From the NCBI RefSeq assembly GCF_006345805.1, contig NC_043006.1, positions 71,920,001 to 71,984,000 of the forward strand: a stretch of 64,000 nucleotides of DNA. Direction: 5' to 3'. This DNA comes from Octopus sinensis (lineage: Eukaryota). The notes under the pieces are model-generated. The model saw only the letters and a list, made by a program, of their open reading frames with translations. It did no database searches and had not been told where the DNA came from. Numbering within the stretch: position 1 is the first letter of the stretch; each line of letters starts with the position of its first letter. Below, piece by piece: positions 1-64,000 of the stretch. The position numbers were made by a program, and so were the translations under genes.

Positions 1-803
1 TCATATTTTACTTGTTTCAGCCATTAGATGGAAGTCATTCTGGGGAGCCACCTTGAAGAATTTGAGTCAAACAAATTGACCCCAGTGCTTAATTTTTTTG
101 TAAATATGGCATTTATTCTAATCAGTTGCTTTTGCCAAGGTGCCAAGTTATGGAATCACAAACACAACACTGGTTGTCAAGTGATGGTGATGGTAGGACA
201 AACAAAGACACACACACACATACATACATATATATGATGAGCTTCTTTCAGCTTCCATCTGCCAACTCTACTCACAAAGCTGCAGAGGAGGAATAAGAAA
301 TAAAATGTTTTTGGTAGTGTAGAAAATAGTATATTGGAAATAATAATGTTAGTCTGAATGAACGTAATTTCTTCTGACTAACCTTATGCATATATGTAAG
401 TATTCATACTCACACAAAAGGCTTCTGCACAGTTCCTCTCTACCAAATTCTACACACAAGATATTAGGTAAACTGACACCATAGAAAAAAATATTTGTCC
501 AAAAAGCTTTGCAGTAGGACCATACTCTAAACTACATGATGGTGAAGCAAACTGTTTTTGGCCATAGATGGCGCTGCTACCACCAACGACGATGCCATCA
601 TCGGCATTTAACATCCGTTTTCCATGCTGAGATGGGTTGGACAGTTTGAACAGAAGTGGCAAACAGGAGTATTGAAAGAAGTACTGAGATATTTCATAAA
701 GCAGTATTGCAATGCATAGTTGAGAGGTAACGAGATCTAACATAAAACAGTAGTAAGATGTATCATAGAGAAGCAGTGATTTATATCATAACAAGTTACT
801 TAC

Positions 804-936
804 AGCTGATGTTGATTTCTCTACCAAGGCAGAAACTTTTTTCATGGAGGCATCAGTCTTAATGGCATTGGGATTCAACAAGACAGCTTGTCTCCTTTTG
901 GATGGCAACTGGCTGAGAACATCTTTCTTCATCCGT
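804..936 (-). CDS. SMARCAL1: SMARCAL1 exon
   Basis: acag|(R)[22 protein letters not shown]...EKSTSA|gtaagt. Confidence 0.93.
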
Positions 937-3900
937 CTGTAAATAACAATAATTAGAAACAATTATTATTATTATTATCATCATCGTTATTATATGAAAA
1001 CAAACAGCTTATTTTGCTGGGTATGATGGAAAGTGTCAGCTGTCCACAGCCAGCAGACTAAGAGGACACTTGTTTACTGGTCAGGCTTCAAGAACCCTAT
1101 GAAGAATTCTGTGCGACAGGTGCTTAAGAAGTTATCCCCCAAGACTAAAGCATTGTCATCACTGCAGTATTTAAATAATACCTCCAACCCACCCCCACCA
1201 CCCCCATACTAAACCATTTAAGATTTTTCATCGTCTCTCCTCAGACTTGCAACTCTATGTTACATTTTGCCTACAGATAATAATTGGATGGAGAAGAAGG
1301 TAGAATAAGAGGAAAGAGAGAAAGAAAAACAAGAAGGAAAAACAAGGAAGTGGAGGGGAGGGTGCAAGAGAAGATGGGCATAACGAAAAGATAAGCCATG
1401 AAGTAGCTAGCTTGATCTGTAATAAGCAACTGTATGGTAGCACACCTGTTTCTGTCTTCACTCCCGATCTTTCTCTCTCCAACCAGGTAACCTTGTACTT
1501 CCTCTTCAGCAAGACACCTATATCTGTCACATTATAACCTTTGCATCATCACTTCTTCCAATGCCTCTTTCCCTCTTAAAAGCTTTTGTCTTGCAAGTAC
1601 TTGGTGACCCTGTCAGTGCAGGTGCCACTTAAAAAGCATTCGGTCCACACTGTAAAGTGGTTGGTGTTAGGAAGGGCATCCAGAAGTAAAAACCTTGCCA
1701 AAACTGACCTTGCCTGTGCTTGTGCCATGTAAAAAGCAATAAGTTCACTCTGCTGAGTGGTTGGTTAGGAAGGACATCCAGCTGTAAAAATCTTGCCAAA
1801 ACAGTCACAGAAGTCTGGTGCTGGCTTTGGCCTGGCCAGCTCTTGTGATACCATCCCACCCATGCCAGCATGGAACGCAGATGTTAAATGATGATGATGA
1901 TGATGAAACAACAACTACGAAAGTGAAACATTATCTACAACAACAACAACAACAGCAACAGTAGATATTTAACAGTTGGGTACTTACCTGATCATAACCT
2001 TCTCTTCCATAAACACCTGTAGTTCAGCCATGTTGGAATAACCACTGAAATCCCAACCCCAGGCATTCTGGGAATGAAATGAATATTTTGTTATAGAAGC
2101 ATGTATAGTATAGGACTACAGTGTGTAGAATGTCTCTCTTGTATTGTATATAGCATGTAGAGTAATCTATATGATATTGTCTGAGGCAAAGTGGATGAGT
2201 TCCCTTTGAGCATTGGGCCTCACAGAAATAAGTTCCTTTTGAGCATTGGGCCTCTTGGAGGCAATGATCAAGACCTTTGGCATTGTCATGGTAGATACCA
2301 GTGTTATGCAAATGGCACCCATGCCAGTGGCACGTAAAAGCACCAATTACACTCTTGGAGTGGTTGGCATTAGGAAGGGCATTCAGCCACAGAAACCATG
2401 CCAAATCGGATTGGAGTCTGGTGCAGCTTTCCAGCTTGCCAGCCCTGGTCAAACTGTCCAACCTGTGCCAGCATGGACAACGGACGTTAAATGATGATGA
2501 TGATGTAGGTGCATGGCTTAGTGGTCAGGGTGTTGGACTCCTGATTGTAAGATTGTGATTTCGATTCCTGGCCCAGGCGATAAGTTGTGTTCTTGAACAA
2601 AACACTTCATTTCATGTTGCTCCAGTCCGCTCAGCTGGCAAAAGTGAGTGATACTGCAATGGACCAACGTCCTGTCCCAAGAAGAATACATGCAACAGAG
2701 AAACCAAGAAACTGACCCTATGCTCCTTACAGAGTAATGTGGACTAACTATTGTCTATAGTGTGTAGAATATCAGTGTGATGTTGTGTACAGTGTGTATA
2801 AGATACTTTCTATAGGGTAATGTGTAGAATAACAAGGCAGCGAGCCAGCAGAAACATTAGCACGCTGGGCAAAATGCTTAGCAGTATTTCGTTTGTCTTT
2901 ACGTTCTGAGTTCAAATTCCACCGAGGTTGACATCCTTTCGGGGTCAATAAATTAAGTACCATGTTCATACTGGGGTTGATCTAATCGACTGGCCCCCTC
3001 CCCCAAAATTTCAGGCTTTGTGCCTAGAGTAGAAAAGAATGTGTAGAATACGTTAATATTATGTATAATGTGCACAATATTTGTGCTGTATTGTCTACAA
3101 TGGGTATACAATATCATTGAGGTATTATATATACTGGGTACAATATCAGTATAGAATTGACTACAGGGTGTATATAGTATAAAGATGGTATTGTCTACAT
3201 TGTGTATACAACAGCCATATGGTATTTATAGTGGAAATACAATATCAATGTAATAATGTTTACAGTAGGTTTCAGCAGCCTTTTACAAGAAGCGAGCTGC
3301 ATGAGACACAATTCATCAACAGGTAGACTACTAAAAAGATTGAAAGTAATTTTTTGTTAGGTGTACCATTCAGGAAGTCCTACAGGCTGCACATTGTCTA
3401 TGACTGGTTTACAGAGTGTACACAAAATCAATATGGTGTTGTCTACAGTGTATATATAGTATCAGTGTGAATAATATTAAAAAAACTAACACTCATACAA
3501 GCTCAAGAGAAGTCTCTACAAAGCCACATGGCCTACTACAAATATTGGTCAAATCTCTCTTAAATCTCATTCTGTCTTATACACACTTTCAAATACAATC
3601 ACACATGGATACACATTAACATGCATGCAAACACACAACTACATACTCATTTTCAAACTTGCACACACTTTTACAGATTCACACACATACACATATTCAA
3701 CACAAACGTACATATTCGTGTATACAATACATACACACATACTAACAATTCAAACTGAACATTAACCACACTAATTTCATCTGGATATTCCACTATCCCA
3801 TCCCTTCTCCACCTGACAAGTCAAACAAGAAGAATGGTGCTGATCTGTGGGCACTGCATTACATCTTCACAGAGCATCATTGTAATTCAGTCTCTGAAAG

Positions 3901-6900
3901 TTACCAATCTCACCGAAGGGTTTCACTCTCACACATCCTAAAAATACCTTGTGCTCCTTACCTTTTTGCCATCACAGTAACGCAAACCATATTCAGTGAA
4001 ATTAATAGGTTGAAGTACCCCAACAATTTGGGTGAAAAGCTCTGATGGACGAGACAAAGCAGGTGTCCCGGTCAAAAGGATCACACGGGTAGCATTCTGA
4101 AAATGTAAATACATGGCTATTTGACAGTGGAATAAAAAAAATCCCTTTCTTGAAAAACAAGTAAGGACTGGCAACAAGGAAAGCATCCTACTATAAAATA
4201 TTGATTGCAAATTTTGGTACAAGGCCAACAAATTCAGGGAAGGAGTAAGTCAATTACATTAAACCCAATGCTTAATTGGTACTTATTTCATTGACCCCAT
4301 AAGGAAGAAAGGCAAAGTTGACCACAGCGGAATTTGAACTCAGAATGCAAGGATGGACACAATGCTGCTAAGTATTTTGCCTGATGTGCTAATAAATTCT
4401 GCCAACTAACTGCTATCTATAAAATTTTCTTTTCTACTCTAGGTACAAGGCCTGAAATTTGGAGGGAGGGGGCCAGTCAATTAGATTGAACCCAGTAGAC
4501 AACTGGTACTTAATTTATTGACACTGACATTGGCAGAATTTGAACTCAGAATGTAAAGACAGACAAAATACCGCTAAGCATTTCGCCCGGTGTGCTAACG
4601 TTTCTGCCAGCTTGCCACCTTGTCATCTATAAAATATTCTTTTCTACCCTAGGCACAAGGCCTGAAATTTTTTTGGGGGGGAGGGGGGCAGTCAATTAGA
4701 TTGGTCCCAGTACACAACTGGTATTTAATTTATCGACCTTGGCGGAATTTGAATTCAGAACGTAAAGACAGATGAAATACTACTAAAATTTCGCCCAGCA
4801 TGCTAAAGTTTCTACCAGCTTGCCACCTTGCCATCTATAAAATATTCCCTATAAGTATTCTTTAAGTCAGCATGAAAACGTGGACATAAAAATGAAAGAG
4901 CAAATTTCATCATCACCGTAATCATTTAATGTCCATGCTGCCATGGGTTGGACAGTTTAACAGGATCTGAGGGGGTCCAAGGATGGCACCGTGCTCCATT
5001 ATCTGCTTTGGTATGGTTTTTACAGCTTGATGCTCTTCCTAACACCAGCGTACAGCATGTACTGAGGGCTTTTTTTTGTGCCAGCTGCACTATTGAGGTC
5101 ACTATACAGCTTGCAGGACTATGAACCCTGGGAGAGGCGGGTATCAGCTTCATGCTAGGGGACAAGGTGTGTAAGTGTGTATGTGTATTTGTGTGTGTGT
5201 TTTGTGAAAGACAACTAAAGGGTTGGCATCAGGAAAGGCATCCAGCCATAAAATGTGTGGGTTATCTATGACAATTACTGTGCTAAATATTAATGAAATA
5301 ATACACTAACCTGGAGTATTGGAAGTGCTGCTTTTGTTCTGGCACTCTTGAAATTCTTCAGGAAGTGGGATTCATCCTTTCAAGGAAAAACAAAAAAAGG
5401 AAAATACACAAAGAAAAGATGATACCAAATGTCAGAGAATGTTGATAAAAATACAAAAGGAACAAACACTAAGGTGTAGCATGGCTGTTCACACACAGGC
5501 ATCATAAAATATATATATATATATATATATAAGACGGAGATATCAATCATTATTCTCTTCCTCCTTGCTACCACTGCCATTGTCATCGTCATCATCATAC
5601 ATCTGTTTTCTGTGCTGGCATGGATTTCATGGTTTGAATCTGATGAGGTGCATGATTGTGTTGAATTCCAATGCCAGTTTTGGCAAAGTTTCTATGGCTG
5701 GATGCCCTTCCTAATGCCAACCATTTTACAGAGTGCACTGGGTGCTACTTTCATGCTACTGGCACCACTGATGTCACCAAGTAACTTGCAAGACAAAGAA
5801 AAGAAAAAGCCCCCTTCAAATGAGTGGGACCGTATTTGAAAGAAGGGGAGGCAGCTTTATGCCAGGTGTTGAAAGGTTAAAGTATGATAGAGAGAGACAA
5901 GCACAGATGTCTTATTTCTTTATTGCCCACAAGGGGCTAAACATAGAGGGGACAAACAAAGACATTAAGTCGATTACATCGACCCCAGTGCGAAACTGGT
6001 ACTTAATTTATCAACTCCGAAAGGATTAAAGGCAAAGTCAACCTCGGCGGAATTTGAACTCAGAATGTAATGGCAGACGAAATACTGCTAAGCATTTCGC
6101 CTGGCATGCTAACGTTTCTGCCAGCTCGCCGCCTTAAGATGTCTTGCTATAGTGGAAACAAAGCTACCCCGTAACGGTGAGTAGAAGTAGCCAGAAAGAT
6201 GACAATGATGGTGGTGCCAAGGTGTCGAACCACTCTTAAGGTAGAAGATGAGTATAAGAGAGAATACAGACAGATAAATGGGGGTGGGGAAGAAGGAGAA
6301 GATTAGTAGTATCATTAAAGTATGAGAGGAGAATTACAGATGGTTAGAATTGGGAATAGTGGTGAACATAATGAATGATATACAAGGGTGGTTGTGTAGT
6401 CAGAGGTAAATATTAGTATGAGGGAGGAGGAAGGTGAGAGAGATAGAAGTGGCTCAGAATGGAGCTGACAAGCAGCAGTACAAAAGGTGTGGAGAGCAAC
6501 AGTATCAAAAACCTGTAGATAGATCAGAAAGTAAGGAGATGATATACATACAATTACACACACAAGCTTCTACACAGTTTTCAGCAACCAAATTCAAACT
6601 CAGAAAACATTGGTCAAACAGAGGCTACAAGTGAAATGACAACTGATCAAAATATCTGTGCTCTTGCTCCCATCATAAATAATACTCTTCCCCATCACAC
6701 TAAACAAATTAAGAAGCAAGCACACATACATTCATATATGTATGCATGCATAGTTAAGAGGTATTTGCGTATATATGTGTAAATGCGTGAGTGAGAGGGC
6801 AGAGGGAGAGAGCCAGAAAAAGAGAATGCATGTGTGCACCTGCATATCTGTGTCTGTTTTTTTGTCTCTTTTTCTACACAGAAAGCTCAAATAATCAAGC

Positions 6901-9900
6901 TGCCAAAGCCCTCCACCCATGTTTCTCCTGTGCCAACCTGTACAGTCATGCAAAACTTCTGCCACTAGCTTCTTTGATGTTATTGCTAAATCTGGATTTT
7001 GGTCTTCCTCTTGTTCTTTAGCAGTATAGCATACCTGTTTAGCCATCTATTTAAAACTGTATACAGCTATGGTACGACCACACTTGGAATTCGCATCATC
7101 AGTTTGGAACCCCTATCTTGCACAGAACATTGACCTCCTGGAATCTGTCCAGAGACGTGCAACCAAACGCATACCCTCCATCAGACACCTACCATATTCT
7201 GAGCGCCTTGTTTCCCTGGGCATGGATTCACTGAAGCTCCGGCGTTTGGCGACGGACTTGGTAAACACCCACAAAGTTATCAACCACCTCACCAACAACA
7301 ACACTGAACACCTTTTTGATCTCCATGTGTCTAACACACGTGGACATGCCTACAAAGTCAGAAAACAACACAGCTCCCATGACTTTCGGAAACATTTTTT
7401 CACGCTCAGAGTTGCTGAAGCATGGAATAAACTGCCTGCGTCAGTTGTTGACTGCCATGACACTGCATCCTTTAAGGCCCTCATGCTTTCCGAAATCCGC
7501 CGAAACTACACCTGATTATATATACACTTTAGATGAGTTGTAGTGCACCTGAGCACTGTACACAATTATTATTATTATTATTATTATTATCAAGAACCTA
7601 TCTACAAAGTATTTGGCCAGAAAAGCTCCATTTTCTTTTCATGATGGTATTTAAGCCATATTTGCCTATAAAAAAATGAAGTTATAAAATTTCACTGTAT
7701 TTAGATTAAACGTTATGGTAAGCTTTCACAATCTGGAAGAGAAGGTCAGAATGCAACTGTTAGCTACTGGTGTTGACTATCTGCCAAACATTTCATATGC
7801 TCAGTCAGATGCTTCTCAGCGAGTTCATGTCCAAACAAGTAGGAGCAGGTTTTTGCATTGCAAAATTGCAACCAAGGGTATATATGGGTTAAGAGTCTTT
7901 CCTGGCACTTCATCTTGCAAAGGGCCCAATCATTAGTTCCTTTATCTATCCAGCTTATTCTGAAAACGCATCTAAAACACCGCTGTTGTTCAAATGCTTC
8001 AAATTTCCTTTTATCAATTTCCTTTATAATCCAGCATTCAGCTCCGTAGGTAGCTATGAATAGTCCACATTACTCCATAAGGAGCACAGGGCTAGTTTCT
8101 TGGTTTCTCTGGTGCATGCATTCCTCCCTGGTTGCGACACGAGTCTGTCACAGGATTACTCATTCTTGCAAGCTGAGTAGATCTGAGCAATGTGAAATGA
8201 AGTTCATTGCTCAATAACACAGCACATCATCTGATCCAGGAATCAAAACCACAATCTTACGATCATGAGTCTAACACCCTAACCACTAAGCCACGCACCT
8301 CCATAGGTGGCTCTGCTAGATATCAATGAATCGAGGAGTTGTTTTTTTGTTTGCAAGGAGATGTCCTTCATCTTCATCACTTAACGTCTGTTTCTCATGC
8401 TGGCATGGGTTGGACAATTTGAGAGGAGCTGGTCAATTGGAGAGCTGCCCAGTTTCCATGTCTGCTTTGGCATGGCTTCTACAGTTGAATGCCCTTCCCA
8501 ATGCCAACCGTTTTACAGCAGTTTCTATTACACAGCACTGGTACAGGTACTTTTATGCAGTGCCGGCACGGGTGCTTTTTACATAGTACTGGCACATGAT
8601 TAGGTATACTCAGCTGGAGAGAGATGCTAGGGACATGCCTGTATGCAAGGACAACCATGTATTTACTTAGTTTGACATACCTTCTCAAGCACAACAAACT
8701 GACAAAAGTCTTGGCCCATCATCCCCTGGGTGAGGCCCAACACCTGAAGATCGTTTTTCACCACTTCGTTCAACATCTTTTTGGGTCTACCCCATCCACA
8801 CATTCCCTCCACAATTAGAGCTGAGCCTTATTCTTTCATATAGTGTTCAGTGATATCATGGCATTCTTGGCCATGCCTGGTTCATAAGGGCCGGTTTCCT
8901 GGTTTCCTTGGCATATAGGTTCCCCACCTGGACAGGACGCCGGTCTGTCGCAGGTGAGCTGCAAGATGCAGAAGGAAAGAGTGAGAGAAAGTTGTGGCAA
9001 AAGAGTCAGCAGAAGTTTGCCATTACCTTCTGCCGGAGCTATGTGGAGCTTAGGTATTTCACTCATAAACACACACATCACCCGATCTGAGATTCAAGCC
9101 CGCGATCCCTCGACCTCGAGTCTGCTGCTCTAACCACAAGGCCATGTGCCTCCACTTATCAGTGTCTGTGAATATATATTTACATACAACCAATGCCAAT
9201 ATGAAAAACAGACATTAGAAGCTGATGATGATGATGATGACAACACACACGCATATATGTATACCCTGACACACACATACACATTACTGACATGGAACCC
9301 TACTTACCATAATTACAATTTTAAACTTCTTGGTTAACAATTCATTTGATTTCTTTGACATCAGATCATAGCTGAGAATATTAACCATTCCACTTACACC
9401 ACTATCTTTGCCTTTCAAGGCCACATTTATCTCTTGTGGATCCAAGCTGGGTACCCAGCGTCGAATTTGCTGAACAAAAGAGGTGATGATAATAATAATA
9501 ATAATAATAACAATAATAATAATAATAATAGTAACCATAAGGGCATCACAGCAAACCACAGCACATACCCAAGGCACACAGAGCTGTGCTCGGTAGTGCA
9601 GTGAAAGCACGTTATAAAAATAAGACTACTGAATAATAATAATAATAATGTGATAGATAAAAGAAAAATGGAAACCAAGATCATAGATATTGCCACACCT
9701 GGGGATATAGGGTATAGATGACAAAGAGCTGGAAAAGATGGAGAAATATAGACTACTAAAAGATGAAATTACAAGAATGTGGGCAATGAGGAGAGAAATT
9801 GGAATTGACATGAGGGCAGAGCCAATCCAAAAAACTGCTCTGTTGAGGACAGCTAGGATTTTGAGATTGGTGCTTGGGTGTTGAGTGTCTTCCATGAGTT

Positions 9901-12900
9901 AACAACCAGGTACCAAAGCTTATGATTTATGGAAACAGATCCGGTGAGATCTCTGACAACAAGTTGCTGTCCACTCTCACAGAATCAACCAGAACAAGTA
10001 AGACCAAGAGCTCTAAGAAATAAAATAATAATAATTGGTCCTTTTCGTCTATGCAGACGGTCAATTTAGCTTAGAGGTCACTTAATTGAACATATTAGGG
10101 GCTCCCTTTCTTGCAGCTTCTTTCATGGCTGATTCTTCCTATGATTGAAGCGCAGCTTCTGTCACAGTACTTGCATGCCAAGAGGGTGGCTCGGCACTCT
10201 GCATTTCTGTTGTTTTCCTTTCGCCGCTGACGCTTCTTAATTTTTTTGTTTCTGTAGCTATTCTCTAGCGAAGCAGTTCCTTCCCTCACTACAGTCTTCC
10301 ATGTTGTTCTGTCCTCAGCCCTCTCTTCCCAAGTGCTGACATCCACCTCACACTTGGACAAACTAGTTTTGCAAGTGTTCTATACCTCAGTTTTGGTCTT
10401 CCTCTTGGTCTCTTGCCCTGGGCCAGTTCTCCATAGAGCAGTTGCTTCAGGATGCGATGGTCATCCATTCTCCTGACATGCCCCAGCCACCTTAGTCTTC
10501 TCCTGCACCAGCACTTAACATTGGTGACCTTGTTGCACCATGTTAGGCCTAAGATCTTGCGGAGGCATCTGAGATAGAAAATGCAGAGGCAGCTTTCCTG
10601 TCTGCTGTACAAGGTCTATGTTTCAGATCCACAGAGGAGTGTGCTGAGAACACATGCTTCATAACTCCTGATCTTTGTCTTGATGTCTAATCTCTTGTTC
10701 TTCCATACTTGTTCTGTCAGTCTTTCAAAATTTGTTGCTGCCTTCCCTATCCTGAAATTAATCTCATCATCAAGTGAAGTAGTAGAGGAAATGGTAGACC
10801 CTAGACAGCAGAACCTGTCCACTGTCTCAAGCTTGATATGGCCTTTCACTGTGCCCTCCTGAGTGAGGATGACTGTCTTCTTTACACTGATGACCAAACC
10901 GAAGGCCTTACATGCTGATGATAGGTGGTCCATCATTATTCCTGCTGAGAAGGACTGGTGCTAAGACACAACCTTGTTTTACTCTGCTGTTGATGTTGAA
11001 GCTATCTGATATTAAACTGTCAAAGAGAATATTGGCCTTCATGCCATCATGGAATGAAACAATAAGCTGCAGTAGTATTGGGGGACAGTCACATTTTCCA
11101 AGCACCATGTACAGTCCTGACTCTAACCCTAACCCTCATACCACTTTACCATGTGAAAAGGGGATACCATTTCACTACAACATCCTGAAAGGATGAAAGG
11201 CAAAGTCAACCTCAGCAGAATTTGAATTCAGAATGTGAAGACAGACAAAATGCATCTAAGCATGCTAAACATGCAGGGACAACTTGAACCTAATCTAAAA
11301 TCAAAGTGAAGCCAACAATTGAATTAACCACATACCTAAAATATATCCCAAAGCTTGTAATGAATTTGCTTAGTAGTTTAGCACATGCAGATTTAGATGA
11401 ATTATTTCTAATAATCTAAAATATGTATATAATAAAATTATTTATAATTTATATGCATGTGCTTAGTAAATATAATAAATTAAATAGAAAAATACAATTG
11501 ACAATAACAATTTATAACACATATATAATATACTATAAAACTATAAAATAAACATCAGATAATATAACCAATTTTTTTTTAAAAAACCAAATATATATAT
11601 ATCATCGCCATTTAACATCCTTTTTCCATACTGGCATGGGTTGGATGGTTTAACAGGAGTAAACAAGGGCAGGAGTTGCACCAAGCTCTATTGCCTGTTT
11701 TGGCATGATTTCTACAGCTGGATGCCCTTCCTAATGCCAATCACTTTACAGAGTGTACTGCATACTTTTTACATGGCACAGATAGATAGATGGATGGATG
11801 GAATGACAGACAAATAGGTAAGATAAATAGAAAAATAGATGAGATTATATATATGCATGTATCTAAAAATATGAAAATTGAAATAGAAAAAAATTGTAGC
11901 CAGAAACTTTGTTTGAAGATAAGACATACCTGAGCCCAGTCAAATCGTACTGAAGAGGGAACAACAATCAGGAGGGGCCACTCATTTCTGTAATAACAGG
12001 CAACTGAAATGGCTTGAAGTGTTTTGCCAAGACCCATTTCATCAGCCAACAAAATCCTGCCTCTTCGTTCAATACTTATTCTGTGAAAAGATTGATGTAT
12101 ATGATATAAATATTGAGATGAAATTTATCACACTTCATGTGAATATCATGGATATTCTATATAAAATACTATGTTCTGAAGAGCAGGTAGACTATTCATT
12201 CCATACCCACACAGAAAAATAAATACTGAACAAAGAATGACAACAGTTGATATTAGGTAGAGTCAAAGGGATAAATGATTATCTTATGAACTTCATTAGT
12301 TTACAGCTGTCTCTGCCATAAAATGAAGTGGACTTATAGTTGAATAATGTCCTACAGCTTCACTGGAGCCTCAAATATAAAGTGCAGTATTTGGAAAAAG
12401 GAATTACAGTTATTCCTTAGACATGTTAGTTTCTTATTACCACTCTGTACCTAACTCTTCATTCTGAAACAAATGTATATTCAGCTCTATACAAGGTTAT
12501 TAGTCTCGAAATGCCTCAGCGAAATATATATATATATATATATATATGGCTGTGGTAAGTAGCTTGCTTGCCAAAAAATTGACCCCAGGACTTATTCTTT
12601 GTAAGCCTAGTACTTATTCTATCAGGCTCTTTTGCCGAACCACTAAGTTATGAGGGACGTAAACACACCAGCATTGGCTGTCAAGCGATGGTGGAGGGGA
12701 CAAACATGGACACACAAACATATATATATATATGATGGCATTCTTTCAGTTTCCATCTACCAAATCCACTCACAAGGCTTTGGTTGGCCCTAGGCTATAG
12801 TAGAAGACACTTGCCCAAGGTGCCATGCAGTAGGAATGAACCCTGAACCATGTGGTTGGTTAGCAAGCTACTTACCACACAGCCACTCCACACCTATATA

Positions 12901-15900
12901 TATACATATATATATATAATTTAATGAAGACACAACAAACGGATATATTACAAAAACATAACAAACAGAAAATTTGTAGCTTATTTCTCATCAGTCAATG
13001 TCCAAAAGAACATTACAATTTTGGACCTTTAACATTAATATTGTTCACTTTTGGTGGCGCAAGGGCAAAAAGCCACTGGGAATAGTTAATGAATGTACAG
13101 AACAGTGACGAAAACAAACATGACAAAATAAAACATAAATATGTAAAAAAAAAAAAAAGGCATGCAGCCACAAGACAGACTGACATGGGGTAATGAAAAT
13201 ACATGTGTGTATATATGCGTATATATATATATATATATCAGGATGGCCATTTCTTTCTTGCTAAATAAACATGCACTATATATTTGTTCTTCACTCATTT
13301 ATTATTGTTCTTATGCAATCCAGAATGGACTCAACAGAACAGAAGGAAACTCATGGTTGGAAGAGTTGCTAAAGAGGTCACAGATGAGTGATGAAAAATT
13401 TCCAGACAATGGACATAAGATGAAATAAGAACAATAAATAAATGAAGTGAAGAATGAAGATACAGTGCATGTGTTTATTTGGCAAGAAAAAAAAATATCT
13501 GTTTCAACACACATTTTCACATCAGTAATCTTGCAAAACAAATTCATAAACATCATCATCATCATTTAATGTCTGTTTTCCATACTGGCATGGGTTGGAT
13601 GGTTTGACTCAAGTCTGGAGAGCCAGCTGCTGCACCAGGCTTCAATCTGATCTGGCAATGTTTCAACAGCTAGATGCCCTTCCTGACACCAACCACTCCG
13701 AATGTATTGGGTGCTTTTTTTACATACCACTGGCACAGGATCCAGTCAGGCACGTCTGGCATCAATCATGTTTGGATGGTGCTTTTTATGTGCCACCGGT
13801 ACGGGAGCCAGTCTGGGGATACTGGCATCAGCCACATTCGGTTGGCGCTTTTTACATGCCACTGGTACGGAAGCCAGTCAGGTAGACCTGCATTCGACCA
13901 TGTTCAGATGGTTCTTTTTATGTGCCACTAGCACGGGAGCCAGTCTGGGGGTACCGGTATTGGCCACATTCAGTAAGTGCTTTTTATGTGCCACTGGCAC
14001 AGGAGCCAGTCAGGAGACACTGGCCACAGCTACGATATTGGTTTTACTTGACTCAATAGGTCTTCTCAAGCATATGCATCAGGAATATTCTTAACAGGGC
14101 TGGACATGCATGGCTGCAATCTCACTTTAGTTTCTGGGTCTTCTCAATCACAGCATATCTCCAAAGGTCCCGGTCTCCTGTCATTGCCTCTGTGAGGCCC
14201 AATGTTTGAAGATTATGCTTCACCACCTCATCCGATGTCTTCTTGGGTCTACCTCTTCTACAGATTCCTTCAACAGTTAGGGAGTGGCACTTCCTCACAC
14301 AGCTATCTTCATTCATATGTAACACATGACCATACCAGCGCAGATGCCTCTCTCTTGCACACCACATGTGACACTTCTTATGCCCAACTTTTCTCTCAGG
14401 CCACTTACACTGTTGTGTATGCACACTGACATTACACATCCAGTGGATCATACTAGCTTCATTTCTTTCAGGCCTATGCATGTCCTCAGTATTCATGGCC
14501 CATGTTTCACTTCCGTGTAGCATGGCAGTTCACACACATGCATCATACAGTCTACCTTTTGCCCTGAGTGAGAGGCCCTTAGTTGCCAGCAGAGGTAGGA
14601 ACTCCCTGAACTTTGCCCAGGCTATTCTTACTCTAGTTGCTACACTTTCAGAGTAGCCACCTCCACCACAGACTAGGTTGCCTAGGTAGTGGAAGCTATT
14701 AACTACTTCTACATACACACACATACACATATATACATATTTATATGCATGTACACCAATCTCTATGGAGGGAACCTGCAGAAGGAGAAAAACCCAAGAA
14801 GATATGGGATGTGGTGGTAAAGCATGATCTTCAAATGTTGGGCCTAGTGGAGGTGATGACCAGTGACCAAAACCTTTGGCAATATGCTGTGCTTGAGAAG
14901 ACTTGTCAAGTGAAATTGTAGTCATGACCATTGTCAGTGTCATGAGAATGGCACCCATAAATTCGTAATCATGGTCATTGCCAGTAGCATGATCCTTGAA
15001 TGTTGGGCCCTATAGAGGCGATGATAGATGATCAAGAACTTTGGCGATATGCTGTGCTTAAGAAGACTCATCGAGCCAAGTGAAATTGCAGTCGTGACTA
15101 TTGTCAGTGTCATGTAAACGGCACCTATGAAATCATAGTCATGGCTGTTGCCAGTGTCGTGCCGGTGGCACATAAAAAGCACCTATGACACTCTTAGAGT
15201 AGCTGGTGTTAGGAAGGGCATCCAGCTATAGAAGCCAAACCAGATCAGACTGGTGCAGGCCTCCAGCTTACCAGTTCCGGTCAAACCATCTAACCCATGC
15301 TAGCATGGAAAGCAGACGTTAAATGATGATGATGAAGCATACATGTACTGTATTAACAGCGGTGTATTTGTAAGGCAGAACAAGAACATGTCCGTACAAC
15401 AATGGATATAGAATGCTTTAATAAGAGAAAGTATGTCAGTTGGTCAACTGATTATGTTTTATTCTGCTCTAGAATGTTTGTGCTGACTGATGATGATGAT
15501 GATGTTTGGGGAAAGGAGAGTTTAAGAATGCAATATACTCACTTAACCCCTTCCAACTGGAATGGCATCAAACTCTCCAGAAGGCATTTATCTATTATAG
15601 ACAAATCAATAGCTGATTTGGTAGGTGATGATGATGATGATGATGGTTGCTGCTGCGTTTTCATTTTGTGTGCAAAAATCTGAACAATGAAACTTGGCAG
15701 TGGTACAACTTTGACTTCTGGTTCTAAAACTCTGGCTTGCTTCACTGTAATATAAAGAACACATTAACATCATCATCAGCACCACAATAATTTAATTTAA
15801 ATGCGGGAAAGAAGACAAGGGTTAGGAATCAAGAGAGTATAAACTGTAATCCCTCAACTACTACGGGTGTAATGTTCCAAAACCACCACCCCCGCGATAG

Positions 15901-17846
15901 GTGAAAATCTGCAAAGTAGAAACAGTACTGTACTGTATATTTTAAAATTATTTTTATAATCTGTATATATTTATTTTATTATAAATGCAAAACAACACCA
16001 CAGAGGAATCGGCGTAAGTTTAAATAATAAACCGTGACAGGTGAACCGTGATATGGTGATGAATTACTGTATATATATAGGATCTTTTCCTTTTGAACGG
16101 CACATGTCAACACAATTTCTAGTTAACTTTAAAACTTCGTATACTGGTAGAATGTGTCAAAATAAAACATTTTTTTCTCTTCGCTTTCTTGATAAAATTG
16201 TAATTTGTTTAACGTAGTTTAATTTTTCGAATTTTAACCAATGAATCGCCTCTAATTGAGCTAAAATCATTTGCTGTGTCTAAAACTGAGACAACATCTT
16301 GTCACTAACCCTAACCCTCACCCTAACCCTAAATTTTTTTTTCTTAATTGTTAAATTAATTTAATTGTTACACGTGTAAAAAAACGAAAAGCTAAAACAA
16401 AAAGCGTGAGTATAAAATTATAGAATTATTTTGTTTGTTAATTGTTTAAATTATTTTCCATTGCTTTCGTTTTAGTCTTTCATTTTTTTATACGCATAAC
16501 AATTAAATTAATTTAACAAAAAAAATTTAGGGTTAGGGTGAGGTTTAGGGTTAGTGACAGGATGTTGTCTCAGTTTTAGATGCAGCAAATGATTTTAGCT
16601 CAATTAGAGGCGATTCATTGGTTAAAATTCGAAAAATTAAACTACGTTAAACAAACAAATTACAATTTTATCAAGAAAGCGAAGAGAAAAAAATGTTTTA
16701 TTTTGACACATTCTACCAGTATACGAAGTTTTAAAGTGTTTAGTTAACTAGAAATTGTGTTGACATGTGCCGTTCAAAAGGAAAAGATCCTATATATATG
16801 TATATATATGTGTGTATGTGTGTGGAGGCGCAATGGTCCAGTAGTTAGAGCAGTGAATTCACAGTTGTGAGATCGCAGTTTCGATTCCTAGACCAGGTGT
16901 TATGAGCATTTATTGAGCATAAACACCTAAAGTTTCATGAGGCTCCGGCAGGGGGGGGGGGGCAAAACTTGCTGTACTCTTTCACCACAACTTTCTCCCA
17001 CTCTTTCTTCCTTCCTGTTTTTGTTGTACTTGCATTTCAAAGGGCCAGCCTAGTCACTCTCTGTGTCACGCTGAATCTCCCTGAGAACTACATTAAGGGT
17101 ACATGTGTCTGTGGAGTGCTCAGCCACTTAAACGTTAACTTTATGAGCAGGGTGTTCTGTTGATTGGATCAACTGGAACCCTTGTCATAACTGACAGAAT
17201 GCCATGACGATATATATGTATATGTGTGTGTGCACATATATAGTTAATCCAAACAAGAAAGCACAAAAAAACACAACAACGCGAGGACATGGAACAAATA
17301 TAGTATTATTGAACGCTCAGGAATAATATATATATATATATATATATATATGTAAAAAGCACCCACTACACTCACGGAGTGGTTGGCGTTAGGAAGGGCA
17401 TCCAGCCGTAGAAACAGACCCCAGTTAAACCGTCCAACCCATGCTAGCATGGAAAACGGACGCTAAATGATGATGATGATGATATAATTGATATAGGATA
17501 AAAATTCTTTCGGGAAAAAAATTTTATCAATGGCCAGCATATCAAAAAATGCCTTTAAAAGGTAAAATTTTTTTTTACATAATTTACAAGATAAGAGCAG
17601 AAGAAAAATTCTAATGCCAGATACGCCGAAATAAAAAAATTGTCAATAACCATTAAATTTATGCGTCTCGAAATAAACCGATAGAAATCTCTAAAAAATT
17701 CGTTATTACCATATTGGTCCAATTTCGGGGTTAATTCACAAGAAATTTCCCCCTCTTCAGCGGCACATATGCGAGATATAAATGAAATACTTATTCATAC
17801 CCATGGAAGAAGTAAGCATATATATGGACGCTAAATGATGATGATG

Positions 17847-17899
<53 letters not shown>

Positions 17900-19910
17900 T
17901 GATGATGATGAGAGAGAGTAATCCCTTGACTATCACAGGTGTTAAATTCCAAAACCCTCCATGATAGATGAAAATCTGCAAAGTAGAAACAGTACTGTAC
18001 TGTATATTTTTAAAATTATTTTTATAATTTGTATATATTTATTTTATTATAAATGCAAAACAACACCATGGAGGAAGTGATGTAAGCTTAAATAATAAAC
18101 CACAACATGGTGAGGGATTACTGTAATGCGATTTGTGATGATGATGAAGATGCTGATAAAGATGATGCGCCAGATGATGATGATAATGGTAAAGATTCAG
18201 ACGAGCTTCAGAGATCCAGAAAAAGGTTCAATGGCACTGTCCTTCCTCCTCTAACCAAGACATTTAAATAAAAAGAGAATGAATATTTACCTAGTTTATG
18301 ATATTCCTGCAAACTGAAGGACCATTTCCTTGTGACAGCATCTGGAGACATTAAAGGACAATGATGCAAAAAATAATAGATATGATTAAATTGATTGATT
18401 CAATAGATAATTGAAGAAGACTATCAATTCTTTTGCTGGCTGGAGAATGACTCCTCTTCCTATGTTGCTGCCACCTTCCAGCATGCCAGTCCAGTCAAAC
18501 CATTCAACCCATGAAATAATAGAATGCAATTTGAAGAATTTGATTGTCATTTCTAGCAAGTCAGAGAATCCTGTAGATTCCTTTGTTAACTCATCATTTT
18601 TTGAAGTTGATAAACTAAGAACTTTTCAAATAAAGAAGTCACTGTAATCAACTAAAATTCTGAAGACAATGTTCCAGCATGGCTACAGTTCAATGGTTGA
18701 AAGCAGTAAACGAATTTAACAACAAAAGTATATGAAAATTGTATATTGAAAGGGAAACAACATGTAAAAGTATAAAATACAAATATCTAAAACATTCAGG
18801 TTGTTATTGTTGTTTAGGTCATCCCTGGGTGAGCAGGTCTATGATCAAATGCATTCATCTGAAACCGTCTCTTCATTTTAGGGCTAAGTAAGGCTACAGT
18901 TAGTTGCCAATGTCCTTTTCCTTATTTAGGACAGTAGGATATAAGTTGAGAGAATTAAGCTACTATTTCTGGTAGGTCAAGGGACCATACTGAAGATTCC
19001 TGGTGGAGCTCCAGCTTGGCCACAATCTGAAGGTTGGGAGCATAAAAGAGCAAATAAATAGACATATTTTTTTCAATCAGACAAAATGTAATTTAATAAA
19101 TAAAATAAACAAAAACTAAAACAGCAGGAGAGATGCATGGAAATAGCAGTCACATCATCATCATCGTTTAACGTCTGCTTTCCATGCTGGCATGGGTTGG
19201 ACAGTTTGACTGAGGTCTGGACAGCCAGTGGCTGCACCAGGCTCCAATCTGATCTGGCAATGTTTCTACAACTGGATGCCCTTCCTAACACCAACTACTC
19301 CAAGAGCCAGTCAGGTAGACATACATAGATTTTAAAATCACATCCTTCCAGCTTGTAAAAAAAGATGCACTGAATGATGTGATCTTGAATATGCTATAAA
19401 AATAAAGACAGGATGGTCGTGGATGGAATGCTTTCAAGCAATGTTTGCCAGGGTAGTACACTATAACAACATCAACAAAAAGAAAAATATAAAAGTAAAA
19501 AGGCCTTTCTTACCATATTGTTTTGTCTCCATTGTCTTAAATAAATCTATTAGTCCCTGATTAAATATCACATCAACAAGAAATCTTGATGGAGATTCTA
19601 AAATAAATTTAGCTTCAATAACTTTCTTTGGTGTGCTTTTAAAAGTTTTATGATGAGAACTGTTTGCGAAAGAGTTTGTTTTTTGTGGCAACATTCTGCC
19701 ATCTTTATAAATTGTTTGTGTTTTCGATACATAATTACTTTGTGAAACAGATCTACTTGATGTAACTGATGGACTTGAAGGAGGTTTTACAGAATGAGAT
19801 GGAGTTGGCCTTGGTGACAACTGTGCTTTTTTTTCAGCAAGCTTTTGCAGTGCTCTTTGACGGTTTTCATCGATAATTTTCCTCTGCTCAGAGGTGAGAC
19901 AACTAGACAT
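804..19910 (-). CDS. SMARCAL1: SMARCAL1/HARP annealing helicase (SNF2 family), 5' part; 9 coding exons, gene continues beyond window start
   Basis: Spliced GT-AG exons 19910-19514, 18341-18291, 15744-15543, 12080-11930, 9469-9308, 5376-5311, 4096-3962, 2067-1988, 936-804 join in frame. They give [17 protein letters not shown] (RPA-binding motif), a HARP domain, [11 protein letters not shown] (motif I), DESH (motif II), [11 protein letters not shown] (motif III) and [12 protein letters not shown]. Confidence 0.96.
1988..2067 (-). CDS. SMARCAL1: SMARCAL1 exon
   Basis: ccag|[26 protein letters not shown](R)|gtaagt. Confidence 0.94.
3962..4096 (-). CDS. SMARCAL1: SMARCAL1 exon (motif III)
   Basis: [24 protein letters not shown]...[10 protein letters not shown]|gtaagg. 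Confidence 0.95.
5311..5376 (-). CDS. SMARCAL1: SMARCAL1 exon (Walker B DESH)
   Basis: aag|[22 protein letters not shown]|gttagt; not in ORF track. Confidence 0.95.
7026..7590 (+). mobile_element. 5'-truncated CR1/Jockey-group LINE 3' end
   Basis: ORF 7069-7515 [42 protein letters not shown]; (ATT)n tail 7565-7590. Confidence 0.9.
7740..8075 (-). mobile_element. Degenerate RTE-type LINE fragment
   Basis: Translates [35 protein letters not shown]. Confidence 0.65.
9308..9469 (-). CDS. SMARCAL1: SMARCAL1 exon
   Basis: [16 protein letters not shown]...NILSYDLM...KFKIVIM|gtaagt; 162 nt. Confidence 0.93.
9649..10020 (+). mobile_element. R4/Dong-like non-LTR retrotransposon 3' fragment (restriction-like endonuclease)
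   Basis: [44 protein letters not shown]; flanked on both sides by (TAA)n. Confidence 0.7.
10035..11110 (-). mobile_element. Degenerate RTE LINE 3' part
   Basis: [37 protein letters not shown]-terminal CKYC..H...C. Confidence 0.9.
11930..12080 (-). CDS. SMARCAL1: SMARCAL1 exon (Walker A, motif Ia)
   Basis: [24 protein letters not shown]...[17 protein letters not shown]|gtatgt. Confidence 0.96.
14110..14710 (-). mobile_element. Degenerate RTE-like LINE fragment
   Basis: [30 protein letters not shown] / [22 protein letters not shown]. Confidence 0.85.
15543..15744 (-). CDS. SMARCAL1: SMARCAL1 exon (end of HARP, linker, Q-motif LMPFQLEGV)
   Basis: acag|(V)[16 protein letters not shown]...[10 protein letters not shown](K)|gtgagt. 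Confidence 0.92.
15843..16070. mobile_element. Tigger-derived MITE (also 17918-18124, 61371-61590)
   Basis: GTAATCCCT..ATTACT termini and shared internal AAGTAGAAACAGTACTG, matching the ends of the 46572-48504 element. Confidence 0.75.
16080..16790. mobile_element. Palindromic foldback MITE with internal telomeric repeats
   Basis: About 325-bp near-perfect inverted arms starting GGATCTTTTCCTTTTGAACGGC; (TAACCC)n-like blocks in both arms; in (TA)n. Confidence 0.9.
17479..17825 (-). mobile_element. Non-coding hammerhead-bearing retroelement (Penelope/retrozyme-like) with 21-bp flanking duplication
   Basis: GGACGCTAAATGATGATGATG at 17458-17478 and 17826-17846; end shares motifs with 58017-58085. 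Confidence 0.65.
17707..17765 (-). ncRNA. Minimal type I hammerhead ribozyme
   Basis: Minus strand: UGCCG-CUGAAGA-GGGG(G)..CCCC-GAAA-UUGG(A)CCAA-UA^-UGGUA; intact core, stems I/II/III all pair. Confidence 0.8.
18291..18341 (-). CDS. SMARCAL1: SMARCAL1 exon (HARP domain)
   Basis: ccag|(D)[16 protein letters not shown]|gtaaat; 51 nt, phase 1-1; not in ORF track. Confidence 0.9.
   Translation of the reverse strand: MLSQGNGPSVCRNIIN
19514..19910 (-). CDS. SMARCAL1: SMARCAL1 first coding exon (RPA32-binding helix and start of HARP domain)
   Basis: [28 protein letters not shown]...FKTMETKQY; acceptor AG at 19931-19930, donor G|gtaag at 19513. Confidence 0.93.
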
Positions 19911-20169
19911 CTTTATTCATAGAAGTAACCTACAACAAAAGAAATTTTTAGAAATCCTTTTATACCATGGTAATAGATGTTGGATAATGAGTGAAAGAGT
20001 ATGATCACAAATACAAGCAGTTTAAATGGAATTCCTTCAAAACATCTCTGAGAGTAATGTAACTTGACAGGGTGTATAGCTCAGAGATCAGGGGGTCTCT
20101 CCAGATCAAGCCACTATTACTCTGCATTGAAAGGTCAAAGCTCTGGTACAATGGACACATGATTAAAAT

Positions 20170-21957
20170 CTGAGATGGGCACCGTTAATTGAAAAGTTAA
20201 CTGTGTTAATCATTAATCCATTAAATGTTTGAAAATGGAAGTTAATATTAATCTGTTAAAGTTAACTTTTATTGAGGAAAGTGGGAGGAAGGGGAGGAAA
20301 GGGGGAAGGAATGGGAGGAAGAGAAAATGGAGAAGGGGAGGATGAGGGGATGAAGGAGAGGACAGAGAGAAGGGTGAGAGTTACAGTTAGGGTAAGGGAA
20401 GGAGGAGGGGATGACGGGGAGAAGGGTGAGGGTTACAGTTAGGGTTAGGGAAGGAGAGGAAGGGAAGAGTTGCTGGAGGAGGAGGGCATTGAGGGGAAGG
20501 GGAGGAAGGAGGGGAATAGGGAGAAAAGAGGGAATGGGAGGAGAAAATTAAGGCGGCAGAGAGAAGGGGAGGAAGTTCCTTTCTCACTTAGACATCTATT
20601 GATATTTTTCAATATTTTTCTCCCCATAAACAAATTTTATGGAATAATGATGTCAAAGTAACACACACATAGTCCCAACTGAGTGAGGCTGTGTTATGTG
20701 TGTGTGTGTGTGTGTGTGTGTAAGAAAAAACCCCCACCTAAAATCATCTTTAGTGTTCATATTAATCTGTCAAATGTAATGCTTATTTGTTCATGTTATT
20801 TTGAATTATTCAGGTTCAATGGGTGTGTCCAGAATATTTGCTTGAAACTTTGTAAATTTTTTACATACAGATTTGAAATTTTGTCAGTGGGTGCTTTATA
20901 TACCACTGGTTTATAGTTACATAATTTTAGCTGATCTTGCTGAGTAAATTTGACTTTTATGGGCAGATAAATTCAATTAACAGACGTAAAAACAATAACA
21001 TTATGGATAAACACTAAAACTGAAATTCTAAATGCATCTTGCCTGTTTGATTTGTTACTAAAATTATCTTAAATGGCAACCAACAAAAATTTTGCCACTT
21101 TTCAAAATGAGGTACATTAATTTGAATTAATTAAAATATAGGTATAAATGGTACAAGATTTCATTCTTTTGGTAAATATTTTGTATCTTGGTGTGGAATA
21201 ATATTTTTCCACGTTTTTTTTCAGGTGCATTTGACGTATATGACCTCCAAACCCACTGCAAGCCACTTTTTACCGAAAAAAAGGTGGGAGGGGTAGTGGG
21301 TACCTCTAAGTTTCCCAACAAGAGAATTTTGTTTCGTGGGTCTTTTTTTCTTTTCCAGGTTATTTTGCATGCTTTCAATGAATGTGACACTGAAATCATG
21401 CGTAAACAGCTCCTTTTTCCAGAAAAGGAAAGATTTGGCTGCTATTTCTAATATGCCCTGCTACCATGTAACAGCTATTTGCATTCACACCGAAATATTT
21501 ACCAACATTTTTCCTTCCATTTATTTTTTCCACTTTATGGAAGTCAATATTTTCTCTGTTGACATCCACCTCAGCAAGGTCACAGAACAAGTGGAAACGC
21601 ATCAAGCAACAAGCGAGTGGATTTGGTTTCAAATCCAGACAGGGCCAAACGAGGTCCTACAAGGTATTTATGATAACAAGTGGCATTATATCAGGGTTGA
21701 AAGAATGGCGCATACAATATTAAATATGCTAAGACAATCTGAAAACAATAGAAACTTTTAAATGCTTACTGGTTTTTATGAAATTTTTGGGCTAACGGAC
21801 TTGAGTCAATGGAAGTTAATTAGTCCAATAATGATTTTCAAAGTTAACTTAAAAGTTAAATCATTAATGAAATGTTAACTTTGTTAATTAATGATTAACG
21901 GACTTATGCCTAGCTCTAAAATGTTCTTTTCTACTCTAGGCACAAGGTCCAGCTCTG
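20170..21957. mobile_element. Degenerate hAT-type element
   Basis: Ends CTGAGATGGGCA / CCAGCTCTG, subterminal GTTAA(C) repeats at both ends, 8-bp TSD ATTAAAAT (20162-69, 21958-65). Confidence 0.6.
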
Positions 21958-23479
21958 ATTAAAATGTCACAGGAAAGAACTGCACGACAGACTCTTGAAG
22001 CTGAGGTAACCAGCAGGAGTCCCAAGGGGTGATCAAGAATGATCCATAGTCTCAGGTGGTTTTGCTTGGAAATCCAACTGAAAAGTCTAAGGACAGTTGC
22101 TTCTGAGAGGACCCTATGAAGGAATACTTGACAACAATATCCTCAGGAATAGAGGTCTGTGAAAATGGATAGATGGATTTTATACCGTTTTTCTGTTTTG
22201 CATGTTTGAGATGTTGTTCTGTTGAAGGAATTTTTACAGTTGGATGGATGCTCCATTCTAATCACTGCCCATTCAACTGTGAAGTAATAGGGAACCTGTT
22301 TGGAGCAGGGGAAGGAGAGTTACACTATGCTCAAGGGACAAAATACAATCATTGATCTTATGATTTATTATTAGAGAAAATGTGTGATCTCCTTAAACAA
22401 GTTACTTAAGTACACTTTCTCTAGTTTACCTGATGAATATAAAAAGTCCTGCTCTCTACTTCATAGTTAAGTGTTTAGTATCAAAGAGGCACTTATCCAG
22501 TCCCCCACAAAAAAATTCAAGTATATAATAATGGATATAAAGAAATTGCAATTTTGATGTCGACTTTTCTTGTTTCAGTCATTTGACTGCGGTGATGCTG
22601 GAGCACTGCCTTTAGTTGAGCAAATCAACCCCAGGACTTATTCTTCGTAAGCCTAATATTTATTCTATCGGTATCTTTTGCCGAACCGCTAAGTTACGGG
22701 GGACGTAAACACACCAGCACCAGTTATCACATACACAGTTTCCGTCTACCAAATCCACTCACAAGGCTTTGGTCGGTCCGAGGTTATAGTAGAAGACACT
22801 TACCCAAGGTGCCATGCAGTGGGACTGAACCCAGAACCATGTGGTTGGTAAGCAAGCTACTTACCACGCAGCCACTCCTGCGCCACTTATGTTAGCATAA
22901 GTCTTTGTCGAAGCTGGCTTTTCTACAGCCAGATCCTCTTCCCAGAGAACTGTAGGCAAGTGACGACACTCATTTGAGTGACCGGTGACTGTTTGTTTAC
23001 AATCAAGACAAAGAGAATACATATTCAGTCATGCCCGCACATACACATACATCATCGTCGTTTAACCTCTATGATCCCTGCTGGAACTGATGCGATGAAA
23101 GTTTGACAGTTATTCCCAGAACTAATAGCGATCACACAGACAGTTTCATTAGTTCAAAGACTGAGATCTCCATTGAAGGATAATCATAGTTCCTTAGACC
23201 TAATTTTTATAGGTAACACAGTGCTTTGAAGTATTAAGTATTCAAGTGGTGGGTTTGTTTCTATAATATGTGTAATGTACGTAGCTACTCGTCAGAGAGA
23301 GAGAGATGTCAACGCACATTAAAATTAATAGTGAGAGTTGAAAACAACGGGCAATATGGTGAAATAGAAAATAGTCGCCAACACCTCAAGACCGTGAAGA
23401 AAAGAAAGAACAAGCAAACAAAATCAAGAACACTGGGACAGAACTATCACCCGATGTTCAAACACGTGCGAGATAGAAT

Positions 23480-24110
23480 GACTGATTCACCTGCAAGTTG
23501 TGACATACGGTTGTATCTTCGAAATGATTTATTACTCAGACAGGAATATTCTCTGGTGTTTAAGAGGAAGTCGCGACGGTTTTATATGACTGGGTACGGG
23601 ATAATTATGATAATGAAAGTAAATATTTCATTTCTTTCACTTTCTTTAAATAGAGATGATGTAATAAATAATGGACAAACATTAGAATCATTAAAAAAGG
23701 TCTCTAATATTAAAAACTTATCTAATATTTAAAACTTATCTATACTTACATTAAAAATTAAATAAGCTGGGATTTCTTCATATAAAATCACTTTCATGTA
23801 GGTAGAAGATGACTCAAGTCAGCTTCATAAAAGAAATACTAAATAGCAGAGGGAAGAAATTTCTGATAAGCATATCAAGAGTAAATTATAAACTTAATTT
23901 TTGTTCTGTTTTAAGGGAGCAATGACATTTAACCGTTTGAGTAACAGTTGTAAACACCATCGTGCTCTTTTGGTTATGAGGAAAATAAACTTTAAAACGG
24001 ACAATCACAGTATAAGTTACCTAAATATATTCTTTCCACTAGATTCGTTGGACCGAATTAAAACTTGATAGTTTGCCATCCATTTTTTGTACCATTTTTG
24101 TTTTGTATTA
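23480..24110 (-). promoter_or_regulatory. Candidate SMARCAL1 promoter / non-coding 5' exon(s)
   Basis: Unique CpG-containing sequence with minus-strand donors CAG|GTGAAT (23490) and TAG|GTAACT (24020); the SMARCAL1 ATG exon is preceded by an acceptor. Confidence 0.3.
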
Positions 24111-24224
24111 TTTTCTTTTCTTTATTTTTCCTACTAATTAATCAAACATATAGTCTTCGTATATATATATCAGAGATGCATATTGAAAAAAAGGTGGTTT
24201 TCTATCCAATAACACATGTTCAAC

Positions 24225-24872
24225 GGATCTTTTCGGTTTGACCGGCAGTTTTTTAAAATAATTTCCACGTAACTAAGCACTTTTAAACTTCGTATACTGG
24301 TAGAATGTATTTATAAAACATCTTTTTCGGCGATCTTTCGTTTGTAGTAGCACGTTTCCGTCGATGATTTCCGTAAAAAACTTTTATTTTTTTACATATG
24401 GGCTTGCGGGAACATTTGAAGTAATGAGAGCAAAAGAGACTAAGAGGAAGCGATTTTATGACGAGGGAATTTTTATGATAACAAGTGGCATTATATCAGG
24501 GTTGAAAGAATGACGCATACAATATTAAATATGCTAAGACAATCTGAAAACAAACGAAAGATCGCCTCTTCTTGGCTTTATTGAGAAAATTCTATAGTTT
24601 GTAAGATATTTGTTGTTGTTTTCTTCAATTTCTGCAATTTCAACCAATCGATGACATCTATTGAGGTGAAAACATTCTGTGCCGTATGAATATGTCCCTC
24701 GTTTAAGAAACAGATTGGGTTTATTTACATTTCTGAAGAAAAATTATACCCCCCCCAACCCTAACCCTAAAACAGATTGAAATGCAATAGATCGATACTA
24801 GGGTCATAATTATGGGTGACAATTTCATATGACACCGCTAGAAAAAAAATGCCGTTCAAACCGAAAAGATCC
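24225..24872. mobile_element. Related MITE (TIR GGATCTTTTCGGTTTG) with nested MITE 24329-24566
   Basis: About 30-bp TIRs; left arm homologous to the 16080 element; nested element has perfect 17-bp TIR GGCGATCTTTCGTTTGT. Confidence 0.85.
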
Positions 24873-24939
24873 CTATAAACTTATAGTTATCGTTATTTCT
24901 CACATACTACATATGTATGTATGTACAAATGAAAACCTA

Positions 24940-25750
24940 CAGTATGGTAAAAGCCATAGCCACTCATAATAAAAAGGAGTACTGGTGGAATGTTCCAGTG
25001 AAAACCTCAATAAAATGTAAACATAGGTGTAGGAGTGGCTGTGTGGTAAGTAGCTTGCTTACCAACCACATAGTTCCGGGTTCAGTCCCGCTGTGTGGTA
25101 CCTTGGGCAAGTGTCTTCTACTATAGTCTCGGGCCGACCAAAGCCTTGTGGGTGGATTTGGTAGACGGAAACTGAAAGAAGCCCGTCGTATATGTGTGTA
25201 TATATATTTATGTGTGTGTCGTGTATCTGATTTCCCCCCTCCCCAACATTACTTGACAACCGATGCTGGTGTGTTTAGGGTCCTCGTAACTTAGCGGTTC
25301 GACAAAAGAAACCGATAGAATAAGTACTAGGCTTACAAGGAATAAGTCCTGGGGTCGATTTGATTCGACTAAAGGTGATGCTCCAGCATGGCCGCAGTTA
25401 AATGACCGAAAGAAGTAAAAGAATAAAAGAATAGATCTGACATAGTAATTTGGGACGGAGAAGAGAAACTGTGTATGGTTGTGGAAATCAGCTGCCCATA
25501 AGCTAAAGACGGACGAAAAAGAAAATACCTATGCTGAACTACTGAGGAATCTTCAGCTACTCTATCCTGATTACAAGTTTATACTTGTAATCATTGAGGG
25601 ACTAGCATATGTAACACACTGCTTAAATACCAATCTTGAGAAATTAGGCTTCTCAAAACCAGAAAGGAGACAGATGATTCGAAGACTACAGATCCAAGCC
25701 ATCACTAGAACAATAAAAGTCTGTAAAACTTTCCAGAAGTTTATCCATGT
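24940..25750 (+). mobile_element. RLE-domain (R4/Dong/CRE-like) LINE fragment interrupted by a SINE
   Basis: KKEYWWNVPVKTSIKCKH [SINE 25024-25433] DIVIWDGEEKLCMVVEISCP..KENTYAELLRNL. Confidence 0.65.
25024..25433 (+). mobile_element. tRNA-derived CORE-like SINE, full length (copies 29873-30262 +, 42400-42788 +, 22565-22883 -, 12575-12895 -, 1-280 -)
   Basis: A box TGGCTGTGTGG, B box GGTTCAGTCCC, CCTTGGGCAAGTG core, internal microsatellite, AAAAGAAT tail. Confidence 0.85.
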
Positions 25751-26155
25751 TTCTGGAGAGATTACGTTTTTCTTTGGTGGTATATTCTTTTTTCAATATT
25801 GTAAACAAAAAATTATGAACACAGAGAAAAAAATACACGTTTGCTGATCTCAAGAAAGTCTCATCTCCCTTCTGTCTTGAGACTACATCAGACGTGCTGC
25901 AGCATGCCTTTACTGATCCCAACAAAGTCTCACCTCCCTTCTCTCTCGAGTCTCTATTTGACGTGCTGCAGCATGCATTTGCTGGTCTTGAGAAAGTCTC
26001 ATGTACCTTATCTCTTGATACTCTCGCCTTCGGTTTTCTGTAATCCTCCTTGCTTGATAGGTGTTTCTGAAGAGATTACGTTTTTTTCTTTGGTGGCATT
26101 TTTTTCTTTCAATATTGTAAACAAAAAATTATGAACATAGAAAAAAATCATACAT
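25748..26155. repeat. ~90-bp direct repeats enclosing ~64-bp tandem units
   Basis: TGTTTCTG(G/A)AGAGATTACG..ATTATGAACA at 25748 and 26063; internal AAAGTCTCA..GACGTGCTGCAGCATGC repeats. Confidence 0.7.
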
Positions 26156-27127
26156 TAATATCTATTTTGTAAGCAGTTGTATGTAGCATGTCTGTAATTT
26201 TGTGTGCAGTGTAAATTAAGCAAATGTAAGCAAATTGTAAATACCTTACAACCTTGCGATAATTATGAACTGGTAACTGAACAGTAGATATGTATTTTTA
26301 GATACCTTGAACCTGCCACTTAATTGTTCTTTGTCAAGAGTTTCGCTTCCAGCCGTTCTCATCACGTATGTATATGTATGTGAGGATATGTGTGTATGTT
26401 TAATAACGTACGTAATGGCCGCGCAGACACCCACACACTCAGACAAATATACATTCATATACAAAATGTGACGATACACACAAATACACTCTCACATACA
26501 GTCACATACATATAGTAAGAGAGATACATGCAAACATATATTCACGCATGTCAGTCGTACATATGTATATGTATGTGAAGACGTGTGTGTATGTTTAATA
26601 ATGTACCTAACACAGAAGCACATACACACTCATACACCCACACGCATACACTGACAGACACATACACACTCATATTCAAAATGTGACATCGTCATCGTGA
26701 TTGTATAAAATGTCCTTTACTATCACGTACATATCGACGCGCAAACACACACACACTCACAGAGACACACACAAACTCATATAAAATGTCCTGTAATATA
26801 GTTGACTATAGAAATATTATATCTATGCAATGTTATATTGTTTAAATGGAAATGAAAAAAATTACATATTGACAGCTGCGGGGTGTAACACTATAAAGTA
26901 AGAGAGACACGCACAGGCATACATTCACGCATGTCAGACATCACATATGTATGTATAGATGTGTGTGTGTGTGTGCTGAATAACGGCCCTGGTGCGGAAA
27001 CACAGACAGACACATATATTTACACGCATAAACACTCATATGCAAAATGTGACATTGTCGTCGTCGTGGTATAAAATGTCCTGCACTATATTTGACCATA
27101 GAAAGATTATCTCTATAATGTGTTATA

Positions 27128-27159
<32 letters not shown>

Positions 27160-27166
27160 TATATAT

Positions 27167-27747
27167 GGAAAGACTTCCGCCCATCCCCCCATTTTCTCCC
27201 AAATATGTTTATTTAATTTTTTTTTTTTTTGCCAGAAATCCCCATTTTCGTATACGGAAGTTCTGGAAAATTGCCAAAAAATCAGCATTGTTAAATTTCC
27301 CCCCTTCCCCACCCCAGCTCTTCATTTTGACTTTTTCCTCAACACTAACTCTAACCCTAAAACGCTAACCCTAAAACGCTAACCCTAAAACCCTAATCCT
27401 AACCGTAACTACAGGAATGTTTTGAAATTTTTGTCCGAATCATAATGTCTGTATTTTTCTGCATATTTAGAAAAACAAATTCCTAAAAAAAATTTTACCA
27501 AGATTTTGGGAAATTTGTTTCAGAATCATAATATCCGTATTTTTCCGCATATTTTGAAAAAAAAATTTCAGAAAAAAGCAAGAAATTAAGGAAATAGGGG
27601 TGGTGGTGGGGATAATTTTAAAATGCCGATTTTTACCAATTTTTTTTTTTTTGCTGATTCGTATTCCCCGTAGCCGAAAAGGGTGGTTTGTGTGAAAAAA
27701 GAAAATTAAGAAAAGGTTGTTTTTGGGGTGGGTGCGGAAGTCTTGCC
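27167..27747. mobile_element. MITE with TIR GG(C/A)AAGACTTCCGC and internal telomere-like repeats
   Basis: Inverted termini in (AT)n; CTAACCCTAAAACG repeats 27345-27410. Confidence 0.75.
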
Positions 27748-27840
27748 ATATATATATGGGAACGTCTTTCACAGCGGTGGTGCCCCAGTATGGCCGCGGC
27801 CTTCGGGCTAAAACATTTAAAAGGATTTTAAGGATTTATA

Positions 27841-28305
27841 TATTGGGTTGGCAATTATGTACCCGCGGTTTTTTGGAATCAATTTTTTTTCGAGAATTCT
27901 ATTTTTTAATCATTTTGGAATCTTTTTTTTATAATTAATTTTAGTTAATTTTTGTTTATTTTCAGATCATTGAAATGGAATGTCAAGTTAAGAAAAACGC
28001 GCATTTTCGACACCTCCTTCTTTTTGCTTTTAATCAAGGTTCTAAGGCCACAAAAGCTGCTCACGACATTTGTGCTGTGTATGGAGAGGGTGCCATAGTT
28101 GAAAGAACCTCTCGTGATTGGTATGCCAGGTTAAAAAAATGGAAATTTTGACCTCAAAGACGCACCTCATTCTGGCCGTCCAGTTGAGTTCGATGAAGAG
28201 CAATTAAACCAACGTTTGCACGAAAATTCTCGTCAAAAAACAAGGGAACTGGCAGAGAGAATGGAATGCTCCCATACTGCTACAGAGAAGCATCTTCACT
28301 CGTAG
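27841..28305 (+). mobile_element. Mariner 5' fragment (TIR and frameshifted transposase N-terminus)
   Basis: TATTGGGTTGGC start; ATG 27975 MECQVKKNAHFRHLLLFAFNQG..ICAVYGEG..WYAR / NGNFDLKDAPHSGRP. Confidence 0.85.
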
Positions 28306-28375
28306 CAGTTGCCTACATTTTGTATGTAGTGTACCTATAACGAATCAAACCCTATGGATCGATTTATGTATTTGT

Positions 28376-29355
28376 TTACATACACATTCCATTTGCATCT
28401 ATGTTCATTGATACACACTTAACCATTACAGGTAGCTTATCTGGTATTCCTTGATGAAATCTGCACAGACTCCGTTTAAATGTGATGGGATCCTTTTCCT
28501 CTTTAATCAGTTTTGGGACAATGTTAAACAGGGCAGGGCCTGTTGAGGAAAAGAAATTATGTCGCAGTGTACCTATATGTTGTGATCTTGTATTGGGCAG
28601 GGGACGTATGGCCCGTGGTCCCAGCCTTGGATGAACCTTGAAACTAATGTTCAGGTCATTTGGGCAATGCTGGCGGTACATTCTCCACATCGTACAAATG
28701 ATGTACTGCTCGCAGCGACGCTGGAGAGAGTAGAGTTTCAAGGCTTTAAGGCGGTCCCAGTAATCGAGGTCAGTCATGCCTTCAATTCGTTTAGTGAGTG
28801 CCATCTGGGGTGATTCAATCCTCGAGATGTTTTGTTTTGTATGGGGAGATCACAAGGGGCAGCAATATTCGAGGTGTGGCCGTACAAAGGAGAAAAGTGG
28901 AATAATGACGCCTAGTTCTCTGGACCGGAAGGTTCTTAAGATCCAGGAGCTTGTAGCGGGCGAAATTGATTAGTAAAGAATATTATGATGTGTTGATAGT
29001 TAGCAGTTACGATAAAAATTTGTTGTTATAATTGCATGTTGTAGGATAAGAGGTTAGAAAGGATCAAGTGGTGAAAACATTTTTTCGGCCTAGCTAAAGG
29101 CATCTGGAAAATCTAAAACTGCTGTCAGAGAAAAACCATTGTTCCACTGTGGGAAAAGTTCTGTAGCAGTGTTAATTTAAATTTGGCTGTGGTGGATCGA
29201 ATCCGCTTCATGCTTGCAAGATTCACTACAAGCTCATCCTACGTGCTATATCGACCTTATTGTTGATGTGGGCACTCCAACTGAGATTGTTATCAACAAT
29301 TACACGCAGGTCTCTGATATTATTAGATGCTGTGAGCGGTTCCCTAGAAGGAAGA
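28376..29355 (-). mobile_element. Degenerate CR1/Jockey-group LINE fragment interrupted by a solo LTR
   Basis: IRDLRVIVDNNLSWSAHI / VRPHLEYC / YWDRLKALKLYSLQRR / GPALFNIVP. Confidence 0.85.
28952..29230. mobile_element. Solo LTR (probably Gypsy-type)
   Basis: TGTAG...CTACA termini, 4-bp TSD AGCT (28948-51, 29231-34). Confidence 0.75.
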
Positions 29356-30312
29356 GAGTATGGCTGTTTCAGTATAGACTTTCTCCTAAAATATCTTTTT
29401 TTATCTAGTCGAGTTTCGTAAATTTTATATCAAGTGCCATTTTTCCTTGACTCTCTTTTATTTGACCCAGATATATATATACTTATTTAATTTCTTCTGA
29501 TTTTTTTGATGTCTAGAGATGGATATTGATATGTATGAGTCTGTTTTCTGGAGAACTAAAGTGGCAAATTTACATGATCTTGTCTAACTCATTTTGTCCC
29601 AGCCAAATTGGGTTTTTTATACGCTCAAATAGAACGGTAATGATTTTCTGAAATAGGGATCAGATTATGTTATAATGCTTTTTATGCATTTATGGAAGGC
29701 AATTTGCTTAGCTTTTGTAAGGGAGTGAATATTTGCAAAAAATATATTTTGTCTCAAAGTCAAAACTGCAGAAAGAATACCTCATTTTGGTACTCGTCTA
29801 TAACAGTAATTATCTTGACTTGTAATAAAACATAAAAAAAACTTTCATATGAGATTTCAATTTTTGACATACCGGGGCTGTGTGGTAAGTAGCTTGTTTA
29901 CCAACCACATGGTTCCGGGTTCAGTCCCACTGCGTGGCACCTTGGGCAAGTGTCTTTTACTATAGCCTCGGGCCGACCAAAGCCTTGTGAGTGGATTTGG
30001 TAGACGGAAACTGAAAGAAGCCCGTCGTATATATGTATATACATATGTGTCTGTGTGTGTTTGTGTGTCTGTTTGTCCTTCTAGCATTGCTTGACAACCG
30101 ATGCTGGTGTGTTTATGTCCCCGTTACTTAGCGGTTCGGCAAAAGAGACCAATAGAATAAGTACTGGGCTTACAAAAAAATAAGTCCCGGGGTCGAGTTG
30201 CTCGATTAAAGGCGGTACTCCAGCATGGCCGCAGTTAAATGACTGAAACAAATAAAAGAGTATACCATTGTGGTTAATGGTGGTGCCTCAAGCCCTCAAC
30301 CCTTTTTGGCAA

Positions 30313-30408
30313 GGACTGGCGTACTAAACGATGCATAAATCATCGGAATGGCGTACTAAACGATGCATAAATCATCGGACTGGCGTACTAAACGATGCAG
30401 AAATCATC
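30313..30408. repeat. 32-bp tandem repeat x3
   Basis: GGACTGGCGTACTAAACGATGCATAAATCATC. Confidence 0.9.
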
Positions 30409-30679
30409 AATCTTCAGCTTTTATAGAGTAGAGGGCCTCATTAACATTTCTCTAATTGGGCCCCGCACTTCCTAGCGCCGGCCCTGGTTTCCCTCACACC
30501 ATATTTTATTTAAAAATAAGGACACATTGAATATCGTGATCTGACGGTATAGTCATCAATGGAATACCTTTGATCACATGTATGTTCGAAAGATAATAAC
30601 CCGGGAGTTTTATTAGTAACCACAACAACCACAACAACAAGTCTGCTTGTACTTCCTCTCTCTCTCTTTCAGCTTTTTT

Positions 30680-30922
30680 ACCGACCGGAAGCCTATGTAA
30701 TTCAGACATGCGCGTTGTAAGCTTCTGTCCATGGTGGCTGAATGTCGCAATTAAGCGTAATTTGCGGCTTGACTTTTACATATAAAGATATATAAACAAC
30801 ATTATACACACAGATATATATACACATATATAAAGAAAGATAGATAGATATATATATTTATATTTTTTCTATTTAACTCAGTTTTCTCAGCCCATGGAAC
30901 ATTAGTGAACCGTGAGAGAGGG
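30680..30922 (+). promoter_or_regulatory. Probable TRRAP core promoter and non-coding first exon
   Basis: Non-repetitive CpG-containing stretch with ETS-like CCGGAAG (30685-30691), NRF1-like CATGCGCG (30707-30714) and YY1-like CCATGGTGGC (30729-30738), ending in strong donor GG|GTAAGC at 30923; the first TRRAP coding exon has an acceptor, so an upstream exon is needed. Confidence 0.55.
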
Positions 30923-33900
30923 GTAAGCTTTGCTTTATCTTATTTAAATTGTTATTTTGCTTCACTCAGCCAATTAATATACACACATACATGATAAAAA
31001 GCACACATAAACACACGTGTGTATGTGTTTTGATCTTTTTCATCTATACACAATTTTTGCATTTGCTTCTTGGATGGAAATCTGTCTTTTCAAGTCAATT
31101 ACGTCGTTAACGATTCTTCGAAAAAGAAAAAAAAAAAAGAAAACAGATCAACATTACATCCCATTCCTCTCCCTCCTCCATCTATGATTTTCCGATTTTA
31201 TTGTCTGTTTAAGAAATCAAGAGTATTTTAGACATTTAAAAAAAAGCAAGGAAATGTTTTTCATGTTTCGTTTTTGTTCCAGTTTATATATATATATATT
31301 ATATATATTTATGTATGTTTTTTCGATTTTAATTATATCCCTTTTCTAGCTTTGAGTTCAAATCCCTTCGCAGATGGACGTTGTTTTACCTTAGAATAAG
31401 TACCGCTATGGTACTTCGCTTCATCCCAAAGACTCCTCTTCGTCAACCAAAATGTTTGGCCTTGAGCCAATATAAGAAACTATTAATATCATAGTTTTTC
31501 GGTTTCTCTTTTATCCTTCCGGTTTTGGGAGCGGTGGAGTCGATCAAACGAAACGATACCTATCATGTACCGAGGTAAAAGTAGCCATCTACTCGACTGT
31601 GCTCTCTCCTTCCTCAGATTTCTGGACTTGCGCCGATATTCCAACGGAATTTGAACTCGGAATGTAACGAGCCGGAAGAAATGCTGCTATGTGTTTTGTC
31701 TGGCATGCTAACGATTCTGTCACATCGTCTCCATAAAATGTCAAGCCTTATGCCTATAGTAGAAATAATAATAATAATAGTATTATTATTATTATCGGCG
31801 ACGAACCAGTAGAATCATTAGCACACTGGACAAAATGCTTAGCGGCATTTCTTCCGGCTTTACGTTCTGAGTTCGACCGTCGAAGTCAGTTTTGTCTTTC
31901 ATCCTTTCGGAATCGATCAAATAAGTACCAGTTGAACACTGGAGTGAATGAAGTCGACTAGTCCTCTCTCCCAAAATTTCAGGCCTTATACTGTCTGTAG
32001 AAGAAAGAATTGTTATTATCTTTGGCGTATTGGACAAAATGCTTAGTGACATTTCTTGTGGCTCTTTACATTCCGAGTTCAAATCTCGTCGAGATCAACT
32101 TTGCCTTTCATTCTCTCGGGGTCGATAAAATGAGGTACCAGTCAAATTTCAGGCCTTGTGCTTGAATTAGAAACAAGGGCCCCAAGCCAGTAGGACAGGT
32201 GTTCCCAAACTTTTTCGGACTGCTGCTCCCTTGACGCCCAGGCCACATTCCGAGCGCCTCACCCCAACTAACCATCACAAACATAGACTCCTTTCTGAAG
32301 CAAATTCAAAGCAACAGTATTTCACAAATAAAACTTAACCTAATGAACCCATTATTTTGTTGTTTTTACATGAATTGTTACCCCATTATCGCCCCATTTT
32401 TCTTCAACGCCCCCAGGAGGTGCAAAACCGTCTGCTTTGGAAACCACTGTGTTAGAATTGCTGATACGGCGGATAAAATGCTTTGCAACATTTCTTTTGG
32501 CTGTATCTTTTGAGTTCAAATTCAGCCGAGGTTGACTTCGCTTTTTCCTCCTTTCAGGAGTCAGTAAAATAAATACTACTCAAATACTGGATTTTCTTCC
32601 TTCCACTAAAATTGCTGGCCTTGTACAAAAATATGAAACAATTATTATTATGGGCATTGAGCGGGTAGAATTGTTAATACATCAGACGGAATGCTTTGCG
32701 ATATTCTGAATTCAAATCCAGCTGAGATCAACTTTGCATTTAATCTTTTCATTGTCTGTAAAATAAGTACCAGTGAAGTACTGGTATCAATGTAAGGGAT
32801 TAATCTGCTGGCCCTTGTGTGTATATTAGAAATAATTGTTGTTTAGCTCCATCCAAGTTCTGATCCAACAGATCTCCTCTCAGAGATGTTCCATCACCAC
32901 CATTCTGTCTTTTATTCAGGCATAGTATATCTAGAACAGCTTTATCTAAAACAGTGGAGTCACAGTCTTGGAGTTGGAGTCAGAAACAATTAAGGAGTAG
33001 CTGGAGTCTGAGTCTGTAAAACTATACTGACTCCGACATCTTTATTGTTTAATATAAACCAGTTATAACATATAGGCCTACTCAAAGTACAAGTGTATGC
33101 ATAATGAAATATGCAGACCACAATCACTTAATTACATATAGAGGAGTCAGATTTTTGTTTCGACTCCACAGCCCTGGTCATGTTAAAATTTGTGCAACAG
33201 ATTGATTATACTTTTACACTGCACAAAATAATTTAACAATTTTTTAATATAATTCCTAATATTTAATTATAAAAATATGATAGTATTTTTTAAACACTGA
33301 ATGACTGTGTGGGTTTACCCAAGTAAAATAGAAATCAAAGGGGTTCATAGGTAAAAAATGATTGAGAGATCTAAAATGATCTAAAGTGTCCTTTGCGGTG
33401 GTTGTTTATTTCTAGTTCCAGGCCAGCCCTAATCTGGAAGGCTTACAACCAAATGTGTTTCACCATCAATCTTTTATCCTGACGTAGTGTATCTAGGACT
33501 AATTTACCCGATATACTCTTTCTTCAACATAGTAGGATGTGATTTGAGGAGAATGTCAAATCGCCTCCCCAGCAATGATCTCTTGTGACTGGGCTTTCAC
33601 CTTGACTCTTTTGCGCAACATTTTCCCAGAATTAGGGGAATCTGAGGAGAAGAGGATCAAGCAGGTTAACTTTGTGTGTGTGTTTGTTTGTTGGGGTACG
33701 TACTTGATTATTTGGATCGTGGTAGTTAGTTCTGTTGTTGGTAATGGACAGCTGTTTGGGTAGAGGTAGATAATGCAGTTGGTAAAACCCTAAACATAAT
33801 ACTGTCTTCTGATATAGACAAATTTTGAAATCAGACTCCTGTAACAAACTTACTTTGCAGCTTACTAGAAAAAAAAAATCAGTACCAGTCATGTTGTCAT

Positions 33901-35115
33901 ATAATTGACTATGTCCCCTTCTTCCCACCCAGTGTGGCCTTGTTAGGACTCATCGTCATTGTTTTAATGACCACTTTCCCATGCTCCCATGGGTTGAATG
34001 GAATTCGTTAAGGCAGATTTTCTATGGTTGGATGCTCTTCCTGTTGTGAATCCTGAACTATTTCCAAGTAAGGTAATATTTTCATGGAAGATTAGGAAAA
34101 AAGGATGCTGCTTGTATAGATATTAAATGACAATGACATCGTCATCAATTAATGTCCGTTTTCCATACTGACATGGGTTGGACCTTTTGACTGAGGTCTA
34201 GAGAGCCAGTGGCTGCACCAGGTCCCAATCTGATCTGGCAGAGTTTCTACAGCTGGATGCTCTTCCTAATGCCAACCACTATAAGAGTGTAGTGGGTGCT
34301 TTTTACACACGCGCATACATATTTACATGAAAGGCTTCATTCCGTTCTCAACGGTTCGGTTGGTCTGGAGTTTCTACATAGTGGGACTGAACCCATGACC
34401 ATGTGGTTGGGAAACAAACTTCTTACACAGCCATGCCTGTGTGTATTTGAATGAATAAACAAAATCGTTTTATTATTTTAATGTATTTACATCAACCTTA
34501 AGTTGAAAAATTCCTGGAGAAACCAATCTTAATGAGCTGTGTGTCTATCTATTTCCTGCTCTTCACCACTCCTTCCCACTTAGATAGGTCAGTTAGACTC
34601 TTGCTAAAAATGTGTCCTTCTGTCTGATATGTAGAGGTGAAATGTCTTTTTTTTTTTAGATTTGATATCATCATCATCATCATCATCATCGTTTAACGTC
34701 CGTTCTCCATGCTAGCATGGGTCGGGCGGTTCGACCGGGGATCTGGGAAGCCAGAAGGCTGCACCAGGCTCCGGTCTTATCTGGCAATGTTTCTACAGCT
34801 GGATGCCCTTCCTAACGCCAACCACTCCGTGAGTGTAGTGGGTGCTTTTTACGTGCCACCTGCACTGGTGCCAGGCAAGGCTGGCATCGGCCACGGTCGG
34901 ATTGGTGCATTTTACATGCCACCTGCACGGAAGCCAGTCGAGGTGGCACTGGCTTCGGCCACGATTCGGATGATGCTTTTTACGTGCCACCGACACGGAA
35001 GCCAGTCGAGGCGGCGCTGGCATCGGCCACGATTCGGATAGTGCTTTTTACGTATCTCCAGTCCAGGGTCCTGGCATCAGCCGGGTGCCAGTCATAGGAT
35101 TGGTTCATGTCATTT

Positions 35116-35149
<34 letters not shown>

Positions 35150-36149
35150 ATAATTATTTTCTTAAGTAAGAAGATGGATTTGGTATTAATCTTTATTTTG
35201 TACAATGGTAATAATATTTACTAACAATAGTTACTGCTTGAAATACTAATGAGGCTGTAGTGATCCACAGATCTAATCAGGATGCCAGAAGGTATATGTG
35301 TGCGTGTGTAGATATATGTATGCATGTGCATCTGTGTGTATGGGTAGGGCGGGGCAGGGTATGTATGCGTATGTGCATATGTGCATGTATGCACATGACA
35401 TGCAAGTGTGTGTGTGTTTATATCTATGGGTAGATATATATCTATGCTCATGTAAATATATGTATATGAGAGTGTGTGTGTATGTATATGTGTGTCGTGC
35501 ATGTGTATATACATAAAAATATATTTATGTATTTAGGGGCCCAAGTGTATGTATGTGTATATGTAAATACATATGCATGCATACATGTACGTATATGTGT
35601 ATGTGTATATATATATATATATATAAAGACAGATATATATATATATATATAGGCACAGGGATGAGTGATTCACCCTTGGTGATACAGACGCCAAGCAGGT
35701 CAGATTGCCTGTGTACTACTCCAGTCTCGAGGCAAGCGTGACAACACACTACTCATGAGGCTATCTTCTAACCATAAATTATACCAAGTACAGCTGAGAT
35801 TGATTGGATGGGTGGGTGGCCAATGTTCCCTGTGTGAGTGCATTTATGAGCGAAAGTGTGTGTATATGTATACGCATCCTGATCTAAGCTAGTTAGCTAA
35901 ACAACTTTCCGCCCCCTAGATATCACAGCCTGCGTATATCTCTCTCCCTTCTAATACCATTACTCTGTCTTAAACCCAATGTAACTCAATCCATCCATTA
36001 ACTTCCTCTACAAACTTTTTTTTTTTAATTGACTATTATTTATCTATATTTACAAGTGTTTGCAACTCTTACTGAGAAAAGATAATAGTATTAGAATATT
36101 GTAGTGATGCTTCATTCCATAAAAAACTCAGGATCTTTAGCGAGACACA

Positions 36150-36267
36150 AATCTTTATGTATAGATGTATCTGATGAGACCCAGACCGCAAAATTGATGT
36201 AACACATGTTGAAAGTAGTCCCACCCATAAGGATGGGTCGAAACAACCATTGTACAAAATAAAGATT
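36150..36267 (+). ncRNA. Hammerhead ribozyme fold (proximal stem I imperfect)
   Basis: CUGAUGA(36171)-GACCCA..UGGGUC-GAAA-CAA(CCA)UUG-UA^; distal helix AAUCUUUAU/AUAAAGAUU. Confidence 0.65.
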
Positions 36268-39151
36268 AATACCAAATCCATCTTCTCGTTACTTAAGAAA
36301 TTATTATTATTATTATCTCAACTAACATTATGGAATTCCTGAAGTAGATCCAATGGAAACATACCTCAACTGTGGATGACACCAGTTAGCCCAAACTGTG
36401 CCAGTTCCGCCTGACGGGCTCCTGTGCCGGTGACATGTAAAAAAGTACCATCTGAACGTGGCCGATGCCAGTACCCTCTGACTGGCTCCTGTGCTGGTGG
36501 CATGTAAAAAACACCATATGTGATTGACCCCAGGACTGCCTGACTGGCCCCCATACTGGTGGCACATAAAAAGCACCATCGGAATGTGGCCAATATCAGT
36601 ACCCCATGACTGACACCCGTATTGATGGCACGTAAAAACCACTATCCGAATGTGATTGATGCCAGGCCTGCCACACTGGCTCCTGTGCTGGTGGCTCATG
36701 AAAAGCACCCACTACACTCTCGGAGATATGCCACTTTTTCTGAATTTTATGAGAGAATTATTTTATTTGTAAACCCTTTCAGTACCAAGTAAATCCTTCT
36801 CTGTAATATTTTTATAATATTGATATTCTCATGTTTAATTGATATAATTTAATGCCAAAAATAAACATTTTTGGTGTGGATTCTAAGAACATTAATAGAG
36901 CAAATTGTTATGTTTTGTTTCTTTCGATTGTTTGGTTTAGCAGAGGGGATTGCACCCATGGAGTTTGCTGGCTCCTGAAAGACCAGTGAGGTCATTGTGG
37001 TTGATTTATTTGAACAACTGCAAGTTTTGGGCAGGGAGGGATACCACAGGCCTGACATGCTGGGAAGAAAAGACTGAGCAAAGTGATTAGTGAGAGAGCT
37101 TGGGGTTGGGAAGGATAGACCTGTAATGAGCTGGCACAAAATTAGTCAGCTTTCATGAGTAAGAGTTGTAGAAGAGGAGGTAGACTGATGAGATGGTACA
37201 TCTATGATCCAGGAACTGGTGTGTTTTAGTAAGCAACTTTATGTCAAGTAGCTGTGTGGCCTTTTTTTTTAAATGTGGTCTGGAATGTTTGTATGTGTAG
37301 CAGCAGTATGTGTATGACTGACAGTATACCAGCTATGACTGTCCATACATTTTTGTATAAGTAGTGTATCTGGGATCACATAGTTCATTGTGTTTTTGTT
37401 TGCAAATGGCTGTGGTGTAGTTGGAGGAGGTTTGGCTGCTTTTTTTCTAAACAGGAAAAGCAACCATACTGAAACACAAGGCTTCTGTAAGAAGTCATTC
37501 TTTCAAATCTTCAGGTTGTAAAGCTTTAATACTCATTTGCTATAAAACTTTTATGGTAAATGTGGTGTATAAAAGATTGTGCATGTGTGGTTAGGAAGCT
37601 TGCTTCCCCACCATGTGGTTTTAGGTTCAGTTCTACTATGCAACTCTTTGGATAAGTGTCTTCTATTATAGCCCCAAGTCATCCAAAGCCTTCTGACTGG
37701 ATTTGGTAGACAGAAACTGAAAGAAGCCCATTGTATATTTGTGTTTACTCTTGTTTTGACATCATTTGACGGTTGTAAACAAGCATGTTGTTTATTTCCA
37801 GTTTTCTGTGAAAAATATGTCTGATCACGTGGTTATATAATTATCTTGCTTGAAAACAGATAAGGGTTGACAGCCGGAAGGACATCCAGCCATAGGAAAT
37901 CTACGGCAAACTCCATCTGATCCATGCAAGCATGGGAAAATGGATATTATATGATGATGAGTATTTTAAATTAAATCATTGAGGTTGATTGCTGAGGAGT
38001 GCAATCCTTACAGAAAACAATGGTGAAACTTGTGTTATCATATTTAATAATAATAATAAATACTAAGTATCAAAAATCCAGTTAGTAATAATTATTTGGT
38101 AGAGAAAAGATAACATTAATTCAATGATTGATATTTATTTCACTCATTTCAGCAAATATGGATGATATTAGTACTTGTTTCAATATTATGAAACCTCCTC
38201 AGAAAAGCATAAACCTCCCTGTACTTACTGAGGTGTTTACAGACTGTGTGATTTTCTGTCTATTTTTGTATAGCTTAAGTGAGATTTCATTCTTCTTCAA
38301 TTAACTATTTTTATAGCTAGGATCTCTGTTGTTTGTCACTAAACCATGAAGTGGGAGTGGCACACATTAATGGAGACAGTAAAGATTTTGGGTGGTTCAG
38401 TTTTGGTTGGAACATATAATAGCCTTGGAGTTTTGTGCTCTGTGATCTTTCATGTGAAACTTGAGCTGTGGTCTCTACCTCCATTTTTTTGTGTATGAGC
38501 ATTAGATGGCAGAATTGGTGTGTTATGAAAATACTGTATTTGATGGTATAAAAGACACACAGGTATATTAAATGCACCACAATTTCAGCAACATACTCAG
38601 CAAAAAGTGAGTGTCTGAGGAAAGCATTAGCTTATGGGAGGCCTAACTTTGTGTATAGACTCAAGGTAATTTTTTTCTTTTTGTGAGAAGAAAATGCCAC
38701 ATGCTATCAAATATGGTACCTTGTGGTATTTCTCTCCAATTCATTTACATCTTTTTATGCCTAGGTCATATTTTATTTATTTTCTTTGTTCTCCTCTGGG
38801 GTTGATAAAATAACTACCAAACCAAGTATTGGATTCAATGTACAATGACTGAAACCAATAAAAAAAAATCTAAATGTATTTTAACTCTTTAGCATTCGGA
38901 TTGCACTGTCAAATGCAAAGCTTATTTACTCAAATTGTTTTGAATTAATCCCGCATTATCTTGTAGCTTCAGGATTTCAATGACGTGATTGTTTACTCTT
39001 AGAATTACATTGTAGGGTAGGTGTGAGAGGCTGGATGTGGCTGGTTTGAATATAAAATAGATAGGACATTAGGGCCGCATATGACTGGTTTGAATGCTAA
39101 ATGGTTAATGTTGTTTTCTTTCTTTTTGTCAGGTGATATTTTAATTGCTGA

Positions 39152-39248
39152 ATGATGCTGGCCCCCTCGATGAATCCACATGATGCTGCAGCTCAGATGA
39201 CTACAGTGAAGTCATACATTGCTTTAATTGCGGACCCTACACCTGCAA
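39152..39248 (+). CDS. TRRAP: TRRAP first coding exon
   Basis: Acceptor AG 39131-39132; MMLAPSMNPHDAAAQMTTVKSYIALIADPTPA(I); phase-1 donor A|gtaggt matches next exon; which Met initiates is uncertain. Confidence 0.8.
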
Positions 39249-42200
39249 GTAGGTTTCTCTCCTTTTTTGCTTTTTATTTTTTATTCCTATTCTTAACTTT
39301 ATGAAGTGGGCTGAAAAATTACTGGCTTTGGGTAAACAAAAATACAGGAGGATCAGTTAATTATGATTTTTTTCAACATAATCCCCTCTCAAATTCACAC
39401 TTTTTGCAGCAGCCCTTCAGTTTCTCTAAGCCCTGTAAAAGAGCTCGAAAAGTTGGGCCTCCAACTAGGGTTTTTGCAATACTCTTAAAGCCAAGAACTT
39501 TAAAGCAACCCCTCATATAGTATCACTGAGTTTGATTTCATAATCCATTTACTTAATATTTATCACTACTTCGATCCTTGTAAGTAACCCACCTAAAAGT
39601 CATGGGCCTCAAGTAGACATTTCATAATCCTGTACTTGCTGGAGTATCAGTTGTAAACTTCATGTAGGAAAAGATTTTAGATGTGTGTTATTGATAGGTT
39701 GCTAACATGGTACCTAGAGTGGTATTAAAAGGGTTAACCACTTCACACTGTTCTTAATTGTGTTGTAAAGTTGTTCTTATGAGTGGGTTACCTCAACTCC
39801 ACTGTTCAACTGGTACTTATTTTATCAATCCCAAAAAGATGACAGGCAAAAATGGCCTCTGCAGAATTTGAATCCAGAATGTCGCCAAGCATTTTGCCTG
39901 GTGTGCTGATGATTTTGCCAACTTGCTGCCTTGCCAAAAAAAAACCCCCAGTTTTGTAGACCTGCCTAACCTATATCAGTAGGGAAAAAAGGTTCATTAA
40001 AATAAAGAAGATAATGTATTTTATATTGATAATGATAATTCTAACATCCATATTGGTAGCTATAAGTCTTGATTAACAACAATTGATATGGTGAATTTTA
40101 AATGACAAGATTGTGTAGCAGAATGATGACAACTAACTAGTGAATCATCTCCTAGTGATACATCCATCAGTTTTCCCATTTATTGGTTGAGAACGTTGGT
40201 TTAGTATCTTCTAGTTGAGGTTATTGTGATTATTAGCTGATAAGATCTGACTGCTACCTGCTTCCTTCTCTCAAACTAACTACTCTACACTGCTGAATGT
40301 ATCAAGTGAGGGGTGGCTTTCTTAATCATTTTAATAAATGCACCCTAATATCCTGAGCCACCTTAGTTAATGCTCCCCTCTCAACTGAAGTTAAGTTTTT
40401 GTCTTGCAAATTCTTTGGTGATCTTGTTGGTGCTGGTGCCATGTAAAAATCACTCTGTAAGTTGGTTGGCATTAGGATGGACATCCAGCTGTAGAAACCA
40501 AGCCAGAACACATGACTAGAACCTAGTGCAGCTCTCCAGCTTGTCATCTCTGGACAAACTGTCCAACCCATGCCAGCATAGAAAACGGGTGTTAAATGAT
40601 GATGATGATGATTTGGTCATTCTGTGGAACTTGTCAGTTCTCTACTGATCTCTCATGAGTTCTGTTGTGCATTTGGTTGTTCTCTCAAACATTTGGTGAT
40701 TCTGCTTATTTTGGGATGTGTTTGAGATCCTTTGTTACCTTCCTATTGTTAGCACTTAATACTTGAACGTGGCAGTGCAAGCTAAGAAAATATGAATGAA
40801 TTATGTTAATTATATAATTCCTTTTTGGTGATGACTATTTTTCTCTGATCTCTTGTAATTCACTGTCTAGTTTTGATTTTGGAAGTCTTAAACAATCTTG
40901 GTTTTAATAATAATTTTATAAATTAGCAGTCCTCATCTGATAGGGATCTGAATTAGATATTAGCTCTTACCTGTGATACAGTTTGGAGAGATAAATAGAT
41001 GAAGAGAGATAAGCTTCATCAGATTGATGCCCCCTAGATACACTAAACAAAGGGAGTTGATGGAAAGATGGATAAAACGGGGAACCGTCAACTTTGTGGT
41101 CAGCAGTTTGTGTCCTGATTGTGGTACTGTGCTGTTATCACAACAAAGAGTTTTTAAACTTTCAATCATCATCATCATCATTTAACTTCCATTTTTGATG
41201 TTGCCATGGGTTGAATGGTTTGACAGGAGCTACCCAGGTTCTATTTGTCTGTTTTGGCATGGTTCCTATGGCTGGATGCCCTTCCTAATGCCAACCACTT
41301 TACAAAGTCCATTGGGTGCTTTTAATCTGACACCGGCATGGGCACTTTTATGTGGCACCAGCACTGGTGCTTTTAACTGGCACTGGCTTGGGCACTCTTA
41401 TGTGATATCAGCATAGGCGCTTTTACGTGGTACTGGTATGGGCACTTTTACATGGTACTGGCATGGGCACTTTTATGTGGTACTGGCACAGATGCTTTTA
41501 CATGGTACTGGCATGGGCGTTTTTATGTGGTACTGGCATGGGCACTTTTACATGGTACTAGCATGGGTGCTTTTACCTGGTACTGGCATGGGTGCTTTTA
41601 CATGGTACTGGCATGGGTGCATTTATGTGGTACTGGCATGGACACTTTTACATGGTACTAGCACGGGCGCTTTTACGTGGTACTGGCACAGATGCTTTTA
41701 TGTGGTACTGGCATGGGTGCTTTTACCTGGTACTGGCATGGGTGCTTTCACATGGTACTGGCATGGACACTTTTACATGGTACTAGCACAGGCGCTTTTA
41801 TGTGGCACTGACACCCACAAGACTGCATGACTAGAATCTCTCAGCTGAGAGAGGAACAAAGAGGACATGTCTATGTATGTATGGAAACCAGCCAACTACT
41901 TCATCTTCTACTAATTTGGCAAATACACAAGTCAGAAATGGAACAGAAGGGCTATTGCAAATATTGAAACCTTGTATGATGAAGGATGAACTACATAGTA
42001 TAGATTAACAGCTAATAATTCAGACTCGGAGCTTGGCAAACCACAAAGACAACACAGAGGAAGAAGATATAGAAACTAAAATGTCATGCCAATTAGGAAC
42101 AGATTTGGAGAAATTCTAATTGAAGCATATGTCTGTAGGGTTTTAGTAAGTAGGGAAGAGGAGAGGACCCTGATATTAGTGAAGAGTTAGTGGAAGGAAG

Positions 42201-45200
42201 GGCATCCAATCATAAAGTCATAAATTTCATTGAAGTGCAGGCTAGCATAGAAAAACAGACCTTTATTTTGGTTTGATGTTTTTCTTCTTATTTTTATTTT
42301 GTTGAATTTCTCTTATAGTTGTTGAAAAGAAATTAAAAGCTGCTCAAGAACTCAGTGAAAATTTTGAGGTAAGTGATAATGAAAATATTTTAACATAGAA
42401 GAGTGGCTGTGTAGTAAGTAGCTTGCTTACCAACCATATGGTTCCGGGTTCAGTCCCAGTGCATGGCACCTTGGGCAAGTATCTTTTACGGTAACCTAGG
42501 GCTGACCAAAGCTTTGTGAGTGGATTTGGCAGACAGAAACTGAAAGAAGCCTGTCGTATATATATGTGTGTGTGTGTGTGTGTGTATTTGTGTGTCTGTT
42601 TGTCTCCTCAACATCGCTTGGCAACCAATGCTTGTGTGTTTAATTCCCTGTAACTTAGCAGTTTGGCAAAAGAGACCAATAGAATAAGTACTAGGCTTAT
42701 AAAGAATAAGTACTGGGGTCAATTTGCTCAACTAAAGGCAGTGCTCCAGCATGGCCGCAGTCAAATGACTGAAACAAGTAAAAGAATAGTTTACCTAGCA
42801 CCTGAAAAATAGCTGTTGTTATGTGAAGGTCTTTGATCGTCTCTATGTAATAGCAACAGCATTAAAGTAAGGTCTCTCATTGCTTTAGAATGATGAAATT
42901 AAATTTTCCCAGTCAAAAGTTAAAATTTTTACTGTATTCATATTGTGGTACTTTCTAATGAAGATTTGTCGTATGTTTTGGTCTACCTGAAAAGATACAG
43001 TAGATGTGATGTTAAGATAAACTTCATTGTTATAAGTTCCAATCTTCCTATACTTCATTTCTGAATTCACTCTAGTTAGTTGGTTCATGAATATTAGGCC
43101 CTTATAATTCATAGCTGAGTTGTTACTGTTAGAAAGAATTAATTATTAAAATGTCATCTCACCTATGCTAATCTAAAAAACAATTTTTTAATGTTTTGAA
43201 AAAGTCAGTGTTAACATTTGATATATGGAACATTAAAATACTCATTACAATAAAGGGAAAACAATATTAATCCTTTTGTTACCAACCTGGCCGAAACTGG
43301 TTCTGGCTCTGAGTTCAAATGTTTTATTTTCATAAGTTTTGAATTAAAATTTTCCACCAGACCTTAGTCACAATTTATGTTCCTAAAACTAGCTGAATGA
43401 TAACTAAGTTATTTTACTAAATTCTTTGTTATATTTAAAGTAATTGAAAGAAATACAGAGCATCTCAAATTAAATACAGTAACGAAAGGGTTAATGAAAA
43501 CAGATATATTTTTTAGCATATAAAAGAGACATGTCTAGAGATAATTTGATTTTGTTCTTGCTGAAGTATTGACTAATGAATTACTAAATATGCCAGATTG
43601 TACATTTATTAATATTGGAAAATATTACTCTCTAGAAATGAAATAATTTAGGCTCATATTCCATTAGTGTATTCCCTTTCATCAAAGGATTGTACTCCTC
43701 TTTGCAGTTATATGCTGCTCTGTACAGGATTGTACTGCCCATTTTGATAGTGGCTGAGTTCCTATCACATGTTGGGCCTCACTGAGGCAATGACCAAGAC
43801 CTTTGGCATTATGTTGTGCTTGAGAAGAAGACCCATCAAGCCAAGCAAAATCACAGTCCTGGCAGATACCAGTATCACACAAATGGCACCCATGCCGGTG
43901 GCATGTAAAAGCACCCATTACACCCTTGGAGTGGTTGGTGTCAGGAAGGGCACCATACCAAATCAGACTGGAGTCTGGTGCAGCCTTCCAGTGTGCCAGC
44001 CCAGTCAAACCGTCCAACCCATGCCAGCATGGACGTTAAATGATGATGATTCCTTTACCTAGTGAGTGTCAAGGAGTCAAATTAGCTAATTCACTGACTG
44101 ACATTCCATGAATGATTTATTCTCTTTCTCTTTATTTCAGAGTATAGTTATTTCTCCACAGTATCCACAATTTTTACAAGATGCTCTTAGAGTATTTCTT
44201 AAGATTCTGGATGAAGGGGAGCCACATTTTGTGGCTGAACAAAATATGCAGGTGAGTTGTAGTTGTGTCTGCATGTGTAGTTGTGACTCTGTGTGTATGT
44301 GTATGTAGACACAAGTGTTTTGTCTGCGTGGGTATATGGATGTACATATGTGTTTGTGTGTATACATACATATATAAATATGCACACACACATGTATATT
44401 TATTTTTATATAAAGTTGTATTTACATGTGTATATAGTGTTGTTTAATCTTTGATGGTATATTGACTATGAACTGTTTTATTATGGTGAAAGACATTGCA
44501 TTATTGACAAGATTGAAAAGACTGCAGATAGTCACTTTCCACTTCAGCCAAACTCTCATTATCTTCAAATTCCACTTAAGGAGGAAGGTGCCAATCTCAA
44601 GTGGATTTGCTGAAAGTTGGGTAAAAATAATGAGTTTACTCTTTGCATGTTCATGTAAACTATAGAACAGTTGAAGGAAGGCACCTACTCTCTGTAATCA
44701 ATGAAATTCTGAATCTGTGAGGTTCCTTGAGATTGACTTCTCGTAGCTGTCTTCCAATTGGACTTCTTATTCCATTCCTTTGTACATTGATATTTTCTAA
44801 AATTGATTCTATGTCACTGCCCCTGCCAACTGTTTTTATAATTTGTTTTTGTAATGTCCACATATTTGTCATTCTTGTGGCAAATTATAAAGGGTTATCA
44901 TTTTAGGGTCAGTGGGCTGGCAGTCATTAAAACTTTGGACAAAATACCTCACAGTATTTCTTCTGGCTCTTTATGTTCAGATTTCAAAACCTGCCAAAAT
45001 CAACTTGTATTTCATCATTCGGGGTGGTGGTGGTGGGTTGGTGGTGGCAGAGGCGGGATCAATAAAATAAAGTATCACTCAAGTATATTGGAGCAATGAT
45101 ATCAGCTAACCCAGTCCTTCTAAATTTCAGGCTTTTCATCTATGCTTGGAAGAATTATTATTGTGATTCTCTGTTCTTCTTTTTACAGCAACTCCGTAAA

Positions 45201-46279
45201 CTGTTGTTGGAAATTATCCACCGAATTCCATGCAACGAATACCTGAAACGGTACATTCCTCAGATCCTTCCTTTGATGTTTAAACTTCTAAAGGTAATTA
45301 TCAATTCTCTCTTCCAGTTCCTATGTGTTTTTGTTCTCTTCTAATTTAAAAAAACCAAAAAACAAAACAAACTTCTGTTCTGGCTTGTTGCACCTAACTC
45401 TCTCTGGGAGTTACTGCTAGAAAGGTTTGGTAATTTTGGTACTTCAGAAGTGCATATTGTGGTGATATAGCGAAAAATTTGCATGCAATTATTGAAAAGC
45501 TAATACTGTTAACATAATAATATTATTCATTTTCATGTCTTAGAAAGAACTCATTTGTTTTTTTTTTATTTCTTTGTTTAGGTTGAAAATGAAGAGAATG
45601 TTCTAGTATGTCTCCGGATAATAATGGAGCTTCATCGCCAATATCGGCCACAGATGAATGAAGAGGTATGTATGATAGTCAGTGGGATTTGAAACCTCCC
45701 CTTTGTTATAGAGTCATATTGGATGCAAAGTTAAGGTTCCTCTCCTTATTTCCAAATTACTTGACATTTCTTTGTCAGAACAATGTAAAATTAGGTCATG
45801 ACAATGTAATGCTGTTAGTGTAAGGAATTATTAAGATGAATGCAAATCGTATGACAAAGTTCTGTTGAATGATCATCTAGGCCCCCAAACCTGATGCCCT
45901 CTCGACTTTTTTTTCTGTGGGTGTCATAATGAATTGACCCCATATCTGTTGGTGTACTAAAGGAGACAATTACATTCTTTTGTAATAATATCATTACAGC
46001 TACCTTGTAATTTACAGACTCAAAAATGTCTAAACATGTTGAAAGCTGCCTGTTTGAGCAATTGTTGTAATTTTGAACATTTAAATGAATTAAGTTCTTT
46101 TTCTATGGGCTTAAATTTTTGGGCTACTCTATATAATGTATGTGTGTGTGTATATGAGAGATCTCTGTGTTTTGTGTTAGCTTTCCATGCTACTCTACCC
46201 ATGCCAGCATGGAAGACAGATGCTAAATGATGATGATTATTATTATAATAATGATTGTGTGTGTATACGTGTGTTTCAC

Positions 46280-46311
<32 letters not shown>

Positions 46312-49300
46312 TACACACACACACACACATCTACATACACACTTTATTAATAAAGCTGTAAAAGCTTAACAAAAATTGTTACTCAAAGTTTCACGCTCCC
46401 ATTCGTTGGACAAGCAGGAACGTGAAACTCTAAGTAACAGTGTTTGTGATGTCTTTGCAGCTTTATTAATAAAGCATATTACTCTACCTCCAGTATTTGA
46501 GTACTATTTTTTCCCACCTTGTTTCACATTTATGTGCTTACTCTGGTGTGTGTGTATATATATATATATATTGTAATCACTTGCCATATTGTGGTTCACC
46601 TATCACACCCTCAGTACATCATGGATTTTTCTGGCTAATATATGTAAATTTATATCGCAGGTTTCTGCGGTGAATAGGTATTTATATTTTTTTTTTAGAT
46701 TTTAATTATTTCTGTGGTAAAATAAGCATTTTCACGCTTAAAAATTAATAAATAGAAATACAGTACAGTACTGTATAGCACATTAATTAAAATATATTAA
46801 AGAAAATATGTAGTGTAGATGAGTAAACAAAGAATCAGTCATCATCATCATCATCATTATCGTTTAACATCCGCTTTCCATGCTAGCATGGGTTGGTCGG
46901 TTCAACTGGGGTCTGGGAAGCCCGAAGGCTGCACCAGGCCAGTCATATCTGGCGGTGTTTCTACAGCTGGATGCCCTTCCTAACGCCAACCACTCCGTGA
47001 GTGTAGTGGGTGCTTTTTATATGCCACCGACACAGGTGCCAGACGAGGCTGGTGAACGGCCATGCTTGGACGGTGCTTTTTATGTGCCACCGGCACGGAG
47101 GCCAGGCGAGGTTGGCACAGCCACGATCGGATGGTGTTTGTTACGTGCCACCAGCATGGAGGCCAGTCGATGCGGTGCTGGCTACGGCCACGTTTGGATG
47201 GTTCTCTTATGTGCCACTGGCATTGGTACCATAACTACAAATTATATTGATGTTGATCGATTTTGATTTGATTTTTTTGATTTCCATATAATGAAACTAA
47301 GGAGGCAAGTGTGTGGTGGTGTTTTACTTCATCTCTGAAGTCAAGGTTTAGCTTCTCCTATTGGACAATGCTGGAGGTCATGTGCTGTACCTGTCGTATG
47401 AGGGCACACAAATCAAATTTTTACCGCGAAACACCACACCACTGATCCAGCCCATAGATCAAAGTGTTATTCATGCTTTTAAGGTGCTCTATATGCAAAT
47501 CTTCCTGCAACACCTGCTTGAGACTATGGACTTGGATGGTATCTTCTCACCGAAGGAGTACTGGCATGGGTACACCATTGCAACATATTCAGAAGGCCAT
47601 AAAGGAGATGAAGAACAAAACTTTGAATGCCAGCTGGAAGAAATTGTGGCCTGATGAAATCCACCACTCTGCAGTAGATAAGACAGTGAAGCTGGCAAAA
47701 TTGCTAGGAGGAGATGGCTTCACCGATATGATTATCGAGGACGTTAGTAACCTGATCGAAGCCCACTCAGATCCGTTAATGATAGAGATGACGAAGTCAG
47801 AAAATGAGGAAGAAGAAGAAGTTGGCCTGTCATTAGAACACTTCGCAACTCCAGCAAAAACGGCAAAACAACTTCAGAGAATGGCAGAAGATTGGGATTC
47901 CCATATGATTCATGTGTTGCAGTTCAGAAATGCAGCTGATAGAGCCATAGAAGTTTATAAAAATCTTACACAGAAGAAAAGGCAGTGCCAACAATCACTA
48001 TGTTCCTCACCAAAAAAAAAAAAGAGAAAAGATATGGGTACTCCTAAGAGTGTGGAGAGAGTTTATAAAAGGTTAAATATCATCATCATCATCATTGTTT
48101 AACGTCTGCTTTCCATGCTGGCATGAGTTGGACAGTTTGACTGAGGACTGGCAAGCCAAGAGGCTGCACCAGGCTCCAATCTGATTTAGCAAGGTTTCTA
48201 CAGCTGGATGCCTTTCCTAATGCCAACTACTCTGAGAGTATACTGTTGTCAGTCTGGCGGCACTGGCATCTGCCACAACTATAATTTCACTTGACTCAAC
48301 AGGTCTTCTCCCTAAGTTTCTGCATTGACCACCAGATAAGGGATCGAGGGACCCTATTTAAGGCTTTATAATAAAATAAATGCATGCAAACTATAAAAAT
48401 AATTTTTCAAAAAATATACACTGCAGTACTGTTTCTACTTTGTGGATTTTCACCTATTGCGGAAGTTTCGGAATGTAACACCCGCTATAATTGAGGGATT
48501 ACTGTGTGTGTGTGTATATATATATATATATGAATATTGTGCATGGATGTGTATTTATAATTTCAGATACAAGGGTTTTTGCAGTTCGTGAAGAAGATAT
48601 ATGCTAACTTGCCCAATTACTTGCACAAGATATTTGAACCTCGGCAGCAAATAAAAGTGAAAGATATCACAGAGGTGAATGTTGATGTCTATCTTCAGGA
48701 GATCTTCACAGTTACCACTATTATGACCGACAAAAAAAATGCTGACAATCAAAGTGTATCTGTAAGTTTACTTAGTTGTTGCACATCTCATTGTTATTGT
48801 TGTTGTTTTCTGTCTCTTTTTTGCATCATTCATATATACCTGTCTCTATGTTATATCAAACCACACTGGTTACATGTTATACTGGAATGCAGTAAATGCC
48901 TCCAGATCACACCAGAATACTCTGTTGGATTACATTGTCTTGTGTTACACCAGACTACACCAAATATCTACATGTTACTCCTGACCACACCATATGGCTA
49001 CATCCTACACCTGACTGCACTTAATGCTTGCATATTACATCAGAATACACTAAATGCCTAAATCTTACACCAGACTACACTAAATGCCTACATGTTATAC
49101 CAAACCAAATTACAGATCTTTCTGAAGCGTCTATATTTTATTTGTTTCCAATTTTAGTACAACATAATTCCACGAGCTGTTCTGTCCCTCAAAGTCCTCG
49201 CTGAGCTTCCAATTATTGTGGTTCTTATGTACCAGATCTATAAACCCAGTGTTGACTATGATGTCTCAGAACTCATACCTCTCATAATGAACACCATCAC

Positions 49301-52178
49301 TCTTCAGCCTCAAGCCCAGCTTCGGTAAGTTTTTTCTTCCTCAATTACACCCTGAGATGTCTTGTTCATGTCATGAGTTAGTTCAACAGTAAATCAGGCT
49401 CTCTGATTTTGTGCAGTGCATCATCATCATCATAATCTTCATCCTCATTTAATGTGTATTTTCCATACTGCTATTGGTTGGACAATTTGAGAGAAGCAGA
49501 CAAGGCCAGAAGCCACACCAGGTTCCATCGTCTGTTTTAGCTTGGTTTCTACAGCTGAATGTAGACTTGTGTCTTATCCAGAGGATGATTTAATTCTCAT
49601 TCTGTGTTTTGTTTTCTGGTCAGAACACTTTGTATCTATTTTATATTACTTCAGTTCACCTACTGTAGCTTTCAGGAATATATAATGAATCATCTGGGGA
49701 GTGTACAGTGTTTTATAAAATAAAATTATAATGTAGGGTATCTAAGAGATTCCACCACGCTGAAAATAGCAGTCAAAACTTGACTCTAAGACTACATTAA
49801 ATGTTCATATAGCACCAGGAGAGAAGACAAAGAGACAAAATAAACTAGCAAAAAATTACTGGATAATTCCAGATCCTGGATTTCTGGCTTTGCATAGAGA
49901 TGCTCTGCCTTCATCAGTAGAATAGTCTCAGATAGTGTTTTATAAAATAGATAACAATTTTTGCCTTACATTCCCCCTGGTTTGTAGGATCATTAAATTT
50001 AGTACCAGTCAGGTACTGAGGATAGATAACATTGAACACTTTTCTCTCCTTTTGCAACCTCAAAGTAAAATTAGAAATCCTTGTAATATTCCTTCTATTT
50101 TAATATTTAATTTTTATTCTACTTCAGCAATAATCCAGCTTTTAACAAAGAAGTGTTTGTGGACTTTATTGGTGCCCAGATCAAGACCCTGTCTTTTCTT
50201 GCATATATCATCAAATCTTACCAAGTAATAACAAACAAGCTTTCTTTTCCTTTTCTTTGTTGCATTTCTTTTTACTACATTATTTACATTTGACGGATAT
50301 TTGTCCTGTTTGTTGTTAACACGACGTTTCGGCTGATATACCCTCCAGACTTCATCAGGTGTCTTGGGGAAATTTCGAACCTGGATTCTCATTCCTAAAG
50401 TATTTTTCAATGTTGTTGTTGTTAATATTGTTCAGGTCACTGCCTGGAATCGAGCTCGGAATCTTGGGGTTAGTAGCCCGCACTCTTAATCACTACACCA
50501 TTGCCAGTGTTGGTGTGTTTATGTCCTCATAACTCAGTGGTTCGGCAAAAGAGACTGGAAGAATAAATACTAGGCTTCAAAAAAATAAGTCGTAGGGTCG
50601 ATTTGTTCCAACTAAATAAACCAGCATGGCCACAGTCAAATGACTGAAACAGGTAAAATAATAAAAGAAAGCAAGAATTTAGAAACTGCCAGATAATGAA
50701 ATAATTTACTTTTTATGATAGAACTCAAAGTAGATAAAGCTGTAAATAATAGTGTGTAATTATATATTGGGTTCAAAAACTCCTTTGGATTGTGAAAGTC
50801 TAGAGGTTGCCTGTGGCATTTAACTCTTTAGTATTCAGATGACTTGGCCAATCTATTACTTAATTCAAATTGTTTTGTACCCTTAACCCTTTCGTTACTA
50901 TATTTCTGACCAAAATACACCTCTCATGAGTTTCAATTAAATTCTAAAAAAACATGGATTTAGACTAGTTTCATTAAACAACTGTAACTTTTTTTACTTA
51001 TAAACATATTAATGTGATATTTGGAATATAATTAAAGAAAATGTTCTTAATCAATTCTATTGCATAACTTTTGTCTCAAAGTGACTCTAATTACAGGTAA
51101 ATCCAGGTAAACTGAGCAAAAGGTAAAAATATAAAAGTTTTGTTTAAACATCATCATAGAAAATTAATCATCATCTAATATTTAATTGGGTATGCAACAA
51201 AATTTTTGATATAGAAGAACTGTGCACATCACTAGATTATCAGATGAATTTAATGCACAAAAGAACATGTATACCATAAAGGTGAAATAAACTGAAATAC
51301 TGGAATCTACCGTAAGTTTGACTGAACTAAAAAATCGGTCAAAAAATGATATACGACCCTGGTTATGGTATGGAAGTGATAAATTCCAGACACATTGTAC
51401 CCTAAGCCATGCTGACTAACATTGTTTTCCCTGTATAAAAACTAAATCCACAGCAGTACCCAGTATTTGCTTCACAAATTTTCCAAACTTTGATCCCCCA
51501 TTTCGTGGGCTTTCCTGGTATATACTGTTTGTTTACATTCTGTGTAACAGTTTGTTTCAACAGTGATTGCTTCAAACAAGCATACTGAAAAAAATACTTT
51601 TACCCTTTGTATTCAAAAACTGTTGGAGTGATCTTTATATTTGTATTTGAAAATGTTACTAATAATGGCTCATTTGTTATATTTAAATACTCATAGGATC
51701 AAGTATCCCAGAATTCCCAGCAGTTGGTACAAGGACTGCTCGGTTTGTTTACACTGTGTCCGCCTGAAGTTGCTCATTTGCGCAAGGAACTATTGATTGC
51801 CGCACGTCACATACTCACCACTGATCTACGCAACAGTAAGTCACCTTTTCTTGGCTTTGTTTCTTTGCCTTTTTTTTTTCTGTATTGTAGCAGTTAGCTG
51901 GTAGAATTTTTATTCACTGACTCCCTCTGTATGCTTGTATGTATGTAAGAACCCTTATCTTGAAATATGGTTGTAAAATGAGCTATGTTGTACATTTCCA
52001 GTCTTCAGTGTAAAATGTGTCTGGCTATGGGGAACAGGAAAGGCATACTGTTGTAGAATTTCTGTCTGACTCCATGCAAGCACAGAAAAGTGAACATTAA
52101 ACAATGGTGATGAGTGTTTGTGTGTACATATGTATATATCTTTGTATGTGTGTGTATATATGCATCTGTATGTATGTC

Positions 52179-52212
<34 letters not shown>

Positions 52213-55200
52213 GATATATATATATAAGGTTAATCCAAACATAAAAACACAACAACGCAAGGACGTGGAACAAGTATTGTGTTATTGGATGCTCAGGGAA
52301 GGAAAGAAAGAAGGAGGACTTAATGTTTTGAGCGGAGCTCTTCGTCAGAAACATAGAAAAAGGAAAGATCCAAGGAATGGAAGATGGAGGAAAAAAAAAT
52401 TGCCAACGATACACACGTGGTATGTACATACATGCATACATGCGTGCATGTATGTATGTATGTATGTACGTATGTATATATGCATGCATGGTGCAATGGG
52501 TAAATTGTTGCTGTTTTGTATTTTTAATTTCTTGCATGTGCATTGTTTGTTTTAGATTTTGTTGACTACACAGTATAGTAGGGTCAGCTGGGAACCATCT
52601 TTGAGAAAAGCAGCAGCATGACGCAATTCACTCTGCCAGAAATTTGGAAATGACATGCTATACTGCTTGGCATTCATGCTGGAAGCTCCAATACAAACAT
52701 TTCAGAGTGTTTGGGTGTCAATCTGAGGATAGTGCAGAGAATTCGGAAAGAGTTGGATAAGTCTGATGGTGATTACGATGGTACAGCAGCTTAGAAAACT
52801 CACTCTGATTGTTCTGATAAGAAAAGAACTCCTGCATTTGTTGGTGATATCCAGACCATGATTGACAACGATCCTGCCAACTCAATCAGGTCCATCGCCA
52901 GGGACATGGGAGTATCTGAGTTCCTTGTCAGGAAGGTAGTGCATGAAGACATTTGATATTCCTCATACAATTTTTATCTCAAGCTATCAAGGACAAGAAG
53001 AACGACTGCACTACAAAGCTTTTGAACAAACTCAAGCATCCCTTCCAATTGAACACACTTCGGTTTTTCTCAGTCAAGAAAAATTTCTACCAGGATCAGA
53101 TGGTGAACATACAGAACAGCTGTTGGCTTGCTGTGTCCCTGAAACATGTACTTGTCATGCTACGATTTCATGGGTGCCATTTACTTGACACCAGCAACGG
53201 TCCACTTGTCCATGCTTGCATGGGTCAGACAATTTGGTGAGAGAAATATTCTATGGCTAGATGCCCTTCCTGTTACCAACCGTCACTTGTTTCCAAGTAG
53301 GATAATTTTTTCCTCATGACCAGGCATGTTTTTCCACAGAAGTCTGTAAATGATCAGCCTTGCTTGCATGTGATAATGCTCATTTGCAGCCTAAAAATGG
53401 TGTCTGGACAAGGGCATACACAAATGTACGTGCATGCATACCTGTATGCACAGGTAGCGTGTTTCAGCTTCTGTATATCAAATCCACTTGCAAGGCTTTG
53501 GTTGACCTGGGGCTTTAGTAGAAGACATTTGCTCGAGGTGTCTTATGAGGGATGGAACCGAAGACCATATGGTTGGGAATCAAGCTTCTTAATCTCACTG
53601 CAAGTGAAGGCGTGTGGCTTAGTGGTGAGGATATTCTGTGCATGATCGTAAGGTCATGAATTCAATTCCTGGTGAAGCGTTGTGTCCTTGAGCAAGACGC
53701 TTTATTTCCCATTGCTCCAGTTCACTCATCTGGCAAAAATGAGTTTACCTGTATTTCAAAGGACTGACCTTGTTACATTCTGTGTCATGCTGAATTTGAT
53801 TAAGAACTATATTGAGGATACAAGTGTCTGTGGAGTGTTCAGTCACTTGCACATTAATTTCATGAGCAGGCTGTTCTGTTGATTGGACCAACTGAAACCC
53901 CTTGTCGTCTTAATTGACAGGGTGCCAGTTAATCTTGCAGCTATACCTGTGTCTAATTGTTGTGTTTTAACTGTTTATCCTTTCTGACACCAACTACCAA
54001 AACATTTTACTATTTGTTTTTTCTTCCAGAATTTGTTCCCTGTATTGAAAAAATGTTTCAGGAGAATGTAGTGATCGGCAGTGGTTGGACAGCACAAGAA
54101 TCTCACAGGTTTGTATAGTTTGACTTACTGTAAAAACTTTTCTCATTTTGTACTGTTCAGAGCAGTGATTCTCAACTAGGGCCCAAATGACCCTTGAGAG
54201 TCCATATAAGATTTGCTGTTAAGGTTTATGTGCCATGAACTGGTTATACTTCTACAATACACAAAATGTTTTAATAATTTTTTATACAATTCTTAATAAT
54301 ATTTAATTATAAAAATATGACATTGAAGTCTGTGTGAGTCTCATCATCATCATCATCATTTAACAACTGCTTTCCATGGTGATATGGGTTGGGCAGTATA
54401 ACAGGAGCTGGCTAAGCAGAAGACTGCACTAGGCTTCAGTGTTTGTTTTGGCATGATTTTTATGGCTGGATATCCTTCCTAACATCAACCACTCTACAGA
54501 GTAGATTGAGTGCTTTTTATATGGCACCAGCATGACCAAGGTCAGTTTTGGCATGGTTTTTGCACCTGGATGCCCTCCCAAATGCCAACCACTTTACAGT
54601 GTGGACTAGGAATAGGCAGAAATGGTTGAGAACCACTGGTTTAGAGAAATGAAGTGCTATGGAACGTAGCACTACTATTAGTGTCTGTTTTTCCCTCTTC
54701 TATTTCAAAAATGATTTATTTTCTCTTTGTTATTTCAGGCCACTTGCTTATAGCACTTTAGCTGACTTGATTCACCACGTGCGCCAAAATCTGCCCCTTA
54801 ATGATCTCTCTTTGGCGGTGAATGTTTTTGCCAAGAACGTACATGATGAGTCCCTGCCAAGCAGTATACAGACGATGTCCTGCAAACTGCTTCTCAATCT
54901 TGTGGAATGCATTCGGACCAAGAGCGATCAAGAGAGTGGCAATGTAAGCCCCCACTTTTCTTCTCTTTGTCATATAATACACTTTATAATATATAGCTGC
55001 AAATGAACAGAAATCTCGTTAACTAGATTATTAAATTTACTTCCCCAGGGAACTTATTTTTCTCTTGGATTGATTGAGTCATTAAGAGCTGAATGTTATT
55101 GTTTAACCCCAAGTAAGGCTTGACTGAGTAGTTTTATTATCATAGAAATTCTGTTTTAGTCATACTGTTTCTTGGATTATATTAATTAATGTGTCCTCCT

Positions 55201-58200
55201 TTTTAAGAATATAGCATGTAATTTAGGGAGATTTGATTGCTATCTCAAGCAGCGAATTTGCATAGTTGTTAGAGTATCAGATGAAATGCTTTGCTGCATT
55301 TATTCCAGCTTCTTGAGTTCTGAGTTCAAATCCTGCCAAGATCAACTTTGCCTTTCATCTTTCCTGCCCAGATGACTAAAATGGTGACGCCTTGGAATAT
55401 TTTTTAAAGCTTTACATTCTGAGTTCAAATACCCCATTCTTATCGGTTTACATGGTCTGAACTCATTGCAAAGAAATCAAATCTAAAAGAACAGGCAAAA
55501 AAAAATTGATATTTGGATTTTACTTGAAATGTAATTAAAAACTGAGATTGTAACATCTTGAATTTCAAGCAAAAAGAAAAAAAAACTTTATTGTCTTAAA
55601 TTTAAACTTCAGTTTAAATCCTTAGGATCTTGGTTATGAATAGATCTGAGTTTTTATTTATTTGTAAATTTTAAATAAAGGAAATGTAAAGTTTAAATTT
55701 GAATTGAATTTCCCTTCTCTAGTGGAGACAATTTTTCTGCTTGACATGATTCTTATGAAGAAACTGGCTGTACATTGTCCTTGATAATGTTTGTAGTAAT
55801 GTGATTCTCCACAAATCACAACATTCATCATCATCATTGTCATTTAGCATCTGCTTTCTATGTTGGCATAGGTTGGACAGTTTGAGGTCAGGCAAGCTGA
55901 AACTGCACCAGGCTCCAGTCTGACCTGGCAAGATTTCTGCAGCTGGATGCCCTTCTTAATGCCAACTACACCGAGAGTGTAGTAAGTGCTTTTTACATGC
56001 CTGCCTTTCATTTTCAGGAATTGCTCTGTATTATCCAATGTTTCTTTGTTACTTTAAATACAGTAAAGTGTGATTTGAGAGGGGATTCAGCTTGCTATTT
56101 CTAGCAGTTTTAGTGACCATGTAGAGAATCTTTCAGTAGCTCATGTCAACCTTGTATTGTTATAATGTTTTACTTTTGTTTTTCTTTTTCAAACATACAG
56201 GGCCGTGAATTGTTTATGAGAATGTTGGAGGTTTTTGTTTTAAAATTTAAAACAATTACCAAAATTCAGCTTCCACAGATCCTCCAGAAATGGTAAGAAC
56301 ATCAGTTTTGCTTACATGCTTCTTCATCATTCTTTGTGGGTGTTAAATTTCATATAGTGGCAAGCAGGCAAAACCGTTAGCACATTGGGCAAAATGTTTA
56401 GAAATATTTCTTTCAGCTCTTTCTGTTTTGAGTTCAAATACTGCTCTGGTTAACTCTGCCTTTCAGTACTTCATGATTGATAAAATAAATTAGCAGTCAA
56501 GTACTGGGGTCAATGTAATCTCATGATGGATGCCTACTAATCAGCCTTGACTCACTGATTTTCTTCTGAATGGTGGAGTACCTAAAGTACCAATGTTGAA
56601 GAAATACAATACAAAATTTTGAATCTCGTTGAGGCAAGTGAAAATCAAATCAAATCAAAACAAATCAAAATAGATGAACATCAATGGAATTTGTATCTTT
56701 GTGGTACCAGTGCCGGTGGCACGTGGCACACAAGAAAACCATCCGAACGTGGTCGTAGCCAGTACCGCATCGACTGGCCTCCGTGCTGTGGGCACGTAAC
56801 AAACACCATCCGATCGTGGCCGTTTGCCAGCCTCATCTGGCACCTGTGTCGGTGGCACATAAAAACACCATCCGAGCGTGGCCGTCTGCCAGCCTCGTCT
56901 GGCACCTGTGTCGGTGGCACATAAAAAACACCATCCGAGCGTGGCCGTTTGCCAGCCTCGTCTGGCACCTGTGTCGGTGGCACATAAAATCACCCACTAC
57001 ACTCTCGGAGTGGTTGGCGTTAGGAAGGGCATCCAGCTGTAGAAACACTGCCAGATCTGACTGGACTGGTGCAGCTTTCGGGCTCCCCAGACCCCAGTTG
57101 AACCTTCCAACCCATGCTAGCATGGAAAGCGGACGTTAAATGATGATGATGATGATGATTATTACCTGTAACAGAGTGGAATTGATTCCTTTTATTCTAA
57201 TTTTCAGTATTGTGATTCATGTATTGAAACTTTAACTTTATCCTGTTGCACTGAGATTAAACATCATCAATGTGATAATGTCCATTTTTCTAAGCTTCTC
57301 AGAGTTGAACAGGATTTAGACAGTTTGACCAGGTCTGGTATGCCGAGGGGCTGCACCAGATTCCAGTCTGATTTGGCATGGTTTCTATGGCTGGATGCTC
57401 TTCTTAACGCCATAATTAGAATGTATGTGTGTATGTATGTATGTTTATGCCCTTACACTGTAAAAGCATTCATGGTAAGAGGGAGATTATGGAGAATAGA
57501 AGATATAATGTACTATCAGTATGCTGTATCACTTTGTATTATGAGTAGCAACTAAAAGAGTTGGTGTCAAGAATGGCAACTTACCCAGAAATATTCTCTA
57601 AAAGTCCTGTCCAACTCTTGGAAACTTAGAAGAGTGGACATTATAACATCAATGATAAGTATACATACACAATATATATATATATATATCATCAAGATAT
57701 ATATTTATATATATCATGTACACTCTAGTGTCTGCCTTGGCATGAATTGCAACACCTGGATACCCTTCTTAATGCTAACCACTTAATGTGTACTGTGTGC
57801 TTTTTTCATGCCAGAAGTAATGGTGAGGTTACTATGCATTTTGCAGAAGTACACTCTTTGAGTGGAGGCAGCTTTATGCTAAGAGACAAGCGGTTAAAGT
57901 ATGGTATATATACTTATGCATGTATGTATACGCATACATATGCATATGGATGCATGATATATATCATCATCATCATCGTGTAACATCTGTTTTCCATGCT
58001 AGCATATATATATATATAGGGTAAAAATTAATTAATAATTTTATCAAGTAGTCAGCAAGTTAAAAAAACCTTTTTAGGTGAATTATAGAAAATATTCTAT
58101 AATTATATACATAATTATAATCAGGGGTCAGCTAATTGCCTCGCCACATACTGAATTAGAAATAGACACTGTCTTTTCAACTATCATAAAAATCTCCGAG

Positions 58201-61200
58201 ACAATAGCACTTTTTTATGCAGGCAAAAAGAAAAATGATGAATCCACATGACTTTGGTTAATCACAGACGCGTTTCGAATTTAAAGTAAATTATATTTAC
58301 CTATTATTCTCCTCCGTGTGATACTCCAAGTTATAAATTTGCAAATGTTAGGGTTAAATATGTATGCAATCAAGTGTCATCACATAACTAATATTCGACC
58401 TCACTCATATTTATGCTTGTATGTATATGCATACTTATTCATATGGATGCATGAGATACATATATATGTGTGGGAGCTATATATTTCTAATCATACCTAT
58501 TCTATTTGTTGTAGTCGACAGAGTCAGCTGAATGCAGAGAAGTGTGCAGCAGATAGCAATGCCAAACCAGATGTAAAGACTCCAGAAATTACAACAGTTG
58601 ATGTAAAACCAATTCTTCTGGAAATGAAAGAAAAAGAGGAGAAGGTAGGAGAAATGCATTTGTCTCTTTGAAGATTGTTTAGAAGGGAGCTATTTATATG
58701 CCAATTTAAAAGACGGAGGTCTCATGGCAAAGAGCATCAGAAATCTGTGATAAAAATATCTTTGGGATCAAATTTGTCTGTTACTTGTGTCACTGAGGAC
58801 AGCAGTAGATCTCCTCTATTTCCCATACAGTGTTATCTGTATAACTAAAATGCCTATACACTCCACCTAAACAACTTTCCAGGCAGTTTGGCATCAACAT
58901 TCATCATTCACCCATACAGTTTATCCACCTCTTGGTGAGCTGGTAGAATCGTTAGCACGCTGGGCGAAATGCGTAGCCGTATTTCGTCTACCACTACGTC
59001 CTGGGTTCAAATTCCGCCGAGGTCGACTTAGCCTTTCATCCTCTCGGGGTCGATAAATTAAGTACCAGTTGCGCATTGGGGTCGATATAATCGACTTAAT
59101 CCATTTGTCTGTCCTTGTTTGTCCCCTCTGTGTTTAGCCCCTTGTGGGTAATAAAGAAATAGGTATCCATCATGCTCCCACCTCTATCCTTTCTAGTGCT
59201 GGTGCCATAGTACAAAGCATGCAGCTATGTCTTGTCAAAGATACAAGAACCTCCTTAATGCTGATATCACAAATAAAAATATAAAAAAACAACCTCATTT
59301 TACACTTGTAGCAGCTGGAATATTCCAAACTGCATGTTTGGTTTCAGTGATGAGTGAGTCTAATGTACTTCCAGCTGGTGGATACATACATGTACACACA
59401 TACTCATGTATTCGTTTATGCATACATACAGTGTCCCCCAACTGGCTCCTGTGCTGGTGGCACGTAAAAAGCATCAGTCAAACATGGTCAATATCAGTGC
59501 TGCCCGACTGGAGTGGTTGGTGTTAGGAAGGGCATCCAGCTGTAGAAACATTGCCAGATCAGATTGGTGCCTGGTGCAGCCTACTGATTTGCCAGACCTC
59601 AGTCAAACTGTCCAATCCATGCCAGCATGGAAAACTGACATTAAACGATGATGATGATGATGATTATACATGTACATCATCATTTAGCATCCATTGTCCA
59701 CGCTGGCATGGGTTAGATGGTTTGATCAGGTCTGCACCAGACTCCAGTCTGATTTGGCATGGTTTCTACAGCTGGATGCCCTTTCTAGCACCAACCACTC
59801 TGAGAGTATAGCAGGTGCTTTTTACATGCCATCAGCGTGGATGCCATTGATCTGACACTAGCATCAGCCATATATATCATCATCATCATCATTTAATGTC
59901 CATTGTCCATGCTGGCATGGGTTAGACAGTTTGACTGGGGCTGGTATATTGGAAGGCTGCACCAAACTCCAGTCTGATATGTCATGGTTTTCTATGGCTG
60001 GACACCCTTCCTAATGCCAACCACTCTGCTATCTGAAATGATCCTTGACCAACTAATGCTAGCAGGGAAAAGCTACTCTTAAATGAATATAGAATAGCAG
60101 TTGAAAGTAAACCAAGTACACTGCCCAGTTTAATACCACCACTTCCAGGGTTTACTCTATTACAATATTCAGACGAAATCTTCAGTTTCCTTCTAACCAT
60201 GTTTTGTCAGTAGATAGACTGATCTTCAGCAGTATCAGGCTTGCTGGCATATGATGGCCGGAAAATGTCATATGTACTAGCTTCTCCCAACACGACCATA
60301 GTAAAACAATAACAAGAAACATTTTAGTGAATGTGCTGTTAATCATCACTCATTGTCTCTTTCTTTTCTCTCTTACAGACTGCTCGGTTTGGGGTGTCCG
60401 CAACTCCGTACACAACATATTCTGTGGCGGACTGCCGAAGTCTTGTGAAGACGTTAGTGTGTGGCGTAAAGACTATAACCTGGGGTTTAATAGCATGTAA
60501 AGGAGGACCAGATTTAAACAAACAGTTCCTGCCTAAAGAGATCTTGGTTTTCATCCGCCTTGTGCGTTATGCATTGCAGGCTCTGGATATTTATACAGTG
60601 AATCTCTCGTCTACAGGACAGGCCATGGTCAGACCGGCTGTGTAAGTTATCATTTCAGGCATTTGGCCATCTTCATTGTTTTTTTCTCTCTCTTTCTTTC
60701 AATTTTATTTTTTCAGCTATTAGAATGTCATACATGCACTCCTTGTGCATTTGACAGACATATACATACACATTTTCACATGCATTGGCTCAGTCATTTA
60801 TGCTTCATTTGTAAAGGCGTTTGGCTTAGTGGTTAGGGTATTCGGCTCACAATCATATGGCCATGAGTTCAATTCCTGGCAGCACGTTGTGTCCTTGAGC
60901 AAGACACTTTATTTTACATCGCTCCAGTCCACTCAGCTGACAAAAATGAGTTGTACCTGTATTTCAAATGGCCAGCCATGTCACATTCTGTGTCGCACTG
61001 AATCTCCCTGAGAACTACACTAAGGGTACGTGTGTCTGGAGTACTCAGCCACTTGCATGTTAATTTCATGAGCAGGCTGTTTTGTTGTTCGGATCAACTC
61101 GAATCCTTGTTGATATTAACTGACAGTGTGCCAGTTTGTTACACTCACTCATACACATACACACTGTCACATGCTTACAAATATACACAGTCAAGATTAT

Positions 61201-62100
61201 CCCACTTTTCTTTGTTCCGTGATACAGTGTTTGTAAATTTTTTACTTTAGTTCTTCCCTGTTCTCAGCAACGTCTTCTTTTTTACAGAGGTCAAAGTGTC
61301 AGGACAAAAGAAGAGAAAGAAGTACTTGAACACTTTGCTGGTGTGGTAAGTAATATAATTCATGGACATACAGTAATCCCTTGCCATGTCGCAGTTCACC
61401 GATCGTGGTTTATTATTTAAGCTTACATCATTTCCTCCTGGTGTTGTTTTGTATTTATAATAAGATAAATATATACAAATTATAAAAATAATAAAAAAAA
61501 CATACAGTACAATACTGTTTCTACTTTGCTGATTTTCACCTATTGCAGGGTGTTTTGGAATGTAACACCCACGATAGTCGAGGGATTACTATATACATAC
61601 ACACACACGCACACATGCAATAAGAGTTACTATACTTCTTGCTGTGAAGGTGCATGGCTCTGATTAGAGTGTCAGGCTTACAATCATGTGGTAGTGAGTT
61701 TGATTTCTGGACAGGGCTGTGTGTTGTGTTCTTGAGCAAGAGACTTTATTTCATGTTGCGCCAGTTCACTCAGCCGTAGAAATGAGTTGCAACATCACTG
61801 TTGCCAAGCTGTATTGGCCTTTGTCTTTCCCTTGAATAACATCAGTGGTGTGGAGAAGGGAGGCTTGTATGCATGGACGACTGCTGGTCTTCCACAAACC
61901 ACCTTTCCTGGATTTGTGCCTCAGAGTGGAACTTTCTAGGGACAATCCCATGGTCATTCATGACTGAAAGGAGTCTTGTCTCCTCTCTCTGAAGCTTTTC
62001 TCTCTTTTTATTGCTGTCCTCAAGTATTTGTACTTTTTCTTTGCAGTTTACAATGATGAATCCACAGACATTCAAAGAAATCTTTTCTATCACAATAGAG
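39152..62100 (+). CDS. TRRAP: TRRAP / Tra1 (PIKK-family pseudokinase scaffold of SAGA and NuA4/TIP60), N-terminal HEAT region; 16 coding exons, gene continues beyond window end
   Basis: In-frame GT-AG exons give hallmark TRRAP peptides: QLRKLLLEIIHRIP, ENEENVLVCLRII, SLKVLAELPIIVVLMYQ, HLRKELLIAARHILTTDLR, RPLAYSTLADLIHHVR, IQTMSCKLLLNLV, DCRSLVKTLVCGVKTITWG, KEEKEVLEHFAGVFTMMNP. Confidence 0.97.
41290..41810. repeat. 25-bp minisatellite (~20 units) inside an RTE-related repeat
   Basis: Unit GGTACTGGCATGGGCACTTTTACAT with variants. Confidence 0.9.
42319..42368 (+). CDS. TRRAP: TRRAP exon 2
   Basis: tag|VEKKLKAAQELSENFE|gtaagt. Confidence 0.92.
43267..43495. mobile_element. piggyBac-like MITE (related ends at 38881-39107 and 50883)
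   Basis: TTAA-TCCTTTTGTTAC..GTAACGAAAGGG-TTAA. Confidence 0.65.
44141..44251 (+). CDS. TRRAP: TRRAP exon 3
   Basis: SIVISPQYPQFLQDALRVFLKILDEGEPHFVAEQNMQ|gtgagt. Confidence 0.95.
45189..45293 (+). CDS. TRRAP: TRRAP exon 4
   Basis: QLRKLLLEIIHRIPCNEYLKRYIPQILPLMFKLLK|gtaatt. Confidence 0.95.
45582..45665 (+). CDS. TRRAP: TRRAP exon 5
   Basis: VENEENVLVCLRIIMELHRQYRPQMNEE|gtatgt. Confidence 0.95.
46572..48504 (+). mobile_element. Degenerate pogo/Tigger element with nested SINEs
   Basis: LDNAGGH..FLPRNTTPLIQPIDQSVIHAFK; ends GTAATCAC.. / ..GAGGGATTACTG. Confidence 0.8.
48567..48761 (+). CDS. TRRAP: TRRAP exon 6
   Basis: IQGFLQFVKKIYANLPNYLHKIFEPR...ADNQSVS|gtaagt. Confidence 0.93.
49158..49324 (+). 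CDS. TRRAP: TRRAP exon 7
   Basis: YNIIPRAVLSLKVLAELPIIVVLMYQIY...TITLQPQAQL(R)|gtaagt. Confidence 0.96.
49866..49923 (-). ncRNA. Minimal type I hammerhead ribozyme
   Basis: AUUCUA-CUGAUGA-AGGC..GCAU(CUCU)AUGC..GCCA-GAAA-UCC(A)GGA-UC^-UGGAAU. Confidence 0.75.
50128..50224 (+). CDS. TRRAP: TRRAP exon 8
   Basis: NNPAFNKEVFVDFIGAQIKTLSFLAYIIKSYQ|gtaata. Confidence 0.95.
50268..50501 (-). mobile_element. tRNA-derived SINE carrying a hammerhead
   Basis: Head TGGTGTAGTGATT (A-box-like) ... GAGCTCGATTCC (B-box-like), (AAC)n spacer, then hammerhead. Confidence 0.7.
50318..50363 (-). ncRNA. Minimal type I hammerhead ribozyme inside tRNA-headed SINE
   Basis: GACAC-CUGAUGA-A-GUCUG..CAGCC-GAAA-CG-UC^-GUGUU; palindromic ACGU stem III. 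Confidence 0.75.
51697..51835 (+). CDS. TRRAP: TRRAP exon 9
   Basis: DQVSQNSQQLVQGLLGLFTLCPPEVAHLRKELLIAARHILTTDLRN|gtaag. Confidence 0.96.
52229..52420 (-). mobile_element. Short microsatellite-embedded element with decayed hammerhead (52317-52352)
   Basis: GUUU-CUGACGA-A-GAGC(UCC)GCUC-AAAA-CAUU; partial second copy at 17243-17321. Confidence 0.55.
52570..53160 (+). mobile_element. Degenerate Tc1/mariner-superfamily transposase fragment
   Basis: NDPANSIRSIARDMGVSEFLVRKVVHEDI (HTH), FSVKKNF..NIQN. Confidence 0.7.
54030..54108 (+). CDS. TRRAP: TRRAP exon 10
   Basis: (K)FVPCIEKMFQENVVIGSGWTAQESH(R)|gtttgt. Confidence 0.94.
54163..54638. mobile_element. hAT-Charlie-like MITE with nested SINE
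   Basis: CAGTGATTCTCAAC..GTTGAGAACCACTG; TSD GTTCAGAG/GTTTAGAG. Confidence 0.75.
54739..54943 (+). CDS. TRRAP: TRRAP exon 11
   Basis: PLAYSTLADLIHHVRQNLPL...IQTMSCKLLLNLVECIRTKSDQESGN|gtaagc. Confidence 0.97.
56201..56292 (+). CDS. TRRAP: TRRAP exon 12
   Basis: GRELFMRMLEVFVLKFKTITKIQLPQILQK(C)|gtaaga. Confidence 0.95.
56640..57160 (+). mobile_element. RTE-related short repeat with internal ~62-bp tandem units and (GAT)n tail (copies 34668-35100, 46840-47270, 13552-14070 and many shorter)
   Basis: GGTTGGCGTTAGGAAGGGCATCCAGC..CCATGCTAGCATGGAAAGCGGACGTTAAA(TGA)n recurring throughout the window. Confidence 0.8.
58017..58420 (-). mobile_element. Non-coding hammerhead-bearing element adjoining (TA)n
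   Basis: Contains the 58261-58322 hammerhead; terminal motif shared with the 17479-17825 element; right boundary approximate. Confidence 0.55.
58261..58322 (-). ncRNA. Minimal type I hammerhead ribozyme, U4G core variant
   Basis: AUCACA-CGGAGGA-GAAU..GUAAAU(AUA)AUUUAC..AUUC-GAAA-CGCG-UC^-UGUGAU. Confidence 0.7.
58515..58644 (+). CDS. TRRAP: TRRAP exon 13 (variable linker)
   Basis: tag|RQSQLNAEKCAADSNAKPDVKTPEITTVDVKPILLEMKEKEEK|gtagga; phase 2 to 0 bridges exons 12 and 14. Confidence 0.82.
58933..59160 (+). mobile_element. Second tRNA-derived SINE family (copies 2835-3040 +, 4425-4830 - tandem, 5910-6133 -, 31790-32170)
   Basis: GAGCTGGTAGAA A box, GGTTCAAATTCC B box, central GCCTTTCATCCT..GGGGTCGATAAA..AGTACC domain. 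Confidence 0.8.
60379..60641 (+). CDS. TRRAP: TRRAP exon 14
   Basis: TARFGVSATPYTTYSVADCRSLVKTLVCGVKTITWG...ALQALDIY...MVRPA(V)|gtaagt. Confidence 0.96.
61288..61345 (+). CDS. TRRAP: TRRAP exon 15
   Basis: GQSVRTKEEKEVLEHFAGV|gtaagt. Confidence 0.93.
62047..62100 (+). CDS. TRRAP: TRRAP exon 16
   Basis: FTMMNPQTFKEIFSITIE|gtgagg. Confidence 0.94.
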
Positions 62101-62499
62101 GTGAGGACCATTATCATTTTTTTTTTTGTTTTAATTTTGATTTTCACTTCCCATTGATTTCTCCATTAGGTTTTGCTGTTGTTGTTTAGCTCCGAGTTAA
62201 CCCTGATTGAGAAACTATGATCAAAAGTGTTCTAGATGTGGCCATCATGTCTTTTTATATATCCAGGATTACATTATCCATTGTTTCTTTCTTCTTTTAA
62301 AACGCTTGTAAAGGAAGTTTGGTTGCTACTTCTAGCATGTTGCATGATTGCATAGAAACCTTCGTGTTGGAAAGATTCTACATTACTTTTAGATATCAAA
62401 CCAGATCTCGATTTTCTTGAGTATCTCTCCTGGTAAACACACATCCTCTACATAGCAAAGACTGCATTTCAGCAACTAGTCTTTCTCTTCAGAACCAGG

Positions 62500-62990
62500 A
62501 AACACTAAAACCCTCAGCAACTATTAACCCTCTATGAAGGTAATGTGAGAACCACTGTGGAGTACTGCTCCCACATCTGGACAGTATAGCACTGTCCAAG
62601 ATGCTAGAATGCATTCAAAGAAAGAACACCTGACTGGTTGACATGAAACCCATCATCAACACACTCCAACCTTTCTCCATCTGACTCACTGTCTCTTCTC
62701 TCTGCTTTTTCTATCACTGCTACTACAATGGCTTCCATTTCTTGAAGCTAAATAATGTCATGTCACCCTAACTGAACCGCTCCTGATTCACTCATCCTCT
62801 TTTCCTTTTCTACCATATTGTGTTCACCTTTCCATGCTCCTTATTAACCAATATTCCGTTGTGCTTTCTTCCCAGAAAGTAACCATTTGAACTTCCTCTC
62901 TGTACATGTTTTCTGTTACAGTCATTGACTTGCAGCTGTTCAAGACAAACATCCATATCAACCTACACCAGTCATGGTCCCTTCCTCTAA
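62500..62990 (+). mobile_element. Highly degenerate CR1/Jockey-group LINE fragment
   Basis: LYEGNVRTTVEYCSHIW..LECIQRK. Confidence 0.55.
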
Positions 62991-64000
62991 CCCAAACCAA
63001 TAAAAATGCATGATAGACATGCAATACATACCCATCTCCTTGTCACCACCATCCCCTAATGGATGGAGTAGCAGTTTCATAACATTGCTAGTTAAATTGT
63101 TGTGGTTTTATGGTTTAGTCCAAGTAGGAAGGTCATCAGCCATAATCTTTTTTTTTCCCTTTTATTGACTCTGACGTTGCTAGGAGAACCACTCTGCTGG
63201 GTGGTTGATGTTAGGAAGGGCATCCAGCCATAGAGACCATGCCAAAACAGACACAGAAGTCTGGTGCAGGCTCCTGCTTGGCCAGCTCCTGTTAAACTGT
63301 CCAACCAATAATGATGATGAACCCATGCCAGCTTGGACAACAGATGTTGATGATGATGATGATGAGAGAGAGTTATCCCAAGACCAGAAAATGTTTGCAC
63401 TGGGGTAGACTCTGCTAAAGTTATTGAATGATCAGATGGTGATATCAAACATAGCGATGCATTAAATGAACTTCAAGTCAGCTCTGATGATACAAGCCTA
63501 TGAACTGAAACTATTCCAGCTGTGACCATCCCAGCTTTTATTCAATCATAGTATATCTAAGACTGTGTTATCCAATGTACCTTTCATTACTATTGTATAA
63601 TCTGCATTCAGGTTGATGGACTAAGTCTCTACAGTTGACACCAGGGGTGAACCCAAGGTGGGGGCCTGAGGTGCACATGCCCCCCTCAAGAAAAGAAGTG
63701 CACCCTTCTAAATAATGTTATTACACCCTTTTCTCCTGGAATTGTATTCCCTTCTGACCTTGTGCCCTCCCTTCAAAAAATTCCTAGGACCAGCCCTGTA
63801 CACAGTGCACTGCTAATCACAGAAAATGAACTCCCAATCTTTCAGTTGGTTGTCTGACATTCTATCAACTCAACCATCTGAAACTGCCATAGTCATGTGA
63901 TCCTACCAACATATGAGTTACAAAGGAGCTTCTTTATGATCACTCCACACTCTACTACCTTAAATGGGTAAGGGGATGTTAGGTGATAGGGGTGGTCAAG

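Follow-up and report, generated by a model that had tools for sequence, protein, structure and literature searches.

The window analyzed here is a stretch of 64,000 nucleotides of the Octopus sinensis genome (contig NC_043006.1 of assembly GCF_006345805.1, positions 71,920,001 to 71,984,000) and contains parts of two genes. Exons with matches to SNF2 and HARP are located on the minus strand (11744-12124 and 19464-19916), and exons of Tra1/TRRAP on the plus strand (54653-55003 and 60343-60642), as judged by Pfam, which gave no match for two of the six frames scanned. Intron fragments resembling LINE RTs or transposases lie at 7030-7515, 10289-10960, 14122-15009, 28376-28849, and 47352-48102 (translations judged by eye), and an inverted-repeat, MITE-like element of about 208 nt at 31660-31867 gave a weak MIR5998 score on both strands. 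Rfam miRNA matches in the window were also considered and proved to be microsatellites. No protein match to a Penelope-like element (PLE), that is, to an ORF with RT and GIY-YIG, was present within the window.

The first-pass annotation of this DNA had described five main hammerhead ribozyme folds, all of which we found: at 17707-17765, 49866-49923, 50318-50364, and 58261-58322 on the minus strand and at 36166-36256 on the plus strand. Its term "near-complete" suits the folds at 17707 and 49866, in which the core and all stems are intact and which are the only fully intact copies in the window, but is generous for the one it placed at 36150, in which CpG-type changes break both inner pairs of stem III. 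One or two defects are found in each of the remaining copies, including a single stem II mismatch at 50318 and a U4G change in the core at 58261. The motif is in excess over shuffled sequence: a stem-aware descriptor allowing at most one defect detected three sites, as compared with a mean of 0.05 and a maximum of one in 40 block shuffles, and a looser descriptor, tuned after the sites were known, detected exactly the five sites, as compared with a mean of 0.06 and a maximum of two in 100 shuffles. The Rfam search that it had put forward as a check failed to detect the folds, with no hammerhead match at E ≤ 1 in the window and, among 10 family and PLE loci, a single weak match to Hammerhead_1 (24.7 bits, E 0.077, gathering score 34). 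Minimum free energy folding of monomers gave a full hammerhead for none of seven stretches over hammerhead sites, and among these seven the stretch at 58261 alone was more stable than its shuffles (z -2.1).

To what kind of element do the folds belong? A search of the 2.72-Gb genome bore out the claim of multiple high-copy families, returning 2317 candidates for F17, 1120 for F36, 2617 for F49, 3653 for F50, 4590 for F52, 386 for F58, and 1130 for F12 (40 candidates were scored per family). Exact cores numbered 1521 for F50, 471 for the F17 group, 142 for F49, and 11 for F58, with no occurrence of the corresponding reversed patterns. Two of three sites described as decayed, 12298 and 52317, are relics of the further families F12 and F52, whereas the third, a hammerhead-like stretch at 60193..60240 (minus strand), yielded one candidate in the genome search, namely itself, and is not counted here. 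The window held seven family matches, as compared with 11 matches across the 472.5 kb that flank the loci, or 1.5 per 64 kb, and none in 92 kb of tRNA loci, figures that do not indicate enrichment because the probes were mostly drawn from the window's own families.

The F17 copy (17482..17818, minus strand) is a 5'-truncated member, about 95% identical, of an ORF-less unit of 462 nt and 31% GC; it has a direct repeat of about 21 nt at both flanks, and the predicted cut in its minimal hammerhead falls at 17712/17711. This hammerhead has the same orientation as a SMARCAL1-like gene, between two of whose exons it is located, and is perhaps tolerated there because a monomer would, by prediction, not cut. 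The F49 copy (49721..49936, minus strand; unit about 498 nt) has a 16-nt direct repeat at both flanks and an unpaired A at either side of stem II. The F58 copy (58014..58406, minus strand; unit about 532 nt) has a stem III consisting of a 6-nt palindrome. The F50 copy (50276..50501, minus strand) belongs to a tRNA-headed SINE of 276 nt, with its head at about 50430-50501 and a predicted cut at 50323/50322. The F36 copy (35225..36405, plus strand) is old (75%-84%) and is accompanied by a short inverted arm at 35155-35209. The F52 copy (52229..52421, minus strand) is an element of about 200 nt between (TA)n runs, with a decayed hammerhead at about 52320-52352; intact hammerheads were seen in nine of 15 copies of its family. 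Finally, the F12 copy (12264..12413, minus strand) represents an old family (76%-81%) with a degenerate minimal hammerhead and has several defects itself; all four other aligned copies retain the palindromic stem III and three of the four retain GAAA, and the family's 5' core has degenerated. A further hammerhead-like repeat, having a stem III with a 1-nt loop, was observed at L287:1010-1060 (element sense), outside the window families.

In three families some copies have their own 3' end just ahead of them, with periods of 461-464 (F17), 532-538 (F58), and 498 (F49). Four of six close same-strand F17 pairs that were fetched are true head-to-tail units, among them a trimer with three intact cores (locus L338), and the other two look like local duplications. 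A partly decayed F58 dimer was found; tandem units with complete hammerheads were seen for F17 only (the trimer), none being seen for F49 or F50, and 50 F50 loci contained no head-to-tail array. Because F17, F49, and F58 units directly follow their own 3' end, they have no room for an ORF. Moreover, sense-strand PLE coding sequence was found upstream in none of 115 family loci and none of 30 unbiased F50 loci. Thus, the description "short non-coding elements" stands for the ORF-less units of F17, F49, F50, and F58 but not for F36, which is at least 2 kb in length; no ORF was found in F36, nor in as much as 6 kb of sequence upstream of it at six loci. Across the families, the majority of copies in the genome stand alone and are truncated and decaying.

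The hammerheads are conserved family-wide. The core (CUGANGA/GAAA/UH, with paired stems I and II) was intact in 20 of 20 copies for F17, 10 of 20 for F36, 18 of 20 for F49, 14 of 20 for F50, 9 of 15 for F52, and 12 of 20 for F58. The proposal that stems covary among family copies was confirmed by comparing F17 with a sister family, which is 77% identical to it, keeps all stems through double changes, and shows compensatory pairs in all three. In an alignment of 27 of the 39 core-matching copies (those left out were mostly near-identical rows), 97.5% of 364 cells from F17 and its sister were paired, as compared with 30%-46% in slid controls. Four of 14 pairs had changed on both sides, three of them family-wide with one per stem, which amounts to about three events on one branch (F17 versus sister). 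Judging from sequence, then, the hammerhead structure is evidently under selection. Stem III has no stable fold alone but is predicted to form a self-duplex (-1.7 to -9.9 kcal/mol); the stem III of PLE hammerheads is likewise described, in the accessible part of PMC4209133, as stable only as a duplex.

We also considered how the copies are inserted. Four features that the accessible part of PMC8557442 describes for PLEs were all encountered here: partial tandems, an optional tail, microsatellite ends, and inverted arms at the 5' end. An inverted arm of the same family adjoined the 5' end at 16 of 34 loci for F17, 21 of 50 for F50, 8 of 20 for F36, 9 of 50 for F49, 3 of 31 for F58, and 0 of 15 for F52, and the optional F50 tail (about 27 nt) was present at 14 of 30 unbiased loci. 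The microsatellite preference asserted previously applies to most families, which have (TA)n ends, but the 3' end of F50 mostly does not abut (TA)n. Nor are all the elements unrelated, as had been stated: F17, F49, and F58 have a 3' tail of about 90 nt in common (F17-F49, z 7.0; F17-F58, z 4.7; cross-family profile matches, E 0.004-0.7), and the F52 hammerhead and the 3' end of NepB, an autonomous family of the Neptune type, are homologous (z 8.6).

F50 differs from the other families in its head, which contains A and B boxes and aligns in register with genomic tRNAs. Alignment scores for seven full heads against 35 genomic tRNAs of nine anticodon types, a comparison that does not resolve the isotype, reached 48, as compared with 21 ± 4 (maximum 41) for shuffles and 22-30 for the other families. 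Copies reaching into the head made up 13 of 30 unbiased copies. The Rfam tRNA score of the head was just 12.6 bits, ARAGORN detected no tRNA anywhere in the window, and running it with relaxed settings on the F50 heads returned noise. On the strength of the alignment, we take the F50 head to be tRNA-derived and promoter-like.

Autonomous PLEs, the partners that the annotation had proposed to look for, are present in the genome as Neptune-type RT/GIY-YIG elements with minimal hammerheads of their own. At least 147 GIY-YIG matches were found (150 of 5029 candidates were scored), several of them in open frames of 781 aa. The elements combine an RT with a C-terminal GIY-YIG, have a CX4CxxC linker, by which motif alone they are assigned to the Neptune type, and carry 3' minimal hammerheads, some with a U3-A8 core, a variant that is also described in the accessible part of PMC4209133. 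The NepB family has 3565 candidates and a hammerhead in its 3' UTR (L158-L186; for example, L158:2721-2765, element sense), whose core position 6 is U (20) or C (1) and never A in all 21 real matches from 30 loci. The search for a common 3' end yielded a candidate partner for F52, in NepB, but none for the other families: six PLE 3' ends were compared, and no autonomous element among them (NepB included) had the tail of F17, F49, and F58, nor did any have the 3' end of F50 or F36.

Among these autonomous elements is a young Neptune-type family (L147, L151-L153, and L156) with intact RT/GIY-YIG frames of 780-781 aa and U3-A8 hammerheads; identity among L151-L156 is 98%-99%, and the family has likely been active recently. 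At L151 a full-length PLE is flanked by a 653-nt duplication (1-653 and 5936-6591; 99% identical), which arose either as a target duplication of exceptional length or through a tandem event at the locus. F17-like copies lie beside L151 in this duplicated flank and are absent from the other nine loci, and we rejected F17 as part of the young family. In a divergent group of GIY-YIG PLEs (L103, L118, and L096), a CUGANGA scan behind the stop codon found no hammerhead. A PLE piece near F50 in L096 was discounted as a link, about 550 nt of microsatellite lying in between.

A second connection to NepB comes from composite insertions. At two loci (L074/L157 and L267/L283) a family copy directly adjoins a 5'-truncated NepB in a head-to-head fusion that has no spacer; in both, microsatellite borders the side of the family copy, and the whole composite at L283 is bounded by (TA)n. 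Such fusions are rare (two of 134 rows, some duplicate, and none in the last 55), and in a third case (L160) family and NepB are joined via (TA)n. The fusions suggest that NepB is a likely partner and that priming can involve two templates; they could instead be deletions between nested insertions. The idea that F49 forms the NepB 3' end was rejected: NepB has a 3' end of its own, and F49 was found in just two of 30 loci, inverted. A more speculative proposal, which we consider possible but would not favor at even odds, is that F50, as a Pol III tRNA-SINE, acquired its ribozyme and tail from a Penelope element and is moved by PLE rather than LINE enzymes, and that the mixed fusions reflect PLE insertions in which each of the two DNA ends primes on an RNA of its own. 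Inverted pLTRs would then arise from two templates, and the F17/F49/F58 group would be driven by NepB.

Taken as a whole, these findings are best explained, with a probability of about 0.75, by at least seven abundant families of protein-less hammerhead elements that are copied by Penelope-type enzymes. Source loci for a first step are at hand, as head-to-tail units exist for F17 and F50 has its internal promoter-like head. In multimeric transcripts, two hammerheads would pair via the palindromic stem III and cut, freeing RNAs of one unit each, which for the F17 trimer would measure 468 nt; a single copy is expected to stay uncut. Copies begin about 60-280 nt downstream of the cut site and read through it, and they can continue beyond the 5' start of the unit into the unit's 3' end; the template for copying would therefore be circular or a multimer left uncut. 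A PLE endonuclease would then nick DNA, mostly at (TA)n, and the RT would prime at the fixed 3' tail; a second priming on the other DNA end would often follow, creating the inverted 5' arms. Read by hand, none of 13 inverted F50 arms and none of 13 secondary F17 arms started within 3 nt of the predicted cut. Raw RNA reads of a related species, which were searched for F50 and F49 (fragmented 150-nt reads, about 6% of each run), contained F50 in both orientations, with 91% continuing into unlike flanks, and are mainly read-through; they showed no end pile-up for F50, and no circle-type joint was found among the 15 joints listed (there were 38 more). As far as the accessible parts of the sources go, cleavage by PLE minimal hammerheads is poor in vitro (PMC4209133), and of nine frog dimers eight did not cut and one did (10.64898/2026.07.22.740005).

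Might the elements be PLE parasites whose hammerhead is a protein-binding or packaging fold, or an inherited passenger, and not a cutting ribozyme? Copies that read through the cut site, 5' ends that do not cluster there, the family-wide lack of A6 in NepB, the lack of end pile-up in the related species' RNA reads, and the weak published activity in vitro would all fit. We nevertheless regard this as unlikely: the six masters (F17, F36, F49, F50, F52, and F58) retain the whole catalytic core and UH, and core deviations do not exceed those of the flank in five of six families (for example, 2/220 versus 162/1582 for F49, but 13/200 versus 110/1544 for F36), a comparison that is weak because the flank columns include microsatellite. 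Lunse et al. have reportedly observed dimer cleavage of minimal hammerhead variants.

Somewhat less probable again is that the families are solo pLTRs, that is, 5'-truncated 3' ends of autonomous PLEs and not independent parasites. PLE copies are mostly 5'-truncated (accessible parts of PMC8557442 and PMC4209133), F52 resembles the NepB 3' end, F36 resembles a Neptune 3' UTR in being long and of low complexity, and the GIY-YIG candidates scored were just 150 of the 5029. Against this, F17, F49, and F58 units sit directly behind their own 3' end with no space for an ORF, and F50 begins with a tRNA head, which leaves F36, F52, and F12 as families to which the explanation could apply. That the motifs arose by chance in AT-rich, repeat-rich DNA, an explanation compatible with the silence of Rfam and the unremarkable folding of monomers and one that holds for 60193 as far as examined, is refuted for the other seven of the eight sites by the shuffle controls, the family-wide conservation, and the compensatory pairs and can be dismissed.

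The hammerhead folds in the window are thus real, and they mostly represent an already known kind of element. Like the metazoan PLE minimal hammerheads of Cervera and de la Pena 2014 (PMC4209133, accessible part), they have a type I core, a stem I of 4-6 bp, a tiny palindromic stem III, and an unpaired base before stem II, and they occur as many families per genome, mostly as single motifs, with opposite-strand pairs 100-700 bp apart. They differ in that the window families are ORF-less, that in some of them stem II is flanked by an additional base on either side, and that stem III can reach 5 bp, closed by a 1-nt loop. To Neptune-type PLEs the window elements are similar in (TA)n preference, partial tandems, and inversions, but they lack a protein. 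Short non-autonomous Penelope elements are known from butterflies (PMC6685494, accessible part). With non-LTR retrozymes, as portrayed in the accessible parts of PMC7229834 and 10.64898/2026.07.22.740005, our families share non-coding units of low GC with a type I hammerhead in each, head-to-tail dimers and a trimer, and co-occurrence with PLEs. The differences are that window units measure 460-530 nt rather than about 300 nt, that copies are mainly dispersed monomers with inverted arms rather than long arrays, that the hammerheads are minimal rather than canonical, and that the copies lie in introns. The window families are, accordingly, non-autonomous derivatives with PLE minimal hammerheads, which is to say retrozymes as that part of PMC7229834 presents them. 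F50 further resembles the SINE-like hammerhead repeats SMalpha and Sj-alpha of Schistosoma, in which, on the partial record of PMC6765202 and PMC8490949, a Pol III-type promoter is followed by a type I hammerhead; F50 is unlike them in its PLE-type minimal hammerhead, its inverted 5' arms, its optional tail of about 27 nt, and the absence of head-to-tail arrays from its 50 loci.

We found no cephalopod report of such elements in the literature, and the accessible text of PMC4209133 names no cephalopod, although the supplements of PMC4209133 and 10.64898/2026.07.22.740005 may list some, and the words "hammerhead" and "ribozyme" do not occur in the accessible text or supplement of a 2026 octopus repeat annotation (PMC13282606). 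Follow-up is worthwhile for the tRNA-headed F50 and for the mixed junctions; a tRNA-headed SINE that is moved by a PLE would, if true, add a SINE-partner pairing that we did not find in the literature. Our analysis extends PLE minimal hammerheads and retrozymes to an octopus genome. Given young families (95% identical), a trimer that occurs naturally with intact cores, and a candidate partner, the role of the hammerhead in PLEs and the origin of inverted pLTRs are now testable.
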